A stretch of 64,000 bases of DNA from a virus (Duplodnaviria; Caudoviricetes). The stretch is from IMG/VR virus record IMGVR_UViG_3300012979_001162, positions 32,001 through 96,000 of that record; one strand, given 5' to 3'. Positions within the stretch are counted from its first letter, which is position 1. Each line of letters opens with the position of its first letter. Positions 1 to 64,000 of this stretch are shown here, one piece after another. Position numbers and translations under genes: made by a program. Below the pieces are notes generated by a model. That model had not been told where the DNA came from. It saw only the letters and a program-made list of their open reading frames with translations, and searched no databases.

Positions 1-1989
1 AACACATCAACTGTAACAGCAAAGTTGCAGTTGGTAAGCCACTACGCATTATACGCTACTGCGTTGAGTGGTTCATATATTTCAGTAGGTGGCAGTAGAA
101 CGGATTACAGTACATCAATTAGTTATGGTGGCTCTGGCACTACAACAACTGTATTAGCAACAAAAACAGTCACCGTGTCGCACAACAGCAACGGAACTGG
201 TACTTGCAATCTTTCTGGTACATTTGTAATGAACGGTACTTATCGTAATATTTATGTTGGTACTATGACTGTAAGTTCAACAATTACACTACCAACAATT
301 CCTAGGGCATCGGGGTTGACCGTGCCAACAAGTGTTAATACTGGATCAGCATTGTCAGGTACAGTTTCGCCGTCTTCGACTTCATTTAATCATAAGGTCG
401 AACTTAAAATTGGTTCTACGGTCAAACAAACTATCACGTTGGCAACGGGCACCAATACTTTCAGTGCTACAATTCCACACTCTTGGCTTCCAAATAGCAC
501 AAGTGCTACAATATCTGTTGTCTTGTCAACATATAGTGGAACAACATTTATTGCAAGTGCAACCAAAAATGTAACAGCCAATGTCCCGGCTTCTGTTGTG
601 CCGTCTGTAAGTGCTTTTACCGCCGCATCATCTGTAACTAGCGGAACGTTTGCGAATTTGTATGTTCAAGGTAAGACCACTGCAAAATTAACAGCAACTG
701 CGACTGCAGGAGATGGAAGCTCTATTGCTTCATATACTTATAGTGGTTCTGGAATAAATACAACAGTTACGACTAATACTGCTACAACATCAACGCTTCA
801 GGCAACTGGTACGCAAACATATACAGTGACTGTAAAAGACGCTCGTGGAAGAACTGCAAGTAGAACGGTTTCTATAACCGTTTACCCATATTCCGCGCCG
901 TCGATTGGTCCAGTATCAGTGCAAAGATGTGACGCAAGCGGAAACCTCACGGAAAGTGGAACTTATGCAAAATATACTGTTAATTCCGCATATTCGACTG
1001 TCAATGCTAAAAATACAAGAACTGTTACCGTCGCTTATAGTAGCAACAACGGAACTTCTTATTCTGCTGAAACTACGCTACAAGCGGCAACTGATACTGC
1101 GGCAACTAAGACTGGTGTCTATGGTGGCGGAGCGTTTGCTATTGCTAGTGCTTATGTCTTAAGATTTACAATCAAGGATGCTTATGGTGCTACAAAAACC
1201 ATTACAGCCCCACTTCAGTCTGCTGCCAGACCAATTAATATCCGCTCAAATGGTAAGGGCGTATCTATCGGTGCTATGTCCACAAAAGACGCATTCGAAT
1301 GTTCACTCATTGCAGACTTTAATAAAGCCGTCAATATTGACGGTGCAGTTACTATGCAAAGCACTTTAACGACCGCCGGTGCAATAAGCCCTAAAGGCGA
1401 CATCAACATGGGTGGATTAAATGGGCAAACCAAAGAATTATATGTTAGATTTTCAAATCCAACTACATCAGAATACCCGCATAATTCTGTATTATATGGC
1501 GGAAGTCCGCTTACCGCAAACGCCATTGGATGTTATGATCAAAAAAATAGTAGAAATATCTGGAGCTATAATGATGCAAATAATGCAGTGTTTATTGGAA
1601 ACACAAATGCTCAGATATCTTTTAACGGTGCAAAATTAGCGGATTTTGTAGTAGCGCAAGGTACTAGTAGCGATTGGAACTATGCGAAATGGAATAGCGG
1701 TAAATCGGAGGCGTGGCGCACGATTGAATTGGGCGACGTGCCATTAACTTCATCGCTTGCGGGTGGTGTGTATTCAAACGCTTCATATAATGGTAGAGGC
1801 GTAACGCTTCCCACTGGATTATTTACGGCCATACCATTGGCATTTGCAAATGTTTATAGTAATGGTTATACACATTGTCAGGTTGCAAGTGCCAATACAA
1901 CACAACTTGTATATCGTTTATGGTCACCATATAGTGCAACAGTATCAGGCGTTATTGTCTCACTGTATGTTGTTGGTAAATGGAAATAA
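1..1989 (+). CDS. Phage tail/minor structural protein, C-terminal part (DUF859-like, Ser/Thr-rich beta repeats); 5' end outside window
   Basis: Frame open from window start; TLPTIPRAS and VPASVVPS segments, SVQRCDASG, and C-terminal WNYAKWNSGKSEAW typical of siphovirus tail-tip/fibre proteins. Confidence 0.75.
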   Translation, partial: NTSTVTAKLQLVSHYALYATALSGSYISVGGSRTDYSTSISYGGSGTTTTVLATKTVTVSHNSNGTGTCNLSGTFVMNGTYRNIYVGTMTVSSTITLPTIPRASGLTVPTSVNTGSALSGTVSPSSTSFNHKVELKIGSTVKQTITLATGTNTFSATIPHSWLPNSTSATISVVLSTYSGTTFIASATKNVTANVPASVVPSVSAFTAASSVTSGTFANLYVQGKTTAKLTATATAGDGSSIASYTYSGSGINTTVTTNTATTSTLQATGTQTYTVTVKDARGRTASRTVSITVYPYSAPSIGPVSVQRCDASGNLTESGTYAKYTVNSAYSTVNAKNTRTVTVAYSSNNGTSYSAETTLQAATDTAATKTGVYGGGAFAIASAYVLRFTIKDAYGATKTITAPLQSAARPINIRSNGKGVSIGAMSTKDAFECSLIADFNKAVNIDGAVTMQSTLTTAGAISPKGDINMGGLNGQTKELYVRFSNPTTSEYPHNSVLYGGSPLTANAIGCYDQKNSRNIWSYNDANNAVFIGNTNAQISFNGAKLADFVVAQGTSSDWNYAKWNSGKSEAWRTIELGDVPLTSSLAGGVYSNASYNGRGVTLPTGLFTAIPLAFANVYSNGYTHCQVASANTTQLVYRLWSPYSATVSGVIVSLYVVGKWK

Positions 1990-2050
1990 AAGAACCTCCT
2001 AAGAGAACAAAAAAAATACAAATACCTTATGATAGGAGGTGAACTATTAA

Positions 2051-2677
2051 ATGGGAGATATTATAAAAGCCATAGAGTTTTTAGGAATTCCTGCTACGAT
2101 AGCTATTGCTCTAGTCGGGCTATTTCTTATCCTTCAGATTATTGGAGAACTGTGTGAGCTGAAAGGCAAAATTGTTCCCGAGTTTTTAAAGATACGTAAA
2201 TATTTTAAACGAAAAAAGCAAGAAAAAGAAGATACGAAACGAATGATACAGGAATGCAAGCAAGCATTGTTAGAATTCAATTCGCATTATAATCCAGAGA
2301 ATATTGCTAAGCGCAATAATTGGATGCACGAGGTTGATGACAATGTAAGAAATAATGATGAATTTATACAGAAGCTTGATGGAAAAATGGATAAATTGTT
2401 GGAGACTAATGAGGCACTAACAGCTCAATTGGAACAAGTTAAAAGTAATGTATTGGAAAACGAAGCAGATCGTCTTCGCTCTGAATTGTTTGATTGTGGA
2501 AATAGATGCAGACGTCGCATTAGACTTCATCCAGAAGAAATGGACCACATGCGCGCCGTTTATCAAAAATATTCAGAGGTGTTACATCAGAATGGTCCGG
2601 GCAAGAAGGAATTTGATTTTATAGCAGATTATTATAACAAACAAGACTTTCCTGATTATCACAAAAAGAACGACTGA
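2051..2677 (+). CDS. Membrane-anchored coiled-coil protein (holin-like/lysis-module neighbour)
   Basis: AGGAGG RBS, one N-terminal TM segment, coiled coil; directly after tail gene. Confidence 0.55.
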   Translation: MGDIIKAIEFLGIPATIAIALVGLFLILQIIGELCELKGKIVPEFLKIRKYFKRKKQEKEDTKRMIQECKQALLEFNSHYNPENIAKRNNWMHEVDDNVRNNDEFIQKLDGKMDKLLETNEALTAQLEQVKSNVLENEADRLRSELFDCGNRCRRRIRLHPEEMDHMRAVYQKYSEVLHQNGPGKKEFDFIADYYNKQDFPDYHKKND

Positions 2678-2776
2678 GCGCAATCACAATGCAACCTGTT
2701 GATAAAGATGTGCTCGGAGAGTTAATTGATGGCTTGGCAGTGTTGTCAAAGAAGATCAATATTGAGAAGAAATAAT

Positions 2777-2858
2777 TTTTAACAAATTGTAAATTATATC
2801 ATACATATATTGACATTTTGATAATTTTATGGTATAATACATACGATACAAAATGATT
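2777..2858 (+). promoter_or_regulatory. Sigma-A promoter with upstream TGTWAH-type repeat and downstream operator motif
   Basis: TTTTAA-N5-TGTAAA 2777-2793, 16 bp, TTGACA 2810-2815, 17 bp, TATAAT 2833-2838, ACGATACAAAATGATT 2843-2858. Confidence 0.8.
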
Positions 2859-2936
2859 GGTGGGACAGTGGAGTAGCTACCATTGGTCGCCTTACCGACC
2901 TAACCACCTCATTTTGTTTTTTTACCTGTAAGGAGG
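2848..2936 (+). promoter_or_regulatory. Structured 5' leader (three-way junction plus anti-SD pseudoknot)
   Basis: ACAAAATGA/TCATTTTGT, GGTGG/CCACC, CAGTGG/CCATTG and GTCG/CGAC helices; loop CCTTAC complementary to GTAAGG overlapping the SD. Confidence 0.6.
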
Positions 2937-2944
2937 AGCTAAAG

Positions 2945-4183
2945 ATGAGTAAGAAAACGCATGAAGAGTTTATTAACGAAATGAAAATAAAACAACCAAA
3001 TATAGAAGTGCTTGGGCAATATATACATAGTAAATCTGGTGTTTATTGTAAATGTAAAATATGTGGTTTCGATTGTTATCCAAATGGAAAACTATGGAAA
3101 CCTATTCCGAATAATTTATTACACAAAAATCCCACGGGGTGCCCACAGTGTTCTGGAAGCGTAAAAACTCACGCAAAGTTTATACAAGAAATGAGCGAAA
3201 AACGCCCAGATATAAATGTGATGGGAAAATATAAGAATAAGCGCTCTGGAGTGCATTGCCAATGTAAAATATGCGGATTTAGTCAATATCAAGACGGAAC
3301 TGCATGGACGCCTCTACCTGAAAATCTATTGAGTGGTATGGGTTGTCCGAATTGCAATAACGAAAATAAAACATCATTTGCAGAACAAGCAATCTTATTC
3401 TATTGTAACAAGTTTACTACGGCTATAAATAGATATACTAAGTTTGGCGTTGAAATTGATATATGGCTTCCAGAACTAAATGTTGGTATTGAGTACAATG
3501 GGATGCATTGGCACAACAAACGCGAACAAAAAGACCAAATTAAATTAGATACACTTCGGAAAAATAATATTAGAACGATAACAATACAAGACAGTGGCGA
3601 AAATGCGATAATTGGAGATGTTATCATGCACGCTGGTTGTGGTAAAAAATTTAACGAGATAGATTGGGCAATTAAGCAATTGTTGGGGGTATTACATATA
3701 TCGGACGTTGAAATAAGCACTGAGCGAGACGAACAAGCTATTTATGCTCAATACGCGTCTTTAAAAAAAGAAAACAGTTTTGAGTTTAATTATCCAGATA
3801 AAGCAAAAGAATGGGATTATGATAAAAATGGCGATGTGACTCCAGATAAGGTCAACAAACAAAGTGTCAGAAAGTTTTTTAGAATTTGCCCATTATGTAA
3901 TACAAGTTATAAAACGGCTTTGGTCAATTGGATTAAGAGGGATGGATGTCGTGCGTGTGCGGGTGAAAGGCAGCGAGGATTAAATAATCCAGTGGCAAAA
4001 CCTGTGTTAATATTTGATGTTGATGGTGTACTATTCAAACAGTTTGAATGTGAAAGGGATGCCGCAAAATATCTTGGCATTAGCACGTCTTCTGCATCTC
4101 GTAGATGTAAAGATCACAAGCCTCTTGAATTTGGTGTGTGTTTAGGGTGCACGCTTTGGCATGCAAGTGATTGCAAATGTTAA
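2945..4183 (+). CDS. Free-standing putative homing endonuclease (Zn-ribbon repeats, PD-(D/E)XK/Vsr-like core, NUMOD1-like C-terminus)
   Basis: Repeated CKICG...GCPxC; EIDIWLPELNVGIEYNGMHWH; EWDYDKNGDVTP Zn ribbon; KPVLIFDVDG...AAKYLG. Confidence 0.7.
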   Translation: MSKKTHEEFINEMKIKQPNIEVLGQYIHSKSGVYCKCKICGFDCYPNGKLWKPIPNNLLHKNPTGCPQCSGSVKTHAKFIQEMSEKRPDINVMGKYKNKRSGVHCQCKICGFSQYQDGTAWTPLPENLLSGMGCPNCNNENKTSFAEQAILFYCNKFTTAINRYTKFGVEIDIWLPELNVGIEYNGMHWHNKREQKDQIKLDTLRKNNIRTITIQDSGENAIIGDVIMHAGCGKKFNEIDWAIKQLLGVLHISDVEISTERDEQAIYAQYASLKKENSFEFNYPDKAKEWDYDKNGDVTPDKVNKQSVRKFFRICPLCNTSYKTALVNWIKRDGCRACAGERQRGLNNPVAKPVLIFDVDGVLFKQFECERDAAKYLGISTSSASRRCKDHKPLEFGVCLGCTLWHASDCKC

Positions 4184-4187
4184 TATT

Positions 4188-4224
4188 AAAATAAGGCATG
4201 GATATTTCCGTGCCTTATTTTTTT
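4188..4224. terminator. Bidirectional intrinsic terminator
   Basis: AAAATAAGGCATGG-ATATTT-CCGTGCCTTATTTT between convergent genes. Confidence 0.8.
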
Positions 4225-4364
4225 GCTTCATAATATTCTTTTAATAATTTATTAATATATGAATTAACTGTTCTCGCATCTTTGTGCGCTTCCATTTCAA
4301 TTCTTATTTTCAAAGAAATTGGCACTCTTAGTGTTAAATTTATAGTGGGTTCTTTTTCTTTCAT
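4215..4364 (-). CDS. Ribbon-helix-helix (Arc/CopG-like) DNA-binding protein, 49 aa; not in ORF track
   Basis: Manual translation MKEKEPTINLTLRVPISLKIRIEMEAHKDARTVNSYINKLLKEYYEAKK; GAGGAG RBS; own TTGACT-17-TAGAAT promoter. Confidence 0.75.
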   Translation of the reverse strand: MKEKEPTINLTLRVPISLKIRIEMEAHKDARTVNSYINKLLKEYYEAKK

Positions 4365-4385
4365 TACTAATCACTCCTCATAAAT

Positions 4386-4481
4386 ATTCTAGCAATTAAA
4401 AAAATATTAGTCAATACGATTGACAAGTTTTGCACTCATAGGTATACTAATAATTAAGTTAGTGAGTGCAATCGTGTGCAA
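4386..4481. promoter_or_regulatory. Divergent promoters for RHH gene and tubR-tubZ, with inverted repeat
   Basis: + strand TTGACA 4420-4425, 17 bp, TATACT 4443-4448; - strand TTGACT-17-TAGAAT; TTGCACTCA 4430-4438 / TGAGTGCAA 4463-4471 plus a further GTGCAA. Confidence 0.65.
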
Positions 4482-4515
4482 CATCGCTTAATGGAGAGAA
4501 GGGGAGTGGAATAAC

Positions 4516-4779
4516 ATGGAACAACATGCAAAGACAAGTAGGTTTCAGATTATAATTTTATCGCTATTAAAAAATATGCAAGCAACATCGATTGCTTCTG
4601 CCGTAACGTTACATGAAATACAAGATGGTTATAATTTACAAAAGTCATATACTACTCTGTTTAGAAACGTAAAGCAATTTACACAGGCAGGATATATACA
4701 AGAAGGCCTACGAGATTATAAAAGCAAAACATACTATATCACAAATAAGGGATTAGAATTATTAATGGAGGTGCAATAA
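4516..4779 (+). CDS. tubR: Small winged-helix protein, TubR-like adaptor
   Basis: wHTH pattern (SYTTLFRNVKQF...GYIQEG...KTYYITNKG) immediately upstream of TubZ, as in phage c-st. Confidence 0.65.
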   Translation: MEQHAKTSRFQIIILSLLKNMQATSIASAVTLHEIQDGYNLQKSYTTLFRNVKQFTQAGYIQEGLRDYKSKTYYITNKGLELLMEVQ

Positions 4780-4780
4780 T

Positions 4781-5806
4781 ATGAGAGAACAAATATCAGT
4801 ATTAGGATTAGGAGCGGCTGGCTCAAATGTCGCACAATTATTTAGTGAGCTAGAATACTCAACGGCGGTGCTTAATAGTTCACAAGAAGATCTTAATGTA
4901 ATTAAAAATGTCGCTCATAAGATTAAAGTTCGTAATGGTGAGGGCGCTTCAAAAAATCGTCAAGCCATACTTAAATTAGCCGCCGAATCTATTGATGAAA
5001 TTATAGAAAATATAACGACGGTCTTAAAAAATAAATATATCATTGTGATATTTTCTGCAGGCGGAGGTACTGGATCTGGCTTAAGCACTTTTATATGTTC
5101 ATATTTGACTCAAGTTGGTAAAGTAGTGATACCTGTAGTAATTCTTCCGGACGACGCTAAAGAATCAATACGAGCATGTGAGAATACGTATAATCTTATC
5201 GCAGAGCTAAACGGCGTACAGGGTCTTGGTGCTACATTTTTATTAGATAATGCTAAACACGAAGATAAGTTCGCTATCAATAACAAATTTGTCAGAGATA
5301 TGGATGCGTTTTTAAGTATTAATAACTGCAGTCAAATGGGTAATTTAGACAAGAGTGAAATCAAGACGCTTCTCTCCACTCCAGGAGTCGCTGTGCTATC
5401 AAAACAAAGCAAAAGCAAAAGTACGGTCACTGATGTAATAGGTGGCATTAGAAACGGAATATACGCTGATATTGAGTCAAAAACTTTAATGTACTTAGGC
5501 ATTTCTACATCGAATAAATCTTTCTTAACTACTTCTTTGGAGCAAGAGTTTGGTGTGCCGTATGATACATTTATCGGATATTCTGAAGCAACAACCGTAA
5601 CCATATTAACAGGACTCCAACTTCCTATTAAACGCATAAAAAAATTTGAAGATAAAGTTAATAACATGTCTAAAATTGTACAGGAGAATTTATCAATAAA
5701 GAATTCAATTACATTTAATACATTAAACACAATTACTTCTGCCCAACCAGAAGTTAAACAAACCCATGTAACGGGCAGGGATTTGTTAATGCAATTTATG
5801 AAATAA
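4781..5806 (+). CDS. tubZ: Tubulin/FtsZ-family GTPase (TubZ, type III partition)
   Basis: GLGAAGSN, GGGTGSG tubulin signature, LLDN, NLDKSE T7-like loop. Confidence 0.9.
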   Translation: MREQISVLGLGAAGSNVAQLFSELEYSTAVLNSSQEDLNVIKNVAHKIKVRNGEGASKNRQAILKLAAESIDEIIENITTVLKNKYIIVIFSAGGGTGSGLSTFICSYLTQVGKVVIPVVILPDDAKESIRACENTYNLIAELNGVQGLGATFLLDNAKHEDKFAINNKFVRDMDAFLSINNCSQMGNLDKSEIKTLLSTPGVAVLSKQSKSKSTVTDVIGGIRNGIYADIESKTLMYLGISTSNKSFLTTSLEQEFGVPYDTFIGYSEATTVTILTGLQLPIKRIKKFEDKVNNMSKIVQENLSIKNSITFNTLNTITSAQPEVKQTHVTGRDLLMQFMK

Positions 5807-5808
5807 TT

Positions 5809-5842
5809 AAGAGTCACCGAATATGGTGGCTCTTATTTTTTT
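5809..5842 (+). terminator. Intrinsic terminator at the strand-switch point
   Basis: AAGAGTCACC-GAATAT-GGTGGCTCTT followed by ATTTTTTT. Confidence 0.8.
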
Positions 5843-5873
5843 ACGCCAAAAAGAAAAGAGGGTAACCCCCTCC

Positions 5874-7856
5874 TTAAAACACCGTTTTCTTATAACTTAT
5901 ATCTCCAATCCACAATCCTATGCTTTCCGCAATCTTGAATATAACATCATTGTTGCCTTCCCATCTGGTATAGCCTATAACATTGTTGCCTATCAGAACA
6001 CGCTCAAGCTCCTTGACGTCTGCTATTAGTTTGTAGCCACGATTCATTGGGTTTCTTTGTATAATACCTTGCTCAAGCAATTCTTCTTTTACTATTTTTG
6101 ATAAGCTTTCAAATGTTAATTTTATCCCCTGCTCTCTCATATAGAACGCAGCATTTCTTGTTACAATCTTTTCTGGATCTTTTAGTATGAATTCGTATAA
6201 TAGTTCTTTAATTTTGCGTATTTTTGATGCGCCAACCTTAAAGTAATTATTGCATAAATCATGTAGGTTGCCTTTTAGATATATATCTAGTCCGCCATCT
6301 TCATATACATTAATTTTGTCTACTAACATCAACACTTGCTTTTTAGTAATTTGTTGCGTTGTAAGAACATTATTTATTATGCTAATAGCGCCATTTAAGT
6401 TTTTTCTAACTTCTATTTCATCTATCGCTATATTTTGCATATCTGCAATTTGTTGTTCTAATACTTTTATTTCTGCGTATTTTTCATTTTGAATATCATT
6501 ATATATTTTGTTGATGCTATCTATTGAACCTGGATTTTCCATTATTTCATAGTTTTTTTGTTCTATAAGTATTTTAACTGCTTGTTGCACTCTATCTAAT
6601 TTATTTATAAGTTGCTGAATGTTATCACTACAGTCTACTCTATTAGACATTTCTGACTGTATAATTTGGTCAATGTCTTTAAGAACATTCATTAGGTTAT
6701 TTTTGCAATGTTCTAAAAATTCCAATAAAGCTTCGGTTAGGTTTGACTCTGTTATACTGTGACTTGTGCACACTGATGTGCCGTATATGTTGTACGCCTT
6801 GCACACATATCTAGTGTTACTGCCACCATTTGCTGATGTCAGCCTTGTTCCACAATCCGCACAATATAGCAATCCGGCAAATATATTTGGTCGCGTTTGA
6901 TTTTTCTTGCCTCGATAATGTTCCACCGTTCTTGATTTAATAATTTCTTGTACAAGCTTAAATGTCGGTTCGTCTATTATCGGCTCGTGATGATGCTTAA
7001 ATACATGTTGGTCTTCTTTGGGCACTGGAACCTGCTTTCCATTAATTGCCCTGTTTTTATATTTACCTAGCGTTAATGTGCCGATATAAAAATCATTATT
7101 TAACATTTGCTGTATAGCCTTGATGTCCCATTTGGTAGTTGCCTTTCTTTTGCTTACTCCACCCCTTGCCTCCGTATATTGCTTTTTTATCATTGCTGGT
7201 GTAGGTATATTTCTTTCTGTTAATTCTCTTGCTATAAGCTTCACTCCCATTCCACTTATATACATATCGAATATTTGTTTTACATATGGAGCAACCATTG
7301 GATCTACGGAATATTTGCTTTTGTCATAATGGTCTTTGACATAGCCATAAGGCACACTAATAACACACGAACCGTCCTTTTGGGCAGAAGCAAGACTTTT
7401 TCTGATTTTTTTGCTCGTTTCAACTACATATCGTTCGTTCATCCAAATTCTTATGCCGACCATATCGTGTGTTGACTCATCTAATGTGTCATAATTATCA
7501 CCAGGCGCGATAACTCTTTTGCCTGTTTCCAATATATTTTCTAGGAATAATTGAACCTTTGGTGAATGCCTTCCTATTCTAGATAAGTCTTTCACAATAA
7601 TCAAATCTACCTTGTTGTCATTTAAATCTTTTTTTAATTGATTAAAATCCGGTCTATCCATAGTGTATCCGCTATAACCGTCGTCTACATAGAACTTGGT
7701 AATGATAATTCCATTTTCTTTTGCATATTGTTCTATAATCTTTCTTTGGTTACTTATGCTCGTACTTTCCTTGTCGTCACCGTCTTCAATTGATAGCCTT
7801 AGATAGGACACACCCTCTTTTATTTCTTTGATTGGATATATTTTTCCTTTTTGCAT
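5874..7856 (-). CDS. Large serine recombinase (integrase) with C-terminal extension
   Basis: YLRLS catalytic Ser, DDGYSG, KDLSRIGR, PYGY, HEPII, CADCG...YVC...C Zn ribbon, coiled coil. Confidence 0.92.
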   Translation of the reverse strand: MQKGKIYPIKEIKEGVSYLRLSIEDGDDKESTSISNQRKIIEQYAKENGIIITKFYVDDGYSGYTMDRPDFNQLKKDLNDNKVDLIIVKDLSRIGRHSPKVQLFLENILETGKRVIAPGDNYDTLDESTHDMVGIRIWMNERYVVETSKKIRKSLASAQKDGSCVISVPYGYVKDHYDKSKYSVDPMVAPYVKQIFDMYISGMGVKLIARELTERNIPTPAMIKKQYTEARGGVSKRKATTKWDIKAIQQMLNNDFYIGTLTLGKYKNRAINGKQVPVPKEDQHVFKHHHEPIIDEPTFKLVQEIIKSRTVEHYRGKKNQTRPNIFAGLLYCADCGTRLTSANGGSNTRYVCKAYNIYGTSVCTSHSITESNLTEALLEFLEHCKNNLMNVLKDIDQIIQSEMSNRVDCSDNIQQLINKLDRVQQAVKILIEQKNYEIMENPGSIDSINKIYNDIQNEKYAEIKVLEQQIADMQNIAIDEIEVRKNLNGAISIINNVLTTQQITKKQVLMLVDKINVYEDGGLDIYLKGNLHDLCNNYFKVGASKIRKIKELLYEFILKDPEKIVTRNAAFYMREQGIKLTFESLSKIVKEELLEQGIIQRNPMNRGYKLIADVKELERVLIGNNVIGYTRWEGNNDVIFKIAESIGLWIGDISYKKTVF

Positions 7857-7914
7857 ACATACGCCACCCTTCCATTGTTGTTTCTTTTAGATGACATTAT
7901 TGTACCATAAAGGA

Positions 7915-8100
7915 CTATTGCTTTACTATAGATTTGATGAAATTATATAAATTTTCTTTCAATTCCCCATCTCCACTAACACAAATACTGAGTCTGTATT
8001 CTTTGGAGATGTCGTCATGCGCGAATGCTTCTCTGATCTGCTTAATCTCTGTTGTTGTAATGGTTGTGGGAACGAAGATTGTAATTATGCCCTTTTTCAT
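7915..8100 (-). CDS. Small hypothetical protein upstream of the recombinase
   Basis: 61-aa ORF coupled (ATGA) to preceding gene. Confidence 0.6.
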   Translation of the reverse strand: MKKGIITIFVPTTITTTEIKQIREAFAHDDISKEYRLSICVSGDGELKENLYNFIKSIVKQ

Positions 8101-8642
8101 TTTGAGATGTCCTTATCAAAATATCCGAAGCAAATGAAATCAATCTGAGTGTATGGCTTGTACCCATCCCACTTAAAATGATAATCTGATCTAAAGTACA
8201 TTACATACGGTGGAAGAGTGCATCCATTTTGTAACACCAAATCAACCGCTGTGTAATTTAGTTCCGTAGGCGTTGTTTTATAAAGCAAATTTGCAGGCGT
8301 GAATTGATACGGTGAATATATTACATCTTCCAAAGTATCTCCCCATCTACCATCTTGCCATCTATTAATAACCGTAGATGCCACTGCCATTTGACACTCA
8401 AGGCTTTCCGTGTTGGCTTCTCGATATACTAATCTTGCTAACATTTCCCTTTCTGTTGATGTAATGTCATAGGCATATATGGGCTCTTTTATCACCTCAA
8501 CAATCACTTCTTTTTCTACCTCTTTGATGATTTCTATCGTTTCAGCTTCTTTGGGTATGATTGCAATAATAATGCAAAGTAATATTATAATGCTTATTAG
8601 TTTTATAATAATACAATAGTAAGTTCGTTTTTGTTCTTCCAT
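8097..8642 (-). CDS. Cell wall hydrolase, SleB/Hydrolase_2 family, N-terminal TM anchor
   Basis: LARLVYREA...MAVASTVINR...VIYSPYQF. Confidence 0.85.
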   Translation of the reverse strand: MEEQKRTYYCIIIKLISIIILLCIIIAIIPKEAETIEIIKEVEKEVIVEVIKEPIYAYDITSTEREMLARLVYREANTESLECQMAVASTVINRWQDGRWGDTLEDVIYSPYQFTPANLLYKTTPTELNYTAVDLVLQNGCTLPPYVMYFRSDYHFKWDGYKPYTQIDFICFGYFDKDISK

Positions 8643-8704
8643 TTATACCACTCCTTAAAAATAAAAAGAGGTGATAAATTGATACCACCTCTATGAAATT
8701 TTAG

Positions 8705-9217
8705 TTACTTGCCTGAACTACCAAGTGCTCCGAGTCCACGCTCTGACTTGATGTTCTGAAGTTCCTCGTATGAAACCTCTTCTACTTCTGTTTTAGGGAC
8801 AGGAATTACAAGTGCCTGGGCAATAGCCTTAGAATATGGATACACAAAGCTTTCAGGCATTGTGGTGCCGTAATAATTGCCGTAAGTCTCCATCTCGGTT
8901 AATTTAGAAATAAACATAACCTTATCAGTTGTATTAGTTAAGCCAATGAACCATTCGTTACGATACCCGGAATCAATTACTCCACATCGTCTTGCAATAC
9001 CCTTCGAACCTGTACTGCCTCTTTCAAAAACAAGAAAGCCATAGTCGGAACTACAAGCACTTGCGATGCCGGTAGGGATGAGTTTAGTTTCGTGAGGTTC
9101 GATTACTATATAATCCTCATCAAAACAAGCATAAATATCAAAACCCATATCCTCGTCACGTTTACTAGGGATCTTGGCATCAGGTCTGACTTTTGCAAAT
9201 TTTACATTAGTTACCAT
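8705..9217 (-). CDS. dut: dUTPase (trimeric)
   Basis: GFDI, IPTGI, ERGS, GVIDSGYR, ERGLGALGSSG motifs. Confidence 0.95.
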   Translation of the reverse strand: MVTNVKFAKVRPDAKIPSKRDEDMGFDIYACFDEDYIVIEPHETKLIPTGIASACSSDYGFLVFERGSTGSKGIARRCGVIDSGYRNEWFIGLTNTTDKVMFISKLTEMETYGNYYGTTMPESFVYPYSKAIAQALVIPVPKTEVEEVSYEELQNIKSERGLGALGSSGK

Positions 9218-9229
9218 ATTTGCACCTCA

Positions 9230-9535
9230 TTAAAGAATCGAATTCCAGAACTTGGAACTAAACAAACTAAGTATGTCATCGTCGGACGTATAAGAGTAAA
9301 TTCCATAATCATTCATATATGCCTTAAGAAGGTATATGCATTTTTCAAGCGCTTCATCGACTTCCTTCTTACGAGCATTCTTTTCCGTAGCACGAAGTTC
9401 TTTAAGTCTGTTTTTTTCTTCAATTCGCTTCTGCGCTTCACAGCTTAAAATGCAATGAGCGAGGTCTGACGGTGCCGAATATTCTTCATTGCAATAAGGA
9501 CAAGTGTAAAATGTATTTATATCTTTCATATTCAT
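9230..9535 (-). CDS. Hypothetical protein with CxxC...HxxxC Zn finger
   Basis: Start reassigned to MNMKD after GAAAGGA RBS. Confidence 0.6.
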   Translation of the reverse strand: MNMKDINTFYTCPYCNEEYSAPSDLAHCILSCEAQKRIEEKNRLKELRATEKNARKKEVDEALEKCIYLLKAYMNDYGIYSYTSDDDILSLFSSKFWNSIL

Positions 9536-9561
9536 TTTCCTTTCAATCATTTTGTATTGTT

Positions 9562-9777
9562 TTAATCTTTGGTAATGGTTGCCACGAAGCGTCCACAATG
9601 ACATTCATAAACTCCGGGAACGTTGCTATTAATTATCTCTCTAAAGCTTTCGCACATGCATTTATCTTTCTGTGGGTCAGAACGAATACTACAAGGGCAA
9701 ATGTGGTTATTTTCTTCGAGTTGTTTTAAAATTTCTGTCAGCAACTCTCTATCTTCCGTTTGTTTAATCTTAACCAT
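9562..9777 (-). CDS. Ferredoxin:thioredoxin/disulfide reductase catalytic-subunit-like protein
   Basis: CPC...CMC...CHC cysteine triplets in 71 aa. Confidence 0.8.
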   Translation of the reverse strand: MVKIKQTEDRELLTEILKQLEENNHICPCSIRSDPQKDKCMCESFREIINSNVPGVYECHCGRFVATITKD

Positions 9778-10238
9778 CAGTAATCCAATCCTTTCTTGTA
9801 AATATTCTGATTCGATGTAGCAAGAGTAATACCATACTGAACATTACTATCAGTGCATTTTTCGGGTTCATATCGACCACATTTCAAATAATCGCAACGA
9901 TCTTTAACTATTAATGGTACTTCGTTTAAATCATAGCGTGTAAAAATCCAAATTTTTTTATTAAATTGTTGTAAATAATCCAACAACTCAATTAACGATG
10001 CCATATTTTGATCTAATGGTTCGCCACCAAAAATCATAATATTATCAATCAATTCATCAAAAGATTGGATCTTGCTTTTTAAGAAAAGCAAATATTTATT
10101 ATCCAGCCTATCTCCAAGATTAAAATCCCAAGATTCTGGGTTGTGACACCCTTTGCAATGTGGCGAGCCATTGCAACCCGCCACATATATTTCGAACGCT
10201 TTATGTTTCAGTGTATACTGAGTACCTAAAATATTCAC
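9777..10238 (-). CDS. nrdG: Anaerobic RNR activating radical SAM enzyme
   Basis: GC...HCKGCHNPESWDF, GGEPL, SNQ. Confidence 0.92.
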   Translation of the reverse strand: MNILGTQYTLKHKAFEIYVAGCNGSPHCKGCHNPESWDFNLGDRLDNKYLLFLKSKIQSFDELIDNIMIFGGEPLDQNMASLIELLDYLQQFNKKIWIFTRYDLNEVPLIVKDRCDYLKCGRYEPEKCTDSNVQYGITLATSNQNIYKKGLDY

Positions 10239-12148
10239 ACTTTCAACTCCTTAGACTTATAGAACTTTCTATGAGGATAATCCGCTTTTCTTCTAACTTT
10301 ATTCCAGTGCTTGACATTGGTTAGGAAACCAACTACTCGTGTATATTCCTCGATAATAGGCTTTCCACAAATTGAGCATACGCCATCAGTACCAACCGAC
10401 ATATGTCCGGCTTCACACAACTGAAGTACATAATTAATTGCGTGGTAAATAACGCCTTTCTTCGCGGTCACTCTAATTAAATCCATAAGGTCATGATAAT
10501 CTTCGATACGAGTATCGCAGTTCAAATGAAGTATGCTGCCGCCCGAGAAGTATTTATCAAGAGCCCCCTGAATATCAATTCTATCAAGCAAATCTGCACT
10601 CGCAATAAGGGGCACAAACTGATTAGAGTAAAGGTCATATTCATTCTGATACTTCATAATCTTGTCTTTTTCTGCAAACTTTACACTCAAAGACTCGCCC
10701 GGCACTTGCTCACAATTGTGGGGTGCTCCATACTGCTTTTCATATTTTGCATTTTCTGTATTAATGACATTGATTATACGAAGAGCAAAGTCTCTACCTT
10801 CTTCCGTAGTAATATCATATCCCATTTGCTCTAAACTTTCGTACAATGCGTTAACTCCACAGGTAGAATACTGCTTCGACAAATCCATAAATTCGTGCGT
10901 ATATAGGGGCTCATTACCGTTTTTGATACGCTTCTCTACAATCTTCCTCTTTGCGTTGTTGACTCTAGCACATACACCAACGAGACACTTGAGATCTTCG
11001 AAATATCCTTCTTCATCGCCTTTATGTTTAAATGCAAGTCTGGCAAAATTGATAGAGCATACACCAAGGCTACCAATCTTACTAGAACCAGAACCAAACG
11101 AATTGAAGTACTCAGACTTTTGCTCAGATCTAAGTCTACAACACGAGCTAAGCGTCGAACTATCACCACAATAAATATTGATAAATCCGAACTCAAGATT
11201 CTTCTTTGCAATCATCTCAAGAAATGCTTCATCTTTGATGTTCTTATCTTCATCTATGCTGAAGCACGCCGTAGTAACAGGGAATGTAAGAGGCACTCCT
11301 CTTCTGAGCTCTGCATTCATAATATCAAGATAAATTTCCTGAAGTCTCTGAATAATCTCCTTGTTGGGAGAAGAGCCGTCGGGGAAGATGTAGTCGTCGC
11401 AAAGCTTGTCGAGGAAGTAGTTGTCATACACAGATACATTGGTGAAGGGGCTTTGGTTGGCCCTTAAATCAAAGTTAACACTATATATAAAGCTGTCGAG
11501 CATCTCTTTTACATATGTCCAACAATCCTCTTCTGATGCAAACTTAAAATGCGCGTCAGACTTGGTTTCCAAAATATTAGAAACATAGTATGACATTGTA
11601 ACGAGCAAATCTGCGAGTCCAGTTGCTCCAAGTGTAGAGTTAGATGCGATGATAACAAACTGCTCCAACTGGGATTTAAATGCATGCAAGTACTTGGGAG
11701 GTTTACTCTTGACTTTGCTCGCCATACACAATCCCTTCATTAAAATGTCATAAGTTGAATAGTTAAAACAATACGGCTTTCCGGCTGCAATACCGTGCAT
11801 ATCGTGAGTATAAATATCTCCGCAGAGATTTGCTTCTACGGTCATATTCGCCACGGAAAGACCGTATAATCTCTTCATTTCCTTCCAAAGCACATAGTAA
11901 CTATTAAGTCTCTGAAAAGGCTTAGGCAATTCTACATCGTATGCCACAACGCTATTACTGGAAACATTAGCATTAGCATCAACGCTTGCGTCTGCCGTTA
12001 CCTTGGAAGCAAAAAAGTTTCTACTAAACTCAGACATATCCATCTGTTTTCCAATACCATCTAAATCAAATAAGGCATCAGGATATTTTGCCTTTAGATG
12101 CATATAAAGATCGTCAAATTCTTGATCATAAGTTGTCTTAAAATACAT
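10235..12148 (-). CDS. nrdD: Class III ribonucleotide reductase, no ATP cone
   Basis: Start MYFKT after AGGAG; QSPFTN, FPVTT, SSCCRL, GGSI, CEAGH...CSICG, RVVGF glycyl-radical motif. Confidence 0.95.
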   Translation of the reverse strand: MYFKTTYDQEFDDLYMHLKAKYPDALFDLDGIGKQMDMSEFSRNFFASKVTADASVDANANVSSNSVVAYDVELPKPFQRLNSYYVLWKEMKRLYGLSVANMTVEANLCGDIYTHDMHGIAAGKPYCFNYSTYDILMKGLCMASKVKSKPPKYLHAFKSQLEQFVIIASNSTLGATGLADLLVTMSYYVSNILETKSDAHFKFASEEDCWTYVKEMLDSFIYSVNFDLRANQSPFTNVSVYDNYFLDKLCDDYIFPDGSSPNKEIIQRLQEIYLDIMNAELRRGVPLTFPVTTACFSIDEDKNIKDEAFLEMIAKKNLEFGFINIYCGDSSTLSSCCRLRSEQKSEYFNSFGSGSSKIGSLGVCSINFARLAFKHKGDEEGYFEDLKCLVGVCARVNNAKRKIVEKRIKNGNEPLYTHEFMDLSKQYSTCGVNALYESLEQMGYDITTEEGRDFALRIINVINTENAKYEKQYGAPHNCEQVPGESLSVKFAEKDKIMKYQNEYDLYSNQFVPLIASADLLDRIDIQGALDKYFSGGSILHLNCDTRIEDYHDLMDLIRVTAKKGVIYHAINYVLQLCEAGHMSVGTDGVCSICGKPIIEEYTRVVGFLTNVKHWNKVRRKADYPHRKFYKSKELKV

Positions 12149-12149
12149 A

Positions 12150-12368
12150 TTACTGCTCCTTAATCCATTCTTGAAGTTGTTTTGTGTCGTAACATACACC
12201 GTCGATAATTGCAAACGGTGCTGATTTAATATTGTTTTCTTCTGCTACGGACATTACTGTGTCTTTATTGTCAATTACTTCAAAGTCAATCTTCTTTTTG
12301 TCCATCAACATTTGAAGTACCTTACATTTTGGACAGTGGATAGTGTAGTACTTAATTACTTTTCCCAT
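12150..12368 (-). CDS. Glutaredoxin/NrdH-like redoxin
   Basis: CPKC active site, SAP cis-Pro motif, 72 aa. Confidence 0.85.
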   Translation of the reverse strand: MGKVIKYYTIHCPKCKVLQMLMDKKKIDFEVIDNKDTVMSVAEENNIKSAPFAIIDGVCYDTKQLQEWIKEQ

Positions 12369-12925
12369 TCTCTCTCTTTCCTTTCAATTGTATTTATTAC
12401 ATTATTTAATTCGCCCCAATGATGGAGACGGTAAATACTATAGACATAATCAGCATCATTATCTATGTTCCAGAGTTGACTAAAACATACTCTGTCTGCA
12501 AATGTGCTTTTCAGATTGTCCAATTTGTCATCTATTAATATATCCATATTGAGCAATGATTTATTATGAATTCTGATTAAATTCTGCTTTGGAATAAATG
12601 GAAAATATTTCTGCAACAGTTCTTCCTTCCATTCCATATTTCTTGCATCTGTCGATGTTGCCACATACACCTCATGTCCTTGCTCAACGAGAGTTTTAAC
12701 GGCTCTAACGGCACCCTTGTATGGTTGCAGACAAGAGTACGTTTCTTTGTCTACGAACAATTCAAGTAATTCATCAGCAACCTCTACAGGAAGACTGTCG
12801 TGCAAGTTGTATGTGGTTATTTGCGATAATTCGAGGTTTGTGTCGTGTTTTTGATTGTAAAGTTCAATAACCTTAGTAAGGGTTGGAAATAAAGTTTCAT
12901 CAAAGTCGATTGCTATTTTAAACAT
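12356..12925 (-). CDS. 5'(3')-deoxyribonucleotidase, HAD family
   Basis: IAIDFDETL motif I, ATS, K, LIDD motif IV. Confidence 0.88.
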   Translation of the reverse strand: MFKIAIDFDETLFPTLTKVIELYNQKHDTNLELSQITTYNLHDSLPVEVADELLELFVDKETYSCLQPYKGAVRAVKTLVEQGHEVYVATSTDARNMEWKEELLQKYFPFIPKQNLIRIHNKSLLNMDILIDDKLDNLKSTFADRVCFSQLWNIDNDADYVYSIYRLHHWGELNNVINTIERKEREWEK

Positions 12926-13502
12926 TTGACATCTCCTCTCGATCATTCTTCCACGCACCTTCTACGGTCGAAATCCACCTCAACACTGAATAAGCCTTTG
13001 CAACATCAATATTCGATATTGCATAATCAAAATCTGCATTTCTTAACATTTCGCGAAACTGACTGCGTTCATCCATATCCCTCTTCATAAAGGTAAGTCT
13101 ATCGTCGCCACGCTTGTTGAGCGCTCTATCTTTGCGGATTTCATCCGGTGTATTAACATATATGGTTACGAGCCTCAGATTTGGTAAATCGAGTTCTCTC
13201 AAATGTTGTACTCCTATAGGATCTATAACATACACATCGTTTTCGTATAATTGCTCAATGGTGCAACAATACCTATACGGTCCAATTTGTGTAAATGCGG
13301 CAATACGACCAGAGTCTTCAAGTACTTGATATTCCTCATTGGAAACGAAGATATGCGTATCGCCCTCATTTGTTCGGCGTGGGCGCGTTGTGTAACTAAT
13401 CAACTGCTTAAGCCCAGTTCGATTAGTTAATTTATTGACCAATGTGTCTTTGCCTGATGCTGTACGCCCCATAATTAATAACAGTGTATGTTCTTTATTC
13501 AT
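12918..13502 (-). CDS. gmk: Guanylate kinase
   Basis: GRTASGKDT P-loop, SYTTRPRR. Confidence 0.88.
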   Translation of the reverse strand: MNKEHTLLLIMGRTASGKDTLVNKLTNRTGLKQLISYTTRPRRTNEGDTHIFVSNEEYQVLEDSGRIAAFTQIGPYRYCCTIEQLYENDVYVIDPIGVQHLRELDLPNLRLVTIYVNTPDEIRKDRALNKRGDDRLTFMKRDMDERSQFREMLRNADFDYAISNIDVAKAYSVLRWISTVEGAWKNDREEMSNV

Positions 13503-14262
13503 CTATATTCACCTCTATTCCATACTGCTGATATAAATGTTTTTGTGGTGCAAGCTCACCATAATATAGAACTTCTGCCGCAAGTCTCGCTTTAATGGCA
13601 TCATCCTTATTATTGAAACACCCAAGGTTAATCATCTTGTTGTCAACACCAATTCTCGCACACCATTTTTCTATTCCTTTATGCCAACCAACACCAGAAA
13701 CACCAGATGTATTATTTTTATGTCTGGATTGATTTTTCATATTCTCTAACGAGGTTGCTTTGCGTAAATTTGATTTGCGATTATCCAAAGGATTTCTGTT
13801 AATGTGGTCATGGTATGTACCAACAATTAAATAATGCATTGATATCATTCGCTTTGCTTCAATATCTTTGGCTCGCAAAGCATGATACCCAGACGAAGAA
13901 ACATATTCACTCCAACAATAATCCTTAATAATGTCGTAGTCCTCTAAGTCAAAATAAAATGGAGTCTTTGTGTTGTGACAATATCCTATTCCATATTCGC
14001 CACTTAAATCATATTTATTTGTTTCGCGACGTCTTTTGCCGTTTTTAGTTGAAATTTCAATCATAAGACATCCACAAGAATTTGTCCTACCTCTTTTTAA
14101 GTCATTTTGCATAACAACAAACTCATTATCTGGTGTACAACTACAAAACACATACCATCTGGCATAACGTTTCCCAGAGTTGCTTATGTAATCTTCTGCT
14201 TGCCGAACCACTTTTAACCTTCCAAATTCTCTTCCGGTCAAATCTTCTTTCACCTTAACCAT
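13495..14262 (-). CDS. HNH-AP2 homing endonuclease
   Basis: DLTGREFGRL, SCGC, DHINRNPLDNRKSNLR, NTSGVSGV...LGCF...AIKAR. Confidence 0.88.
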   Translation of the reverse strand: MVKVKEDLTGREFGRLKVVRQAEDYISNSGKRYARWYVFCSCTPDNEFVVMQNDLKRGRTNSCGCLMIEISTKNGKRRRETNKYDLSGEYGIGYCHNTKTPFYFDLEDYDIIKDYCWSEYVSSSGYHALRAKDIEAKRMISMHYLIVGTYHDHINRNPLDNRKSNLRKATSLENMKNQSRHKNNTSGVSGVGWHKGIEKWCARIGVDNKMINLGCFNNKDDAIKARLAAEVLYYGELAPQKHLYQQYGIEVNIDE

Positions 14263-14914
14263 CTTCTTCCTCCAAACACATTTCCTTAAAATAAGGAAGA
14301 GTTTCGATCCATGCACAGTAGTCGTGCCACTCCTTAAGTTTATGGTGTTTTCTTGCATGATACTGATTGAGAAATGTTTCGTAGTTAAGTGTTACAGTAC
14401 GAAGTTGGTTGTAACTACTCGGAAGGGTTTGAATCATTCTCCACCAATATTTTTTGTCTTTAGTTTCGAGGAACTTTTCTCTACTCTCATTCAAATAATC
14501 CAGTGTGTCATAAAAGCAATCCGGGATGTCGCAGTTCAACTGGTCTATTGAAAAATCAGATAGATAAAAAGGCTTGGCGTGTATCTTGTGCATAGTTGAA
14601 CAAGAATTGGAGACAGTCGCTACTTTGTAAGTATCAAATTCCTTCCACCAATAAAGCGGAGCCGTGATATCTACACTCACAAAAATCTGCCTCAGGAACT
14701 TTCTATGGTCGCTTCCAGCTTTTACAAGTTTTCTCGCAAGAGCAAGGTCGTTAGGACCAAGAACGAACTTAACCTCATCATTAGGATTGATGATGCTCGG
14801 ATCTTCGACAAACTCCCAATCGCTATCCATTCTATCCCAACTATTCATAGGATTACGAGCGCCACGAATAGCATTGTCCATGTTCATTACGCTAGTTCTG
14901 TCAAGTTTAATCAT
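14255..14914 (-). CDS. ThyX-like (thymidylate synthase complementing fold) phage protein
   Basis: DHRKFLRQI...APLYWWKEFDTYK...SCSTMH...LPSSYNQ...RKHHKLKEW; located in nucleotide block. Confidence 0.55.
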   Translation of the reverse strand: MIKLDRTSVMNMDNAIRGARNPMNSWDRMDSDWEFVEDPSIINPNDEVKFVLGPNDLALARKLVKAGSDHRKFLRQIFVSVDITAPLYWWKEFDTYKVATVSNSCSTMHKIHAKPFYLSDFSIDQLNCDIPDCFYDTLDYLNESREKFLETKDKKYWWRMIQTLPSSYNQLRTVTLNYETFLNQYHARKHHKLKEWHDYCAWIETLPYFKEMCLEEEDG

Positions 14915-14915
14915 T

Positions 14916-15068
14916 TCAGACCTCCACCTTTACCAACCCATATTGCTCACAGATGCATTCTACACTACAAAATATTCTGCCCTCTGAATCAACATAATAC
15001 TCTTTGTCTTCGTTTGTTATTGGATTGCCACAACATTCGCAGGTGCCAAAGTTTCTAATCTCATCCAT
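14916..15068 (-). CDS. Small Zn-finger protein
   Basis: CECC...FCSVEC; start MDEIR. Confidence 0.55.
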   Translation of the reverse strand: MDEIRNFGTCECCGNPITNEDKEYYVDSEGRIFCSVECICEQYGLVKVEV

Positions 15069-15402
15069 TGTTACCGTCTCCTTCCATGTAGAATTTCTTT
15101 TTCTCATAAAGGATGCCATTAACAGGATTATCGTCAATTGCATCCTGGGGAAGAAGTCGTTGTGTTCTTGGCAAATCTTTGTATGCCTCCGACATTACAT
15201 CGTCCCACTGTTGCTTTGTTAATTCACAGATCGTCCTATCGCCATATACAGGCACACAATAAGGCAGGAAGGCGTGATCTTGGTAGTTAAAGTCGTACTT
15301 ACGCTTTCTAATACGTTCAATAAGAGCCTTTCTTCTATCTTCTGTAAAAGTTACTCTCTGACAATAACCTGAATAGCAACTGGTCCATCCTATAACTGTC
15401 AT
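15061..15402 (-). CDS. Hypothetical protein
   Basis: ORF coupled to neighbours, GAGG RBS. Confidence 0.6.
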   Translation of the reverse strand: MTVIGWTSCYSGYCQRVTFTEDRRKALIERIRKRKYDFNYQDHAFLPYCVPVYGDRTICELTKQQWDDVMSEAYKDLPRTQRLLPQDAIDDNPVNGILYEKKKFYMEGDGNNG

Positions 15403-15704
15403 ACCTCATCACCTTCCGTCGCTTCTTTCAAATCATTTTGTTGTGTTTCTTGTTGCTTCAACTGCACAGATACAATCTCGACAACTCTCTTAATCGCTCT
15501 CTGATAATCACGCAAACTAGACTGAGAGCCCTTCTTAAGATTTTTCTCAATTGCCCCATAGACTGCTGCGGCAATAAAGGTGGCACCCACTTTCATTCCT
15601 GAAGTTCTTGTGCTTTCAAACCACTTTTCAATCACCTTGCGCAGCTCTTCTTCGGATGCGTTCTGAATTTCAGAGACCACCTCTGTCATTTTTGTTTCTT
15701 CCAT
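15399..15704 (-). CDS. Hypothetical protein
   Basis: First ORF after promoter at 15732-15812. Confidence 0.6.
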   Translation of the reverse strand: MEETKMTEVVSEIQNASEEELRKVIEKWFESTRTSGMKVGATFIAAAVYGAIEKNLKKGSQSSLRDYQRAIKRVVEIVSVQLKQQETQQNDLKEATEGDEV

Positions 15705-15731
15705 AATACATTCCTCTCTATGTTATTGTAC

Positions 15732-15812
15732 AATCATTTTGTACTGTAACTATTATATCACTTTATTAAAAATTGTCAACATACGTTTCTGTTAGTTTAC
15801 AATTTATTTACA
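15732..15812 (-). promoter_or_regulatory. Modular promoter: TGTAAA-N5-TGTAAA, 16 bp, TTGACA-17-TATAAT, operator motif
   Basis: Repeat 15796-15812; ACAGTACAAAATGATT 15732-15747. Confidence 0.8.
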
Positions 15813-15813
15813 A

Positions 15814-16242
15814 TTATCTAGGAATTGAACACTCCCAATACTTCTTGGTTACATAGACATCATATTCGTCTTCGTACTTAAACACAACTACTATGGTGTT
15901 TCCGGAGCCTGTCAAATAGTGACCATAATCTTCTGTATCACTCTCTGCCACACGCAATCTCTCCCTAACCCACTCTTGGATTTTTGCATTGTCTATATCT
16001 ATTGCATTGTCACTTGGAGGCATAAAGTGGAGAGGAAATTCAATATTACTAGAATTTAAATCGATCCCCTCAGGTTCATCTACAAAGACCTTTGTTCCAC
16101 AATTGGGACAGATAAGTTCTCTGCCACCGAAAACGCCGATATAAGTATCACCCTTTTCGTATTCAAGAAGTGTTCCACATTCGTTGCATCTTGCTCTGTA
16201 AATCTTGGGTAACTCCTCGTTCTCTTTAATTACTCTTATCAT
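15814..16242 (-). CDS. Hypothetical Zn-ribbon protein
   Basis: CNECG...CPNCG; GGAGG RBS. Confidence 0.6.
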   Translation of the reverse strand: MIRVIKENEELPKIYRARCNECGTLLEYEKGDTYIGVFGGRELICPNCGTKVFVDEPEGIDLNSSNIEFPLHFMPPSDNAIDIDNAKIQEWVRERLRVAESDTEDYGHYLTGSGNTIVVVFKYEDEYDVYVTKKYWECSIPR

Positions 16243-16388
16243 ACATTTTCCTCCATAAGTGTTTTAAGTTCTTTGAGAATATTCTCGTAGCTTCCTCTTG
16301 AAGATATCTACTTGCCGTTAAGATACAAGTCATAACCTCTATCTTCGCACAATTTGATAGTAAAATCGTGTACTGTTTTGTTTGCCAT
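16239..16388 (-). pseudogene. Small gene with in-frame TAG at codon 27
   Basis: MANKTVHDFTIKLCEDRGYDLYLNGK*ISSRGSYENILKELKTLMEENV; GGAGGAG RBS and ATGA overlap with next gene. Confidence 0.55.
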
Positions 16389-16391
16389 TGT

Positions 16392-18356
16392 TTACTCCTC
16401 CAACATTTTCATTAATTCATCTTCATATACAACCTTGACACCAAGACTCTGTGCTTTGGTAAGTTTAGACCCAGCCTTTTCACCACAGAAGAGCACATCG
16501 AGATTTTTGCTTACGCTACTTACAAACTTAGCACCCTTGGCCTCAAGTTTTTCTTTGAGTACATCTCTGCTCTGTGAGAAACTTCCGGTAATACAGAATT
16601 TCAAACCATTGAGAGGATTATCTACAACCTCTACCTTAGTCTGCACAACAAATCTCATCTCGGCAGCCAAATCAACGATTTCTGCCTCATTTTCCGTTAA
16701 GTACTTAGTGATTTCTGCAGAAGTTTTATCGCCAACACCTTCTAATTCACACCAATTATAGCCATCCTCAAATGCCTTATAAAACGCATTAAAATCACCG
16801 TTGAATGCATCTGCAAGAGTTTTAGATGCAGACTTGCCTACGCCATCTATACCGAGTGCAGTAATGAAATTTTCTAGCTTAACATCCCTTGAATTTTCAA
16901 TGGATTTTAGCAGAGTACTTACGGATTTTTCGCCCATACCTTCTAACCTAGTAAGTGATTGTTTGTGTTCGTTAAGGTGATAAATATCCTTATAAGTGTG
17001 CAGAAAATCGTGTGAAATTAGAGTTTCTAGCGTCTTCTCTGAGAGTCCTCGAATATCCATACAATTTTTGCTTACAAAATGAGTAAATTTAGCAAGGCTT
17101 CTAGAGGGACAGTGTTCGTTGGGGCAATACAATACGTTAGCCGTTCCGGTATTCTTGATAATAAGCTCCGTGCCACAGGAAGGGCATTTATCAATGATTG
17201 GTAGCTGATAATTCTCAGAGTTATAATCCAAATTAACCTCGATGGCAGGAATAACCATATTTCGTTTACTGCAACAAATTCGATCTCCAATTCTTAATTT
17301 TAAATTATTGATATAGTCCAAATTGTGTAGTGTGGCACGAGAAACCTGTGAATCTAAAATAGATATTGCGTCGAACAAACCAGTAGGCGTAACAATTCCG
17401 TTTCGCGATGTATTCCACTCTATCCCTCTAAATACCGTCTCAACTAAATCATCCTGTTCCTTCTTTGCGAGACCATAGTTATAGTGATGACTTGTTCTGC
17501 CAAGCGACATGCCATACGCATAGTCGTCATAACGAATAACGACTCCATCGCACGGAATACCATTATCATCTGCATATTTGTGAACCATACTGATAATGTC
17601 TGGGGTTTCCTCCATCCCCATATTACCAGTCTTTATGCGATAGATTACCTCGAACCCAAGACTTTCAAGAATGTTAAATCTTTCATTTAACGAATTAATA
17701 TCATCCATTCCTTCTATAACATCGAAGGCCATAAAATGTATATGTCTTTTTGCACACTCGCTACTATCAAGAAGTGAAAGACTTCCACTTGCTAGATTTC
17801 TACAATTAGCATATTTATCTTCTTCCGGCAAAGATGCGTTAATTTTATCAAGTTCATCTTTTAGTATAACGCTCTCTCCAACAACAGTAAAATCTTTGCC
17901 ATAATTAACTTTTAACGGAATATTAAAAGTTTTTGCATTATGGGTGATTAGGCTACCCTCAACTCCATTGCCACGAGTTGATGCTTCAATAAGCTCCGCC
18001 GTTACGCCGTCATATGATTTATAGATCAACTTGGTTGTCAATCCATCGCCTTTAATCATAAATAAAACATCTTTATCACCCGTAAACTTTACAACGTCTT
18101 CTACGGATTTCGTTTTTGCCAAACTCAATAAAGGAATGTTGTGTTGTACCTTAGGTAATGTATCTACCACCTCGTATCCAACAGATTGCGTTGGTGAATT
18201 GGCAAAATAACAATTCGTTTCTTTTTCGAGTTCTGCCAACTCATCAAAATATCGATCATATACATCGTCTGTAACCAATGGCTGGTGATTATAATAAGCA
18301 TCTCTGTATTGATTACATAATTCAATTAATTCTTTTATCTTCTTTATCTGCTTCAT
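16392..18356 (-). CDS. ligA: NAD-dependent DNA ligase
   Basis: Start MKQIKK; YY...D..YD, LLSLAK, KGDG, TRGNG, DGVVI, ATLHN, Zn finger, HhH, BRCT. Confidence 0.95.
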   Translation of the reverse strand: MKQIKKIKELIELCNQYRDAYYNHQPLVTDDVYDRYFDELAELEKETNCYFANSPTQSVGYEVVDTLPKVQHNIPLLSLAKTKSVEDVVKFTGDKDVLFMIKGDGLTTKLIYKSYDGVTAELIEASTRGNGVEGSLITHNAKTFNIPLKVNYGKDFTVVGESVILKDELDKINASLPEEDKYANCRNLASGSLSLLDSSECAKRHIHFMAFDVIEGMDDINSLNERFNILESLGFEVIYRIKTGNMGMEETPDIISMVHKYADDNGIPCDGVVIRYDDYAYGMSLGRTSHHYNYGLAKKEQDDLVETVFRGIEWNTSRNGIVTPTGLFDAISILDSQVSRATLHNLDYINNLKLRIGDRICCSKRNMVIPAIEVNLDYNSENYQLPIIDKCPSCGTELIIKNTGTANVLYCPNEHCPSRSLAKFTHFVSKNCMDIRGLSEKTLETLISHDFLHTYKDIYHLNEHKQSLTRLEGMGEKSVSTLLKSIENSRDVKLENFITALGIDGVGKSASKTLADAFNGDFNAFYKAFEDGYNWCELEGVGDKTSAEITKYLTENEAEIVDLAAEMRFVVQTKVEVVDNPLNGLKFCITGSFSQSRDVLKEKLEAKGAKFVSSVSKNLDVLFCGEKAGSKLTKAQSLGVKVVYEDELMKMLEE

Positions 18357-19080
18357 CTTCTTTGTACCTCCAAATAAATCCCCCAGAACTTTGTGATCCT
18401 CCACGACAACATCTGGTAATTCCGGTATAGCAAATACCTAAAGCGATTGAGGCATCCTTAGCACATTCCCACGCCTTGATAAAATTTCCGTCCATATCAT
18501 ATTGGAAAGCTATTCTTGCCCTAGGATTTTCTGAGCCAATATTCTGGTCTTTGTGAATGTTTGACATATGTTGTCTATATTCTTCGTTCTTCCATCTATC
18601 TTTTGCCAAATCGCTTAGTAGTTGCTTTGTTTCCTCTGAATGTTCTTTATTGAAGAATGGATTGTTTTCTCCTGCCAATTTGTGATTTCCATAATTGGGG
18701 TTCTTGCTTCCTATATATGTTTTGGCATGTTCGCTTCTGCGCATTCTTTCAGTATCACTTATAGGTATCCCCTCGGCTCCACCCTCTCCACCAGAAGAAA
18801 TGTTATAGCCATATAATTTGTTGTTTGATTTGTAATAAGCAATCAATTCCTTTTCTTTGTTTGCCGCCTCTTCTTTTGGTAAGGCGGTAAACACTATTTC
18901 ATGTTCAAAATTATCCCAACCATATTTTTGAATTGCACTGTTGAAATATTGATTATTTTTATATCCATTACCCTTATGCCATCGTTTTTCTGGTGGTTCT
19001 TGGCATGTCATCCCAATATATACTTTTCCACTTGGGCTGGTGTGCTTGTATACACAATAAAGTTTTTCTTCATTTCCCAT
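18322..19080 (-). CDS. GIY-YIG homing endonuclease with NUMOD3/NUMOD1-like domains
   Basis: CVYKHTSPSGKVYIG, GYNISSGG, NPFFNKEHSEETK, QYDMDGNFIK. Confidence 0.88.
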   Translation of the reverse strand: MGNEEKLYCVYKHTSPSGKVYIGMTCQEPPEKRWHKGNGYKNNQYFNSAIQKYGWDNFEHEIVFTALPKEEAANKEKELIAYYKSNNKLYGYNISSGGEGGAEGIPISDTERMRRSEHAKTYIGSKNPNYGNHKLAGENNPFFNKEHSEETKQLLSDLAKDRWKNEEYRQHMSNIHKDQNIGSENPRARIAFQYDMDGNFIKAWECAKDASIALGICYTGITRCCRGGSQSSGGFIWRYKEDEADKEDKRIN

Positions 19081-19159
19081 AAATCCTTTATAAATAATTT
19101 CTTCTTTTGTAGAATTTTTTACATTATTTATTAAACCTCCTTAATCATTCTGTACTGTA

Positions 19160-19612
19160 TTACATTTCAATCTTCAAATTCTTTCGCTTCTGATCCGGTC
19201 TCCAAACATATATCCATTTGTTTGCATTAAATTCAAATGTGTTGTCGCTAGTATCGTACTCTACAACACTCGCATCCATTTTTACTAAAACCTTATCTGG
19301 TTTCATACCATATCGCTTCAACCATTTCTTATTAATTCTTTTCTTGTTATGCCATCGTGCCTGAACCATTATCGGCACATAATATTGCATAACAAAACTT
19401 TTTGGATGCCACATATCTTCCAACATTTCTTTCGTAATAAAAGTTGTATCTATTGGAAGAGTAGGCTCTGCATCAAATTTACATCTTAATGCGTTTTCTG
19501 TACTTGCCGATAACTCATAACACATAGACATAGAGGAGCCATCTGAAAGTTTCACAAAATCTTTATCATTATCTAGATAATACAATGTTCCACCATTAAT
19601 TTGATTTATCAT
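19160..19612 (-). CDS. Hypothetical protein
   Basis: Start MINQI after AGGAG. Confidence 0.55.
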   Translation of the reverse strand: MINQINGGTLYYLDNDKDFVKLSDGSSMSMCYELSASTENALRCKFDAEPTLPIDTTFITKEMLEDMWHPKSFVMQYYVPIMVQARWHNKKRINKKWLKRYGMKPDKVLVKMDASVVEYDTSDNTFEFNANKWIYVWRPDQKRKNLKIEM

Positions 19613-19763
19613 TCTCCTTCTCCTTAATATAATTTTCCATTTCGCCAATCAGACCCACGATACCCTGAAAATCTGATGCCAAGTTATCAAACCCAATCTT
19701 TTTAAAATACTCAGCCTTCTGTTGGTATTTTTCTTTCTGTTCGTTTAAATACTCAATTGTCAT
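19596..19763 (-). CDS. Small hypothetical protein (55 aa, not in ORF track)
   Basis: MTIEYLNEQKEKYQQKAEYFKKIGFDNL...; overlaps both neighbours. Confidence 0.5.
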   Translation of the reverse strand: MTIEYLNEQKEKYQQKAEYFKKIGFDNLASDFQGIVGLIGEMENYIKEKENDKSN

Positions 19764-20023
19764 TCTTCTTCTCCTATCTCATATGTAGTATAACATTGGT
19801 CACAAATTCGATCTCCATTATTGAGCTTGATGTACGTATTTGTTATCCATTCTTCACATACAGCGCACTGGTAAGTCTCAACATAATCTCCTTGGCAACG
19901 TGGGCATCCACTCACCGTTTCGGAACACGGCGTTCCCCAATACTCTCCACGGCCTTCGTGCCACACGGCAACTTCGTCTTCATCAAAGATGTATCCACAA
20001 TCAAGACAAATAAATTTACTCAT
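19760..20023 (-). CDS. Zn-finger hypothetical protein
   Basis: Four CxxC pairs; start MSKFIC after GAAAGGA. Confidence 0.6.
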   Translation of the reverse strand: MSKFICLDCGYIFDEDEVAVWHEGRGEYWGTPCSETVSGCPRCQGDYVETYQCAVCEEWITNTYIKLNNGDRICDQCYTTYEIGEEE

Positions 20024-20041
20024 ACGTTTTCCTTTCTGTAT

Positions 20042-20123
20042 AATCATTTTGTTGTGTATTTATTATATACCCACATCAAATTATTGTCAACACCTTTATG
20101 TAAACATTTACAATTTGTTAACA
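20042..20123 (-). promoter_or_regulatory. Modular promoter (WalR-type repeat, TTGACA/TATAAT, operator)
   Basis: TGTTAA-N5-TGTAAA 20107-20123; motif 20042-20057. Confidence 0.78.
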
Positions 20124-20149
20124 AATAAAGGCATAACCTAAGCTATACC

Positions 20150-20929
20150 CTATAATTTAGCAGTGTAAGTTAAACAGATAAAACCGGCGCCACTCAACAG
20201 CTTGCCCCACACCTCGTTGCCAACAACTACCTCGCTCACTATCGTATAAACCTCATTTCTTTTTACCGTAGTTACTATTGGATAATTCGTTCCTGCACCC
20301 TTTCTTACGTTTAATACATCTGTTGTAACCCTTACTAAATATCTTGTACTTTGCCCCAAGATTGATGCAACAAGATTCCTAAATTGGTCCATAGTTTTGC
20401 CGTGAATAGTAAACCAATGGTCGCAATCTGCGTGATTGGAAGCATACCCTTTCTTATGTGCTTCGGCGTGGCTTACTATTGATGATGGCTGTAAGTTAAA
20501 CTTCTTACAAAGCATAGCACAGTATTCCGCTGCTACTCTGTACACTTCGTTGAAATATTCTTCATTCCACAGATTATCTTCGCATAACTCAATCTGAATA
20601 TGACCAGTTGGATTGTAATTATAACTACCATACTTTCCACTGCCGCACCCCCAACAAGCGTAGTTGTATGGAAGTATGTTTGCCACTCTTACTTGATAGT
20701 TTTTATCATACCCTATAAAACTATGCACGCACATTTCACCAATCTTGCTGGACGGATTGTTCCAATGGTTGTTATACCAATTAATGCCACACTCGGATTT
20801 ACAGTCTACATACCTTTTTAAGTTCGGATTGTTTGCCCCGGTGCTATGTAGTACAATCCCTACTGGTGTCATAGGTTGCTTTGCTTTATAGCAATCATTT
20901 TTAGTTGCGTAAGCCGTAATAATGTCCAT
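20150..20929 (-). CDS. N-acetylmuramoyl-L-alanine amidase (Amidase_2) with SH3b domain
   Basis: IVLHST, VHSFIG, IELCED, SHAE...NHADC; LNVRKGAGTNY...WGKLLSGAG. Confidence 0.9.
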   Translation of the reverse strand: MDIITAYATKNDCYKAKQPMTPVGIVLHSTGANNPNLKRYVDCKSECGINWYNNHWNNPSSKIGEMCVHSFIGYDKNYQVRVANILPYNYACWGCGSGKYGSYNYNPTGHIQIELCEDNLWNEEYFNEVYRVAAEYCAMLCKKFNLQPSSIVSHAEAHKKGYASNHADCDHWFTIHGKTMDQFRNLVASILGQSTRYLVRVTTDVLNVRKGAGTNYPIVTTVKRNEVYTIVSEVVVGNEVWGKLLSGAGFICLTYTAKL

Positions 20930-20950
20930 AAAAAAAATCAACTCCTCTAT

Positions 20951-21019
20951 AATCATTTTGTATTGCTACAATTTAATTATAAAGGAATTGATTGTTTTTG
21001 TCAAATCATTTTGTATTGT
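20951..21019 (-). promoter_or_regulatory. Sigma-A promoter of the amidase flanked by two operator motifs
   Basis: TTGACA-17-TATAAT 20976-21004; motifs at 20951-20966 and 21004-21019. Confidence 0.75.
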
Positions 21020-21021
21020 AA

Positions 21022-21669
21022 TTACTTTTTGTCGGCAAACAACCAACGGTAGCAGTTCGCTTTAGTCAACCACGATATTCCAAAGAACGCAAGTGCGATA
21101 GTTTCAACGAGCCATACCCCGCCCCACCAATTAAAGATGCTAATCGGAATGATAGCCAAAAACGATACCACCATACCAATTCCACAGACGCGGAAAATCA
21201 CATTTCTTTTCTTTTTGTTTTCCGTCATATTGCCACTACTCTTTGTGAATAAAAAAATCGAGTTATAAGCAAGCAAACCAAAGAAACCAATAGCGCACAC
21301 ATTATGCAACATTCCACTTACAAACGGTGTGAGCTGAAATGTTCCAACATGAGTAAGTTCTGCCAATTCGGGCCATCTAACAACCAAGTCCTTTGTGCCA
21401 CACGAAAACAAGCAAATTCCGAAAGCAAATAGTCCGGCGATGGAACATATGATATCATCCTGTCTATCATATCCAGTGTAACTAAGCAAAAACATTCCTG
21501 CTGATCCAAGGATAATCATAAACGGAACAATACAAGTTGGAAGGTAATATGTTGCTGAGATAGAGTCTGGTAGACCATAACCGTAAATAAAGCTCATGCA
21601 TAGTACAATCAACGGCAATAACATACCGAGCTTTCCAATAGTACATCTAAGTTGTCTTGTGTCAATCAT
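21022..21669 (-). CDS. Multi-pass membrane protein (DUF998-like)
   Basis: About six hydrophobic segments; SISATYY, LHNVCA, E in last TM. Confidence 0.65.
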   Translation of the reverse strand: MIDTRQLRCTIGKLGMLLPLIVLCMSFIYGYGLPDSISATYYLPTCIVPFMIILGSAGMFLLSYTGYDRQDDIICSIAGLFAFGICLFSCGTKDLVVRWPELAELTHVGTFQLTPFVSGMLHNVCAIGFFGLLAYNSIFLFTKSSGNMTENKKKRNVIFRVCGIGMVVSFLAIIPISIFNWWGGVWLVETIALAFFGISWLTKANCYRWLFADKK

Positions 21670-21673
21670 AAAA

Positions 21674-21793
21674 TCACTCCTTATTTAAATTTCTAAGTCG
21701 TCTTTCTAACTTCGCTATTATTTTTCCATTGTCTCTCTTACGAGACTGGAGGAGCGTAATGCGATTCTTAAGTGCGAGTTCATTGTTGTTCAT
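21674..21793 (-). CDS. Small basic protein (39 aa, not in ORF track)
   Basis: MNNNELALKNRITLLQSRKRDNGKIIAKLERRLRNLNKE; AAAGGAG RBS. Confidence 0.55.
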   Translation of the reverse strand: MNNNELALKNRITLLQSRKRDNGKIIAKLERRLRNLNKE

Positions 21794-21813
21794 AGTTTTT
21801 CTCCTTTGTTTAA

Positions 21814-22905
21814 CTATATTATTTGATTATTCTGCAAATTGGATTGGTTATCATTTAAAGAGTTGTACCATTCTATAAAATCATCTATTTGCTTTTTTAC
21901 TTTTTCTGACTTCACAGGGTTAATCCACGGTATTCTGTATATTACAAATCCATTTGCGGTTAATCTTTTATCTCGTAGTGTATCATGTTCTTTTCTCTCT
22001 TCGTATTGATGCTGCTTCCCATCAATCTCAAGATCAATATATCCATCGATTAAAAAATCTAAAAAATAGCATCCTTGCTCATCAATGCCTATATCTGTTT
22101 TCTTGAGAGTATATTCTGGTTCATATTGTAGTTTATTATTTGTTAACACTCTCTCCCAAAATAACTCGGCATAACTACGAATCTTTCTTGTTTTCCATCC
22201 AATGTGTTTGCCCTCGTCAATCAATCTTTTCTGAACTTCTGTTCCGATTTTAGATCTTTTGGCATGAGAGACTTCGGATGTAGTAACATAAGATTCACCG
22301 AATTCATTTCTTAAGTCATTTATGGTTTTATCGTGTTGCTTAAGGTGGCTAGCATTAATGTTTGCTAGTCTGACATTACAATAAGGGCAAACAACAAAGT
22401 CAACACCTTCAACTTTGTCTAATGTGTAATGTTTTAAATTTCTATACGTTATCACACCTTGCACGTATAAATCTTTTGTACCGTTCGCATATTCATTGAA
22501 ATTTATACGCACATCACATTCATTTTGCTGTTTTTCAGTTTGTTGAGCATATCTTTCCCTCAAGGAATTTGATATTTTAATTTTACTTTCGGAAGTATGT
22601 ATGCGTCCTTTGTTGTTGTGTTTTGCAGCACAACTACTGCCGCAAAATCGTTTTCTTTGATAATCTGCAAAGCTATTTTTTGCACTAATTGGAATTAATT
22701 TTCCACACTCTTCACAACACTTCGTTACAATTTCTCTTTTATGGTTACATTGCTTGGCAACACCAATCGCTCGTTTCGGCATGTCATGCTCAAAGCCACA
22801 TATAGTACACTTAACATGATACATTTTATGACCGTCATTCGATTTATAGCCGCAAAGATACAATACCTTATGAATGCCTATAACCGTTCCTATGATATCA
22901 TCCAT
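21814..22905 (-). CDS. Putative homing endonuclease, Vsr/DUF559-like core with Zn fingers
   Basis: Start MDDIIG after GGAGGG; LDFL...LEIDGKQH...HDTLRD...GFVIYRIPW. Confidence 0.75.
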   Translation of the reverse strand: MDDIIGTVIGIHKVLYLCGYKSNDGHKMYHVKCTICGFEHDMPKRAIGVAKQCNHKREIVTKCCEECGKLIPISAKNSFADYQRKRFCGSSCAAKHNNKGRIHTSESKIKISNSLRERYAQQTEKQQNECDVRINFNEYANGTKDLYVQGVITYRNLKHYTLDKVEGVDFVVCPYCNVRLANINASHLKQHDKTINDLRNEFGESYVTTSEVSHAKRSKIGTEVQKRLIDEGKHIGWKTRKIRSYAELFWERVLTNNKLQYEPEYTLKKTDIGIDEQGCYFLDFLIDGYIDLEIDGKQHQYEERKEHDTLRDKRLTANGFVIYRIPWINPVKSEKVKKQIDDFIEWYNSLNDNQSNLQNNQII

Positions 22906-22933
22906 ATATTCCCTCCAATCATTTGTTTTGTTA

Positions 22934-23007
22934 TGGTACCAGATGTTAGTACTGCCCTGATCCTCGAAACCCCAAATTTCGCATGCTTCTTTCACACCCC
23001 ATCTGAT
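22934..23007 (-). tRNA. tRNA-Pro(UGG)-like with atypical T arm
   Basis: ATCAGATG/CATCTGGT acceptor, ACCA end, CGAAA-TTTGGGG-TTTCG anticodon arm; T loop reads GGCAGTA. Confidence 0.5.
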
Positions 23008-23060
23008 ATTTTGTAAGTTCTTAATTATAGGGAAAGAACTGTGACTGTAAGAAAACCATT

Positions 23061-23152
23061 TGGCTGGGAAGATGGGATTTGAACCCATGTAGGGAACTTC
23101 TTCCTTTGTGCCAGAGTCAAAGTCTGGTGCCTTACCGCTTGGCGACTTCCCA
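23061..23152 (-). tRNA. tRNA-Gln(UUG) with long variable arm
   Basis: TGGGAAG/CTTCCCA-GCCA, CCAGA-CTTTGAC-TCTGG, ATGGG-TTCAAAT-CCCAT; 22-nt variable region. Confidence 0.85.
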
Positions 23153-23240
23153 ATATCGAAGGGCGATTTTTAACTCTTTCGAGAGGCCAATCGCCGTAGC
23201 CTAGCAAATCGTATATACGATCAGCCGATTCATTATAAGA

Positions 23241-23336
23241 TGGCGGAAGACTTCGGACTTGAACCGAAACGCCGAATGACTTCGACTACTCATTGATTAG
23301 CAATCAACTGCCTTACCAAATTAGGCTTAGCCTTCC
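23241..23336 (-). tRNA. tRNA-Ser(GCU)
   Basis: GGAAGGC/GTCTTCC-GCCA, GTTGA-TTGCTAA-TCAAT, long variable arm, TTCAAGT T loop. Confidence 0.9.
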
Positions 23337-23357
23337 ATAAGTACTCCAACAACCGCT

Positions 23358-23879
23358 ATTGATAAGTAGCGATACGGTGATTTACCCTGATCCGCAACAG
23401 CAACACTACACAACCCGACCTTTTATGTGTCGTATATCGGGTAACGACTATCTCTGTTGTTGGCTTTATTGCACCATCCGTGAAAACGAATGGAGGAACC
23501 TTTACCACGACTAGTGGGTAGGCATTGTGGCTGGACTTACATCTCGGTGAGAAGGCCCTTCCACCCCAATCCGATAGGCTGTTCAACTCTCTCCATTTAC
23601 TACAGCTTCTTACAACGCTACTAAATACTTCGTTTGCAACCTCCATAATTAGCACTTCGTAGCACCTATCTCGCATATAAACCCTTGATTCGCTTATAAA
23701 GCAGGTTCAAGAAACCCTAACGAAATCGCACCGCAGGACGTAATACGAAATCTCAACTCTTCCCACACAAGGATGGGCGAGCAATGACTACTATCCCGAC
23801 ATACGAACCAGCTTTACACTTATTCGTGTCCGTTTTTGTTGTTTGCATAACCGCTCAGCACGGCATTGTGCTTATCAAT
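23358..23879 (-). ncRNA. Candidate large structured ncRNA (about 520 nt)
   Basis: 9-bp terminal helix ATTGATAAG/CTTATCAAT, many internal hairpins, H-type pseudoknot; no credible ORF; strand inferred from flanking tRNAs. Confidence 0.6.
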
Positions 23880-23889
23880 GTCTTGGCAC

Positions 23890-24420
23890 ATTTGAATAGT
23901 AGTAGTGTGAGAGAAAATTATGGGGAACATCCCCATACGAACGTAAAATTCGCATCCCAAGGTACTTCGTGTTGACGAAGCAACTACTAGCCTTGGAGAC
24001 GCTACGGCTCACTCTAAAAATCTCGTTTATTTCACAAGTTGTCATCTTGTTATTTCCACTACCAACGACAAAGATTTCTGCCGTTTCACAATTCCACCCT
24101 GGGACACTTACGCCGTAGCAGAGGTGCGGGTGGTCAATTTTTGACAACTTAATGTTGTCTACCAGTTGCATTTAGCAACGCAGGGGGTTTCGCCTATTTC
24201 GTTTTTCATAGCAAGCCTACATACGACCTCATCTTGCATTTCCTACCGGACTTCGGTTTACTGCAGACACCGAAGTGGACTCGTATGCTTCCAATGGCTT
24301 TCTTTCCAGCCTAGACCAAGTTCATCTTACACTTGGAGAATTTGTCATCATTTTATCCAACTTTTGATGATGACCCAAAAGCTCGTTGCGTTCATCTATG
24401 GGTTAGACTACTTGTCGCTA
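23890..24420 (-). ncRNA. Candidate large structured ncRNA (about 530 nt)
   Basis: Dense nested helices (GCTACGGC/GCCGTAGC, ACTTCGGT/ACCGAAGT, GTCATCAT/ATGATGAC, CCAAGG/CCTTGG); ends approximate. Confidence 0.6.
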
Positions 24421-24472
24421 TAACAATACCCTCCTCATAAGTATCTTATAGAAGCAACCCCAAATGGCGCTT

Positions 24473-24548
24473 TGGTGCAGAAGGTAAGATTCAAACTTAC
24501 GAATACTAGTTTTTTATCACTAGTGCTTTCCAACTAAGCTACTTCTGC
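24473..24548 (-). tRNA. tRNA-like element with 8-nt anticodon loop (GATAAAAA); possibly Ile-derived or pseudo-tRNA
   Basis: GCAGAAG/CTTCTGC-ACCA, D arm, CTAGT/ACTAG, GTAAG-TTTGAAT-CTTAC. Confidence 0.6.
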
Positions 24549-24857
24549 GCATGCCCCACACTTAACGTTAACAGGCTCCTACTGACCAGTGGGCTACGGC
24601 TATGACATTACTTCATTCTGCTTCGAAGGGGCATTTGTTATCCGCATTTCCTTACGGGCAAGACCGGCTTCAAACAAATGAGCTCTCAACTTCTCAAGAG
24701 TTTCTTTTAAATAATGGCTCGGCTCGTCACCCATTCCGTATGGGTCGCTTTATATGCCATTATGCCTTCTTACTTGCGCTCCATTTTCGTACATCGCTAT
24801 TCGACACGGTTGATACTCTTTTTTCATCAGTGGGATCACAACTTAACTAATCTGGTT

Positions 24858-24940
24858 TGGCAGGGGAGCGGCGACTCGAACACCGATAGCCTTTCGGCAC
24901 AGTTTTGGAGACTGCTGTCTTACCATTAGACGACTCCCCT
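24858..24940 (-). tRNA. tRNA-Trp(CCA) with extra variable stem-loop
   Basis: AGGGGAG/CTCCCCT-GCCA, GCAGT-CTCCAAA-ACTGT, variable GCC-GAAA-GGC, CGGTG-TTCGAGT-CGCCG. Confidence 0.85.
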
Positions 24941-25020
24941 ATGTAAGAGACTTCTAAAACCTACAAGGAAACTCCGTCTCGATGTTTTTTATACAGGAGG
25001 TACTCGTATGATGTAACGAG

Positions 25021-25097
25021 TGGTGATCACACTGGCATTCGAAGCCAGACTGGATGCGTTCTAAGCACATTGCCTCTACCTGTTGGGCTATGCGGTC
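25021..25097 (-). tRNA. tRNA-Leu(UAG) with short variable loop
   Basis: GACCGCA/TGTGATC-ACCA, ATGTG-CTTAGAA-CGCAT, 5-nt variable loop, CTGGC-TTCGAAT-GCCAG. Confidence 0.8.
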
Positions 25098-25108
25098 ATA
25101 ATTGGCAC

Positions 25109-25822
25109 TCAAACTTGAATGCCATATACAGAAAACCACGTCTGATGTGATTTTCTATGTTTTGTTGATGGAGGTTCTTTGAGCATAGCAGAGATAAGCT
25201 CTTTTGTTTTGTTTACTCCGTACTCTCGTACGGATTTGTTGATAGTATTTATGCCTAATCCCAATTTTTGGGCCCACTGTTGTCCTGTTAATACTTCACT
25301 CTCAACTTCAATCCAATTGACCTTGCCTGCTCTTCTAGAATTTTCCTCCAACGGAATCCATCGACAGTTACTGGGGGAATAGTCTACGTCGGGATCAATT
25401 CTATCTATGGTTAGAAATTCTTCGTACCCATTGTTCAAAGCCCACTTTTCAAATTTACCAGGGTTATCCAACCACTCTTGACACACTTTAATACCCTTTT
25501 CCCCATACCACCTATAGTTTTTGTCATTTGGATTATAGCATCGAACAATGATGCCTCTGAAGATCTTACCAAGACGACTATTCTCCCATTTATGCCTATT
25601 AATAATGTACTCTCCGTTAGTTCTTAAGTGGGTGCATTTATTTGATAGTTTGCTTGGTGCAGAAACCCCACTATATGTAAATTCTGTTTCAAAACCACAT
25701 TCGTTGCATACACATTTATAAATTCGATGTCTGTACTTATCGGTTTTATCTGTTATATCTGCTATTGTATAGATTCCGTGCACTTCTCCAATGTGAGATC
25801 TTGGATCAAATTTTTCTACCAT
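25109..25822 (-). CDS. HNH-type homing endonuclease
   Basis: RCYNP...YG.KGIKVC.EW...LTIDRID...YSPSNCRW. Confidence 0.85.
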   Translation of the reverse strand: MVEKFDPRSHIGEVHGIYTIADITDKTDKYRHRIYKCVCNECGFETEFTYSGVSAPSKLSNKCTHLRTNGEYIINRHKWENSRLGKIFRGIIVRCYNPNDKNYRWYGEKGIKVCQEWLDNPGKFEKWALNNGYEEFLTIDRIDPDVDYSPSNCRWIPLEENSRRAGKVNWIEVESEVLTGQQWAQKLGLGINTINKSVREYGVNKTKELISAMLKEPPSTKHRKSHQTWFSVYGIQV

Positions 25823-25839
25823 AATATTATGTCCTTACT

Positions 25840-25923
25840 AATCATGCTGTATTGTGTACTAATTATACCACAATCATTTTGTATTGTCAATATATTTCCG
25901 TAATCGTTTACAATCTATTTACA
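25840..25923 (-). promoter_or_regulatory. Modular promoter of the tRNA/ncRNA operon, operator inside the -35/-10 spacer
   Basis: Repeat 25907-25923; TTGACA-ATACAAAATGATTGTGG-TATAAT; second motif at 25840. Confidence 0.82.
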
Positions 25924-26085
25924 TTTACTCTTTTTCTCCGCATCTCGACGCTTAACTTCTTTTAAAAAGCAATCCCAACTGCAAGTATATTCTCCCGCAA
26001 TCAAACAACAAGTATCTACCGTTACCTTAAATGTCTTGCTGCAAACCGGACAAACCACCATATCCCCTATTTTGCTAGGCTTCAT
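25915..26085 (-). CDS. Small Zn-finger protein
   Basis: CPVC...CSWDC; start MKPSK. Confidence 0.5.
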   Translation of the reverse strand: MKPSKIGDMVVCPVCSKTFKVTVDTCCLIAGEYTCSWDCFLKEVKRRDAEKKSKCK

Positions 26086-26098
26086 CGTTATATACCCC

Positions 26099-26425
26099 TT
26101 AAACATCTGTAGCCTCATTTTGAGCATCGCACCAATATGCCATTGCAATTTCGGTAAGGTGCTCTATGGCAGTATGAAATGCGTCAACTCTTCCTTCATA
26201 GAAATCGTCTCCGTATTCCGCAAGTAGTTCATTTCTTGCTATCTCGGAATGCATTTTGGTTTTAAATTTCGCAACAATCTCACGAGCGACCTCGCTCTTT
26301 GGTACAACGTCGGCGGTCGGTAAATCCTCTATCATCTTAATTGCCTTGGCTTGTTTAAACGCAACATTATAAGGGTATTTAACGATAACGTCCACCGCTT
26401 CGCTCTTTTTGATAAATTCGTCCAT
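26099..26425 (-). CDS. Hypothetical phage protein (PTADV motif)
   Basis: Start MDEFIKK. Confidence 0.55.
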   Translation of the reverse strand: MDEFIKKSEAVDVIVKYPYNVAFKQAKAIKMIEDLPTADVVPKSEVAREIVAKFKTKMHSEIARNELLAEYGDDFYEGRVDAFHTAIEHLTEIAMAYWCDAQNEATDV

Positions 26426-26426
26426 A

Positions 26427-26573
26427 TCATTTTCCTTTCTCTCCAATATAATGGTCTTTCTGTCCCAAAAGGCACATTGTTGCTTTTTTGGACGACAGGC
26501 AACAAATAAAGTTAATGCCGTTTTCCGATATAATAGCTCGACTGTTCGCACAAGTAATACATTTTCCGCTCAT
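26427..26573 (-). CDS. Small Cys-rich protein (48 aa, not in ORF track)
   Basis: MSGKCITCANSRAIISENG...; fills the gap between neighbours. Confidence 0.5.
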   Translation of the reverse strand: MSGKCITCANSRAIISENGINFICCLSSKKATMCLLGQKDHYIGEKGK

Positions 26574-26574
26574 A

Positions 26575-26979
26575 TCACTCACCGCCTTTCATCTTCGGAA
26601 CTTCGGGAAGTGGCATCCAATGGGTGACAGACTCGGCTATGCTGTATAAGTAAAAGCCGTGACTTTTGTTATAATCAAGAACAGCTATTGTGGTTAGATT
26701 TTCAAAAAGCTGATGCGATACCTTAATACAAACCAAATATCGCCCATTTTCCTCAGGTAACCTCTCGTCAACGCTTATCCACTCGCCACCTTCTTCGTAA
26801 TTGTACGAAATTGGTTCGCTCTGCTTGCGATAGTCGTTTGCAATAATCACATTAGCCATACATTCAAAACAGCAGGGCTCATCGCCAATATCAAGTGCTT
26901 TATTGCATTGTTCACAACTGCCGTATTCTTTGTAAAAAGGGCATATATCACTTATGATTTTTTGTTTCTGCTCATTCAT
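26575..26979 (-). CDS. DUF551-domain protein
   Basis: WISVDERLPE...VTHWMPLPE. Confidence 0.8.
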   Translation of the reverse strand: MNEQKQKIISDICPFYKEYGSCEQCNKALDIGDEPCCFECMANVIIANDYRKQSEPISYNYEEGGEWISVDERLPEENGRYLVCIKVSHQLFENLTTIAVLDYNKSHGFYLYSIAESVTHWMPLPEVPKMKGGE

Positions 26980-27428
26980 CGTTTGTTCCTTTCTTCTTTT
27001 ATAATTTCCCAAGCTCTCGCTTGTACCATATCCCAAAATTTGCAATTTGGAATTTTGGTATTTAAAATCTTTTCAAGGCGTTCTGGCTCTAATTTATGCC
27101 TATACTTTTCGCTAATGCAGGGTGGACCAGGCATACCACTGTGGTTTATGCAATACTCCCAAAAATCAGATTTACCAGAGTATCTACCCTCAATAACCCA
27201 CAAACGATTACCTGTGATGTGAATGGAAGTCCTCTTTCCTGTCCAAAATTCTGCGTTGATAACTTTGCCATTGTAGGTTATTCCGCCTCCATAGCATAAT
27301 TCCCAGCGGTCACAGAATCCACCGTCTATATGTTCGGGCCCTGCACCAGCGGGCTCGTTACCGAGCCAAACCTCGTCTGGTATCCAGTCAACTGGTTTAC
27401 AGCGAATTATTTCCTCACGACTCTTCAT
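26976..27428 (-). CDS. Hypothetical protein
   Basis: GAGGAGG RBS, ATGA overlaps. Confidence 0.6.
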   Translation of the reverse strand: MKSREEIIRCKPVDWIPDEVWLGNEPAGAGPEHIDGGFCDRWELCYGGGITYNGKVINAEFWTGKRTSIHITGNRLWVIEGRYSGKSDFWEYCINHSGMPGPPCISEKYRHKLEPERLEKILNTKIPNCKFWDMVQARAWEIIKEERNKR

Positions 27429-27480
27429 TGTCTGCCCTCCTCAAATTTCGTTCTTTCTACCTCTTTCATTTCTTTTCTCC

Positions 27481-27561
27481 AATCATTTTGAACTGTAATT
27501 AGTATATCATACATTTTCCAATTGTCAAGGGGTTTATGTAATTGTTTACATTTCGTTTACA
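27481..27561 (-). promoter_or_regulatory. Modular promoter (WalR-type repeat, TTGACA/TATACT, operator)
   Basis: Repeat 27545-27561; motif 27481-27496. Confidence 0.78.
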
Positions 27562-27630
27562 ATTACACCCCAAAGGCAAAATCCAATGGGGTATAATTCG
27601 TCCGAAAAAGTGTATAGTTTTAGTGACGAG

Positions 27631-30600
27631 TTATTCGATGGTGTAGGAGGTGAGCCAGATGTCCTCTCGGCTATAATCTTGTACCCAATTCTCTCCGTCC
27701 TTTTTCCACGCAGGCTTCTTCGTTGTACGGTAGTCAACAATCATTCCAGAAGAAAGAGGGTTGCTCTCGTAGTCTTTTTTCTTTAATTTTACGCTAACCG
27801 TCTGTCCATCATAGAGTCGGTACAGTGAGAGCCTAGGCGTGTACTTTGTATTGATATCCAAGATGACTGCCTTAGTAGGTTTGGTGGGATCGATATGCGA
27901 CACATACCCAAGCATTTCTTGTTCTGTTTGAATCTTGGTTAGTAATGGAATGTCTTGGTCGGGAATGCGATTACACAAGTCTGCAAGCATTGCATCCATA
28001 TGATCCTCGTCAAATTTAAACATCTTTTCAGTTTCAGAGACACAGTACTGGGTCAATATCTCCATAGGCAATGTGGTTTTTTCTTTCTTAACTTGTTTCT
28101 TTCCATGAAGAAGATTATATAAGTCAACAATCTTAAGTAATTTCAAAGAGCCACCAAACTCCTCTCGGAAGAAGTCGAGTTTTATGAGTATTTCTAACTG
28201 ACGTGAGTTCAGAGGTGACACATTGAGGAAATCAATAAAACTATTAAACTGAGTATCTTTCATATTATACAATGCTTCGGAGACATCTGCATTAAGATAC
28301 TTAATCGACTCAAGCCCCTTATAGATGCTATTCGTTGCCTTATCCATTTGATAGCCACTACGAGAATATCTAAACTTAGGAGGTTGAATTTTAATTCCTA
28401 CTTTATTTGCATACTTTGTAATGGCTACAATCTTATCCTCTTTGCCGGTGAAAGTATTGAAGGCTGCCGTTAAAAATTCAAGGGGATAATAGTGGCGCAA
28501 GTATCCACACACATAACCAATACAACTGTACGCATCGGAATGGTTCCAGCTAAATCCGTATGAGGACGCATCGAGAATAATCTGTAGGAATGGCTTAATA
28601 ACCTCTTGGCATCTTTCTTTAGTAATATCATAATGCGTTGACGAATACTCAATAAATCTACGCTCAATCTCAGGAAGAAGCTGTTCTGTACCTTTCTTCT
28701 TTGCAATACCACGACGAACATTATCGGATTCGGCACTAGAATATCCACAAAAATCTGTTAAGAAACGCATGATTGTCTCTTGCATACACACTCGTCCAGC
28801 TTCAGGAGCAAGAAAGTCATTCAGTTCCTTAAAACCATTATCATAGAACACACCGTCTGCTACTTCATCGCGATAACTTGCACAAGCTGGTCTCAATAAA
28901 CCATTGCCAAATGAGAACCACTTAATATAAGAAAAGTTCTTACTTTGTTCTCTTGCTTTGGCAACCACCGTATCAGACATAAATCTCTTGAGATAAGCCG
29001 CAGCGCTATCGGACTCCCACTGGAATATCATTGTAGTATCATCTCGAATGCTACGCCAAACTGCTTCATCCTCAAGGTCTACATTATCCGGAGTCAATCT
29101 ATCAATACCTACAAGTTTGCAACATTCATTAATTACACCAATGTTATCTAGCCCAAGGATATCAAGCTTGACATACATTTGGTCATCGAGGCCGTGCATA
29201 TCTAACATTGACACAGGATAATCAGATGTAGAAAGACTACACAGCCCAACATCTGCCTCAATTTCTTTATCACTTACGAGAACTCCACTTGGGTGAGAGC
29301 CGATAGAAACGATAGTTCCAGAAACAATGTCTACATACTTAAATACTTCTGGATATTTTTCTTTCCATTTATCATCAATGGTTCCATCAATGTTTACTGC
29401 ATCGCTAATCTGCTGTGCTTCATCAAGAGAAATATTAAGAGCTCTACACACGTCCTTGATTGCACCCTTTGTTGCAATGGTGTTGAATGTAATAATCTCA
29501 CTCGTCTTGATATGAGGCAAATTCATTCTATCATGCAACAGGAAGTACTTAATCTTTTCTCTATCCTTTGAACAGTAGTCTGTATCTATATCAGCATTGG
29601 TAACACGCCCGGGGTTCATAAAACGGAAGAAGTTTAAATCAAACTTCAAACTGTCCATCTGAGTAATACCAAGCGCATAAGCAATAAGGCTGCCAGACAC
29701 AGATCCACGTCCGTAACCACACTGAATATCGTTTTCTCGCTCCCACTCTCTAAGGTAAGTTTCAAGTAGCATAAAGTCAATGGCTCCAACCTTTTTATAA
29801 ACCTCATACTCTTCTCTGATTTGCTTAACCACTTGGGCGCTCGGATAGCGAGACTTTAGATGTGGATGTTTCTTATACGCCTCGTTAATCTTCGTCTTAA
29901 ATGTCTTATCGGGATCGTCATAAATATGAGGATACTTTGTCTGTCTATCTACCTCAAAAGTTTCAACCATATCTGCAATTTTGTTAGTATTTTCAATCGC
30001 TTCAAGATAAATTTCCTTAGGCAGTGAATCTTGCTTTTCATATGTTTCACACAATTCGTCATAAGACTTGAAGGTCAAATCCCACCCCTCTTCATCATCA
30101 AAGCGAATATTCTTACTAAGCTGAAGAATCTTTCGTCCTTCGGCATGCTCCTCATTTAGGGAGTGTGTATCCGTACACGCTACAAGTTGCAAACCATACG
30201 TCTTACTAAGATTATATAATTTTTGGTTATACACTTTCTGGTCCGAAACATTATGGTGCTGAATCTCTAAGAAGCATCTATTCTTGTTCTTCATTATAAA
30301 ATCAATAAACTGCTTTTGAATGTTATCAGACGCACGATTCAAGATGCCGCCAAGGCAAGCGGTAGAAATGATTACATTGTCAGATGTGTTGAGCAGATCA
30401 GCAAACTCGATCCTCGGAGCATAGTAGTAATGTCCATCCTTACGATTAAACGACTTACTCGCAAGTCTATTAATTTCCTTTACTCCATCAAAGTTTCTTG
30501 CGATAAGCAAACAGTGCCAATTATCACGAAGTTTAATAGGATTACCATCCTCATCAACATCAATCTTTTCAGTTATGTAAAACTCTGCGGCATGGATATA

Positions 30601-30798
30601 TTTCATCCCAGCTTTTTCAATAGCCTCTTTCTTACCGTGCCAATCGAACACCGAACCATGCTCGCTGAGTGCGAGAGCAGTCATACCGAGCTCTTGAGCT
30701 CTCTTAACATAGTCTTGATATTTAGTAACTGAATCAATGTTGGTAACTCCATTTGACATATCTGAGTGCAAATGCAGTACCGTATAATTATTATTCAT
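27631..30798 (-). CDS. dnaE: DNA polymerase III alpha subunit (DnaE type, SPbeta YorL-like)
   Basis: PHP domain LHLHS...SEHG...TDTH; GRGS, ADIDTD, HPSG, KLDILGL, YGFSWNHS. Confidence 0.95.
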   Translation of the reverse strand: MNNNYTVLHLHSDMSNGVTNIDSVTKYQDYVKRAQELGMTALALSEHGSVFDWHGKKEAIEKAGMKYIHAAEFYITEKIDVDEDGNPIKLRDNWHCLLIARNFDGVKEINRLASKSFNRKDGHYYYAPRIEFADLLNTSDNVIISTACLGGILNRASDNIQKQFIDFIMKNKNRCFLEIQHHNVSDQKVYNQKLYNLSKTYGLQLVACTDTHSLNEEHAEGRKILQLSKNIRFDDEEGWDLTFKSYDELCETYEKQDSLPKEIYLEAIENTNKIADMVETFEVDRQTKYPHIYDDPDKTFKTKINEAYKKHPHLKSRYPSAQVVKQIREEYEVYKKVGAIDFMLLETYLREWERENDIQCGYGRGSVSGSLIAYALGITQMDSLKFDLNFFRFMNPGRVTNADIDTDYCSKDREKIKYFLLHDRMNLPHIKTSEIITFNTIATKGAIKDVCRALNISLDEAQQISDAVNIDGTIDDKWKEKYPEVFKYVDIVSGTIVSIGSHPSGVLVSDKEIEADVGLCSLSTSDYPVSMLDMHGLDDQMYVKLDILGLDNIGVINECCKLVGIDRLTPDNVDLEDEAVWRSIRDDTTMIFQWESDSAAAYLKRFMSDTVVAKAREQSKNFSYIKWFSFGNGLLRPACASYRDEVADGVFYDNGFKELNDFLAPEAGRVCMQETIMRFLTDFCGYSSAESDNVRRGIAKKKGTEQLLPEIERRFIEYSSTHYDITKERCQEVIKPFLQIILDASSYGFSWNHSDAYSCIGYVCGYLRHYYPLEFLTAAFNTFTGKEDKIVAITKYANKVGIKIQPPKFRYSRSGYQMDKATNSIYKGLESIKYLNADVSEALYNMKDTQFNSFIDFLNVSPLNSRQLEILIKLDFFREEFGGSLKLLKIVDLYNLLHGKKQVKKEKTTLPMEILTQYCVSETEKMFKFDEDHMDAMLADLCNRIPDQDIPLLTKIQTEQEMLGYVSHIDPTKPTKAVILDINTKYTPRLSLYRLYDGQTVSVKLKKKDYESNPLSSGMIVDYRTTKKPAWKKDGENWVQDYSREDIWLTSYTIE

Positions 30799-31748
30799 AT
30801 AGCCACCTCATAATCTTTATATTTAGATAATTTCATATATGACTTACTGTCATAAATCATCACGCCCTCTTTATTTAGATGGTATCTTATATATGTTTCC
30901 GTCACCGAAAGATGTTTTGCTAAGGCTGCGGCATTTGTAAATACCACCTTGTCTTCGACGCATATCACAGGAATGACTTTAGAATTAAGCAAACACACAT
31001 CAATCAAATAGTTTAATCTATAATCATCATTTAAATACTCCTCTGAATATAAGACCCAATGTTTGCCACCAGCTGTTCTTACTGGGTGCTTAAGTGCCAC
31101 CGTTACACTACCCTCGCATTTAATATTGTATTTCTGCATAGCAAATTTAATACAATCAAACACCTCTCCGGTCTCTATACATATAACTCGTGTTGCCTTT
31201 GGATTATTTTCATTAGCAGATAACCCATTTGTTTTACGTGTCTCACTTAAATGCTGCTTCATTTCCTCCGTCCAATAATTTCCATAGTTTGGATTATTGT
31301 CGCCCTGTACAAGTTGTGCAATCTTCTCTCTGAACTCTTTAGATTTATATGGACCGTTTTCGTCGGCGCGAATTGCGATCATCTTTTCTCTAAAATCCTC
31401 ATCTTGCCACTGTGCCCTATGAATATCTGACTGTTTCTTTTTAAATTCTTCGGGAGCAACCCATCCGGTAGATCCCTCTCCGCCATCTGTTTGATTGGTT
31501 AAACGAAAGTCGGTATTTTCCTTGTACCATTTAATCGTTTCTTGTTCCTTTTGAAAGGCTTCTGATTCTGTGAGGTTTTCATAGATTTTCTTTGCATTAC
31601 AGTTATGAGATGTATACATATTAGTAAAGAACTTATTTCTACCAGACACTTGTTTATATCTTCTACCTTTACCTTTTCCTACATAAAACACTTCGTTTGT
31701 TTCTGTAATATACCAAATATATACATAATACAATCTTTCGTTGTCCAT
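30795..31748 (-). CDS. GIY-YIG homing endonuclease
   Basis: YVYIW...FYVGKG...R, LTNQTDGGEG, NPNYG, VICIETGEVF. Confidence 0.85.
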   Translation of the reverse strand: MDNERLYYVYIWYITETNEVFYVGKGKGRRYKQVSGRNKFFTNMYTSHNCNAKKIYENLTESEAFQKEQETIKWYKENTDFRLTNQTDGGEGSTGWVAPEEFKKKQSDIHRAQWQDEDFREKMIAIRADENGPYKSKEFREKIAQLVQGDNNPNYGNYWTEEMKQHLSETRKTNGLSANENNPKATRVICIETGEVFDCIKFAMQKYNIKCEGSVTVALKHPVRTAGGKHWVLYSEEYLNDDYRLNYLIDVCLLNSKVIPVICVEDKVVFTNAAALAKHLSVTETYIRYHLNKEGVMIYDSKSYMKLSKYKDYEVAI

Positions 31749-31776
31749 CCAATCACTCTCCAATCATTCTGTATCG

Positions 31777-32109
31777 TTACCATTCGTCTTCTTCGCTTGT
31801 AATTACACACTCGTCGCAATTATCACTACAAAACTCGCCGTCCCATTGATAATAAATCAACATTCTCTGCTCTTTATTTAGATTAAGCAGCCTATGTGCA
31901 ATTTCAAGGCAGATGGTCTTATCGTGTCTATTAGCATTTTCTTCTCTATTGCAATATTCAATACACCATTGCAAATCATCATCGTCTATGTTGCCATCAT
32001 CCAACACAATGTGAAGCATACCACCGCAGCCCTCACCCATATCATCATATAAAGTTTTAACGAGTTTGCAGATTTCCGTAACTTCTTCCGACCAATACTT
32101 ACACTTCAT
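31777..32109 (-). CDS. Hypothetical protein (GGMLHIVLDDGN motif)
   Basis: GAGGAG RBS. Confidence 0.6.
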   Translation of the reverse strand: MKCKYWSEEVTEICKLVKTLYDDMGEGCGGMLHIVLDDGNIDDDDLQWCIEYCNREENANRHDKTICLEIAHRLLNLNKEQRMLIYYQWDGEFCSDNCDECVITSEEDEW

Positions 32110-32125
32110 ATCTTAATCTCCTCAA

Positions 32126-32575
32126 TCATTTTGTCTTGCTTAACAATGGCCATTCTTCTGCCAATGTAAACTCTTGTATAGTATTTTTTCTCTTGTCTCT
32201 TTTATAACACATTTTATCATTTTTGACAAAAAAATGACCCCTTACTGTCATAGCCCCGGCAATAATCTTTGCTTCGTCTGGCAAAGTTGAATCAATTAAT
32301 ATATAATCATATCTTTTACCACGAGGATAAGGGTAATCTAAAGAAATAAGCTCCATCCAACTATTATTATTTCTAGGTCTATCGAAACGAATTCGTAATA
32401 ACCCTATAACATGTCTATCAAAAGGTAAGTCTGACACCAATCCGTCGTCTACAATTCGATGAATATCTTTGGCACTATTAAACCAAATTCCCACCCTACA
32501 TCTTTCTTTACGACATTGTTTGGATGCAATTTTAATTAAATCAGAAATGCTTTTTGCATTCTTTATTTTCTTCAT
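32126..32575 (-). CDS. Hypothetical protein
   Basis: GAGG RBS; RGKRYDYILID segment. Confidence 0.55.
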   Translation of the reverse strand: MKKIKNAKSISDLIKIASKQCRKERCRVGIWFNSAKDIHRIVDDGLVSDLPFDRHVIGLLRIRFDRPRNNNSWMELISLDYPYPRGKRYDYILIDSTLPDEAKIIAGAMTVRGHFFVKNDKMCYKRDKRKNTIQEFTLAEEWPLLSKTK

Positions 32576-32586
32576 AGTAATACCTC

Positions 32587-32739
32587 TTAAGCTTCAATTC
32601 CAAACTGTTCATACAGTCTTCCTTGAGCTTCTAAAAGAGCGCCCCAAGCCTCTTTGTCGGAGTAATACATAGCCAACTGAATAGCAGTATCAATCTTGTA
32701 TTTAATGTCAGTAACATCGTAAAATGAATTTTTGCTCAT
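32587..32739 (-). CDS. Small hypothetical protein (50 aa, not in ORF track)
   Basis: MSKNSFYDVTDIKYKIDTAIQ...; GAGAGG RBS after promoter. Confidence 0.55.
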   Translation of the reverse strand: MSKNSFYDVTDIKYKIDTAIQLAMYYSDKEAWGALLEAQGRLYEQFGIEA

Positions 32740-32753
32740 TTATCTTACCTCTC

Positions 32754-32833
32754 AATCATTTTGTTGTGTATAGAATAGCACCAAAGTTCAAGTTTGTCAA
32801 GATACTTCGGTGCTAATTTACAATTTATTTACA
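32754..32833 (-). promoter_or_regulatory. Modular promoter (WalR-type repeat, TTGACA/TATTCT, operator)
   Basis: Repeat 32817-32833; motif 32754-32769. Confidence 0.78.
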
Positions 32834-32834
32834 A

Positions 32835-33251
32835 TTAAGTTTCATTTTTAAGTCTTTCCATATACTCTGCCGTACCATTGTACTCTCTCAACATCTTTTC
32901 TTTATGTATTTCATATGCTTTAAGCAAATATTCCGACGAATAAGGGTTGATACCGTATGGTTTCCAACTATCTATTATTTCTTCTAATGTAATATAATCA
33001 TCTTGGATACTTGGATCATATTTGGCCATATCCATATAATAATCCAAACATTCACAGTATAGTTTAATAAGAAAAGTTTTGCCAAAATTTCTAGGTGTAT
33101 CTGTTATTTTGCCTTCACATAAATTACCTAAAAATTTCTTTTGTGCCTCTGAAAGTACAACCGGGTATTTATTTTTAAATATTTCTCCCCATATATGTGG
33201 ATCTCTTTTGGGATGCTCTATATAATCCAAACACATATCCAATGTAATCAT
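32835..33251 (-). CDS. Hypothetical protein with PRNFGKT P-loop-like segment
   Basis: ATGA-coupled ORF. Confidence 0.55.
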   Translation of the reverse strand: MITLDMCLDYIEHPKRDPHIWGEIFKNKYPVVLSEAQKKFLGNLCEGKITDTPRNFGKTFLIKLYCECLDYYMDMAKYDPSIQDDYITLEEIIDSWKPYGINPYSSEYLLKAYEIHKEKMLREYNGTAEYMERLKNET

Positions 33252-33853
33252 ACTTCTTCCTCCTCGGTGTTGTTATTTTCATTCAAAAATGCCGTAAACT
33301 CGTCATACTTTCTTTGCTTAATTTTACCGGGCTTCCCTTTGATGTCGTAGGCAAGATACTTATCGAATAGCTCTGCAACATATTTTCTCGCATTCTCATA
33401 ACCCTTGGAGAGACCTTCCCTGTATCCCTTGGGGCTTTTACCCTCGGCAAGATTAAACTTGCCCTCCCCCTGAGATCCGCCCGTAACATTACGCAATTGC
33501 CAGCCCTCGTCGGCATACTGCTTGATATAATACTGTTCCTTCTCGTTGCACTCCTCCTCAGGGCAATAGCACAATACCGTTATCTTGTATCCGAATGGAT
33601 TCGTCTCTTCATTATACAGCCCGTATTTACGAATACTCAAATCAATCCACTGCTTATAACCACCAAGGTGCTCTGCAAGGCGCGTTAAGACGCTCTTAGA
33701 GGCGAGGCCTATATATGCAAATTTAAACCCCTGCTCGTTAATACGATAAAAGCAATATATCCCGCTCTCCTTCTTTGCATCTGGGCAGACCCGTAGTATC
33801 TTCTTTTCATTTTCTGCTTTAATTGCATATATCTGTCTGTAATTCGTAGCCAT
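33248..33853 (-). CDS. GIY-YIG family nuclease
   Basis: SGIYCFYR...AYIGLA...RL..H...EQYYI...N. Confidence 0.8.
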   Translation of the reverse strand: MATNYRQIYAIKAENEKKILRVCPDAKKESGIYCFYRINEQGFKFAYIGLASKSVLTRLAEHLGGYKQWIDLSIRKYGLYNEETNPFGYKITVLCYCPEEECNEKEQYYIKQYADEGWQLRNVTGGSQGEGKFNLAEGKSPKGYREGLSKGYENARKYVAELFDKYLAYDIKGKPGKIKQRKYDEFTAFLNENNNTEEEEV

Positions 33854-33864
33854 AACTAGTCTCC

Positions 33865-35466
33865 TTAATCATTTTGTTGTGTATATTCATCAATCGTAAG
33901 TTGGAGGAATTTGTTTCGTCCGTAAAACGGATTAGCAAGCACGCCTACCGCCACAATCTCGCCATCATTACCAAGAGTCTGCCAATCCATACAGTTCCAC
34001 TTAACAATAATAACTCCAGTCTCATTGTCAATAATTTTTAAATGTTTCTTAGTCGAAAATGTACTTACCTCATAATCATTAGTTCTCACCAATACCTTAA
34101 CTGGAGGAAAGCCTTCACCGCTTATACGATTAATTGCGTTCAGTTGCTTCACCAAATTCTCGTTAATCTGGCTCGGAGCAAGTTCTATGTCTGCCTCTAT
34201 ATTAACAGAGAACTCAACATCTTTTAGCTCTTCCTCTATAACCTCTTTGAACTGTTCAAACTTATCTATATCTATAAATGCACCCGCGGCATTAGGGTGC
34301 CCCTGACAAAGACACGATCCCGTACCATTTGCAATCTCAAGGAAGTTCTCCGTTCCCACGCTTCTCATACTACCTGCATATTGTCCGTCTTTTATTTTCA
34401 ATATAAACAACGGTCTTTGATATATCGAGAGCAACTTGTTACCGAGAAGCCCCGTAATTTCCGCATCCGTGTCATTGTCGAGCATAAAGAACATACACTT
34501 TCTATCAAGTTGGGATTCGCCTTGCTCAAGTAATCCATCGAGCATTTCTGCTACAACCTTATTCTGCTCTTCTCTGCAATTCTTCAGATCCTTAACTAAC
34601 CCATCAATCTCGTCCTCATCTTCTGCGAGAAAAACGTTCATCGCCTTTTCATTCTGATGCATTCTCATAGCAGCATTAACTAGTGGTCCAATACTAAAAC
34701 TCACCGACTGGCTATCAAATGTATAGTTCCCAACCATCTTTTGTACCATAGGATTCCTAAATTGGGCGAGTCCTCGATATGCAATGTATCTATTTTCTGG
34801 TTCTGCCATACTTGACATATCTGCAATCAATCCTATTGCTGCGTATGCCCATAGGTCGTCGCTATAATCGGTCAAATTTTGATAGTCACAGTATTGCACG
34901 AATTTTAGACAAACGCCAGCCCCTGACAAGAACTCATTCGGATATCCATTTGCAGAACTCACGAGCACGAAATCCAATCCGGCATCAAATAGTCTCTGCT
35001 CAGGCAAGTGGTGGTCGAATACTACAAGCTTCACACCAGTATTGAGTATTCTCTTGTAAACCGAAGGATCGTTATTAAGAGAATCAACAATTATCATTAC
35101 GTCAACACCTTCAAGCAACTTCAAATCAAAATCCTCGGCACCGTGTTTTTTACCATCATTGATAACACATTCAACATCGGCTCCACACCTACGTAAATAC
35201 CGTGTTATAATAGCATTCGAACTGCAACCATCTGCATCTACATCTGCCAACACTAGGAACTTATCCCCCATTGTAATTGCATCGTCTATAATTTGATATG
35301 CATCATCAAGCCCCTTAAGTTTTTCAAAGGGTATCATATCGTCCTCGGTAGGTTTGAGAAAATCGCTAACATCCTCAATTCCTCTCGCATCAAGTATGGC
35401 CTCAATTATTTCAAAATCATCTTCCATCTGTCTGCCATCGAGTTTGGCAGTTAACACTTTTTGCAT
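33865..35466 (-). CDS. recJ: RecJ-like ssDNA exonuclease (DHH/DHHA1; YorK-like)
   Basis: DVDADG, IVD, FDHH, SGAGV, IAD, GPLVNA, GSMRS, GHPNAAG. Confidence 0.92.
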   Translation of the reverse strand: MQKVLTAKLDGRQMEDDFEIIEAILDARGIEDVSDFLKPTEDDMIPFEKLKGLDDAYQIIDDAITMGDKFLVLADVDADGCSSNAIITRYLRRCGADVECVINDGKKHGAEDFDLKLLEGVDVMIIVDSLNNDPSVYKRILNTGVKLVVFDHHLPEQRLFDAGLDFVLVSSANGYPNEFLSGAGVCLKFVQYCDYQNLTDYSDDLWAYAAIGLIADMSSMAEPENRYIAYRGLAQFRNPMVQKMVGNYTFDSQSVSFSIGPLVNAAMRMHQNEKAMNVFLAEDEDEIDGLVKDLKNCREEQNKVVAEMLDGLLEQGESQLDRKCMFFMLDNDTDAEITGLLGNKLLSIYQRPLFILKIKDGQYAGSMRSVGTENFLEIANGTGSCLCQGHPNAAGAFIDIDKFEQFKEVIEEELKDVEFSVNIEADIELAPSQINENLVKQLNAINRISGEGFPPVKVLVRTNDYEVSTFSTKKHLKIIDNETGVIIVKWNCMDWQTLGNDGEIVAVGVLANPFYGRNKFLQLTIDEYTQQND

Positions 35467-35471
35467 CTATA

Positions 35472-38400
35472 TCACTTCTCCTTATTCAAAACCTTTGCCA
35501 CATCGCAACATAGTTCGTAAAAACTTTTATCGTTACCATCCGAGTCAATTACCTCAATATCAAACTGCGAAAGTATCGATACTGCCCTTTCAAAAAGCTC
35601 ATCGCCGTTTTTACACGATAATATGCTTAAAATTTCTAGCATTCCCATACTCATGACTTTAACTCCCCATCAAAATTTGTATTATGTTGTTTGGTCCATT
35701 GCTCATAATAATCCTGTATACTATCAATCTCCTCTGTAGCGAGACTCGTCCCATAAGTAATCTGCATCTCAGATCCTTGACACGGACACACATCCACCCA
35801 CGGAGCCACTCCTCGTCCGCACACAGGGCAAATCCAACCTTCCTGCTTACTAGCGCTCTGAGGAAATGGCTTCCATTCAGAGGGTCTATATACCAAATCA
35901 TTGACCGCAAAACTACAACTTGGGCAATGATAGTTACCACCCGTAGTATTCTCCATTTCTTTTCCACATCTAATACACTGCATAATTAACCCTCCATTTT
36001 GGTTGCAAATTTATCACAGTATCTAGTACAAAACCAAACAGGCAACTTTAACGCATCCTCACTTAAATCTTTTGTAAAGTATGTCCATTTGAGATGTTTA
36101 TGCTCGGTTTTCTGATACCATTTTTCATCAGTGTCAGTTTCGTCAATTCTACCACAAATAGTACAAACTTTAGTAGGCAATCTGCTCTCTTTTGCTATTT
36201 GTTTACCTGTGTGAATATCGGGTACCTCATAATGTCGAACAAGCAACACTGTTTCATAAGTATGTTTATGATCGGCACGTGGTTGACCTTTCTTCTTTGA
36301 TTTCTTTTTATATGTCGGAATCTCGTCATCAATTAAATTTATTTTGTCGCCCATCATTCTACCTCACTTTCAAGCCACATTTTAATAATATCTTTGCAAT
36401 CCGGTACATCTTCTTGCTCTGGCAAGAAGCGGCAATTGCCATAAATTTCGCAGTACGCACAAGGAAATTGTCTAGAATCATCTGCCGACTTACACATAAT
36501 AGATTCACACTTCTTGCAGTATTGCTCATCCCACCATTGACTCCAAGGCGAATTGTCCCACATTCCATTTGTATCAAGCCACTCTGCCAGTTCTTCTACC
36601 GACATTGATTTTAATCTTTCAAAGTTATTCATTCTCTTCCTCCGTCCAATCCAACGCTTGCCCACAATCACAATGATGCTCAGGATAATCAATTTCTTGA
36701 TTTCCACAACAAGGACACTCATATCCCCAATCGTCATTTGGTGTAGGAGAAAAATAATGTCTATACTCCCAACTGATTGGCTTCTTCGGAATCTGCTTTT
36801 CCAGTGCCTCCTTGATGATTTTCAGTTCATTTTCATCATGCGTACCTAGGTCGATATATCCATATTCTAACTGAGAGTTAATATGTCGCAAGGCTTCTTT
36901 CCTATCTTGATCCGTCATACCGTCACCTCAATCTCATTTAACTTCTTTTCAATCTCTTTAAGTTGCTCTTCTGCATTTCTGTCCTTGCACCGAATTGACC
37001 AATAACTTCCACTTCCCCAATTAGTATACTTATAATACCATTTATTATCCCTCAATGCATAAATACAATCACTTCCTTGCACTTCCGTCACGCCGAGCCG
37101 ATTTGCCTTATCTCGCAACTCGTTATATTTCTGCAACTTCTGATTAAACTTAAAAATTCTCTTGGCAGCCGGAACGCCACCTTTCTTGTTTTCCTGTTCA
37201 AATTCATCACACACGGTCTCGCGCGTAATGTAACAATTGTACTTGTAGCACCATCTTTCCGTCTTTGCAACATCATAATGTGCTGCGTGGTCGCTGGGTT
37301 TCTTCGGCTTATTAGAGTGCATACAGTTGCCACAGCATTTTGCAAACGTCAAATTCATAATTCCACCTCACCCAAAAGCATAATTGCCGAAATGATCAAC
37401 AATCGGCTCAATAATCTCAAACGCTCTCGTATCATCATTCCATTTAAAGAAAATTCTTTCCTCGGCGAGATTATACAAACCCTCTGTAATATGCTCTATT
37501 ACGGCATAATCATAAAGGCATTCACGAATATCCAAGTTGTTAAGCTCCACCATTCTAATTGCTACATCTCTATCGTTGTAGTACCCAAAGGTTCGATGAG
37601 AACCGAGGTCGGGCCAACCGTCCTTATCTATTTCATATTTCTGAAAACAAGTTATAAAATACATTTAATCGTCCTCCACATAATCATCAATAATCACGCA
37701 ACCGTCCATCTCATTAAAGCCAATACCAACGTGAGTTGCGTGGACATACCTTCCACATCCCGGAATCATCACCACGCAGTTCTCTGGAAACTGCTCCAAT
37801 TTCTTTTTAAGTTCTTTTACTGTCATAACTACCTCTTAAAACTCTATTTTTATATGTTGATAAATATATCATCTTGTTTCATTTTTTCGAGAGTGTCGTT
37901 AAGCTTATCCATATTACAACCATCATCACACTTTCTATATAATTTTCTATCATCTCTGTTAACAAGCAATTCGCAATCCCAAGTACAAATGAAGTCCCAT
38001 TTCATATTAAAAGGACGCTGCCACCAAGGATTTACATCTTTTGGCTCTGTCTTCCAAAATCCATACTCTTTGAGATTGTTTAAATCATAATCTTCTTTAA
38101 TAATGTATCCTGTAAAATCTTTATACATAATTACCTCTTAAAATTCGCATTTTATTCGCCATCAAGTTCAAAATCACCATTCAAAAGGTCACGAACAGTT
38201 ATATATACTCCCTGCAAATCATAACGTCTAACCCATTCATGCTCATTCTGATGACGTTCTGCACAACGCATAAAAGTTTCCTGTCTGTTAATTTCTCTGT
38301 CGCACATACTTACGACAAGTTTTACTCTTTCTTCTAATGTCATATATTTAATCCTCTTTTGCAACTTCAAATTCTTGCTCTTTCGAAAGCCACTCTTTTA

Positions 38401-40735
38401 TGCCAAACACTGAAAGCGTGTAGTTACTTGCAATCTGTCGAATATTCATAAAATACGGAGTGCCATCCCATCTGGTGGACGTAATCAACAATCCCTCCGT
38501 TAAGAATCTTGCAAGTTCCTCATCTGACAAACCCTGTAGCCATTCACGATTTGTCATTTGTATACAATATAAAGTGTTAGGGTCTTTGACCTCCAGTGCA
38601 TTATAGTCTACCTGAGAAATGTCTTGCTTAATATATTTGCTTTCCACTACAAACCTCCTCGGCAATCATTACGCTTCTTTGAAGATAGTCAAAAATATCT
38701 CTAGAAGTATGACACCAGAATCTTTCACCGTCTTCATTTTCTGCACATATGCCAATATCTAATAGTGTACCTACCCAAGAATGCTTGGGAATAATATCCT
38801 CGCTATATCCGACAATCTTAATATTTTCTTTACGGCAGTATTGTGCCATCTCATATAAATCATATGATAGCCACGCATTCCACATCTCGTGATAACCTAT
38901 TTCATCACGAAGCAACTTATTCTTAAGGGCTTCTTGAATTTCTTCTGCGTCCTTGCGATACTTGGTATAGAATTCTTTATCAGTCAGTTCTACTTTAAAC
39001 ATAGCAGAACCATCAACCCATTTGCCTTCGTCTTCCAATCTCCATGCTACACAAACTTGAAATGGAGTAACCTCTTTAACGATGTGAGTGCCTAGACAAC
39101 GGCGATTTTCCATTTTCCATCCTTTAATCTCTTGACCAACCTTGAGGTTTTTAGCCGTTACAAATTTAGTATCTTTTCTCATTTGTTTTCCTCCAACATT
39201 TCTTTTGAAATTTGGTTAATTAGTTCTTCTGCGGTATCCGTATCAATCGAATCGCCATAGTTGTACATTTCACCACTGAAACGCTCCTGCATCTTCTGCA
39301 CGGCGTCGGCTTTGATATACTTGACATCATCACGAAGAGTAACAATCTGTCCGCACAAATCATATTGACAACGAGCCTCTCTGTTAATCCGCTCATTCAA
39401 CTTCTCATTCTCCTCGGTAAGTTCATCGCATTTCGAACTCAATTCACGACAAGCAGAATCGGCACAATCATAGGCTTCTTGCCACTTTTGACTTTCCTGG
39501 GCGAGTTCCTTAATCTTATCATGCATTCGCCCCTTATCCATACAAGCATCGAATGTCTGTCTCTTCCAATAATCTTCTGAATCGATGAGTTCCTTGATAA
39601 AAGCAAGAGCATCTTCACACATATCTTCTTTACAATTATGATTAAAACCATTAAGAGTGTAGTGATAAGGGCATATATGACAATTATCACCCTCGTGGTT
39701 TATGCAACACTTCAAAGCCTTTATAATCTGTTCGCGTTCCATTATTCTTCCTCCCATTACATATCATAGTATCCATACGAAAACGAATAAAGCCAACATC
39801 CACATTCCTTGCAATAGGCATCGTATTCAACAATTCCAATACTATCCTCGCGGATAACGTTTCGCTTTTCGATGTTTTTACTGTCTTTACTATGGCAGTC
39901 TTTTTTGTGTTTAAATTGCATATCTTCGTAGTCCAACATCATTCGACTACCTCAACTTCCTCACCAAATTTTTCTCTCAATGCTTCCTCGGCACTTTGAC
40001 GAATTATTTCCATTCTGTCTGGGTTGATAACGAGAGCCAGGGCCAAGTCTGCATTTGCCATTTCCATAATATCTTTAGGAGAGTTTAAGGTTAAATAATA
40101 TTCCTTATAGGTCATTTGTTCCTCCTATACTCATCGAACTCTCTAAACTTATCAGTTGCTCTTCTCAAACTTTCTTGTTCGTTTACCACGCTGTTCCACA
40201 GCTTCTCGCGATACATCTTTTCAAACTCTTCAATCGCATCCTCGATTGTCTCCGCTTCCATAAAATTGTCCCAACAGGCCGTACATCTCCACATATACTT
40301 GGCTCCGCTTTTTTCGTAACGATCCTTATCACGAGAACAGAACTTCTTGGCATAGGTAGGAATATATACTATCTCGTAATCATTACGGTCGTTATAATGA
40401 AACTCATACTTAGGATCTTCGTACACACTTGAATCGCTATATACAGTTATACCGTCATTTACCCAACGAATGCCATGCTTAGTATCTTTAAATCTCAAAT
40501 CACGCACCCTAACATACGACTTTGGATCGAATGTCTGCACGTAAGACGCAATGCTAATTGCGTGTCCTCGCATATCAAATTCTTTATCTGTGATAATTTG
40601 GAACTCGTAGCTTTGAGTGTTGATTATAATGTCAACATCTGATGTGTTGTAGTCTCTTAAGAACGAATCTACTGCGTGTTGAATTTGCTCTTTTGTTAAG
40701 ACATTGGTAAATACGGTAACATCGTATACTTTCAT
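35472..40735 (-). CDS. Run of about 16 small, translationally coupled hypothetical genes (35472-35654, 35651-35983, 35986-36357, 36354-36632, 36625-36918, 36915-37358, 37368-37664, 37665-37826, 37850-38128, 38152-38343, 38348-38665, 38628-39182, 39179-39742, 39757-39942, 39939-40115, 40112-40735)
   Basis: Contiguous - strand ORFs with GGAGG-type RBSs and stop/start overlaps; several carry common phage motifs (GWICPVCG, ALEKQIPKK...CGQALDW, NFERLKSMSVEELA). Confidence 0.65.
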
Positions 40736-40808
40736 TTGTTTATTTCTCCCTCGATTTTTGTGAATTTTTCGCTATAATTGGGTGGAATTTAAAGTTTATT
40801 TCGTATTC

Positions 40809-40890
40809 AATCATTTTGTTGTGTAATAAGTATAGCACCAAAAGTAGATTTTGTCAATATCCTTTGGTGCTAGTTTACAAATTATTTACA
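40809..40890 (-). promoter_or_regulatory. Modular promoter (WalR-type repeat, TTGACA/TATACT, operator)
   Basis: Repeat 40874-40890; motif 40809-40824. Confidence 0.78.
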
Positions 40891-40898
40891 ATTATGAA

Positions 40899-41948
40899 TT
40901 AGATTTCGTCGTCTAACTCATCATCTAATTCTTTTATATCTTTAATGTTCTCTTGAACAATTTCATCCCATATTTTCTTGCCGTGATCCGAGGGTGAATC
41001 CTTGCTTCCGATTGTAATACAATCTCTATAGTCAAACCATTTGATATTCACTTGGCGCATTACGGCACATCTACGCAGCGTATCCGCATTGTCTTTAACC
41101 CATTCTAACTTCAACCCTTCGTCAAACATTAGTACAATGTTCTTTACATTCAGACCGAGCATCAGTTTTGCCTGATACTCGCTAATGCTATGAGAGCCAA
41201 CCGCTACACAATTTCTGATACCCATCGTGTGAAGTTGCATACAGAACTTCTCTGCCTCACCGACATATAAAGTGTCAGCACCGTACAAATATTGATAACT
41301 CTCAGAATAGTTATACAAACACCTAGATATATTTGCGACATAAGGGTCGAGATAAAGATACTTACAATCATATTCTCCTATCTCGTCCTCGTTCAAGCGT
41401 CCTTTGATAGCAACTATACTTCCGTGCTCATCACGCCAAGGAAAGACTATTCTATTCGTGATTGTATCAAACGATATGTTGTAAAACTTTTGAGTTTCAA
41501 GACTAATACCATCTCGAAGAAATCTCAAACTTCCATGTCTTTTATATTGATTAAGAATGTCGTCATCGTAAGTTTTGAGTTCTGCCTGGGCATTCTTTCC
41601 TATATTCTGATATATTCCTCCGAACAAAAGCTTACGTTGTGGAGGTCTCCAGTTGCTATCAAGTCCTAAAAGTTCTCTTGCTTTATTTAATACTTCCTTG
41701 AATTCTACGGATTTCTCAGCACAAATATAAGAGAATATATCCTTGTGGACCGAAGTCACGAAGTCATGGACATTTAAAAATTCGTTATCTTGCAGTCTAA
41801 TGCTAATATTTCGCCCACCCTCTTCAGAGCGAGCGAATCTAATTGATCCATTGCGCATAAGGATGTGAGCGAATCCAAATGACTCCAACAATGGAATGAT
41901 TGTTTCTTGTGGAGACTCAAGCATTAGTTTTTTAATATCTCCTATCAC
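40899..41948 (-). CDS. DNA primase (TOPRIM; YorJ-like)
   Basis: RIVFP...IKGR, KYLY, LYN, GEAEK, FDEG, KDSPSD. Confidence 0.85.
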   Translation of the reverse strand: MIGDIKKLMLESPQETIIPLLESFGFAHILMRNGSIRFARSEEGGRNISIRLQDNEFLNVHDFVTSVHKDIFSYICAEKSVEFKEVLNKARELLGLDSNWRPPQRKLLFGGIYQNIGKNAQAELKTYDDDILNQYKRHGSLRFLRDGISLETQKFYNISFDTITNRIVFPWRDEHGSIVAIKGRLNEDEIGEYDCKYLYLDPYVANISRCLYNYSESYQYLYGADTLYVGEAEKFCMQLHTMGIRNCVAVGSHSISEYQAKLMLGLNVKNIVLMFDEGLKLEWVKDNADTLRRCAVMRQVNIKWFDYRDCITIGSKDSPSDHGKKIWDEIVQENIKDIKELDDELDDEI

Positions 41949-41983
41949 TCACACCCTCACCTCCAATCATTGTGTATTGTTAA

Positions 41984-43219
41984 TTAATCTTCTTCTTCGT
42001 ATCTATATTCTATCGCCTTCAACTCGCACCACTTAATCAGCCATTCCTCAAGACCATCCTCACGATGCTCAAGGTATCTAAGTCCGCAACTTCTAAATTC
42101 GAAGCAAGGCTCTCTGCGATTCCACTCCAGGTGTCCGATACTAAAGCAATATTCACTATCACTTTCTCTGTGTTTCTCCCACTTCACAAGGTCAAAGTTC
42201 CACTTGTGGTAGTCGGGCGTGGGCGGATCTCCGACGAAGGTGCATTTGCGGATTTCAAAATTCTTAAATCTCATTGGCACTCCACCCCTTCTCTTTCAGA
42301 GTTCTAATTAATCCAAGTTGTTTAATGAGTTGTTTATGTTGCTTCCACGTATCATTCATTTTATTGGTTACATACTCTTCATCAAGATTGCCAAATACTC
42401 TATCTCCAATAGAATAATAAGCATCAAACCCACGTTTCTTGTCTGTTGCCATCACATAGTCAATTGAACCGTCTTCCATCTCTACTGTTAATTCGTAGAA
42501 TCCACGCCGTTTACATTCACTGCAAGTGCAAACTGCCGTAATGGTTCCGGTAAGACCATCGGATGCAATCACCTTGTCTCCAACCTTAAACACATAACGA
42601 AACAACTCAATATCCTCATCACTCATAAGCAGAAAGTCTTGCAAATAGTGCTTTTTAACAAGTTCATCCTTAACTTCTGCTAGTTTCTTTGCACAATCTT
42701 CACAAATATCTTTGCTACCAATTTGTTCAATAACGTGCCCTTTGCCATCGTGCACATATAGTGGCATCGCTATAGCAATTTTAGTCTCTTTGCCGCATCT
42801 GTCACAAAAGTACTTAATCATTGTTGTTCTCCTTAATCGCAATCTAAAATAATAACCTTATCTGAATATCCAATGTCCGCAATGCCAGATATATCAAACC
42901 AATTGTACTCGGGCCATAAATGGTCAACATCACATTTTGATGTATCGGCATAGCAACCTTTGACCTCAAAGTCTGGATTTTTTAGTAGAAGTTCTGCTAA
43001 ATCTTTTGCCTTCATCTTTCGTTTCTCCTTCTCTTACGGTGCAATACCTACATCCCATTCGTATTCGTCGTCGCCTTCATATTCTTTTACCCATTTTTTG
43101 TACTCGTCTCCAAGTAGAACTCGGACCATTTGGTCAATGACCCACATCTTGTGGTGACCACCATCAATCTGCCCGTATGTCCATGCGAGGTCAAGAGCAT
43201 CTTCAATTCTTTTCTCCAT
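41984..43219 (-). CDS. Four small hypothetical genes (41984-42274, 42264-42821, 42833-43015, 43034-43219)
   Basis: RBS-bearing ORFs between primase and helicase. Confidence 0.6.
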
Positions 43220-43232
43220 TTTCGCTTCTCCT

Positions 43233-43314
43233 AATCATTTTGTTGTGTAATAATAATAGTACCATTTCCTCAATTTGTCAAGGTATTTGGTAGTTTGTTT
43301 ACAATTTCTTTACA
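43233..43314 (-). promoter_or_regulatory. Modular promoter (WalR-type repeat, TTGACA/TATTAT, operator)
   Basis: Repeat 43298-43314; motif 43233-43248. Confidence 0.78.
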
Positions 43315-43315
43315 A

Positions 43316-44875
43316 TTACTGAATGTATCCATGCTTAAATTTCGCTTTTGCTGCATCCGACCAAAGACCCCACGCACCTTGGAATGAGAAAATATATCCT
43401 ATACCAGTATCTGAACTTACTGCCCCCGATGAACGACTCTTCTCGATAAACACCGCTCTATATACCATATCGTCTTTAGGTTGCCATCCAACATTCTCCC
43501 ATTGATTGGTATTCTTGTTAAATACAGTCTTGAATGGGTTGCAATAGAACTTGCTCGAAGGATCAAACTCCTCTTGATACATTGAACGACATAGAATCAT
43601 CAAGTCACATACCTCTTTAATCTGTTTGCTCATTGATAATACAGAACTATCGAGAAATAATTTTCCAAGTGTATTAATTGCCAACTGTAAAGTACAGATT
43701 ACCTGAGTGCCAGGATACTTACGGGAAAGTGTCTCAAATCTACGGCTATCTTGAATAAGAGAAAGCCAACTATTGTCATTATTGGTTGACAAATCTATTT
43801 TGAATGTGTCATAAACACACGTATTTACGCCCCTATTGAGAATATACAAACGCATCTTCTTGATTGCGAGACCAACATCGCTATCTGGAATACTGATAAA
43901 ATAAAGTTGACCTTTATATCTCTTTCTCCAATACTCCTGTGCTTTAGTAATATATTCCCTATCTTCTTTGCTAATGTTTCCGTTGATTAGTTTGGTCTTT
44001 GTTAAGTTATAATAGTTGAAATGCTTAGTCAATATTAATAAAAGGAAACCAATTTTAAACGCTTTGGATCTCTGCTCATTGGAAATTATCATACACTTAC
44101 GACCCTCGTGCATCATCGACATAAGGATGCTGAGAACCATCGTTGTTTTTCCGACATTTGAATAACCACCTATAATAGTCATTCCGTCCGGAATACCATT
44201 TACTTGCTTTGAGAAGTATCTCAAGGCTTCTACTGGGTTGCCCATATAATCATCATCAAAGTATTCAAACGGAGTACCTGCCTCTTCTCCTCTTTCCAGA
44301 GATTCAATGAATTCGTCTGTGATATCTAATTCTTCTTCTTCAAGAACCTTGCTTGAATATCCCGTACCAAAACTTTCAAGCTTCGAAGTATACCAGTCCG
44401 TAACCTGTTCGCTCGACATTTTAGCAAAAAGTTTCAATGGGTTAATTGTCTTTCCCTCATACTGAATTGGCTCAAGCAGATTAAAACCAAACTTATGCAT
44501 ATCAATAATCATATTTGATTTCAGAAGATTATCGAGGTAACTTTCGTAGTTCTGGTTATTTACGCAATCTGCCATATTCTTAATTGCCTTGAAGCCACCG
44601 CTTTCTTCAAGTTTCTCTCTTACATCTTCTGATATATATGTTAAAACGGACACCTCATCAAACACCGTACATTTTTTATCTCTAAGTGTTTTCAAGATAC
44701 CGTAAATTAATCTTGCATCCTTTGTTAAAAACTTAGAACTATCGATATTAGTGTCCTCTACAAGCAACATATCATTGACCATACTTCCGATGACATTTGC
44801 TTCAATATTAACACGCCCCTCAAGTAACTCCTTGGGGATTTTATCGGTAACTCCACTTATGTATAAATTATTCAT
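43316..44875 (-). CDS. Replicative DnaB-like helicase (YorI-like)
   Basis: GGYSNVGKTT Walker A, ISNE, VYDTFK, TLQL, KQIKEV, EKSR. Confidence 0.88.
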   Translation of the reverse strand: MNNLYISGVTDKIPKELLEGRVNIEANVIGSMVNDMLLVEDTNIDSSKFLTKDARLIYGILKTLRDKKCTVFDEVSVLTYISEDVREKLEESGGFKAIKNMADCVNNQNYESYLDNLLKSNMIIDMHKFGFNLLEPIQYEGKTINPLKLFAKMSSEQVTDWYTSKLESFGTGYSSKVLEEEELDITDEFIESLERGEEAGTPFEYFDDDYMGNPVEALRYFSKQVNGIPDGMTIIGGYSNVGKTTMVLSILMSMMHEGRKCMIISNEQRSKAFKIGFLLLILTKHFNYYNLTKTKLINGNISKEDREYITKAQEYWRKRYKGQLYFISIPDSDVGLAIKKMRLYILNRGVNTCVYDTFKIDLSTNNDNSWLSLIQDSRRFETLSRKYPGTQVICTLQLAINTLGKLFLDSSVLSMSKQIKEVCDLMILCRSMYQEEFDPSSKFYCNPFKTVFNKNTNQWENVGWQPKDDMVYRAVFIEKSRSSGAVSSDTGIGYIFSFQGAWGLWSDAAKAKFKHGYIQ

Positions 44876-45372
44876 TAACAATCCTCCTCAAAGTCCAAAA
44901 GAGCTCGTCTAGTCCTTGGTTTATATTTTGTTTCATAATGCTCTTCCACTACAACTTTAGGCGGAGCAACTTCAATTGCTTTCGGTACAAATGCCTTAAT
45001 TTTATCCCTAATTATTGCCGACAAATAGCGTATACGCGCGTATTCAGAACTCTGCAACCTAGCAATCACCGAAGTTAAGTAATCTTTATTTTCTGCTAAG
45101 TACTTAGCGATTTTTGCATTATCTGCGACCTTATTCCAGACCTGCCACTCCTTGAAAAGTGCAGTCGATATAATTTCCTTCTCGCCCATAATATCGCATA
45201 TCAAACGATACACTCTATCCCTATCCTCGGCTACCTTCTTCTTGCGTTCTTCCTCTGCTTCGAACTCGGCTTCGCTGCAAAAGTACTTATTCTTCCCATT
45301 CTTATCTGTGACCTTATATGCCGTAGCAGTATCAAGCTCCGTGCCACAGATTTTACACTTTGCTTTTGCCAT
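44875..45372 (-). CDS. Zn-finger protein upstream of helicase (YorH-like position)
   Basis: CKIC...YFCS; synteny with SPbeta replication block. Confidence 0.6.
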   Translation of the reverse strand: MAKAKCKICGTELDTATAYKVTDKNGKNKYFCSEAEFEAEEERKKKVAEDRDRVYRLICDIMGEKEIISTALFKEWQVWNKVADNAKIAKYLAENKDYLTSVIARLQSSEYARIRYLSAIIRDKIKAFVPKAIEVAPPKVVVEEHYETKYKPRTRRALLDFEEDC

Positions 45373-45373
45373 C

Positions 45374-46517
45374 TCAACCCACCTCTCTCACCGGAACTGC
45401 TGTAAAATCAAGAGTTTCTTCTGCGTGATCATTATAATAAGTCACACTAGCAACTCTATACAATTTGCCATTATACTTGATTATATCGGTGTCCGACTCC
45501 TTATCGAAGAGAGCCTCAAGATAACCAACCTTTTTTTGGAGCTCCTTATTATTACGTGTTTCCACGAGCAATCTATTTCTAAGATTATCGCATTCCTCTC
45601 TGCGATTTGTTAACTCTGTTAGCACCGTATCTAAAGTACGTCTATCTATTTTAGTTACTTCATCTTTTGCCATCTCAATTCCTCCTTAATCATCGCAATA
45701 TTCAATCTTGATTCTATACTTATCAGGTTTGTCCTCACTAAGAAAGTCTTCCTTGAAAGATAAAATTAAATCTCCGTTGTCATCCTCGACAACCTTACTT
45801 TCAAATATAGTATAATTGCCATTTTCGTCTGGCTTATCGCACATTATTCCATCCCATTCCTCAAGCGCATATCTAATCTGATTTTCTACTTCGTACTTCT
45901 TAAGCATAATTTACTCCAATCCATCCCAGTGACCATACTTCTCATACATTGTCTGACGGTCATACTCCAAACTGTTTTCTGCATATTCTTTGCTCGTGCA
46001 AATCATCCTCGTAAAAGGATCTTCGCAAAGCCCATAACCATCTACGTGCTTCTGCACAATCGCCCACACCTCCTCAAAAGTATATGGACCATTATGGGTC
46101 ATCGTCAGAATCTCAAAATCTAACAATATGCTAACCGCCACCTTCTGCATAGTATGCGTAATTTTCTTCTGTTTCATTTTCTTCTCCTTATGTCAAAAAT
46201 TGGGGCAGTGGCTTTCACCACCACCCCTGTTTCAGAAGCAATATATGATATCGCTCCAAGTAGCCTTAATTTAGGAATCGTTCCTCAAGTTCTGCAATGT
46301 CCATCTCTTCCATATGGTCAAAGCCTGGTATATGGATTGATATATCTTCATCCATCTCAAGTAACTGCCTCGTAAGATTCAGTACGGTTGAAACGCCGAA
46401 ATCATATGCCTTTCTTTCAGAATCGGTCATACCTTTACACACACCGGTTTCAATCTTCTTAAGTAGCTTTTCTACTTCGTTAGGAACATCCATTGCGTTA
46501 AAAAGTAGTTCATTCAT
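45374..46517 (-). CDS. Four small hypothetical genes (45374-45673, 45686-45907, 45911-46177, 46266-46517)
   Basis: RBS-bearing ORFs. Confidence 0.6.
46196..46229 (-). terminator. Intrinsic terminator
   Basis: GGGGTGGTGG-TGAAAG-CCACTGCCCC followed by AATTTTT. Confidence 0.7.
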
Positions 46518-46519
46518 AA

Positions 46520-47782
46520 TTAAACCTCGTCGTTAAGTCCAAGAATCTCCTCGATAGCAAGGACGTCATTAGTCTTCATCTCTGCGCTGAGCTTATTCGA
46601 ATAAGCTACAAGATGTGCCTTAACCTTTGACTTAGTAGTCGCATCACTCGCCTTGAATGCTGCTCTAATTGCATTAAGTCTGTCGTCATCAAGAGTAATC
46701 ATTTCGTCCTCGTCTGCAATTTCTTCCTCAGGGAAGATGTCGTCAATCTCTTCTTCTACATCAAAGGGAGGAGTTGTATCCTCAACCACTTCATTCTTCT
46801 CCTCAACCTTTGCAACCACTGCCTTAAGCTGTTCCATAAGTTCGTCGTCCTCTTCCTCTGCTACGGGCTCCGTCTTCTTAGTAGCCTTCTTGGTTGTGGT
46901 CTTCTTAGTAGCAGGAGCAACACCGCCATTCTTTCTTTCAGCCTCGATAGCGTCCTTAATTGCCTGAATAAACTCGTCGCAATCAAGATTGATTTCGTCA
47001 GTGATATACTTAAATCTGCTCTTTGCATCTGCAACAAGAGCATCGTCTCTGAACTTAATCTTACGAGTCTCGTCAATTACTGCCTTACGCTCCTTCTTCT
47101 TCTTGGTCATAGGATTGGCATCTCCTACTTCCTGCTTCTCAATGCTTCTATCAAAATATCCGAAACCAATTACATGACTAGAATTCTTAATGCTGTTGAA
47201 ATACTTCATAGGCATATTAGCAGTAAGAGAAGTGTAATTAGCACCGGTGAACAAATCAGACTGATCCTTCTCCTTAACGTGAGATGTCCAATAAGTCTTT
47301 ACACCTACCTTTTCAAGTCTCGTAATTTCCTTCTTAACAGTGTCGATAACACGATCCATACCTTTACCGAAACCACCTTCAACACTATTGATACTGGTGG
47401 ACTTGGTGAAATCCTTCTTACTAATATTTTCTCTGTTCCACGCATCAATTGTATATGCCTCCGCAATTTCAAATGCAGCATCAAGAGTATCAAGAACCAC
47501 AACCTTAAGGTCTGGATAATCCGAATCCTTATTCTTTACGATATCATCAACAACTTCCTTCATCTTCTTCCAAGTAGGAACAGACTCTGCAACTACACCC
47601 TCGATTGCAGACACACCGTCCTCGGTTCCCATATCCAAAACAATATAGCCTTCAGAACCAAACTCCTTCTCGCAAATCTGATACATCAAAGTTGTCTTAC
47701 CAAATCCACTGGGGGCCATAATGCCTACCATATAATCATTAATATTAGTACTTACACTAACTTTCTTTCCAAACTTACCCAT
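46520..47782 (-). CDS. AAA_24/Sak4-like ATPase with acidic tail (YorG-like)
   Basis: APSGFGKTT, EDG, VVLDTLD, GGFGKG, SHVK, KSRF. Confidence 0.8.
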   Translation of the reverse strand: MGKFGKKVSVSTNINDYMVGIMAPSGFGKTTLMYQICEKEFGSEGYIVLDMGTEDGVSAIEGVVAESVPTWKKMKEVVDDIVKNKDSDYPDLKVVVLDTLDAAFEIAEAYTIDAWNRENISKKDFTKSTSINSVEGGFGKGMDRVIDTVKKEITRLEKVGVKTYWTSHVKEKDQSDLFTGANYTSLTANMPMKYFNSIKNSSHVIGFGYFDRSIEKQEVGDANPMTKKKKERKAVIDETRKIKFRDDALVADAKSRFKYITDEINLDCDEFIQAIKDAIEAERKNGGVAPATKKTTTKKATKKTEPVAEEEDDELMEQLKAVVAKVEEKNEVVEDTTPPFDVEEEIDDIFPEEEIADEDEMITLDDDRLNAIRAAFKASDATTKSKVKAHLVAYSNKLSAEMKTNDVLAIEEILGLNDEV

Positions 47783-47816
47783 TGTTTTATCTCCTTTTAA
47801 TCATTTTAAATTGTAA

Positions 47817-48935
47817 TTATATATCTTCGTCCTCGTCTTCATCTTCGGGGAACACATCTTCAGGTTCATCACTAACGATAGGCAACTTCTTAAGGTCTTC
47901 CTCGGTATAAACTGTCGCTTCGCTTCCCTTAGCGCTATTTCTTGCAAGAGACTGAACTCTATACTCTGTGATTCTCTCTCCGTACATACTACCGCCAAGA
48001 GCCTTAATAGCGTCCTCAAGTTCAATAAGACCCATATCAATGTTATCTCTGGTGTCTTCGTCAAGGTCATCATATGTGATAGCCTGTTCCTCAGCACCGT
48101 CGATCATCTGACATACAAGTCCACACTTTCTAACAGTTGCCTCATCGTCAAACGCCGTAAGCTTCTTCTTAAAGCCCATAGCCTTCTTCTCTGCCTTCTC
48201 ATCTCCGTTACCATTGATAACAAGAGTCATAGGCACAAATCTATTCTCCTTAATAGAACTAAAGTAATAATCAGTATAACAGTTGAAAAGCATCTTCTTA
48301 TTTTCATCATAAGACTCATCATCAATCGCATCCTCAGTATAGAATGTATTAATTGTCATCTCTGCCTTGTAGGGGGTGTCGTCTGGAACCTTGTACATTT
48401 TATCAACAGAAAGCGTTCTGTAATATTGACCCTTGCTCTCGCTATATTGGAAGTCTACTGTGCCGAGAATTCTAAACTTTACGCCATCATATTTGCCGCT
48501 GTCCACAACCTTCTTCACAAGTGTTGCAAACTCCGTCTTCTCAAGGAACTGATGATTCTTCTTCTTTGCATCGTCTTCCTTTCCTTCTTTTTTAAGAGCC
48601 TCTCTCTCGTCGAAAGTCAGAAGGTTGCAAGTATAAATTCTAAATCCCGCTACTTTATCAATAATTTCAGGATTCTTTCTGTCTTCCCACTTAACCTCAA
48701 GTTTTTCAGGCTTCTTGCCGGTCTCTGCTCTTGTGAAGGTAAGGATACGATTTTTCTTGTCGTCCTTCCACTTGCCGCCTCCAATTTCTAACATGAAACG
48801 GTTGTTTCCCGAAATTGCATTAAAACGATATTTCGTATTCTGCCATCCGCTCTCGAAATCACGTACTTCGAGCGCCTTAAAATTGTCGCTGTCCTTTACA
48901 GCTTTGAGTGTTGCAATAATCTCAAAATTTGCCAT
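47817..48935 (-). CDS. Probable ssDNA-binding/replication protein (YorF-like position)
   Basis: Beta-rich body, strongly acidic C-terminus, upstream of the AAA ATPase. Confidence 0.5.
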   Translation of the reverse strand: MANFEIIATLKAVKDSDNFKALEVRDFESGWQNTKYRFNAISGNNRFMLEIGGGKWKDDKKNRILTFTRAETGKKPEKLEVKWEDRKNPEIIDKVAGFRIYTCNLLTFDEREALKKEGKEDDAKKKNHQFLEKTEFATLVKKVVDSGKYDGVKFRILGTVDFQYSESKGQYYRTLSVDKMYKVPDDTPYKAEMTINTFYTEDAIDDESYDENKKMLFNCYTDYYFSSIKENRFVPMTLVINGNGDEKAEKKAMGFKKKLTAFDDEATVRKCGLVCQMIDGAEEQAITYDDLDEDTRDNIDMGLIELEDAIKALGGSMYGERITEYRVQSLARNSAKGSEATVYTEEDLKKLPIVSDEPEDVFPEDEDEDEDI

Positions 48936-48974
48936 AATTTCTTTTCTCCTTTTAATTAATCATTTTGTATTGTT

Positions 48975-49175
48975 TTAAAAATATTTTGGATCTAAATTTA
49001 CATTATAATACATATAAACATCTTCTTTGTTTTCACCACACCAAAGATGTTTTGTCTCATCCCGGCAACACGGGCATCGAGTCTCTATATATAAATCGTC
49101 TTCCGACACATTATGTATTTTTGTTCGGTGAACTTCGCCGCAAACTTGGCATTGTACATACACCTTATCCCCCAT
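48975..49175 (-). CDS. Small Zn-ribbon protein
   Basis: CQVCG...CPCC; AGGAGG RBS. Confidence 0.6.
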   Translation of the reverse strand: MGDKVYVQCQVCGEVHRTKIHNVSEDDLYIETRCPCCRDETKHLWCGENKEDVYMYYNVNLDPKYF

Positions 49176-49197
49176 AAATTAGCCCTCCTTTCGTGGT

Positions 49198-49287
49198 AAT
49201 CATTTTGTTCCCTTAGGTTACTCATATAATACCACAAAAGAAGGTGTTTGTCAATACTTTATGTTATTTATTTACATTTTGTTTACA
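49198..49287 (-). promoter_or_regulatory. Modular promoter of the replication operon
   Basis: Repeat 49271-49287, 16 bp, TTGACA-17-TATTAT; partial motif at 49198. Confidence 0.75.
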
Positions 49288-49523
49288 ATTGTGATTGTCA
49301 TCATCTTATCTCGCACCGTGTATGCGTTCTCATAAACCCAAAAATCCACCGCTTCCTGTTTATATACGAATAATTCTCTCCCTTTAATTACAATACCAAT
49401 CCTATGTTCATCATTGATGATTTGTGCGTTGTCGCAGTCGTATTGCTGCTCCTCAAACAGTGCATGATTAATTACTACCCTGCAGTTTTTATTTTGTAGT
49501 TGGTCCCATAGTTCAAATCTCAT
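49272..49523 (-). CDS. Hypothetical protein (83 aa)
   Basis: Start MRFELW; upstream TTGAAT-18-TATAAT promoter. Confidence 0.55.
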   Translation of the reverse strand: MRFELWDQLQNKNCRVVINHALFEEQQYDCDNAQIINDEHRIGIVIKGRELFVYKQEAVDFWVYENAYTVRDKMMTITIVNKM

Positions 49524-49671
49524 CAATTTCTCTTCCCCTTTGTCAATCAATATATTGTTATGTACATTATACACCGAACACCCATTCGGATTCAATGCAT
49601 AATTTATGGTAAAATTATGAATAATGTGACTTTTTTGCCTTCATCATACATAATATGGCGTTTTTGGAATA

Positions 49672-50661
49672 TCATTCTTCCGTTTCTTTAATACCATATT
49701 GTTCATATAGGTGTCGCTGGGGCGCGAATTCTCCAAAATATTTCACCTCAGCGTTAAGCCGGGCACGAATAGCATCATCTTTGTTTTCAAAATAACCAAG
49801 ATGCATGTGTTTATTTTCCGCTTTAATATATGCCCTCCACTTACTATGTTTTTTGCTCCATCCCACTCCAATAAATCCACTTTTGTTGTTTTTATATAAA
49901 CTAATATTTTTCGCATTTTGTTCTACTGTTGCCGGTCTTAAATTTGATTTTTTGTTATTTAGCGGATTTCGATCTATGTGATCGCAATATTTACCTTTAA
50001 TCAAATAATGCATAGCAATACTTCTATTTAAAGTGCTATCGCGAGCCTCTAACCTGTGATAGTCATTGTTTTTATTTGAGGTCTCGCTCCAACAGTATTT
50101 TTTAATTTTATCGTAGTCATCAAGATCGAAATAAAATTCTCTATTTGTATTAGATGTCCACCCTATGCCGTATTCTCCACTTAAATCATACTTATTATAT
50201 TTCTTCATTGTTTCCGACGCCCTTTCTGATTGGAAACAGCCACAAGACAGTGTGTGCCCACATTGTAAATGAGATGCTCTTACAATAACATTATTATTCC
50301 CACACTCGCACTCACACAACCATTGCGGCATATGAGCTCCCTTATTATTTATATAATCATCTACACGTTTAACTACTGTTAACCTACTACTCTCAAATCC
50401 GTGCTCCTTCATAACCCAACCCGTCATATCAATAAAATTGGCGTTGCTTGCTCTTTCTTTTTGTAAACAACCACAAGATTGTGTTGTGCCATTTTTTAAA
50501 CGGTATCCAACAACAAGCGTTTTGTTGTGATTTTCGCATGAGCATTCGCATAACCATCGTGGCATATGGGCTCCTTTTGGAGAAACATAATCTTCCACTT
50601 GTTGAACAACCGTAAGCCTTCCAAAAACTCTTCCCGTTAAATCTTCTTTAACTTTAACCAT
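49672..50661 (-). CDS. HNH-AP2 homing endonuclease, paralogue of 13495-14262 with duplicated N-terminal module
   Basis: Two DxTG...SCGC modules; DHIDRNPLNNKKSNLR; AP2 domain. Confidence 0.88.
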   Translation of the reverse strand: MVKVKEDLTGRVFGRLTVVQQVEDYVSPKGAHMPRWLCECSCENHNKTLVVGYRLKNGTTQSCGCLQKERASNANFIDMTGWVMKEHGFESSRLTVVKRVDDYINNKGAHMPQWLCECECGNNNVIVRASHLQCGHTLSCGCFQSERASETMKKYNKYDLSGEYGIGWTSNTNREFYFDLDDYDKIKKYCWSETSNKNNDYHRLEARDSTLNRSIAMHYLIKGKYCDHIDRNPLNNKKSNLRPATVEQNAKNISLYKNNKSGFIGVGWSKKHSKWRAYIKAENKHMHLGYFENKDDAIRARLNAEVKYFGEFAPQRHLYEQYGIKETEE

Positions 50662-50721
50662 ATAAAACCTCCTTAATCATTTTGTATTGTTTAGTACAAT
50701 GAATAAAGGATTACATATCCC

Positions 50722-51672
50722 CTATTCAAAATACATAGAAAATTTATCTAACAATATTTGAGCATAAAACTCTTCCGACAAAATATCGTACCTTCTCGCC
50801 AACGACTCTGCTTGTTTTGTTTTAGTAAACTCTCTAAACTCTAACCCTGTTTCTTTTACACCTTGTTGAAGATGGTATAACAAACCACTATTTTGAAGGC
50901 TTCCACTCGTTACTCTGATCCCAAGGTCTTTAGATATTAATATCAACCTTCTTTGCACCCAGCGATAACGACGCTCTTGATCTTCTTTGCTATCTTGGTT
51001 GTCATTATCAGATAAACTATTACATCTTGCCTTATATAATCCAAGACTTCTGACCTTGGCAATACGATTAGTTTCCCCAAATGAAATTAATTCATCTTCT
51101 GTAAACCCTTGTTTCAACATATCGTAAGCACTCTCTGTGATGTCAATGATTTTACCACTCTTAAAATATACCTTTAAGTCGCTATGACTTACTTGATTCC
51201 ATTGCATAAAAGTCAGTTCTTTCAAAAGATTTCCTCCAACGCCATAGAACAGTAACCACACTATGCATTTGTCGGTCCAGTTGAGTAGTTGCTCTATAAT
51301 ATCCTCGACGTCATCTTTGCTCAAAATCAGGCTCTTCTGCTTTTCGGTATCAACAACCTCATTCAACATATCTTTCGTCATTTCCTCATAAGTGTTTGCA
51401 ACCTCTATGTTTTTCTTAAATGCAAACCATCTTGCGGCGTGTTTCAAAACCAAGTTGTTATTCTGCAACGTCACAACAGAGATAGCGTGGACGCTTTTAT
51501 ACATTTCCAACGCCTCTTCTGTTGTGAAGTCATAAAACGGTTTGTTGAACTTATGCTCAAATTCAACTGCTCTATTAAGCGTTGCTCTTGTGGTAGTCAT
51601 TATGATAACTTTGCTTCTTTGATACTCCTGTAGAAAGTCTTCTATTTCTACTTCGCTTGTATACACATACAT
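50722..51672 (-). CDS. MrpR (YopR)-like repressor with inactive tyrosine-recombinase fold
   Basis: Segments EHKFNKPFYDFT, LLNWTDKCIVWLLFYGVGG and VTSGSLQNSG resemble SPbeta YopR as recalled; no R, HxxR or Y catalytic set. Confidence 0.75.
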   Translation of the reverse strand: MYVYTSEVEIEDFLQEYQRSKVIIMTTTRATLNRAVEFEHKFNKPFYDFTTEEALEMYKSVHAISVVTLQNNNLVLKHAARWFAFKKNIEVANTYEEMTKDMLNEVVDTEKQKSLILSKDDVEDIIEQLLNWTDKCIVWLLFYGVGGNLLKELTFMQWNQVSHSDLKVYFKSGKIIDITESAYDMLKQGFTEDELISFGETNRIAKVRSLGLYKARCNSLSDNDNQDSKEDQERRYRWVQRRLILISKDLGIRVTSGSLQNSGLLYHLQQGVKETGLEFREFTKTKQAESLARRYDILSEEFYAQILLDKFSMYFE

Positions 51673-51704
51673 CGACTCCTTATTTTTTTATCGTTTTTAT
51701 TATA

Positions 51705-51735
51705 ACACTACAAAATGATGAACGCAATCATTTTG
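51705..51735 (-). promoter_or_regulatory. Inverted pair of operator motifs over the repressor promoter
   Basis: ACAAAATGAT-GAACGCA-ATCATTTTGT; TTGCGT-17-TATAAT with TG extension. Confidence 0.7.
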
Positions 51736-51738
51736 TTT

Positions 51739-52725
51739 TTAAAAAAGATTGTCAAGAACTCCCTTTGTTTTCTCTCTATCCTCATTAAATACGTCCAAAT
51801 AACGCATAGTTACTCCGATTCCGCTATGACCAAGTTGTTGCGCAATCGCCTTTACTGGAACACCCGCCTTCGCCAAAGCACAAGCTGAAGATGCGCGAAG
51901 CTTATGGAATGTAACTCTTTTAATTCCCGCCCAATCACAATACTTCTCCAACATATCATTAGCATCCCATACAGATAATCTATTATAACCTTTGGTAAGA
52001 AACAATGCCTGAGAATCAACGTCTTTATACTCATTTGCTCTAAACTCAACATATTCTCTCAACATATTCATCGTATTCTCACCCATAGGAATTTCGCGCA
52101 CCTTCTGTCTCTTCTCAACAACCTGAATAACACTATTCTCAAAATCAATGTCCTCCACGTTGATGTTAACAATTGCACTCACACGAAGAGCGGTAGCAAG
52201 AGCAAGACTAATAATAGTCCTGTCTCTCATTCGAAACACTTCGTTCTCATTCTTATCAATCGCCTTGAACAACTTGCTAATCTCCGCCTTTGTTAAATAC
52301 GTTACTTTATGTTCCGTATTATTCTTAGGTCTATTCACAACGCCCATAGGATTTTTATCAATATATCCCCTCTTAAGACACCAATCAAAAAACGTATTCA
52401 AAGAGCTCCAACGAGACTGAAGGATATCATCACCCATTCTCTTAATTCCTCTTGCCGTTTCTTTGGTTTCTAGAGAAATCATATAGTTTTCCACGTCGGA
52501 CGGCGTAATATGTTTGTAGAAATCCTCTGCGACATCACCATCACATACAAATCTTGCAAAATGCAACACGTTGTTGATATACACGTTTACCGTCGTATAA
52601 GACTTTCTATTTGCTCTCATTGAAGTACAATATTCACCAATAATTTTCGGCATCCCCTTCAATTTTTCCTTCATCTTTTCATAAAATTGAGTTTCTTTTT
52701 CCAACCTTCCAGCTATGTTATTCAT
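51739..52725 (-). CDS. Tyrosine recombinase (XerC/D-like), catalytic residues intact
   Basis: TALRVS, K, HKLR, LGH, MRY; N-terminal SAM-like domain. Confidence 0.92.
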   Translation of the reverse strand: MNNIAGRLEKETQFYEKMKEKLKGMPKIIGEYCTSMRANRKSYTTVNVYINNVLHFARFVCDGDVAEDFYKHITPSDVENYMISLETKETARGIKRMGDDILQSRWSSLNTFFDWCLKRGYIDKNPMGVVNRPKNNTEHKVTYLTKAEISKLFKAIDKNENEVFRMRDRTIISLALATALRVSAIVNINVEDIDFENSVIQVVEKRQKVREIPMGENTMNMLREYVEFRANEYKDVDSQALFLTKGYNRLSVWDANDMLEKYCDWAGIKRVTFHKLRASSACALAKAGVPVKAIAQQLGHSGIGVTMRYLDVFNEDREKTKGVLDNLF

Positions 52726-52737
52726 AATAACCTCCTA

Positions 52738-53665
52738 TTATTTTTTAATTTTATGTCTTGTGATATATTTACGCCAAATTATAGTTGCCACAATCCAAAT
52801 AATCCAATTGCCCTTAAAAATCGTTGCGATTGCCATAACAACAATCCACAAAATAGTGGCCTCGTCGTTTTCTAAGCTATTTGGATGATCGTACCTTCTG
52901 TACCGCTCTTCAAAGCTTTCTTTTGGCGGCTGATTTTTTGCTTTTTCTTGCTCTCGCTCTTCGTCCCGCTTTTTTATCTCATCCAAGAACTCATTCAATT
53001 CCTTCTCTCGTTCTTCCGGCGTAAGATTTTTATTTCTATGGTACTCTGCAAGCCACTCTTCCTTGGTTTGCCCGGGCCATTCTCTAATCACCGTGCCACC
53101 TCCTTATACCGCCATGCTTGTAGTCATCTGCCTTCTTGCTTTACGCAATTCTTTCTTCTGCTCATGTTGTCTCCAGAAGTCGTGTTCTTCACATCTGGTG
53201 AATGCATCACACTGTCTACCATGCTTACACAGACATCCGTGCTGTTTCATTGTCTTGACAGTCATAGCGGTTTTATGATATCTACACATCCCAACCGCTC
53301 TATTTTTACTAATCGTGCTCCCATATAGACCTGGGAGCAATTCCGTCTGATTTACATCCATTATAACATAACCTCCCTTCAATCATTTTGATTCGTCATT
53401 AAATTTCATCAACGCAACTTGCCGCTTCTTCTGCTGCCTCAATTGCATTGCCCATAGATTCTATTGCCTCATTCATCGCATCAATTGCTTCTTCTGCATC
53501 CATTGCCCTTTGGCTGCTTTGAAGATTCTCTGGGATATTATTAAAATAGTCATCTTCTTCAGAGCAAATATTCTCAAGTACATCCTTTAGTTCTTCACCT
53601 TGCGCCGCCCAATCTTCTGCCTTCTTAACCCATTCCATCAATTCCTTGCGTCTATTCTTGTTCAT
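52738..53665 (-). CDS. Three small hypothetical genes (52738-53091 with C-terminal TM, 53104-53382, 53399-53665)
   Basis: RBS-bearing ORFs. Confidence 0.6.
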
Positions 53666-53695
53666 AATAAAATTTCTCCTTTTAATTTGTATCTT

Positions 53696-53757
53696 AATTA
53701 TACATTATTTTTTGGTGTTGTCAATAATTTTGTTGTGTATTTTACAAAACGTTTACA
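53696..53757 (-). promoter_or_regulatory. Modular promoter with operator variant overlapping -35
   Basis: Repeat 53741-53757; ACACAACAAAATTATT runs into TTGACA; TATAAT 17 bp downstream. Confidence 0.75.
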
Positions 53758-53758
53758 A

Positions 53759-54280
53759 TTATGCCGTCTTCATTCTCTTTGCCATGGCTTGTCCGTATGG
53801 TTTAAACGCTTCTTGCTCATCATAATTTGCTTCATTTAATATGTTCTGTCTCTCCTCCTCACTGAGAATTCTAGTAACCTTAATTCTATCTGCGATAATC
53901 CAAACCGCGTTATTATTTTCCTTAAACAGATAGAAGCCATTCTCAGGTAATCTATCTGTAAAACACTTCTTTTTTGTTTTTAAGGCTTCTTCTGTGTAGT
54001 CAATATCTGCACAATATTGTACCTCTGCCCACACCCTCCTGAACCTCTTCCCTCGTTGTGAACGATAAGTTCCATCATGGCTCATAAGATGAACAGCCGA
54101 CGGCAAATCTCGGCCTATATGCCATCCAAAACGCGGCGCAAACCCCTTTGTAGGAATACCTTCTGCCATAATCCACTCATTCATTGGTGTCTCTTTTGTT
54201 TTACCAATAAATAGCGGAAATAATACTCCATCGTCTCTTTGTTCGAACAACTTCCATCCTTTTGCAATTTTCATAATCAC
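53759..54280 (-). CDS. Hypothetical phage protein
   Basis: GWKLFE...LFPLFI...GFAPRFGWH; AGGAGG RBS. Confidence 0.65.
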   Translation of the reverse strand: MIMKIAKGWKLFEQRDDGVLFPLFIGKTKETPMNEWIMAEGIPTKGFAPRFGWHIGRDLPSAVHLMSHDGTYRSQRGKRFRRVWAEVQYCADIDYTEEALKTKKKCFTDRLPENGFYLFKENNNAVWIIADRIKVTRILSEEERQNILNEANYDEQEAFKPYGQAMAKRMKTA

Positions 54281-54341
54281 TTTACCTCCTTATTATATAA
54301 TCATTTGTAATCAAAAAAGAGATGATTGCTCATCTCTTAAT

Positions 54342-54701
54342 TTATCTTGCCAATCTCTTTTCAATCCACTCTCCGATAGACGATACATCGAACTCACTCT
54401 TGTCGGCACATAAAACCTCAACTCCCATATCTTTGAGTTGACTCATAAGCATTAACAACTTTGCAGTGCTTCTTGAAAGTCTTGTAAGGTTTGTTATAAC
54501 TACCGTATCTCCATTTTTTAATTCTCCAAGAAGGTGCTTAAACTCTGGTCCAATGTCCAAACCGCTTACACCATCATCACAAAAGAAGCCATCAACTTTT
54601 AAGTTATTACCCTCACAATAATCGGCAATTACCCTCATTTGTTCATTTATTTCCTCTTTACTTGCTAACGCAACTCTACAATATCCATATACTTTACACA
54701 A
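54342..54701 (-). CDS. Resolvase catalytic-domain-only protein lacking the catalytic serine
   Basis: YGYCRVA in place of YxRVS, DDGVSG, GDTVVITNLTRLSR; no HTH. Confidence 0.75.
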   Translation of the reverse strand: MCKVYGYCRVALASKEEINEQMRVIADYCEGNNLKVDGFFCDDGVSGLDIGPEFKHLLGELKNGDTVVITNLTRLSRSTAKLLMLMSQLKDMGVEVLCADKSEFDVSSIGEWIEKRLAR

Positions 54702-54757
54702 TACAAACCTCTCCTTTTATAATCATTTTGTTTGGTATCTATTCAACAAAGACCTGC

Positions 54758-57700
54758 TTATTCGCAGATCTTGTTGATATCATTTTGCATTTGGCTCAAG
54801 CACTTATCGCAAATATGAAAAGATATAATGTTATCTACTGGATGAATACGCTGAATTTTTATGCTAATATGTCCATCGACCGCACTACAAACTAGACAAC
54901 GATTCCCTTCTTCACTTTGAGTTAATTCAATAATTTTATTTTCCATTATACATTCCTCCTAAATATTTTATTCTTCTATATGAAACTTATCATAACATTC
55001 TTTGTGAACGCCACTATTGAAGATGTCTATAATTGCAATTGCTACTTCCTTTGCATACTTCATAAGCTCAACATGCTCATCTATTTGTTCTGGATACAAT
55101 CTTTGGTGTCCGGCAGACATATAAATACCGGATGGATAACATTTGTCGCCATGATAATCTTCTTGAAGATAAAATTCAATCTTATCATTAAGTCTCTCGT
55201 TTGTTCTAATCGCTACACTATAAATATTTCCATTAGACGGATATTGTGAAAACCACACCTTTGTTCCGTCGATGTCATATCTGTAGAAGATATCACCCTC
55301 ATCTCTTGCTTTTGTTAATTCTAATACTGTTTTCATAATTATCCCTCCATTATAATAAGACATCTATCATCTCTATTGTAAATTCATCATGTTCATAGTC
55401 CAACCCAACATAAGCCATTTCGGCCCAACACATAGCATCTTCTGCATCATCATGTCCAACAACCGGCTCAAGCCTTTCATACAAATCATAACTCTCCCTA
55501 TAATAATACGCACATTTTGGGTCTTTTGTAAAGACCAATCTTGCTTCTACGCCATAACTAAATTTCATAATTAATCCTCCACAATATATCCATGCAATGA
55601 TAACCAATTTCTCTGCTCTGCAGAAAGCCCGGGACGATAATGTTGAAAATATCCATACTCATCTTCCAGCGCAACTTTTACCCAGCCTTCCATTTCCAAT
55701 GCTATTTCGCCACCACCAAGATGATGAGCAAGCGTAACGTGCTCGCAATGATTGCAAGGATAATGTCTACCCTCCAGAGAAAGCCAACCAATCTTCCAGT
55801 CTTTGTCCTGTTCCTGATAATACTCAAACATCTTTTCTTTAAGCCACTTAAGCTCCTTGACAATTTTTTCAGCCAGAGCATACTGCCTGTCGCTCAAATC
55901 ATAATCAATTATATAATGTCTTCCAATATCAATATTACCAAGAGTAATTTCGTTTCCCGATCTTGACAGCTTTATAAGAGAAATCTCTTGATAAACACAA
56001 TCTCCAATCTCTTCGCCCCATGTCTCTGGACTAGTCGGAGACCAATACGTACCCTTGGGAAAACTGAAACAAAGGAAGTCAAAGAAATCATTAATCATGT
56101 TCCACGTCATTTTAAAGGTATATTTTCCGTGAAAACTATATTGCCATTTCTGCGGTTTGTTCAACTCCAAAATTGTATCTTTCCATTCATTCCAAAATAC
56201 AGAAACATCATATTTCTTTTGGACCATCTTAACTGCATAGTTGTGTTTCGGGCAATTCATAAAGTCGCACTTCTCACAATCGCATTTAAAAGGATTGATC
56301 GTTCGACCAATATCAAACTTCTGACCTTTAACCGGAACAAATTCCAAATACATATTAGTCCTCCTTAAGAATGCTTGCATATTTCTTTAAATTTACATTC
56401 AACCACATTTCTCCATCCTTTGGCCCACAAAGAACAACTCCAAAACAAGCGTTATCTCTACCAAACTGGTAGATCACATCATTAACACAATAATCATCGC
56501 CATCCTTACGATACCAATCACCCTTAGACTCTTTCAGCAACTTCTTAAATTCGTCAATGTGTAATCCATGAAACTTCGGCAATCTCCAATCTACCGAAGG
56601 GTCAAGCTCAATTTTACACTTCGCAAACAGATTGCGCAGCGTCACTCTTTCGTGCCACTCAAGCCTACAATAATCCAAGCCTTCCTGAAAGCTCAGCGCA
56701 TCGGCAATGACTTCAAGGCCAGACTTCAGACACATGCGTCTTCTTTCTTCCATATCCCAAAAATAATCAATGCCGCGACAATCTTGCTTTAAGAGCGCCC
56801 AGCAATCGTTGCCGGTTTTATCTATCACTCTGTTCAACACATTAAACTCATAACTCGTAAGCGTTTTATATGCTTTTCTCATTATCTTTTCTCCTTAAAA
56901 AGTAAAATCTTGATACACCTCAGTATCACCCTTAAGCTCTATTCCCTTGGAAATATCATCCCATTTCTGGCACCAATACTTCTTCGTACTTCGGTCATAG
57001 TCTTCTTTAATATAAACCTGTGATGGCTTCGCTTCTTGTTCATTCATCGGTTTTCTTGTGAAGTATTCGCCGCGCTTCAGCTCTTTAAGTTTCATAACAA
57101 CCTCCTTTTAATAATCATCATCCAAATTATCTTGCCAATCTTCTGGCGGCAAGAGTTCTTGCCCAGACAAATTATACCACTGCCCGCACTGACCACATCG
57201 ACAGGCACCATAATATTCATCATACAAATATACCTCGTTTCCGCAATGACATGTACCATGTGCATCATCTCTGACCGTCCACGATTCTTTTACAATCTTA
57301 TCAAAGCGCACAAACTTACCTGGGTTTTCTAAACACCACTTATAATTTTTAAGTGCGTCTGGATTAAGATCATCAAATACTTTTCCATTTTCATCACACG
57401 GAAAACCAAATCCGTTTCTATGACCATCATCAAATACCTTACTGTATTCGACGACCGTTCTGTATTGTGCCGGTGTGTAATTTTCTATCATAACCAAATC
57501 TCCTTATGGTTCATAATCAAACTCTCGAAGTCCGCCGCTATCCCTGACGTATTCCATACAATCTTCGATATCAAACTCCTTATCCATCTCTTCGCATTCT
57601 CCTTCGTAATACAAGAAAATCATATCGATTAAATTATTCATTGTGGTCTGCGGTTCATAACCTTGCCCTCTAATCCAATTTGCCATATGGTCATAGTCAC

Positions 57701-58875
57701 ACCATTTTTCTTTTGGATAAGTTGAATAATCCTTTTCTTCAAACCATCTACCAAACCAGTCTACCATATTGTTTGCCTCCTTCAAAAATATCCTTTATCG
57801 ATTTTTACTTGCAATAACTCTTGCTCTCCATTCGTTATATAGAATTGCATTTTCAAGAGTATCAACATTTGTTTCTTTATCGTAGTCCACGGAATATTCT
57901 CTTGGATGTACTTCTGATAAAACCTTAATATTATATCTTTGACCATCGTCACAAATACAATAAGCAAATGTATTTCTCGCATAATCATATCTGCCCTTAG
58001 AACATTTTAAAATTTTTCCTTCGGGCTTATTTCCTTTAAACATTTTTCTTGCGGTCATATAACCCCTCCTTCTATTTCCAATAAGTTTTACAAAATCCCT
58101 GATTCGGGTCGCCATAACTCCTCATATCACACTCTTCATACGTTCCTTGATATGAAGCCGACACAAGTTTTAGCGGATATTTGAGCTTATCAACCTGTTT
58201 GTCATAACATCCAATTTCAATTCCCTTGCAACGATTGCTCTGTAAACAAGTCTTTCCACGCTTCAAAATATCTTCCATTGTAGACGGATACTCATCACCA
58301 TCGAATATCATTCCTTCGCATTTGTTCCAGTATGCAAGAATTCCATACAGGTCTGCTGTTTCTCTTGTATCGTCATATTCAAATACATACCCATAATCAT
58401 AGTAGGTATCCTTGATATATCCTCCACCAAATTCCTGCGGTATCAAAATCTTATAACGATCACCATCTGTTAAATTGCTTCTCTTTGTAGTTTTATCTGC
58501 TCTCATCCAAGAAAAACTTCCCATATTATTTATTCTCCTTTATTCAAACCAATAATCTCCACACGGAGTATCTTCATTTACTTGTGTAATGTGCAACATC
58601 TTTCCGGGGGTTCCGTTAAAATATTCTCGACAAATATCAAGAGCCTCATCTTCTGTTCGGTCTCCAATGTAATCAACTCGCTCATTAATATAATCATAGA
58701 ATCTCAGTTCCTCAAACAGTGTCTGAATCTCTTCTATGGTCATATAGAAAAATGTCCATTCTGCAATTCTATAACAAGTTACTGATTCGACTCCGTCATT
58801 ATAATAAACATTCCCAGATATATGAACGACCTTGCGGTCGCCGTTCATTTCTACTGAGTAAAAATATCTATCCAT
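54758..58875 (-). CDS. Run of small hypothetical early genes (54758-54946, 54968-55336, 55350-55568, 55571-56353, 56355-56882, 56895-57095, 57108-57497, 57504-57785, 57795-58058, 58072-58524, 58540-58875)
   Basis: Contiguous ORFs with AGGAG RBSs. Confidence 0.65.
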
Positions 58876-58887
58876 ATTAACCTCCTA

Positions 58888-59535
58888 TTAATTAATCCAT
58901 TTTAATGTTGTATCTCCGTGATAACCCTTATACCAAACAAACCACGCATAACACTTTGCACTACTCGCTTTCTTGGGTGTACCATCCTTGTTATAAATCG
59001 TATTACCCTCTTTGTCTTTTGCTGTAAAATCACCATTCGGGCCACACAACACTCTGTTGACACAAACATATACAGTCTTTGGCGGCGTTTCTGTAAATAA
59101 CTTTCTTCTGCCCTCACTCTCAAGGAACTGTATAGGTAAAAACAATGCAACCTTGCCACCCTCAGGAACTAATTCTAAACAATGTTCTACCCATTCTTTT
59201 GCACAAGCGTAAGGTGGGTTGGTTACTATATTTGGGGCCAACGTTTCTGTACATTCAAAAAAATCAACTCCGCCCTGTCCATAACCCCTGTCAATTAGGT
59301 CTGTGCTTACTACGTCATAGCCAAGTTCTTCGAATCGCCGGGCTAAATGTCCCCCTCCGCAACAATTCTCCCATATCCCACCATCAAAGGCTTCTACTCC
59401 ACAAATCAAATCGGCACACAAAGGCTCGGAAGCATAATAATCATGCTCGGCTCGGTCATGATTTGTATGATTCGATGCCCCTAGTGTTACGAATGTTGTT
59501 TTATGATTGCCCGTCCAGTCTTTCTGCTGCTTCAT
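58888..59535 (-). CDS. Amino (N6-A/N4-C) DNA methyltransferase
   Basis: WENCCGGGHL motif I, VSTDL, VDF, IVTNPPY motif IV. Confidence 0.85.
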   Translation of the reverse strand: MKQQKDWTGNHKTTFVTLGASNHTNHDRAEHDYYASEPLCADLICGVEAFDGGIWENCCGGGHLARRFEELGYDVVSTDLIDRGYGQGGVDFFECTETLAPNIVTNPPYACAKEWVEHCLELVPEGGKVALFLPIQFLESEGRRKLFTETPPKTVYVCVNRVLCGPNGDFTAKDKEGNTIYNKDGTPKKASSAKCYAWFVWYKGYHGDTTLKWIN

Positions 59536-59558
59536 GATGTCTATTTCCCTTTCTTAAA

Positions 59559-59780
59559 TTAAATTCCTAAATCCATTTCTCGATAACGTATAAACTTCTC
59601 TTTCGTTTCTACGTTCAGCTTCTTCCCATAAGGAGAAAATGGATCTGTTGTAATGTTCCTCATGTCGTTGAGCGCCTTCTCAAAAACCTCGCGCTCGTCA
59701 TTTATTGTTCTTCTCCAGAAATTTTGACAATCCCTAAAAAAGTGCTCCATTACTAATTGTGTATCGTGTTCATTTAACAT
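59559..59780 (-). CDS. Hypothetical protein
   Basis: Short ORF with RBS. Confidence 0.55.
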   Translation of the reverse strand: MLNEHDTQLVMEHFFRDCQNFWRRTINDEREVFEKALNDMRNITTDPFSPYGKKLNVETKEKFIRYREMDLGI

Positions 59781-59814
59781 TTATACCATCCTTCCACAAA
59801 TCATTTTGTATTGT

Positions 59815-60501
59815 TTAATGTTCATCAAAATAAACTGCCTTTACCTTCTTGTTCCAACATACTCCGCAAGCTGAACAGTTAGTCTCTCTGCCGGGACAAT
59901 GGAACGCATTCTTTGGAATTTCAGGTGTAAATCTTTCATCCTTAAACTTCACATATGCAATAGGCAATCCGTGAGGATTAGGTACTTCCCAAAGTACATC
60001 CCAAGCAGAGAAGAAGATATTATAATTCTCAGGAAGCTTTCCGCCATCATCCAAATACTTATTTACCAAATCATATTTCTTCGTATATGCCATAAACTTC
60101 ACATTAGGAAACTTCTTTGCAAGCTCTACACTTCTTTCCAAGAATTCCACATCAGGATAGTCTCCAGAATCAAAGAATCTTACCATAGGCAGCCCACTGA
60201 ACTTAATCTTGTAATGCAATTGTTCAAAGAAATCATCCGCGCTATTGTTGTACAGTCTCAAATTTCTATAATAGGCACCCTGAACATTCGCAAAGCTCTG
60301 ACATCCGTGTTGAGCATAACACTTCAAATAACAAGGCGCATTCGGATTGCAAACGCTTACAGGAAATGGTACAGAAAGGCAAGCCTTTCCAAGTTTTCTG
60401 TTGTTATTATTTGCACAAATCTCATTGGTACGAAGTGCGAACTCCTCTATCTTTAATATCTTTTCTTCTTGCGTAAACTTATAATTATCTCTCTTTCCCA
60501 T
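59815..60501 (-). CDS. Gene product 88 (GP88)-like, radical-SAM-related protein
   Basis: NRKLG, C...APC...CYA, RFFDSGD, AYTK, CPG...CSACGVCW. Confidence 0.75.
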   Translation of the reverse strand: MGKRDNYKFTQEEKILKIEEFALRTNEICANNNNRKLGKACLSVPFPVSVCNPNAPCYLKCYAQHGCQSFANVQGAYYRNLRLYNNSADDFFEQLHYKIKFSGLPMVRFFDSGDYPDVEFLERSVELAKKFPNVKFMAYTKKYDLVNKYLDDGGKLPENYNIFFSAWDVLWEVPNPHGLPIAYVKFKDERFTPEIPKNAFHCPGRETNCSACGVCWNKKVKAVYFDEH

Positions 60502-60549
60502 TTTGCATTTCTCCTTCATTATATCATATTTTAATCATTTTGTATTGCT

Positions 60550-61695
60550 TTAATTGAATGTAATCTCTCTCGTATAATCTTCGTCGTTTTTGTCATCCCA
60601 TACTAGAGCTCTCAGTTCACGTCCTATAGGTTTTTCCATATACACCGTCGGCCTACTTAAATCTTCGTCACTTTCATCATCTGCTACAAACTCCACGCAG
60701 ATACTTGGATAATCCGGATCAGCACTAATTGTAGCGTACAAATATCCACCTTCTACTTCTACTCTTAAGCAATCTTCCTGTTTGCTATACATTATTCATC
60801 CTCCTCAATTTCTACACAAATCTTTTTACAAAGTTCAAATGAGTCGCACCAAGTGTTCATAAAGTTTTGAAGTCTTGTGGCACAATACTCTTTCACGCAT
60901 TCAATGTTGTCAGAATTATCAACCATTCCATAAATATCATATGCCTCGGTAGAACCGCCGCCATAATATCCCATAGCAAACACGCCATCATCTTCGTCGA
61001 AGATTTGCATCAGCTTCATACCGTACCAGCCGCTTGGATCGCATTCTGGGTCTATGTCGATATCGTCAAACGTAAAATCCAATCTCTTAGTTTTTGTCTT
61101 TAACTCAAACAATCTATCTATGGCCTCTGCAGCCGTCATCATTTTAAATTTCATTACTCTTCCTCCTCAAGATACTTCTTACAAAACTTAATTGCATCGG
61201 CTTCTTCCAGTTCGGTCAGTTTATAATTCATCCAGTGCTTATCCCCATCGTTGTCGATATAGAATAGTTCGCTTCCCAGCTCTTCTTCGCAGACGTACCA
61301 CCCATCTTCGTCCTGTCCTACACAAATTCCAAAACAACCCTCATTATAATTTTCCCTATCTATAACTTTCGCCTCTTCAATGAATTCTGTCGGTACATCA
61401 ACCACCTCAAGCCAGCATACATTCTCATTAGCACCAAAATCATCAACATGTTCAATACATTTTATTTTCATTATACTTCCTCCAATTCACTTATATAATC
61501 AATCAAATCATAAACCTCATGCTCTGCGTTCTCCAAAGCATTAATGCTTCTGACCGCATATGGCTCACTCTTCTCAAGCTCTTTTCTACGTAAAAACAAT
61601 AGTTCTGATACAAAATCAAGCAAATCGTCAAGCTCGCTTGGTAAAATACAGTGTTTATCCATAAGTTTATTAAGTTGCATTTTAGTCATATACAC
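60550..61695 (-). CDS. Four small acidic hypothetical genes (60550-60792, 60792-61154, 61154-61471, 61471-61695)
   Basis: TAATG-coupled ORFs. Confidence 0.65.
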
Positions 61696-61741
61696 CTCAA
61701 CTTTCTCCCGGGTTTAACCGCCCGGGACGGTTTTACTTTTT

Positions 61742-62143
61742 TTATCGTACAACGTCTATTCTAATGTTGTCCTTATTCATTTCTACGGTCTCAATCAAAA
61801 ACCTTACTCTTTCCTCGCCATCCATATTATCCCAACAATAATCAAGAATGGTCTCAAATAATTCTATTCCAGAATTTCTACCAACACCCGCCATGTCGGT
61901 AATCTTGTGATTTTTACAAAACGTAACCACATCCCCAATAGTTCTAAGCTTTCCTCTTAACAATGCATTAGTCGTTCTCTTTGACATTCCAAAATCCACA
62001 ATCAGCACATTAAAGCATTCTTCCTTGTAGGGAATTGCAACATTTCTTTTAACATATACTGATTCAAGTGCCTTTGATAATGTGATGCCCTCTGCCATTC
62101 TATCTACGATAATATCCATAACGTCTATATTGATCTGTGTCAT
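61742..62143 (-). CDS. Stand-alone RNA polymerase alpha-CTD-like protein
   Basis: IVDFGMSKRTTNALLRGKLRTIGDV...MAGVGRNSGIE matches the alpha-CTD pattern LSVRxxNCLxRxxIxTxxDL...NxGxKSxxE; start MTQIN after AAAGGAG. Confidence 0.78.
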   Translation of the reverse strand: MTQINIDVMDIIVDRMAEGITLSKALESVYVKRNVAIPYKEECFNVLIVDFGMSKRTTNALLRGKLRTIGDVVTFCKNHKITDMAGVGRNSGIELFETILDYCWDNMDGEERVRFLIETVEMNKDNIRIDVVR

Positions 62144-62183
62144 AATAATTTTCTCCTTTGTAATTAAATCATTTTGTTGTGTA

Positions 62184-63621
62184 TTAGCCATAAATTATCT
62201 CGTTAAACAAGGCATACTGGAAGATAATATCTCCAACTTCACCGTCGATTGTATCTATATCTCCGTCCCAATATTTATTTTCGATGGCTAATTTAATACC
62301 ATTAAGCAACTTGTCGAGCGTAAGATCCCATGTTTCAGACTCGTCTTCGACATCATACATCAATATTGCGTCGCCCTTCTTTAACATATGATACAAAATA
62401 TCTTCGTATGTGCGGTCTTCTTTGCTAAGTTCGTCCCTAGCTTCATAATACTCATTACTATCATGAACTCCGCCCCAATAACCAATATCAGAGGTTGCCG
62501 AACTAATGATGTCAATCATATCATCATCGCTAAATTTAAATGTTGGTGTCACTGAATATTTATTCATTTCTTATTCGTCCTCCTCTTCTTCAGGATAAAT
62601 TACCTCGCCGTCATCGTTATATGACTGACAACAAACATCGCAATACCAATATCCAACTCCGTGGATATCCTCTCTACGCTCACACTCAAAATCACAATCA
62701 GGGCATTCAAAGTAATCGGGATCGTCTTCGAGTTCTTCAATATCATTATATTCAATATCCTCGAACACATCTACAGACTCATCGCTCCCTGAAACCCCCA
62801 CTAACTTATCACTACCACCATTGCCTGCATAAGCAACCAATGACGGAAGGTCCATTGATGCCTTTTTATATGCATCATCCTCGTTACATGCCCAAACATC
62901 CTTGGTAACCACAACCTCAACTACACCACAAACTCTAAACTTCTTCATTTATTTAATCCTCCTTAATAATTTTCATCCACATAAGGGAAGTTCGCTCCTA
63001 CTTCCTTCTTTAAATGAGCCACAACAAAATCTGTAATCTCTTTGCCGAGCGTCAAGATATCATCATACTCCAAGACGATACTCGGTACGCTCATTTCAAG
63101 CATATTCCTCACATACTCTTCTGTAAGGTCATCAATGTTATCCCAATATGTCATATTTGCTTTCTTGTTCATTATTCATCGCCCTCCTCATAATAAATAT
63201 TTTCTAAATTAATTTCATCTACATGATTTACCATCATATCAAGAACATTAAATTCAAAAGAATGTTCGTCGAAATACTTCTTGTTTTTATTAACAAACTC
63301 CACATCATTCTTCAACAACAGCCATTCTGTCGCACCGTCCGGAACCTCTCTCCATTCCAAATCAACCTCGTAGGCGTTTAACTCGTCTTCAAGATCCGCA
63401 TAAAAATAATCGGTAATATATGCGTCCATTCTATCTAATATGTCTTCAGCGCAGGTGAATCTATCACTTTCAATATCACCAAGATTGGCACCTTGTCCAT
63501 CATAAACACCCCAACGCCAAGGATCATACTCTTCGTCTGCAGTTTTATATTTAACAAGCGTAAATTCTACGCACTCTAAAAATTCTTCGAATAATTCTTC
63601 CCATTTGTTTTGCTTTTTCAT
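62184..63621 (-). CDS. Four acidic hypothetical genes (62184-62567, 62571-62948, 62963-63172, 63172-63621)
   Basis: RBS-bearing contiguous ORFs. Confidence 0.65.
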
Positions 63622-63630
63622 AATGACCTC

Positions 63631-64000
63631 CTAAATCTTTTCTGATTTCAAATTCGTTTTGCATTTACTACAACGATACTTGTCTGCTCTACGCACCGCC
63701 TCGCAATTTGTTTTATACTTCCATTCTGCGCCACAGTCCGGACAATACAATCTATACTTATATGGATTGCATTTATTTGCTTCTGCTCTTGCTTGTTGAG
63801 CCGCATTATGAAATGTCTCATTGTTGGACAATCTACTTGCTTCATAACCCCAACGCTTTCCAATTTTATCCGCCCTTATCTTCCATTCATATCCGTGGTG
63901 CTCTTTCGGTGCAACAAAGTGTCCAACCTCGTGGCACAATACCTTTCGAATACAATCATAATCTTGACCACAGTTTGTACTCAAAGTAATAATACATCTT
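63631..64000 (-). CDS. SprT-like zinc metalloprotease with Zn ribbon; 5' end outside window
   Basis: HEVGH...HHG..W, CPDCG...CSKC. Confidence 0.8.
   Translation of the reverse strand, partial: RCIITLSTNCGQDYDCIRKVLCHEVGHFVAPKEHHGYEWKIRADKIGKRWGYEASRLSNNETFHNAAQQARAEANKCNPYKYRLYCPDCGAEWKYKTNCEAVRRADKYRCSKCKTNLKSEKI

Follow-up and report, generated by a model that had tools for sequence, protein, structure and literature searches.

Box promoters of the window and their targets

The window, the whole 64,000-nucleotide (nt) stretch of DNA that was analyzed, carries genes for DnaE, primase, a DnaB-like helicase, Sak4, ligase, NrdD, dUTPase, and guanylate kinase, as well as four tRNAs, all downstream of promoters with a direct repeat, TGTWAH-N5-TGTWAH, that we refer to as the box. 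Recovery of these gene products bears out a sequence-only reading of this DNA, which had placed replication, nucleotide, and tRNA operons behind such repeats. Cell-wall metabolism genes are not among the targets, whose functions are instead in replication, nucleotide metabolism, tRNA supply, and homing endonucleases. The phage itself, from cattle gut, has a genome of 162.6 kb, which contains 13 box promoters of this type.

A pattern search of the window returned nine perfect matches to the repeat, all on the − strand and at the same coordinates that the earlier reading had given. Shuffling predicts 0.76 matches, with a maximum of 4, and 0 of 100 shuffles reached 9. With up to two mismatches allowed, the composite box-N16-TTGACA occurs 10 times in the window (0.24 expected), namely at the nine perfect sites and at the + strand site at 2777, also described previously, whose single mismatch is a half-site reading TTTTAA where TGTWAH is expected. 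A perfect TTGACA lies exactly 16 bp after the box in 10 of 10 promoters, and the invariant distance asserted before thus holds throughout. The −10 hexamers are TATAAT, TATACT, TATTAT, or TATTCT (0–2 mismatches), and the −35/−10 spacers measure 16–17 bp.

The + strand box, TTTTAACAAATTGTAAA (2777–2793; one mismatch to TGTWAH-N5-TGTWAH), precedes a core promoter at 2810–2858 with TTGACA at 2810–2815, a 17-bp spacer, TATAAT at 2833–2838, and a companion motif, ACAAAATGATT, at 2848–2858; its target is a DUF4379/NUMOD1 homing-endonuclease-like gene (2945–4183). All other box promoters are on the − strand. At 15796–15812, box TGTAAATAAATTGTAAA stands before a core promoter (15732–15779; −35 at 15774–15779, 16-bp spacer, TATAAT at 15752–15757, ACAAAATGATT at 15732–15742) whose operon starts with two conserved genes of unknown function and continues as far as guanylate kinase, NrdD, and dUTPase. 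The proximal half of box TGTTAACAAATTGTAAA (20107–20123) extends into the palindrome TGTAAATGTTTACA (20099–20112); the adjoining core promoter (20042–20090; −35 at 20085–20090, TATAAT at 20062–20067, ACAAAATGATT at 20042–20052) serves a homing endonuclease and an NAD-dependent DNA ligase (16392–18404). Two further boxes have proximal halves that extend into cre-like sequences. The first, TGTAAATAGATTGTAAA (25907–25923, extending into TGTAAACGATTACG at 25899–25912), belongs to a core promoter at 25862–25890 (−35 at 25885–25890, TATAAT at 25862–25867) in which ACAAAATGATT lies within the spacer (25872–25882), and its targets are an HNH endonuclease and the tRNA cluster (23061–25097). The second, TGTAAACGAAATGTAAA (27545–27561, extending into TGTAAACAATTACA at 27537–27550), belongs to a core promoter at 27481–27528 with its −35 at 27523–27528, a 16-bp spacer, TATACT at 27501–27506, and TCAAAATGATT at 27481–27491.

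Box TGTAAATAAATTGTAAA recurs at 32817–32833, where the core promoter (32754–32800; −35 at 32795–32800, TATTCT at 32772–32777, ACAAAATGATT at 32754–32764) heads an operon leading to DnaE (27631–30798). Box TGTAAATAATTTGTAAA (40874–40890) is followed by a core promoter at 40809–40857 (−35 at 40852–40857, TATACT at 40829–40834, ACAAAATGATT at 40809–40819). Only 1 nt past the stop codon of the DnaB-like helicase begins box TGTAAAGAAATTGTAAA (43298–43314), with a core promoter at 43233–43281 (−35 at 43276–43281, TATTAT at 43253–43258, ACAAAATGATT at 43233–43243) and an operon that leads to primase (40899–41948). The Sak4-like annealing protein and the DnaB-like helicase are served by box TGTAAACAAAATGTAAA (49271–49287) and its core promoter at 49198–49254 (−35 at 49249–49254, TATTAT at 49226–49231, ACAAAATGATT at 49198–49208). 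The last box, TGTAAACGTTTTGTAAA (53741–53757), has a core promoter at 53697–53733 (−35 at 53719–53724, 16-bp spacer, TATAAT at 53697–53702), and here a variant leader-type motif, ACAAAATTATT (53723–53733), sits between box and −35 and overlaps the −35.

Strong promoters that have no box drive homing endonucleases, the endolysin (−35 at window positions 20999–21004, − strand), and TubRZ. A block of small genes of ∼26 kb is also devoid of box promoters, which start only downstream of it.

Sequence and geometry of the box

In 85 unselected promoters from five genomes, the box has the logo AAT-TGTAAA-yAAAw-TGTAAA-y, that is, two tandem 11-bp units (AAW-TGTAAA-Y) at −68 to −52, centered at −60 relative to the predicted transcription start site (TSS), or at −59 where the −35/−10 spacer is 16 bp. 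The five nucleotides between the half-sites are A/T-rich and conserved, as with pho boxes. The segment between box and −35 had been described as freely varying; most of it does vary, but not all, since the 85 promoters share weak conservation of A at −49, C at −45, an A-rich stretch at −42 to −40, and tA at −37/−36.

When box-to-−35 offsets were tallied for 338 promoters, 56 fell at 16, one at 15, and one at 17. The −35/−10 spacer of box promoters is 17 bp in 40, 16 bp in 15, and 18 bp in one. As this spacer varies while the offset of 16 is constant, the box is anchored to the −35 and not to the −10, and the constant 16 bp keep it on a fixed helix face. We conclude that selection maintains the box as a genuine cis-element within the standard promoter module of a clade of large uncultured gut phages.

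If the box is anchored to the −35, could RNA polymerase itself be the reader? One possibility, which we regard as distinctly unlikely, is that no extra factor is involved and that host RNA polymerase alpha-CTDs read the box directly, as an extended UP-like or curved-DNA element, for maximal strength. The A-tracts at about −64, −53, and −42 share a helical phase, the anchoring is as rigid as for direct RNA polymerase contact, and the promoters, otherwise consensus, look built for strength; UP elements and phased A-tracts resemble the box in being A/T-rich, helically phased, fixed to the −35, and associated with very strong promoters. However, the UP element has an A/T-only consensus between −38 and −59 that is read in the minor groove, whereas the box has a conserved TGT with a near-invariant G and reaches to −68, past the usual UP range. 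G at −56 (62 of 85 promoters) exceeds every other base of the box in conservation, and G at −67 (54 of 85) is exceeded in information within its half-site only by T at −68; we know of no UP-element consensus that has a conserved G or C. Because both of these Gs are highly conserved, A-tracts alone are insufficient to explain the box. Moreover, the third phased position (−42) keeps an A-tract but no TGT, so the two features are separable, and related cultured Firmicute phages do without the box. Phased upstream A-tracts acting through alpha-CTD were reportedly described in B. subtilis sigma-A promoters by Helmann in 1995 and by Aiyar et al. in 1998. Judged by its conserved bases, the box is a sequence-specific site and more than a series of A-tracts.

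The box in related phages and metagenomes

Six related uncultured phages of 120–175 kb, with 42–63% protein identity, share this box and its offset, and TGTAAA is unchanged across the seven genomes despite this divergence. Perfect boxes number 53 in five of the genomes, and 47 of them lie at +16 from a −35; the other six are at or under the composition background of ∼2.5 per genome. About two thirds of strong promoters clade-wide carry the box. Among IMG/VR stretches with the composite, more than 115 have the offset of 16, compared with 25 at 15 and 14 at 17. Use of the box in multiple copies is found in one phage clade only: in the nearest cultured relatives, pCD1602_4, TR-TP1, 2S-4, PBC2, and LIBA6276, the composite occurs at control level only. 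These relatives without the box are phages of C. difficile, Thomasclavelia, and Bacillus. Among cultured phages, megablast detected no near-identical match to an 8-kb part of the window, and a single promoter compared with phages by blastn had chance matches only.

Among the matches listed in a metagenome scan for the composite (126 in 120 stretches), 50 belong to the phage family. The same matches include 47 non-phage clusters, 20 of them with a good −10, which precede unrelated genes such as those for CorA, Fur, Hsp20, ABC-F, and a 415-amino-acid secreted protein of unknown function; among the matches listed, we saw no recognizable cell-wall regulon behind the non-phage composites. The carrier of the composite upstream of the 415-amino-acid protein is a gut bacterium.

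As multi-copy use of the box is confined to one clade, a clade-specific phage protein would fit the distribution equally well. Such a protein, a DNA-binding protein of unrecognized fold that is synthesized early or delivered together with the DNA and binds the repeat as the clade's activator or modulator, is in our estimate an unlikely reader. The absence of the box from the closest cultured relatives is in its favor, as are dozens of small unannotated early genes and several small proteins that every relative retains. Box-less strong promoters could express the factor first, and the appearance of box promoters only past the small-gene block is a layout typical of middle promoters. However, the known targets of the box-less promoters include no obvious activator, and the box stays constant at 42–63% protein identity while a presumably phage-read motif drifts.

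Searches for a phage-encoded binder also weigh against this explanation, as they turned up neither an OmpR-type nor a receiver domain and no sigma factor. PF00486 (Trans_reg_C) and PF00072 (Response_reg) have no match in the 162.6-kb genome, which extends the earlier statement that the window holds no OmpR-family gene, and PF00486 has none in five relatives. Small conserved proteins gave no DNA-binding match in Pfam or PHROG except for an HU-like protein, and the ESM Atlas held no usable match for the proteins encoded at window positions 15061–15402 and 15399–15704. AlphaFold models of two conserved candidates (window 15061–15402 and L164:8637–8933; pLDDT 79–81) contain no winged helix or other DNA-binding fold and have no PDB match at E ≤ 0.001. 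The only Sigma70_r2 hint proved to be a DUF7666 protein. TubR was discarded as a candidate binder, being poorly conserved (35–48% identity) and having GTGCA-type repeats of its own before tubR.

A host response regulator as candidate reader

What host protein might read the box? The sequence-only reading had named WalR, and the box is indeed an exact match to the published WalR (YycF/VicR) consensus, TGTWAH-N5-TGTWAH (PMC4168254, PMC9210968). Its format, direct half-sites of 6–7 bp with an 11-bp period and an A/T-rich segment between them, is that of OmpR/PhoB-type sites, as had also been proposed. The class I geometry suggested before agrees with what we find, namely a center near −60 relative to the predicted TSS, a constant helix face, and an A-rich patch at −42 to −40. 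In these respects the box resembles class I sites such as that of CRP at −61.5 of lac, which likewise lie on one helix face and leave room for alpha-CTD before the −35. Class I activation goes with a sub-optimal core promoter, whereas the core promoters here have a perfect TTGACA and a −10 with 0–2 mismatches; being consensus or near-consensus, they should need no activator.

We tentatively favor, at somewhat less than an even chance, a host OmpR/PhoB-type regulator, with WalR the best sequence match, that would act on the box to give a class I-type boost. A head-to-tail dimer of the winged-helix response regulator would occupy both TGTAAA half-sites; WalR, besides matching best, is the family member whose activity in growing Firmicutes is known. 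From this position the dimer would touch alpha-CTD of RNA polymerase where it docks on the A-rich patch beside sigma region 4, and the sigma-A promoters of the replication, nucleotide, and tRNA operons, strong as they are, would become stronger still. We infer the identity of the binder, the contact with alpha-CTD, and activation rather than another effect. To us, the box looks like a docking site for a growth-sensing regulator of the host. The more specific proposal, that the standard promoter of this clade of large phages from gut and rumen incorporates, at a class I position, a site for WalRK, an essential host sensor of growth and cell wall, so that the growth state of the host gates or boosts lytic transcription, is doubtful.

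Comparison with known sites cuts both ways. WalR sites of Bacillota share with the box the exact consensus, direct hexamers, the 11-bp period, and a location upstream of the −35, the placement associated with activation in S. aureus (PMC4168254, PMC10746227, PMC9210968). However, in S. aureus WalR-activated promoters for which site and −35 are both marked, the gap is 2–11 bp and the −35 is non-consensus (Table S4, PMC10746227), whereas the phage has a fixed 16 bp and a perfect −35. The seventh base of the phage half-site is Y, whereas S. mutans VicR prefers A, and WalR sites serve cell-wall genes rather than replication, nucleotide, and tRNA operons. PhoB pho boxes resemble the phage box in their 7+4-bp tandem units with an A/T-rich minor-groove segment, but they replace the −35, which the phage box leaves in place next to a core promoter that is already consensus.

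The B. subtilis Pho box, bound by PhoP, consists of at least four TT(A/T/C)ACA repeats with an 11-bp period at about −20 to −60 and replaces the −35. The phage box does not have this format, as it has only two repeats, with TTTACA on the template strand, and leaves the −35 intact. The formats of Spo0A (TGTCGAA), TnrA/GlnR (TGTNA-N7-TNACA), CRP/FNR, IHF, and LytTR do not fit the sequence either.

It is also conceivable, but in our opinion very improbable, that CcpA or another LacI-family or non-OmpR host regulator reads TGTAAA and couples phage transcription to carbon status through cre/cre_var-like sites. The half-site word is identical, and in 19 of 71 box promoters (27%), against ∼0.55 expected, the proximal TGTAAA runs into a canonical cre-like 14-mer, TGWAANCGNTNWCA (≤1 mismatch), an extension that is retained within groups of orthologous promoters. 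Clostridial CcpA binds a TGTAAA/TTTACA core of variable spacing, the cre_var TGTAAA-Yx-TTTACA (PMC5263246). However, cre and cre_var are inverted repeats (TGWAANCGNTNWCA or TGTAAA-Yx-TTTACA), whereas the conserved phage pair is direct; the inverted arm is missing in 73% of box promoters, and the distal TGTAAA is left unexplained. Since CcpA, PhoP, and alpha-CTD share the TGTAAA word, direct TGTAAA repeats of AT-rich phage genomes are not assignable to WalR by consensus alone. As CcpA, alpha-CTD, and a phage protein would fit TGTAAA too, a tie between lytic expression and host growth can only be inferred.

Should a host response regulator read the box, this would be the first phage clade in which the majority of promoters is wired to a two-component system of the host; to our knowledge, the known wirings of this kind involve only a few genes. 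Meijer et al. in 2005 reportedly described Spo0A boxes in phi29 early promoters, where they mediate repression, and Zeng and Chisholm in 2012 are said to have described cyanophage pstS and phoA with PhoB pho boxes. As in the present phage, sites in those phages match a host two-component regulator that the phage does not encode. They differ in that few promoters or auxiliary metabolic genes are involved, whereas here it is about two thirds of the clade's strong promoters, with one rigid position. If regulation by host WalR is true, gut phages could sense whether their host grows, and the dozen or more sites per replicating genome might titrate WalR off the cell-wall regulon.

A companion motif at box promoters

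Every box promoter has a second motif, ACAAAATGATT, of which there are 41 copies. It is placed at +4 to +14, within the −35/−10 spacer, or over the −35. The motif is asymmetric and always co-oriented with transcription, in short intergenic gaps and over promoters, and many copies lie 12–31 nt before a start codon, where it may have a role at the RNA level. Stoperators of cluster A mycobacteriophages such as L5 are multi-copy asymmetric motifs co-oriented with transcription; like ACAAAATGATT, they occur in dozens of copies that are intergenic or over promoters. They belong to a different phage group and have a different sequence, and the repressor of ACAAAATGATT is only putative. We suggest that ACAAAATGATT probably serves a phage repressor.

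The leader motif drifts by subclade, becoming ACAAAGTGATT in G005 and ACAAAATGAAW in G007. A constant box together with a drifting leader motif is the pattern expected if a conserved host factor reads the box and a co-evolving phage factor reads the leader motif. With a host regulator at the box, the promoter module would then join two parts, an upstream enhancer site that is conserved and an operator (ACAAAATGATT) that is specific to the clade.

Whatever binds, the sequence of box, 16 bp, −35, 16–17 bp, −10, and finally a clade-specific operator makes up a precise promoter grammar of an abundant uncultured phage family, and it should be useful for annotation, for inferring host and lifestyle, and for the design of reporter tests.

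The probable host

The host is probably an uncultured gut Firmicute. Pointers to it are the sigma-A and Shine-Dalgarno grammar of the phage genes and the presence of the phage in bovine-gut DNA runs, the public runs listed including none of RNA. In addition, the endolysin (Amidase_2+SH3_3) is closest to those of Oscillospiraceae, Blautia, and Faecalibacterium phages. One published account describes WalRK as universal in Firmicutes (PMC9210968). In genome contigs, the sole match to the full promoter module is a 165.6-kb contig binned in a Paludibacteraceae fecal MAG; since the promoter grammar is not of the Bacteroidota type, this contig is probably a mis-binned phage.

Results

A search of the window for perfect TGTWAH-N5-TGTWAH repeats returned exactly nine, all on the - strand (shuffles: mean 0.76, maximum 4), and a search for the composite box-N16-TTGACA with up to two mismatches returned 10 matches versus 0.24 expected, namely the nine perfect sites and a one-mismatch site at 2777 on the + strand. 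These are the promoters named in a reading of the sequence alone, and the invariant spacing it claimed holds, since a perfect TTGACA lies exactly 16 bp past the box at 10/10 sites. All ten continue with a 16- or 17-bp spacer and a -10 element with 0-2 mismatches, often with TG upstream of the -10; five boxes start 1-2 nt or less from the stop codon of the gene before. The whole genome contains 13 box promoters among ~19 strong sigma-A-type promoters, and the box extends across the clade, a range much broader than the sequence-only reading could see.

Of ~230 proteins, this phage has 54-104 in common with each of six related uncultured phage genomes (median identity 42-63%). Five genomes contain 53 perfect WalR-type boxes; 47 have a -35 exactly 16 bp downstream, and the other six do not exceed the composition background of ~2.5 per genome. 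When two mismatches are allowed in the box across 338 candidate promoters, the offset is 16 for 56 boxes, 15 for one and 17 for one; small echoes at offsets 5 and 27 result from the 11-bp period of the box. As the -35/-10 spacer of the box promoters varies (17 bp in 40, 16 bp in 15, 18 bp in 1) while the box offset is fixed, the box is anchored to the -35 and not to the -10 or start site. A scan of IMG/VR for TGTAAA-N5-TGTAAA-N16-TTGACA found at least 115 stretches at offset 16, versus 25 at offset 15 and 14 at offset 17; among the matches listed, many contigs of 65-175 kb carry several copies, most of which share the remaining promoter module. Since the composite is not above control level in the five closest cultured relatives and several unrelated-looking contigs have only one or two copies each, multi-copy use of the box is a property of the clade. 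The box is thus a clade-wide, selected element.

To describe its sequence, we used 85 promoters picked by -35, -10 and leader motif only, of which 55 have a box with up to two mismatches. Their logo reads AAT-TGTAAA-yAAAw-TGTAAA-y, with ~10 bits in the 17 box positions, ~3.6 bits in the 16-bp gap and <1 bit in the 14 bp upstream. With the -10 set at -12 to -7 and start sites predicted, the box spans -68 to -52 and is centered at -60 (-59 with a 16-bp spacer), which agrees with the class I activator geometry proposed earlier, as far as predicted starts allow. Positions -42 to -40 of the gap stay A-rich, at the place where the alpha-CTD of RNA polymerase would dock between an activator and sigma region 4, and tA is kept immediately before TTGACA. 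Alternatively, alpha-CTD itself might read the box as an UP-like element, a live possibility given that AAA tracts occur at -64, -53 and -42, with the phasing of such elements. However, the most informative box position is the G at -56 (62/85 promoters), and the G at -67 (54/85) ranks behind only T-68 in its half-site; these conserved residues make the site sequence-specific rather than merely A-tracts and argue against alpha-CTD alone.

What might bind the box? Its format is that of OmpR/PhoB-type sites, with two direct 6-bp half-sites that recur every 11 bp and are separated by A/T-rich sequence, and the match to the WalR consensus, already pointed out from the sequence, is exact (PMC4168254, PMC9210968). 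WalR sites upstream of the -35 activate in S. aureus, and PMC9210968 describes WalRK as universal among Firmicutes. The phage genome showed neither a Trans_reg_C nor a receiver domain, which extends to the whole phage the earlier statement that the window has no OmpR-family gene, and no Trans_reg_C domain was found in five relatives. Moreover, the box is unchanged in 7/7 genomes (G000, this phage, and its relatives G001-G005 and G007) while the leader motif varies by subclade (ACAAAATGATT in G000-G004, ACAAAGTGATT with 28 copies in G005, ACAAAATGAAW in G007), as would be predicted for a box read by a deeply conserved host factor and a leader motif read by a co-evolving phage protein. For these reasons, we tentatively favor a host OmpR-family regulator, WalR first, as the single most likely binder.

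Several observations sit poorly with WalR. The phage promoters are already consensus, and in S. aureus activated genes for which site and -35 are both marked (Table S4, PMC10746227), the site is 2-11 bp from a non-consensus -35, whereas in the phage it is 16 bp from a perfect one. In a metagenome scan for the composite, 50 of the matches listed belong to the phage family and the others form 47 clusters, of which 20 have a good -10; genes following the non-phage composites include those for CorA, Fur, Hsp20, ABC-F and a secreted protein, unannotated, from a human-gut bacterium, and no cell-wall theme was seen among the 47 clusters. The promoter ahead of the secreted-protein gene, on a bacterial chromosome (metagenome stretch L226:2964-3002, -), has the same composite plus extra GTAAA repeats, and identical copies of it occur in many human-gut metagenome contigs of up to 467 kb; the gene follows ~270 nt downstream, and its 415-aa product has a signal peptide and matches nothing in Pfam.

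The restriction of multi-copy boxes to one clade would be equally consistent with a factor encoded by the phage. Box promoters begin only downstream of a ~26-kb block of small genes that has none, resembling a middle-promoter layout. Against such a factor, no candidate emerged among the proteins examined: Pfam and PHROG gave as DNA-binding matches only an HU-like core protein, a TubR-like winged helix, a small RHH protein and a DUF6291-HTH protein; no DNA-binding fold was found in two conserved early proteins modelled at pLDDT 79-81; and an ESM Atlas query with two proteins gave no usable match.

CcpA could also be involved, as TGTAAA is a CcpA half-site and clostridial CcpA binds a TGTAAA/TTTACA core (PMC5263246). 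In seven genomes, TGWAANCGNTNWCA (up to one mismatch) begins at the proximal box in 19/71 box promoters versus ~0.55 expected, and the proximal TGTAAA runs into cre-like palindromes at window 25899-25912 (TGTAAACGATTACG), 27537-27550 (TGTAAACAATTACA) and 20099-20112 (TGTAAATGTTTACA), all on the - strand. These matches suggest a possible CcpA-type input on that subset, and at most a subset, since the conserved pair is a direct repeat.

Discussion

The box itself is confirmed; its wiring to WalR is plausible but unproven, with the consensus match in favor, the gap, consensus promoters and regulon content against, and three live rivals beside it. Judged by sequence and predicted position, it qualifies as an OmpR/PhoB-type tandem site and a class I site. 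Assignment to the WalR regulon is not justified, as the match is one of sequence, regulon content misfits and the gap is unlike known cases. It also falls outside the definitions of an UP element, a cre site and a PhoP Pho box. Other phages are known to have sites for host response regulators in their promoters (phi29 with Spo0A, cyanophage with PhoB); what is new in the present case is an upstream box that is rigidly placed, shared across a clade and carried by most strong promoters.

The companion motif ACAAAATGATT has 41 exact copies in the genome (for example, window 43233-43243, 40809-40819 and 32754-32764) versus 0.3 expected, 41/41 co-oriented with local transcription, 33/41 intergenic and ~19 located 12-31 nt ahead of a start codon. 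The motif, with the extended form WWACAnWACAAAATGATT, is asymmetric and found in stop-to-RBS gaps. At sigma-A promoters, it adopts one of three fixed registers: +4 to +14 from the predicted start; within the -35/-10 spacer, as TTGACA-aaa-CAAAATGATT-atga-TATAAT; or with its end forming the TT of TTGACA. In copy behavior, orientation and placement, it resembles the stoperators of L5-type mycobacteriophages and, as TubRZ and recombinases are present, would fit a site bound by the repressor of a phage that lives as a plasmid prophage. A role at the RNA level is also conceivable.

The window covers bases 32001-96000 of an IMG/VR record of 162,648 bp that is 95% complete and has a GC content of 38%; megablast of 8 kb of the window found no near-identical cultured phage. 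DnaE is 44-48% identical to that of large siphoviruses (Clostridioides, Thomasclavelia, Bacillus), and the closest relatives of the endolysin (Amidase_2 + SH3_3) are from phages of Oscillospiraceae, Evtepia, Blautia and Faecalibacterium. Promoters and Shine-Dalgarno sites, as predicted, follow a Firmicutes-type grammar, and the public DNA runs in which portions of the window occur come from bovine-gut metagenomes of several studies. The window encodes replication proteins (DnaE, RecJ-like DHH protein, primase, DnaB-like helicase, Sak4-like annealing protein, NAD-dependent ligase), NrdD, guanylate kinase, dUTPase and four tRNAs, together with many homing endonucleases, two tyrosine recombinases, a large serine recombinase and a TubR/TubZ pair. 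At window 4215-7856, a 49-aa RHH/HicB-like gene (-) and genes for the TubR-like winged helix and TubZ tubulin (+) have divergent box-less promoters, with the 660-aa serine recombinase next, a module that suggests a plasmid-prophage or partition-assisted lifestyle. The two tyrosine-recombinase (integrase-family) genes, adjacent to each other, lie within the replication arm (window 50722-52725, -).

Free-standing homing endonucleases (HNH, GIY-YIG-like, LAGLIDADG, DUF4379) are unusually many, at window 2945-4183, 13495-14316, 18322-19080, 25109-25822, 30795-31748 and 49672-50661 and, beyond it, genome 20024-21337, 147429-148406 and 152263-153585. Several have their own family-type promoter, two with the leader motif within the spacer. 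One homing-endonuclease-like gene is preceded (L161:19770-20000; genome 19.77-20.0 kb) by a promoter that lacks the box and then ~220 nt of apparently structured non-coding sequence with three ACAAAATGATT copies. The phage also encodes a Thg1-like tRNA-His guanylyltransferase (L164:1836-2672) and an HU/IHF-family (Bac_DNA_binding) protein, kept in 6/6 relatives, that recalls SPO1 TF1 (L164:16143-16463; genome 132143-132463). Finally, ~1.6 kb of non-coding C/A-rich DNA between two divergent arms (L163:16880-18500; genome ~112.9-114.5 kb, beyond the window) contains short iterons (GGTTATTGT x3, GCAATAAC x3) and may serve as an origin of replication or a control region; just downstream is the box promoter driving the DUF6291-HTH gene.

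Follow-up and report, generated by a model that had tools for sequence, protein, structure and literature searches.

The tRNA cluster of phage T4 encodes two small stable non-tRNA RNAs, species 1 and species 2 (rnaC and rnaD; 139 and 119 nt), which lie a few bases from a tRNA and adjoin tRNA-Arg and a homing-endonuclease gene. GOLLD and ROOL are structured non-coding RNAs, often found near tRNAs in phages and prophages of Firmicutes (PMC5737381), and each has one architecture of about 580-800 nt. The drum, skipping-rope and DUF3800-I classes (Weinberg et al. 2017) are compact and highly conserved, and end in intrinsic terminators (PMC5737381). Bacterial Y RNAs (YrlA) have ends that pair in a conserved stem.

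The locus described here lies in a 64,000-nt stretch of DNA (the window), which corresponds to positions 32001-96000 of an IMG/VR record of a gut phage (162,648 bp, 95% complete). The window encodes DNA polymerase III alpha, an NAD-dependent ligase, a RecJ-like exonuclease, NrdD and an endolysin. An earlier note had proposed that the segment 23358-23879 is a single ornate RNA of about 520 nt inside a tRNA operon, closed by a terminal helix and either akin to GOLLD or ROOL or a new class. We compared the segment with approximately 60 related phage and metagenome loci (designated by L and a number), relatives having been fetched via DNA polymerase III alpha and further loci by pattern scans. The comparison bore out a conserved, structured non-coding RNA in a phage tRNA operon, but not the single RNA, as relatives shuffle, delete and multiply its parts independently. 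Instead, our results show that the segment consists of structured RNA modules, each conserved on its own, and belongs to a 1.1-kb run on the tRNA sense strand that includes further such modules upstream (Table 1); what it holds is several new small RNA families rather than a new giant RNA. The location inside the operon was as described, with the segment occupying the 3' half of a 1139-nt gap and every gene and tRNA around it on the minus strand, and the raised GC content was also confirmed (0.43-0.47 in the segment versus 0.31-0.40 in the coding flanks).

Table 1. Positions of the tRNA array, its flanking genes and its RNA modules, in window coordinates.
Feature	Position	Strand	Remarks
HNH homing endonuclease gene	25109-25822	-	upstream of tRNA/RNA array
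tRNA-Leu	25021-25097	-	
tRNA-Trp(CCA)	24858-24940	-	83 nt total, long extra arm
tRNA-like element	24476-24548	-	Rfam tRNA model, 56 bits
Gap without tRNA call	23337-24475, 1139 nt	-	between tRNA-like element and tRNA-Ser
M4 closed domain	23787-23903	-	8-bp stem, 23896-23903 with 23787-23794
M3 closed domain	23573-23670	-	stem GATAGG/CCTATC; holds three helices from the earlier note
M2	23474-23524	-	hairpins 23505-23517 and 23474-23493, just 5' of R1
R1	23346-23467, 122 nt	-	covariance model 101.5 bits, E 1e-17; uncatalogued family
R1 P1 closing stem, 8 bp	23456-23463 with 23346-23353	-	100% of cells paired
R1 P2 hairpin	23429-23448 (23444-23448 with 23429-23433)	-	both-sided changes in 6/7 aligned pairs
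R1 pseudoknot 1	P2 loop 23437-23442 with 23413-23418	-	H-type, crosses conserved A-rich strand
R1 optional P3 hairpin and pseudoknot 2	23373-23400 (23392-23396 with 23373-23377)	-	compensatory variants
R1 P4 hairpin	23354-23371	-	stacked directly on P1; conserved 8-nt loop 23359-23366
tRNA-Ser(GCU)	23241-23336	-	ARAGORN and Rfam tRNA model; 5' end 10 nt past R1 3' end
tRNA-Gln(UUG)	23061-23152	-	92 nt total, long extra arm
DUF559-bearing frame	21814-23088	-	downstream of array; annotated start overlaps tRNA-Gln

A consensus promoter (12/12 match) is located at 25890-25862 on the same (minus) strand as the tRNAs. The counterparts of tRNA-Gln(UUG) and tRNA-Trp(CCA) in L013 and L002 are only 74-76 nt long. 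The element at 24476-24548 has a tRNA shape with intact stems and an anticodon loop of 8 nt, and received no ARAGORN call in the window; ARAGORN assigned a 2-base anticodon to its counterpart at L013:18337-18409, and a 4-base anticodon (taaa) to the L067 counterpart, which lies just after R1. The 312-nt spacer between tRNA-Trp and this element (24549-24860, minus strand) is conserved, with identities of 96% over 24548-24671 in L081, 89% in L067 and 70% in L013, and probably represents at least one further RNA module. Elsewhere in L013, whose polymerase is 94% identical, the DNA polymerase III alpha gene (L013:10001-14371) has a length of 4371 nt, compared to 3168 nt in the window, which suggests an intein or intron insertion.

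Relatives of the phage have syntenic tRNA arrays in which the gap lengths differ and only blocks of the gap are held in common. The best-conserved of these blocks is R1, the last 122 nt before tRNA-Ser. Like rnaC and rnaD of T4, R1 lies within a few bases of a tRNA, and endonuclease-type genes flank the window's array, just as T4 has segB inside its tRNA cluster. In both rnaC and R1 the closing stem abuts a 3' hairpin. However, this hairpin is a canonical T arm in rnaC, whereas that of R1 has an 8-nt non-T loop and the body of R1 is pseudoknotted; in addition, the T4 RNAs sit after tRNA-Arg, whereas R1 sits before a tRNA. On the tRNA region of T4 the R1 model scored no higher than 6.2 bits, indicating no similarity to rnaC or rnaD. 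With GOLLD and ROOL, the segment shares a location near tRNAs in a phage of Firmicutes, but such a location does not define these families, since it is common to many unrelated RNAs. Their single multi-junction architecture of 580-800 nt is absent here: homologues of the segment keep separate modules of 50-225 nt, individually closed and varying in order and number. The proposed kinship with GOLLD or ROOL also found no support in the covariance models for these families (RF01998 and RF03087), which gave no match on 22500-25600 or in the related loci, nor in a search of the window and approximately 20 related loci with lax filters, even at E<=10. The drum, skipping-rope and DUF3800-I RNAs share neighborhoods with R1, but R1 differs from them in its fold and in ending 7-16 nt before a tRNA. 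None of the three is present in the window (Rfam 15, 22500-25600), and drum (RF02958) had no match there at E<=10. R1 resembles the Y RNAs in that its ends pair in a conserved stem, but the stem is only 8 bp long, and there was no YrlA match at R1.

Searches against known families were consistent with the novelty of these folds. Rfam 15, applied at the gathering score to the window and at E<=10 to 22500-25600, returned tRNAs only; within the segment there was no match to GOLLD, ROOL, OLE, raiA, HEARO, tmRNA, RNase P, an intron or a known ribozyme, in agreement with the previous reading that the sequence carries no tmRNA, RNase P or group I signature. Neither ARAGORN nor Rfam called a tRNA or tmRNA inside 23337-24475. 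Among the approximately 20 related loci, Rfam 15 matches were limited to tRNAs, one tmRNA, skipping-rope, DUF3800-I and a weak drum, none of them overlapping R1, M3 or M4. Blastn searches of the 1139-nt gap and of one R1 copy against 50,697 GenBank phages found no match, and a pattern scan of IMG/VR for M4 recovered only its own record. Neither Rfam 15, nor the GenBank phages, nor any paper in the literature searched contains a description of R1, M3 or M4, although a catalogue of structured RNAs from IMG/VR (PMC10690425), with 8,495 unnamed candidates, may include one or more of these modules. The folds are new, but the kind of object, a stable structured RNA without known function in a phage tRNA cluster, is old.

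Pattern scans built from the 122-nt block, run over IMG/VR, metagenomes and species genomes, recovered 35 distinct R1 homologues of 96-223 nt, and all copies scored 72-123 bits with the R1 covariance model. The window's copy displays both hallmarks of the family, namely a stack of P1 and P4 with a conserved loop, and a pseudoknot formed by the P2 loop across an A-rich strand. The strand between P1 and P2 is purine-rich and conserved, and an A-rich linker follows pseudoknot 1. In the alignment to the model, 93.7% of cells pair, compared to 28-56% in slid controls. Covariation among homologues, which the earlier note had named as a check on its proposal, was found for both R1 and M3; in R1, the score observed for P2 was reached by none of 500 shuffles. 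The H-type pseudoknot that had been placed at 23413-23448 is real, with strong comparative support across the homologues: at least 12 clearly different complementary helix sequences occur, and at least four Watson-Crick pairs form in 89% of copies with their own partner, versus 30% with a mismatched partner. The helix of pseudoknot 2 recurs with compensatory variants in L076, L031, L054 and L017, and the whole P3/pseudoknot 2 domain is missing from short forms of R1 (96-98 nt).

In P1, every one-sided change gives a G-U pair in the covariance-model alignment, and in P4 the fourth pair of the stem is U-A, U-G or C-G, while the loop is nearly invariant in all copies. The invariance of P1 and P4 is in part an artefact of ascertainment, because the 3' strand of P1 and a large part of P4 were prescribed in the patterns used for retrieval. 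For this reason we ran an additional scan in which P1 was left free. It revealed a swap of C-G to G-C at the first P1 pair in L103, and the loss of three P1 pairs from both strands together in L104. The many G-U pairs of R1 would be C-A mismatches on the opposite strand, indicating that the fold belongs to the tRNA sense strand and, therefore, to an RNA.

R1 occurs exactly once in each of approximately 50 loci, and exactly once in the window's 162.6-kb genome. A scan of 185,579 species genomes produced three matches, all in contigs of Clostridia MAGs, and R1 matches in general were confined to gut and Clostridia-associated contigs. The module is absent from the record behind L004, which is 99% complete and has a DNA polymerase III alpha 75% identical to that of the window, and we therefore regard R1 as accessory; four relatives that are more distant and less complete lack it as well. 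A tRNA begins 7-16 nt past P1 in 24 of the 35 distinct copies, and its identity may be Ser, Gln, Thr, Glu, Lys, Tyr, Gly, Pro, or an odd tRNA with a 4-base anticodon. The remaining 11 have no tRNA immediately downstream, and in L031 an 80-codon gene, preceded by a ribosome-binding site, comes after R1. The base preceding the downstream tRNA was U in the six R1 loci read, as is typical of ordinary RNase P leaders. Within the array, R1 is positioned as a tRNA would be. The previous tRNA is always at least 63 nt upstream of R1, and other modules frequently occupy the interval. In the tRNA array of L039 R1 is immediately preceded by a phage tmRNA (L039:4240-4692, minus strand; 90.7 bits), which is a separate gene. 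In L052, approximately 1.3 kb upstream of R1, ARAGORN called a tRNA with anticodon CUA (labelled Pyl), possibly an amber suppressor.

On the R1 strand, no promoter-like site was found directly upstream of R1 in the window, L046 or L017, and no terminator-like site upstream of R1 in L046 or L017. The window's only terminator-like site upstream of R1 on this strand is a hairpin at 23919-23937, between M5 and M4. This hairpin is conserved, and in L072, L002 and L074 non-U sequence comes after it.

Both hairpins of M2 are kept in L013 and L074, each with compensatory changes, and a similar hairpin pair follows M4. M3 contains a conserved, asymmetric internal loop of approximately 20 nt; in eight homologues, 96.7% of cells are paired, 7 of 15 pairs show both-sided changes, and the covariation score was reached in 0/500 shuffles. 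The 5' signature of M3 is present three to four times each in L079 and L108-L111. M4 is known from three sequences: its blocks are 84-91% identical in L072 and L060, with one compensatory change, in an inner hairpin. Further 5', the block 23949-24179 (minus strand) is 85% identical to L072.

The internal helices previously proposed for the segment fared unequally in the comparison. GATAGG/CCTATC and CCATTCGT/ACGGATGG are present and show compensatory changes in relatives. The sequences of GCTAC/GTAGC also exist, but the alignment pairs GCTAC with GTAG at 23593-23603, a different partner from the one suggested. GCTGT/ACAGC is likewise present, but overlaps the GCTAC pairing and is interrupted in some relatives, and CTTGA/TCAAG, although present, lies in sequence for which no homologue was found.

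The order of the modules differs among phages. L072 has the order M5-M4-M2-R1, in which M4 occurs without M3, and L013 and L074 have M3-M2-R1. Phages of the L046 type have R1 alone between tRNAs, in the order tRNA, 63-nt hairpin spacer, R1, tRNA. In L054, skipping-rope and DUF3800-I immediately precede R1, and in L060 a diverged drum (30.8 bits versus a threshold of 43 bits) is inserted in or next to the M4 homologue. Judging from these sequence comparisons, the gap is a mosaic of modules that are individually folded and independently shuffled, and not one architecture.

This mosaic leaves a very slim probability that the segment belongs to one large ornate RNA of at least approximately 520 nt, akin to GOLLD or ROOL and closed by pairing of 23358-23366 with 23871-23879. 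The minimum-free-energy fold does include the terminal helix, and the adjacent 5' half of the gap (23880-24475, minus strand, 'RNA B' of the earlier note) folds better than shuffles, with a z of -2.9. The segment as a whole, however, folds on the minus strand at -149.4 kcal/mol, versus -145.4 +/- 6.3 kcal/mol for shuffles (z -0.63), and on the plus strand its z is -0.41. The complementary 9-bp arms exist as reported, but as a closing helix they are unsupported and at chance level: after shuffling, 25% of 522-nt sequences and 84% of 1139-nt gaps contain a perfect 9-bp complement. Complementarity of the arms is kept through a G-U pair in L060, which has both R1 and M4, but is broken by an A-A mismatch in L072. 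The 3' arm (23358-23366) corresponds to the P4 loop of R1, and the 5' arm (23871-23879) lies within a local hairpin of M4 (23864-23880). Because each arm thus sits in a conserved local structure of its own, the arms of the supposed terminal helix are better described as the R1 P4 loop and the M4 hairpin loop. A loop-loop contact between them is possible, but nothing requires it. The P4 loop is conserved also in many phages without M4, and M4 itself crosses the proposed boundary, extending 24 nt past the end of the segment. More improbable still is the explanation that the blocks act at the level of DNA, as sites of recombination or for homing endonucleases, or are remnants in decay, or that part of the segment is a gene. 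Endonuclease genes of the homing type (25109-25822 and 21814-23088) flank the array, and the P1 sequence is nearly invariant, but strand-specific G-U pairs and compensatory changes preserve the helices as RNA. With respect to coding, the earlier observation that the segment lacks an ORF with a ribosome-binding site has to be amended, as a 106-codon ATG frame runs through 23356-23676 (minus strand) with AAGGG five bases upstream. This frame has no Pfam match and is not kept in relatives, where ORFs over the homologous RNA of 34 loci are short and in inconsistent frames; these results rule it out as a gene, and support the original judgment that the segment is non-coding. A reading of the conserved 5' block as a tmRNA tag was also rejected, as the frames differ and, in sequences read by eye, lack a tag-like C-terminus.

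As for what R1 does, we consider the chances evenly balanced that the modules are stable small RNAs cut from a tRNA precursor, with R1 acting in trans, in the manner of T4 species 1 and 2. The modules would be transcribed together with the tRNAs from the promoter at 25890-25862, and RNase P, by cutting where the following tRNA begins, would release R1 at its 3' end. Processing of this kind is a plausible route of release, given that the tRNA starts 10 nt after R1. Once free, R1 would endure as a tRNA-sized, compact and stable RNA that may bind a factor of the host or the phage and so act in trans, as an accessory function. Even among phages whose polymerase identity is <50%, the loops and joining strands of R1 are invariant, which points to a putative macromolecular partner that is itself conserved. 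It is unlikely that R1, perhaps with other modules, is instead a cis-acting leader of a tRNA sub-operon with a role in folding, processing, stability or antitermination. The tight, constant spacing of 7-16 nt between R1 and the next tRNA could be expected of such a leader, as could the position of R1 before a gene with a ribosome-binding site in L031, and the lack of a separate promoter directly upstream of R1. However, a genome carries a single R1 among roughly 5-25 tRNAs, the identity of the tRNA that follows is not fixed, and 7-16 nt is too short for an expression platform. RNase P cleavage would, moreover, separate R1 from its supposed target, and the high conservation of its loops and joining strands in distant phages suggests a partner in trans. 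It is very improbable that R1 is a self-cleaving ribozyme that helps to cut the polycistronic precursor, even though it is compact and pseudoknotted, has conserved unpaired nucleotides and is placed at a processing junction. Its hairpin-loop pseudoknot with an A-rich linker recalls pistol-like architectures. Yet R1 matches no Rfam ribozyme model, and the variable tail of 7-16 nt and the U before the tRNA fit ordinary RNase P processing. [quoted passage not shown]

It is conceivable, though decidedly unlikely, that the P1/P4 and P2/pseudoknot stacks of R1 mimic the two arms of a tRNA, making R1 a decoy or inhibitor of a host factor that recognizes tRNA shape. Such a factor could be a defence nuclease that cleaves tRNAs, or one with a role in processing or translation, and R1 would then be an RNA-based counter-defence carried in tRNA arrays. 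Among the encoded proteins, a 531-aa DUF2828/DUF7788 'RNA-binding protein' (phrog_850), which is presumably TROVE-like, as in Ro-type proteins, co-occurs with a 249-aa protein in 10 loci beside R1-bearing arrays. The pair lies approximately 1-2 kb upstream of the array in L046, L051, L002 and related loci. The DUF2828/DUF7788 protein is absent from three of five near-complete R1-bearing genomes, including that of the window, and is therefore ruled out as an obligatory partner of R1; the 249-aa protein is also absent from the window's genome. Clustering of the gene neighborhoods around R1 recovered clade synteny only (membrane protein, endolysin).

Large gut phages of Clostridia carry tRNA arrays with long gaps that have hitherto been read as single giant RNAs. 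In the locus described here, at least two of the modules, R1 and M3, are RNA families supported by covariation and absent from Rfam 15 and from GenBank phages. With its double pseudoknot, invariant loops, single copy per phage and accessory distribution, R1 fits the profile expected of an RNA with a specific binding partner. What the non-tRNA RNAs in phage tRNA clusters do is a question that dates from the description of T4 species 1 and 2, and R1 provides a defined object of approximately 120 nt with which to ask it.

Follow-up and report, generated by a model that had tools for sequence, protein, structure and literature searches.

The window analysed here is a stretch of 64,000 nucleotides and corresponds to bases 32001-96000 of a 162.6-kb IMG/VR phage record that has a completeness rating of 95%. 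Among the genes of this cattle-rumen phage, which lie mostly on the minus strand, are those for PolIII alpha, NrdD, an NAD-dependent ligase and a DnaB-like helicase. Bovine gut metagenomes are the main source of sequence near-identical to this record. The locus of interest is a minus-strand tRNA array that begins with tRNA-Leu (25097-25021) and continues with tRNA-Trp(CCA) (24940-24858), a 309-nt gap termed block C (24549-24857), a tRNA-like element (24476-24548), a gene-free gap of 1,139 nt (24475-23337), tRNA-Ser (23336-23241) and tRNA-Gln(UUG) (23152-23061), all on the same strand. The array is flanked upstream by a gene for an HNH endonuclease (25822-25109) and on the other side by a DUF559/homing-endonuclease-like gene (23088-21814), both also on the minus strand. 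Upstream of the HNH gene lies a minus-strand sigma-70-like consensus promoter (25862-25890) that was called from a pattern match alone (12/12 hexamer matches plus a TG extension). No tRNA interrupts the 1,139-nt gap in an ARAGORN scan of the window. The upstream half of this gap is block B, and the rest is block A (23337-23903). The block that the preliminary description had outlined at 23890-24420 is real, but its true span is from 24475 to ~23904, which is slightly longer upstream. Because an independent ENA assembly (L081) is 100% identical to the window over 23000-25200, block B is not an assembly artefact.

The tRNA-like element directly 5' of block B scores 56.3 bits with the Rfam tRNA model. 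Its stems are intact and its CCA is encoded; its anticodon loop is 8 nt long, and ARAGORN does not call the element (24476-24548). Similarly odd tRNA-like homologues, with abnormal anticodon loops, are found at the same place in two related contigs (L013:18337-18409 and L078:14135-14207); the window, L013 and L078 thus all retain the element where the RNA stretch begins. Other oddities were noticed in these arrays. Several related arrays hold tRNA genes with "anticodons" of 4 nt or 2 nt, and in the Rfam alignment tRNA-Gln(UUG) and tRNA-Trp(CCA) of the window have long extra arms of 19 and 10 inserted nucleotides, respectively, which are unusual for these identities. Block C is 67-74% identical in L013, L078 and L105 and has two perfect inverted repeats of at least 8 nt, compared to 0.19 expected.

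Block B had been described as non-coding, and our analyses agree with this description. The ORFs of block B have no meaningful match to Pfam or PHROGs, and when used as protein queries they returned no homologue from 5.8 billion proteins or from phage genomes. The longest of them (98 aa) is interrupted by a 1-nt insertion at 24098 in three rumen runs, and its counterpart in the related contig L075 contains a 2-nt insertion and a 1-nt deletion. Given the lack of family matches and these frame-breaking indels, coding is excluded for block B; its relatives keep base pairs rather than a reading frame.

All helices that had been cited for block B are present in the sequence, either where they had been placed or within a base or two. 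In plus-strand coordinates, they are GCTACGGC/GCCGTAGC, an 8-bp long-range helix (24001-24008 with 24112-24119); CATACGA/TCGTATG (24220-24226 with 24281-24287), which encloses ACTTCGGT/ACCGAAGT (24250-24257 with 24269-24276); GTCATCAT/ATGATGAC (24344-24351 with 24367-24374); CCAAGT/ACTTGG (24316-24321 with 24331-24336); GACAAC/GTTGTC (24143-24148 with 24154-24159); GTTGC/GCAAC (24165-24169 with 24175-24179); CCAAGG/CCTTGG (23957-23962 with 23991-23996), which encloses a CTTCGT/ACGAAG hairpin; and ATGGGG/CCCCAT (23919-23937). Block B contains five perfect inverted repeats of at least 8 nt within 130 nt, while its dinucleotide shuffles have 0.77 on average and 0 of 500 reach five. The density of helices is thus beyond chance, and no such excess is found in three coding controls. 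The minus strand, which is the strand of the tRNAs, folds at -172.8 kcal/mol (z, -3.17), compared to -149.4 kcal/mol (z, -2.09) for the plus strand. The excess of inverted repeats and the stronger fold of the minus strand bear out the description of block B as densely and non-randomly structured and place this structure on the tRNA strand. In 200-nt sliding windows the z-scores are strong only at ~23800-24100 and are modest or unremarkable across most of block B; true tRNAs also score unremarkably, and the windowed thermodynamic z-scores therefore discriminate poorly here. The GC content is 42-47% across the tRNA and RNA region, compared to 31-40% in the flanking genes.

Relatives of the locus were gathered via PolIII, DNA patterns, exact-protein look-ups and homologues of the endonuclease-like neighbour, followed by local alignment. 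Several other searches returned little or nothing: blastn of the gap against INPHARED phages gave no match, BLAST of block B against the whole records of five relatives gave a 31-nt piece only, no related loci were found via the HNH protein, exact look-ups with the HNH protein and with the L075 ORF returned only the identical assembly or the same contig, and this phage lacks a homologue of the L075 ORF. Comparison of the loci that were gathered divides block B into four minus-strand segments, m1 (24185-24475), m2 (24137-24184), m3 (23943-24138) and m4 (23904-23948).

Among these four, m3 is best characterized. It has a conserved fold of ~195 nt, for which a seven-helix model with a pseudoknot was tested on an alignment (A3) of four sequences that come from different contigs (the window, L075, L102 and L105), are 68-85% identical and include one truncated at a contig end. 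In this alignment, 90.2% of the cells are paired under the model, compared to 31-45% after the partners are slid by 1-3 columns; 11 pairs are changed on both sides, compared to 0-3 when slid; and the covariation score is 0.333, compared to 0.04-0.09 when slid. None of 500 shuffles reaches the paired fraction or the covariation score, and one of 500 reaches the number of both-side changes. RNAalifold independently recovers 36 pairs of m3, 10 of them with compensatory changes. R3, the covariance model built on the same four sequences, scores 201.6 bits in the window, 199 in L075, 187 in L105 and 157 in L102. The pseudoknot arises because the long-range 8-bp helix (24119-24112 with 24008-24001) is located within the loop of the 5' hairpin; this helix is kept in all four sequences, with 93.8% of its cells kept and with one-sided changes only. 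The most conserved stretch of m3 is the CCCGCACCTCTGCT segment, and the conservation of its loops suggests that m3 may bind a partner. The single-sequence fold had also predicted the helix ACGGC/GCCGU and, as an outer helix, GUGAA/UUUAC; both were rejected, since the variants at 24081 and 24087-24089 disrupt them and leave the local hairpin intact. On the evidence of the alignment, m3 is a conserved structured RNA in which compensating changes maintain base pairing across a few related phages.

m3 is also rare. Beyond the four sequences, R3 matches a weak candidate in L029 and, at 28.6 bits, a partial relative in L083 that has the 5' half only and lies directly after a tRNA-Gly. When IMG/VR was scanned with a degenerate pattern for the m3 core, L083 was the only match. 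A 25-mer of m3 has no match in IMG/VR, a 24-mer has none in GTDB genomes, an 18-mer pattern scan yielded two chance matches only, and a two-sequence m3 model (R2) found no further copies. A match from the metagenome scan, L076, was discarded as a chance match in coding sequence.

The other three modules are distributed differently. m1, which is over half of block B, consists of a leader and four local hairpins (24374-24344, 24336-24316, 24311-24296 and 24287-24220, the last with an inner hairpin at 24276-24250) and holds the perfect inverted repeats I4, I6, I9 and I16. It is confined to this lineage: nhmmer finds no homologue of m1 in any fetched locus, and in the rumen runs m1 is seen in near-identical strains only. 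The structure of m1 is consequently predicted from thermodynamics and perfect stems only. m2 consists of two small hairpins, GUUGC/GCAAC and GACAAC/GUUGUC. It is present in L077 (43-89) and in L075, where the order is swapped and m2 comes after m3; in L013 and L078 only the second, GACAAC hairpin is found, after the tRNA-like gene. The first hairpin of m2 carries a compensatory change from C-G to U-A in L075, and at 24175 a strain variant retains pairing as U.G. m4 combines a hairpin of 8 bp (23937-23919) with a downstream U-rich run and was matched in a scan as terminator-like. This terminator look is limited to this phage, since the hairpin is kept in L075 and L002 without the U run; in L002 it has a compensatory change from U-A to C-G. 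The patterns of change in these sequences indicate that selection on base pairing keeps at least m3 and, to a lesser extent, m2 and m4. The covariation in m3 in particular shows that part of block B is under selection for base pairing.

Two further features were observed next to the GACAAC hairpin. Positions 24142-24150, in the 3' arm of this hairpin, are a 9-nt perfect complement of positions 24036-24044 in a conserved hairpin loop of m3. The complementarity persists in L075 with two wobbles despite the swapped order of the modules and may represent an alternative or kissing interaction. Downstream of the shared hairpin, L013 (18440-18500) and L077 (95-150) each carry a strong Shine-Dalgarno-like run together with an ORF of 12 codons, and the two predicted products have the residues EETPP in common; the feature is absent from the window. 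Because this ORF overlaps a hairpin of the GGAG-GAAA-CUCC type, its conservation may be that of an RNA rather than that of a peptide.

Block A is modular, too. It holds a module termed R1 (23671-23571) and, directly next to tRNA-Ser, a 3' module (23468-23338). R1, to which the covariance model of the same name gives 72.3 bits in block A, is ~90-160 nt long and comprises an outer helix and a GCYAC/GURGU helix, both of which covary, with a variable insert between them; its 3' side carries an almost invariant 19-nt bulge or loop. Copies of R1 are found in the window (23571-23671, minus strand), at L056:575-1243, L095:5980-6125 and L096:1283-1408, and in ~20 other contigs from IMG/VR or MAGs; alignment A1 contains 23 distinct copies, and further copies occur in contigs fetched later. 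L056 has four copies in tandem. R1 has no Rfam match, and at E≤10 only tRNAs were matched in L056:500-1700. The 3' module of block A is ~130 nt long, is closed by a CCAACAAC/GUUGUUGG helix and occurs in at least 13 phage contigs (L002, L013, L075 and L083-L093 among them; e.g., L091:11342-11470, L085:2863-2983 and L105:2997-3150), often alone between two tRNAs. In other gut phages, R1 or the 3' module usually occupies a single slot flanked by tRNA genes, which leaves only 6-20 nt free. The possibility that block B consists of diverged R1 copies was rejected, as the R1 model with filters off finds a single copy, which is in block A. It was also observed that the segment downstream of the four R1 copies in L056 (1300-1600) ends in a tRNA-like T-arm and acceptor with CCA, which ARAGORN does not call and which recalls the tRNA-like 3' end of T4 rnaC.

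We also examined whether blocks A and B occur independently in related phages, as the preliminary description had proposed, and found that their modules occur separately and in different orders. Parts of block A occur without block B in L013, L002 and L083-L093. L013, whose PolIII is 94% identical to that of the window phage, lacks m1 and m3. In L105, m3 lies 3' of the copy of the 3' module of block A and immediately 5' of tRNA-Ser, which is the reverse of the order in the window. The helices of block B are local, and block B is therefore expected to fold apart from block A; all supported helices are local and no conserved helix links the two blocks, in line with the earlier view of block B as a unit separate from block A. 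Judged by these distributions, block B is a set of four modules that are distributed separately and in variable order, and no single coherent ornate RNA.

The preliminary description had offered two possibilities, that block B is one large RNA or that blocks B and A together are one RNA of over 1 kb, and had likened the CCCGCACCTCTGCT segment to GOLLD-type RNAs. In an explicit form, block B alone or blocks B and A together (24475-23337) would be one large ornate RNA of the GOLLD/ROOL type, with block B as a variable 5' half and block A as a conserved 3' half, that folds or oligomerises as a single particle. The setting, a tRNA island of a rumen phage, is as reported for GOLLD and ROOL, the 1,139 nt contain no tRNA, and m3 is colinear with parts of block A in the window, L075 and L102. 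Against a single RNA are the lack of a conserved helix between the blocks, the reversed order in L105, the occurrence of parts of block A alone between tRNAs in many phages, the absence of m1 and m3 from L013, and the silence of the GOLLD and ROOL covariance models at E≤10. The Rfam search that had been suggested for block B was run with Rfam 15: only tRNA families match 22900-25200 at E≤10, and only tRNAs are found in the window at the gathering thresholds. For GOLLD (RF02032; gathering score, 150 bits), neither the complete 162.6-kb phage nor, under permissive filters, 22900-25200 contains a match at E≤10, and the suggested likeness to GOLLD is thus not borne out. For ROOL (RF03087; gathering score, 99.1 bits), the complete phage is likewise without a match at E≤10, a negative given by the model search only, with the controls silent as well. 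No tRNA (RF00005) or decayed tRNA is found within 24475-23904, as the tRNA matches at E≤10 are the flanking genes and ARAGORN finds none. Taken with the separate distributions, the variable order and the parts of block A that stand alone, these results speak against both forms of the one-RNA proposal, and we consider it decidedly unlikely that the stretch acts as one particle of a GOLLD or ROOL type.

GOLLD is phage-borne and found near tRNA islands, and block B likewise lies between a tRNA-like gene and tRNA-Ser. GOLLD has been described as having a 3' part that is conserved and a 5' part that varies; block A is more widely conserved than block B, and its parts also occur alone and in other orders. 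Unlike in GOLLD, the modules described here recombine independently and have no helices that link the parts. ROOL is associated with the rumen and with phages, is encoded next to tRNAs and has a pseudoknotted structure of ~580 nt, whereas the conserved unit here, m3, is only ~195 nt long and occurs in very few contigs. Block B thus resembles GOLLD and ROOL in genomic context and is a member of neither family. A related reading is that 24475-23337 is released as one ~1.14-kb RNA. This RNA would represent a new class of GOLLD-like RNAs of rumen and gut phages and would form a higher-order particle or scaffold acting on phage tRNAs or host ribosomes; block B would then be a hypervariable 5' half with m3 as its recurring domain, and R1 and the 3' module would make up the 3' half. 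We regard this reading as speculative and very unlikely.

Variation among strains in the rumen runs bears on how strongly block B is constrained. It should be noted that parts of the stretch without cover in these runs do not count as absence. Strain contigs from the runs carry 71 other letters in place of 24232-24298 or 452 letters in place of 23903-24299, or they join 24279 or 24373 to 24548; in the X17 contig, 97 other letters stand in place of 23904-23948. Such segment replacement among strains fits a weak constraint on much of block B. Of the 17 best-supported strain variants listed for block B, eight are at positions that the fold of the window itself leaves unpaired, and nine are in predicted MFE pairs; the 2.2-kb stretch as a whole has 39 further differences besides those listed. 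Pairing is retained by seven of these nine variants, among them all five in pairs with a probability of at least 0.7, and several of the listed variants become G.U, which is pairable only on minus-strand RNA. In a rumen metatranscriptome library, one contig of 929 nt covers 23785-24458, although it could derive from DNA.

Segment replacement of this kind, the mosaic presence and absence of the modules and their swapped order would also be expected if most of block B, and especially m1, were a non-functional spacer made of hairpin debris from homing-endonuclease-driven recombination, in which only short pieces, such as processing or stability signals, were constrained. Endonuclease-like genes lie on both sides of the array, m1 is without relatives, and the RNA region is only ~66% identical between phages whose PolIII is 94% identical. 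The five perfect stems of at least 8 nt, however, would need selection or a very recent origin to persist. In addition, m3 covaries, m2 and m4 each have one compensatory change, variants in confident pairs keep pairing, and the GC content is at the tRNA level throughout the block. With this evidence on its two sides, the spacer explanation is in our judgment unlikely.

The closest precedent by layout, as judged by analogy, is the tRNA cluster of phage T4 with rnaC and rnaD. These two RNAs of T4 (139 and 119 nt, respectively) are small and structured and lie on the tRNA strand directly after tRNA-Arg, and the T4 cluster includes the homing endonuclease gene segB, much as the array in the window is flanked by endonuclease-like genes. 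Block B is likewise on the tRNA strand, is contiguous with tRNA genes and has a homing-endonuclease-like gene in its cluster. T4 has only two such RNAs, while ~1.1 kb of concatenated modules lies here between two tRNA or tRNA-like genes, and the R1 model has no match to the T4 region. The T4 RNAs rnaC and rnaD are released by tRNA-processing enzymes. In a comparable manner, block B is probably a chain of separately folding small structured RNAs in a tRNA operon that are freed by tRNA maturation, and this is the reading that we prefer.

If block B is such a chain, the modules would be transcribed together with the tRNAs in one polycistronic transcript, probably from the promoter-like site at 25890-25862. 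The tRNA-like element with its CCA is presumed to serve as a 5' processing signal; cleavage just after it (24476), together with an RNase P cut that creates the 5' end of tRNA-Ser (23336), would then free the intervening RNA, as either one long RNA or several shorter stable RNAs. Recombination near the two flanking homing-endonuclease-like genes would be the simplest explanation for the gain, loss and reordering of modules.

The released modules could, in principle, be anti-defence RNAs, acting as decoys or sponges for defences of the host that target RNA or tRNA, such as anticodon nucleases, type III toxin-antitoxin systems or mimics of CRISPR repeats. Fast turnover and mosaicism are typical of arms-race loci, neighbouring tRNA-like genes have abnormal anticodon loops, and some phages have R1 in tandem arrays; these points speak for such a role by inference only, and no component of a defence or counter-defence system was identified. 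Of the explanations weighed here, we give this one the lowest probability. To our knowledge, none of the structured RNAs of phage tRNA islands (T4 rnaC/rnaD, GOLLD and ROOL) has a known function.

The locus adds m3, a new and previously undescribed compact covarying RNA that is absent from Rfam, to the structured RNAs of phage tRNA islands. Under the preferred reading of block B as a chain of small RNAs, it also illustrates that smaller RNA genes in a chain that recombines can look like a candidate "giant RNA" of 1.1 kb, which bears on how such candidates are read. Given its 23 or more copies, its invariant 19-nt loop and its tandem arrays, R1 may be the better experimental target. Together, the modules of this locus are defined RNAs with which the role of non-tRNA passengers in phage tRNA operons can be addressed.
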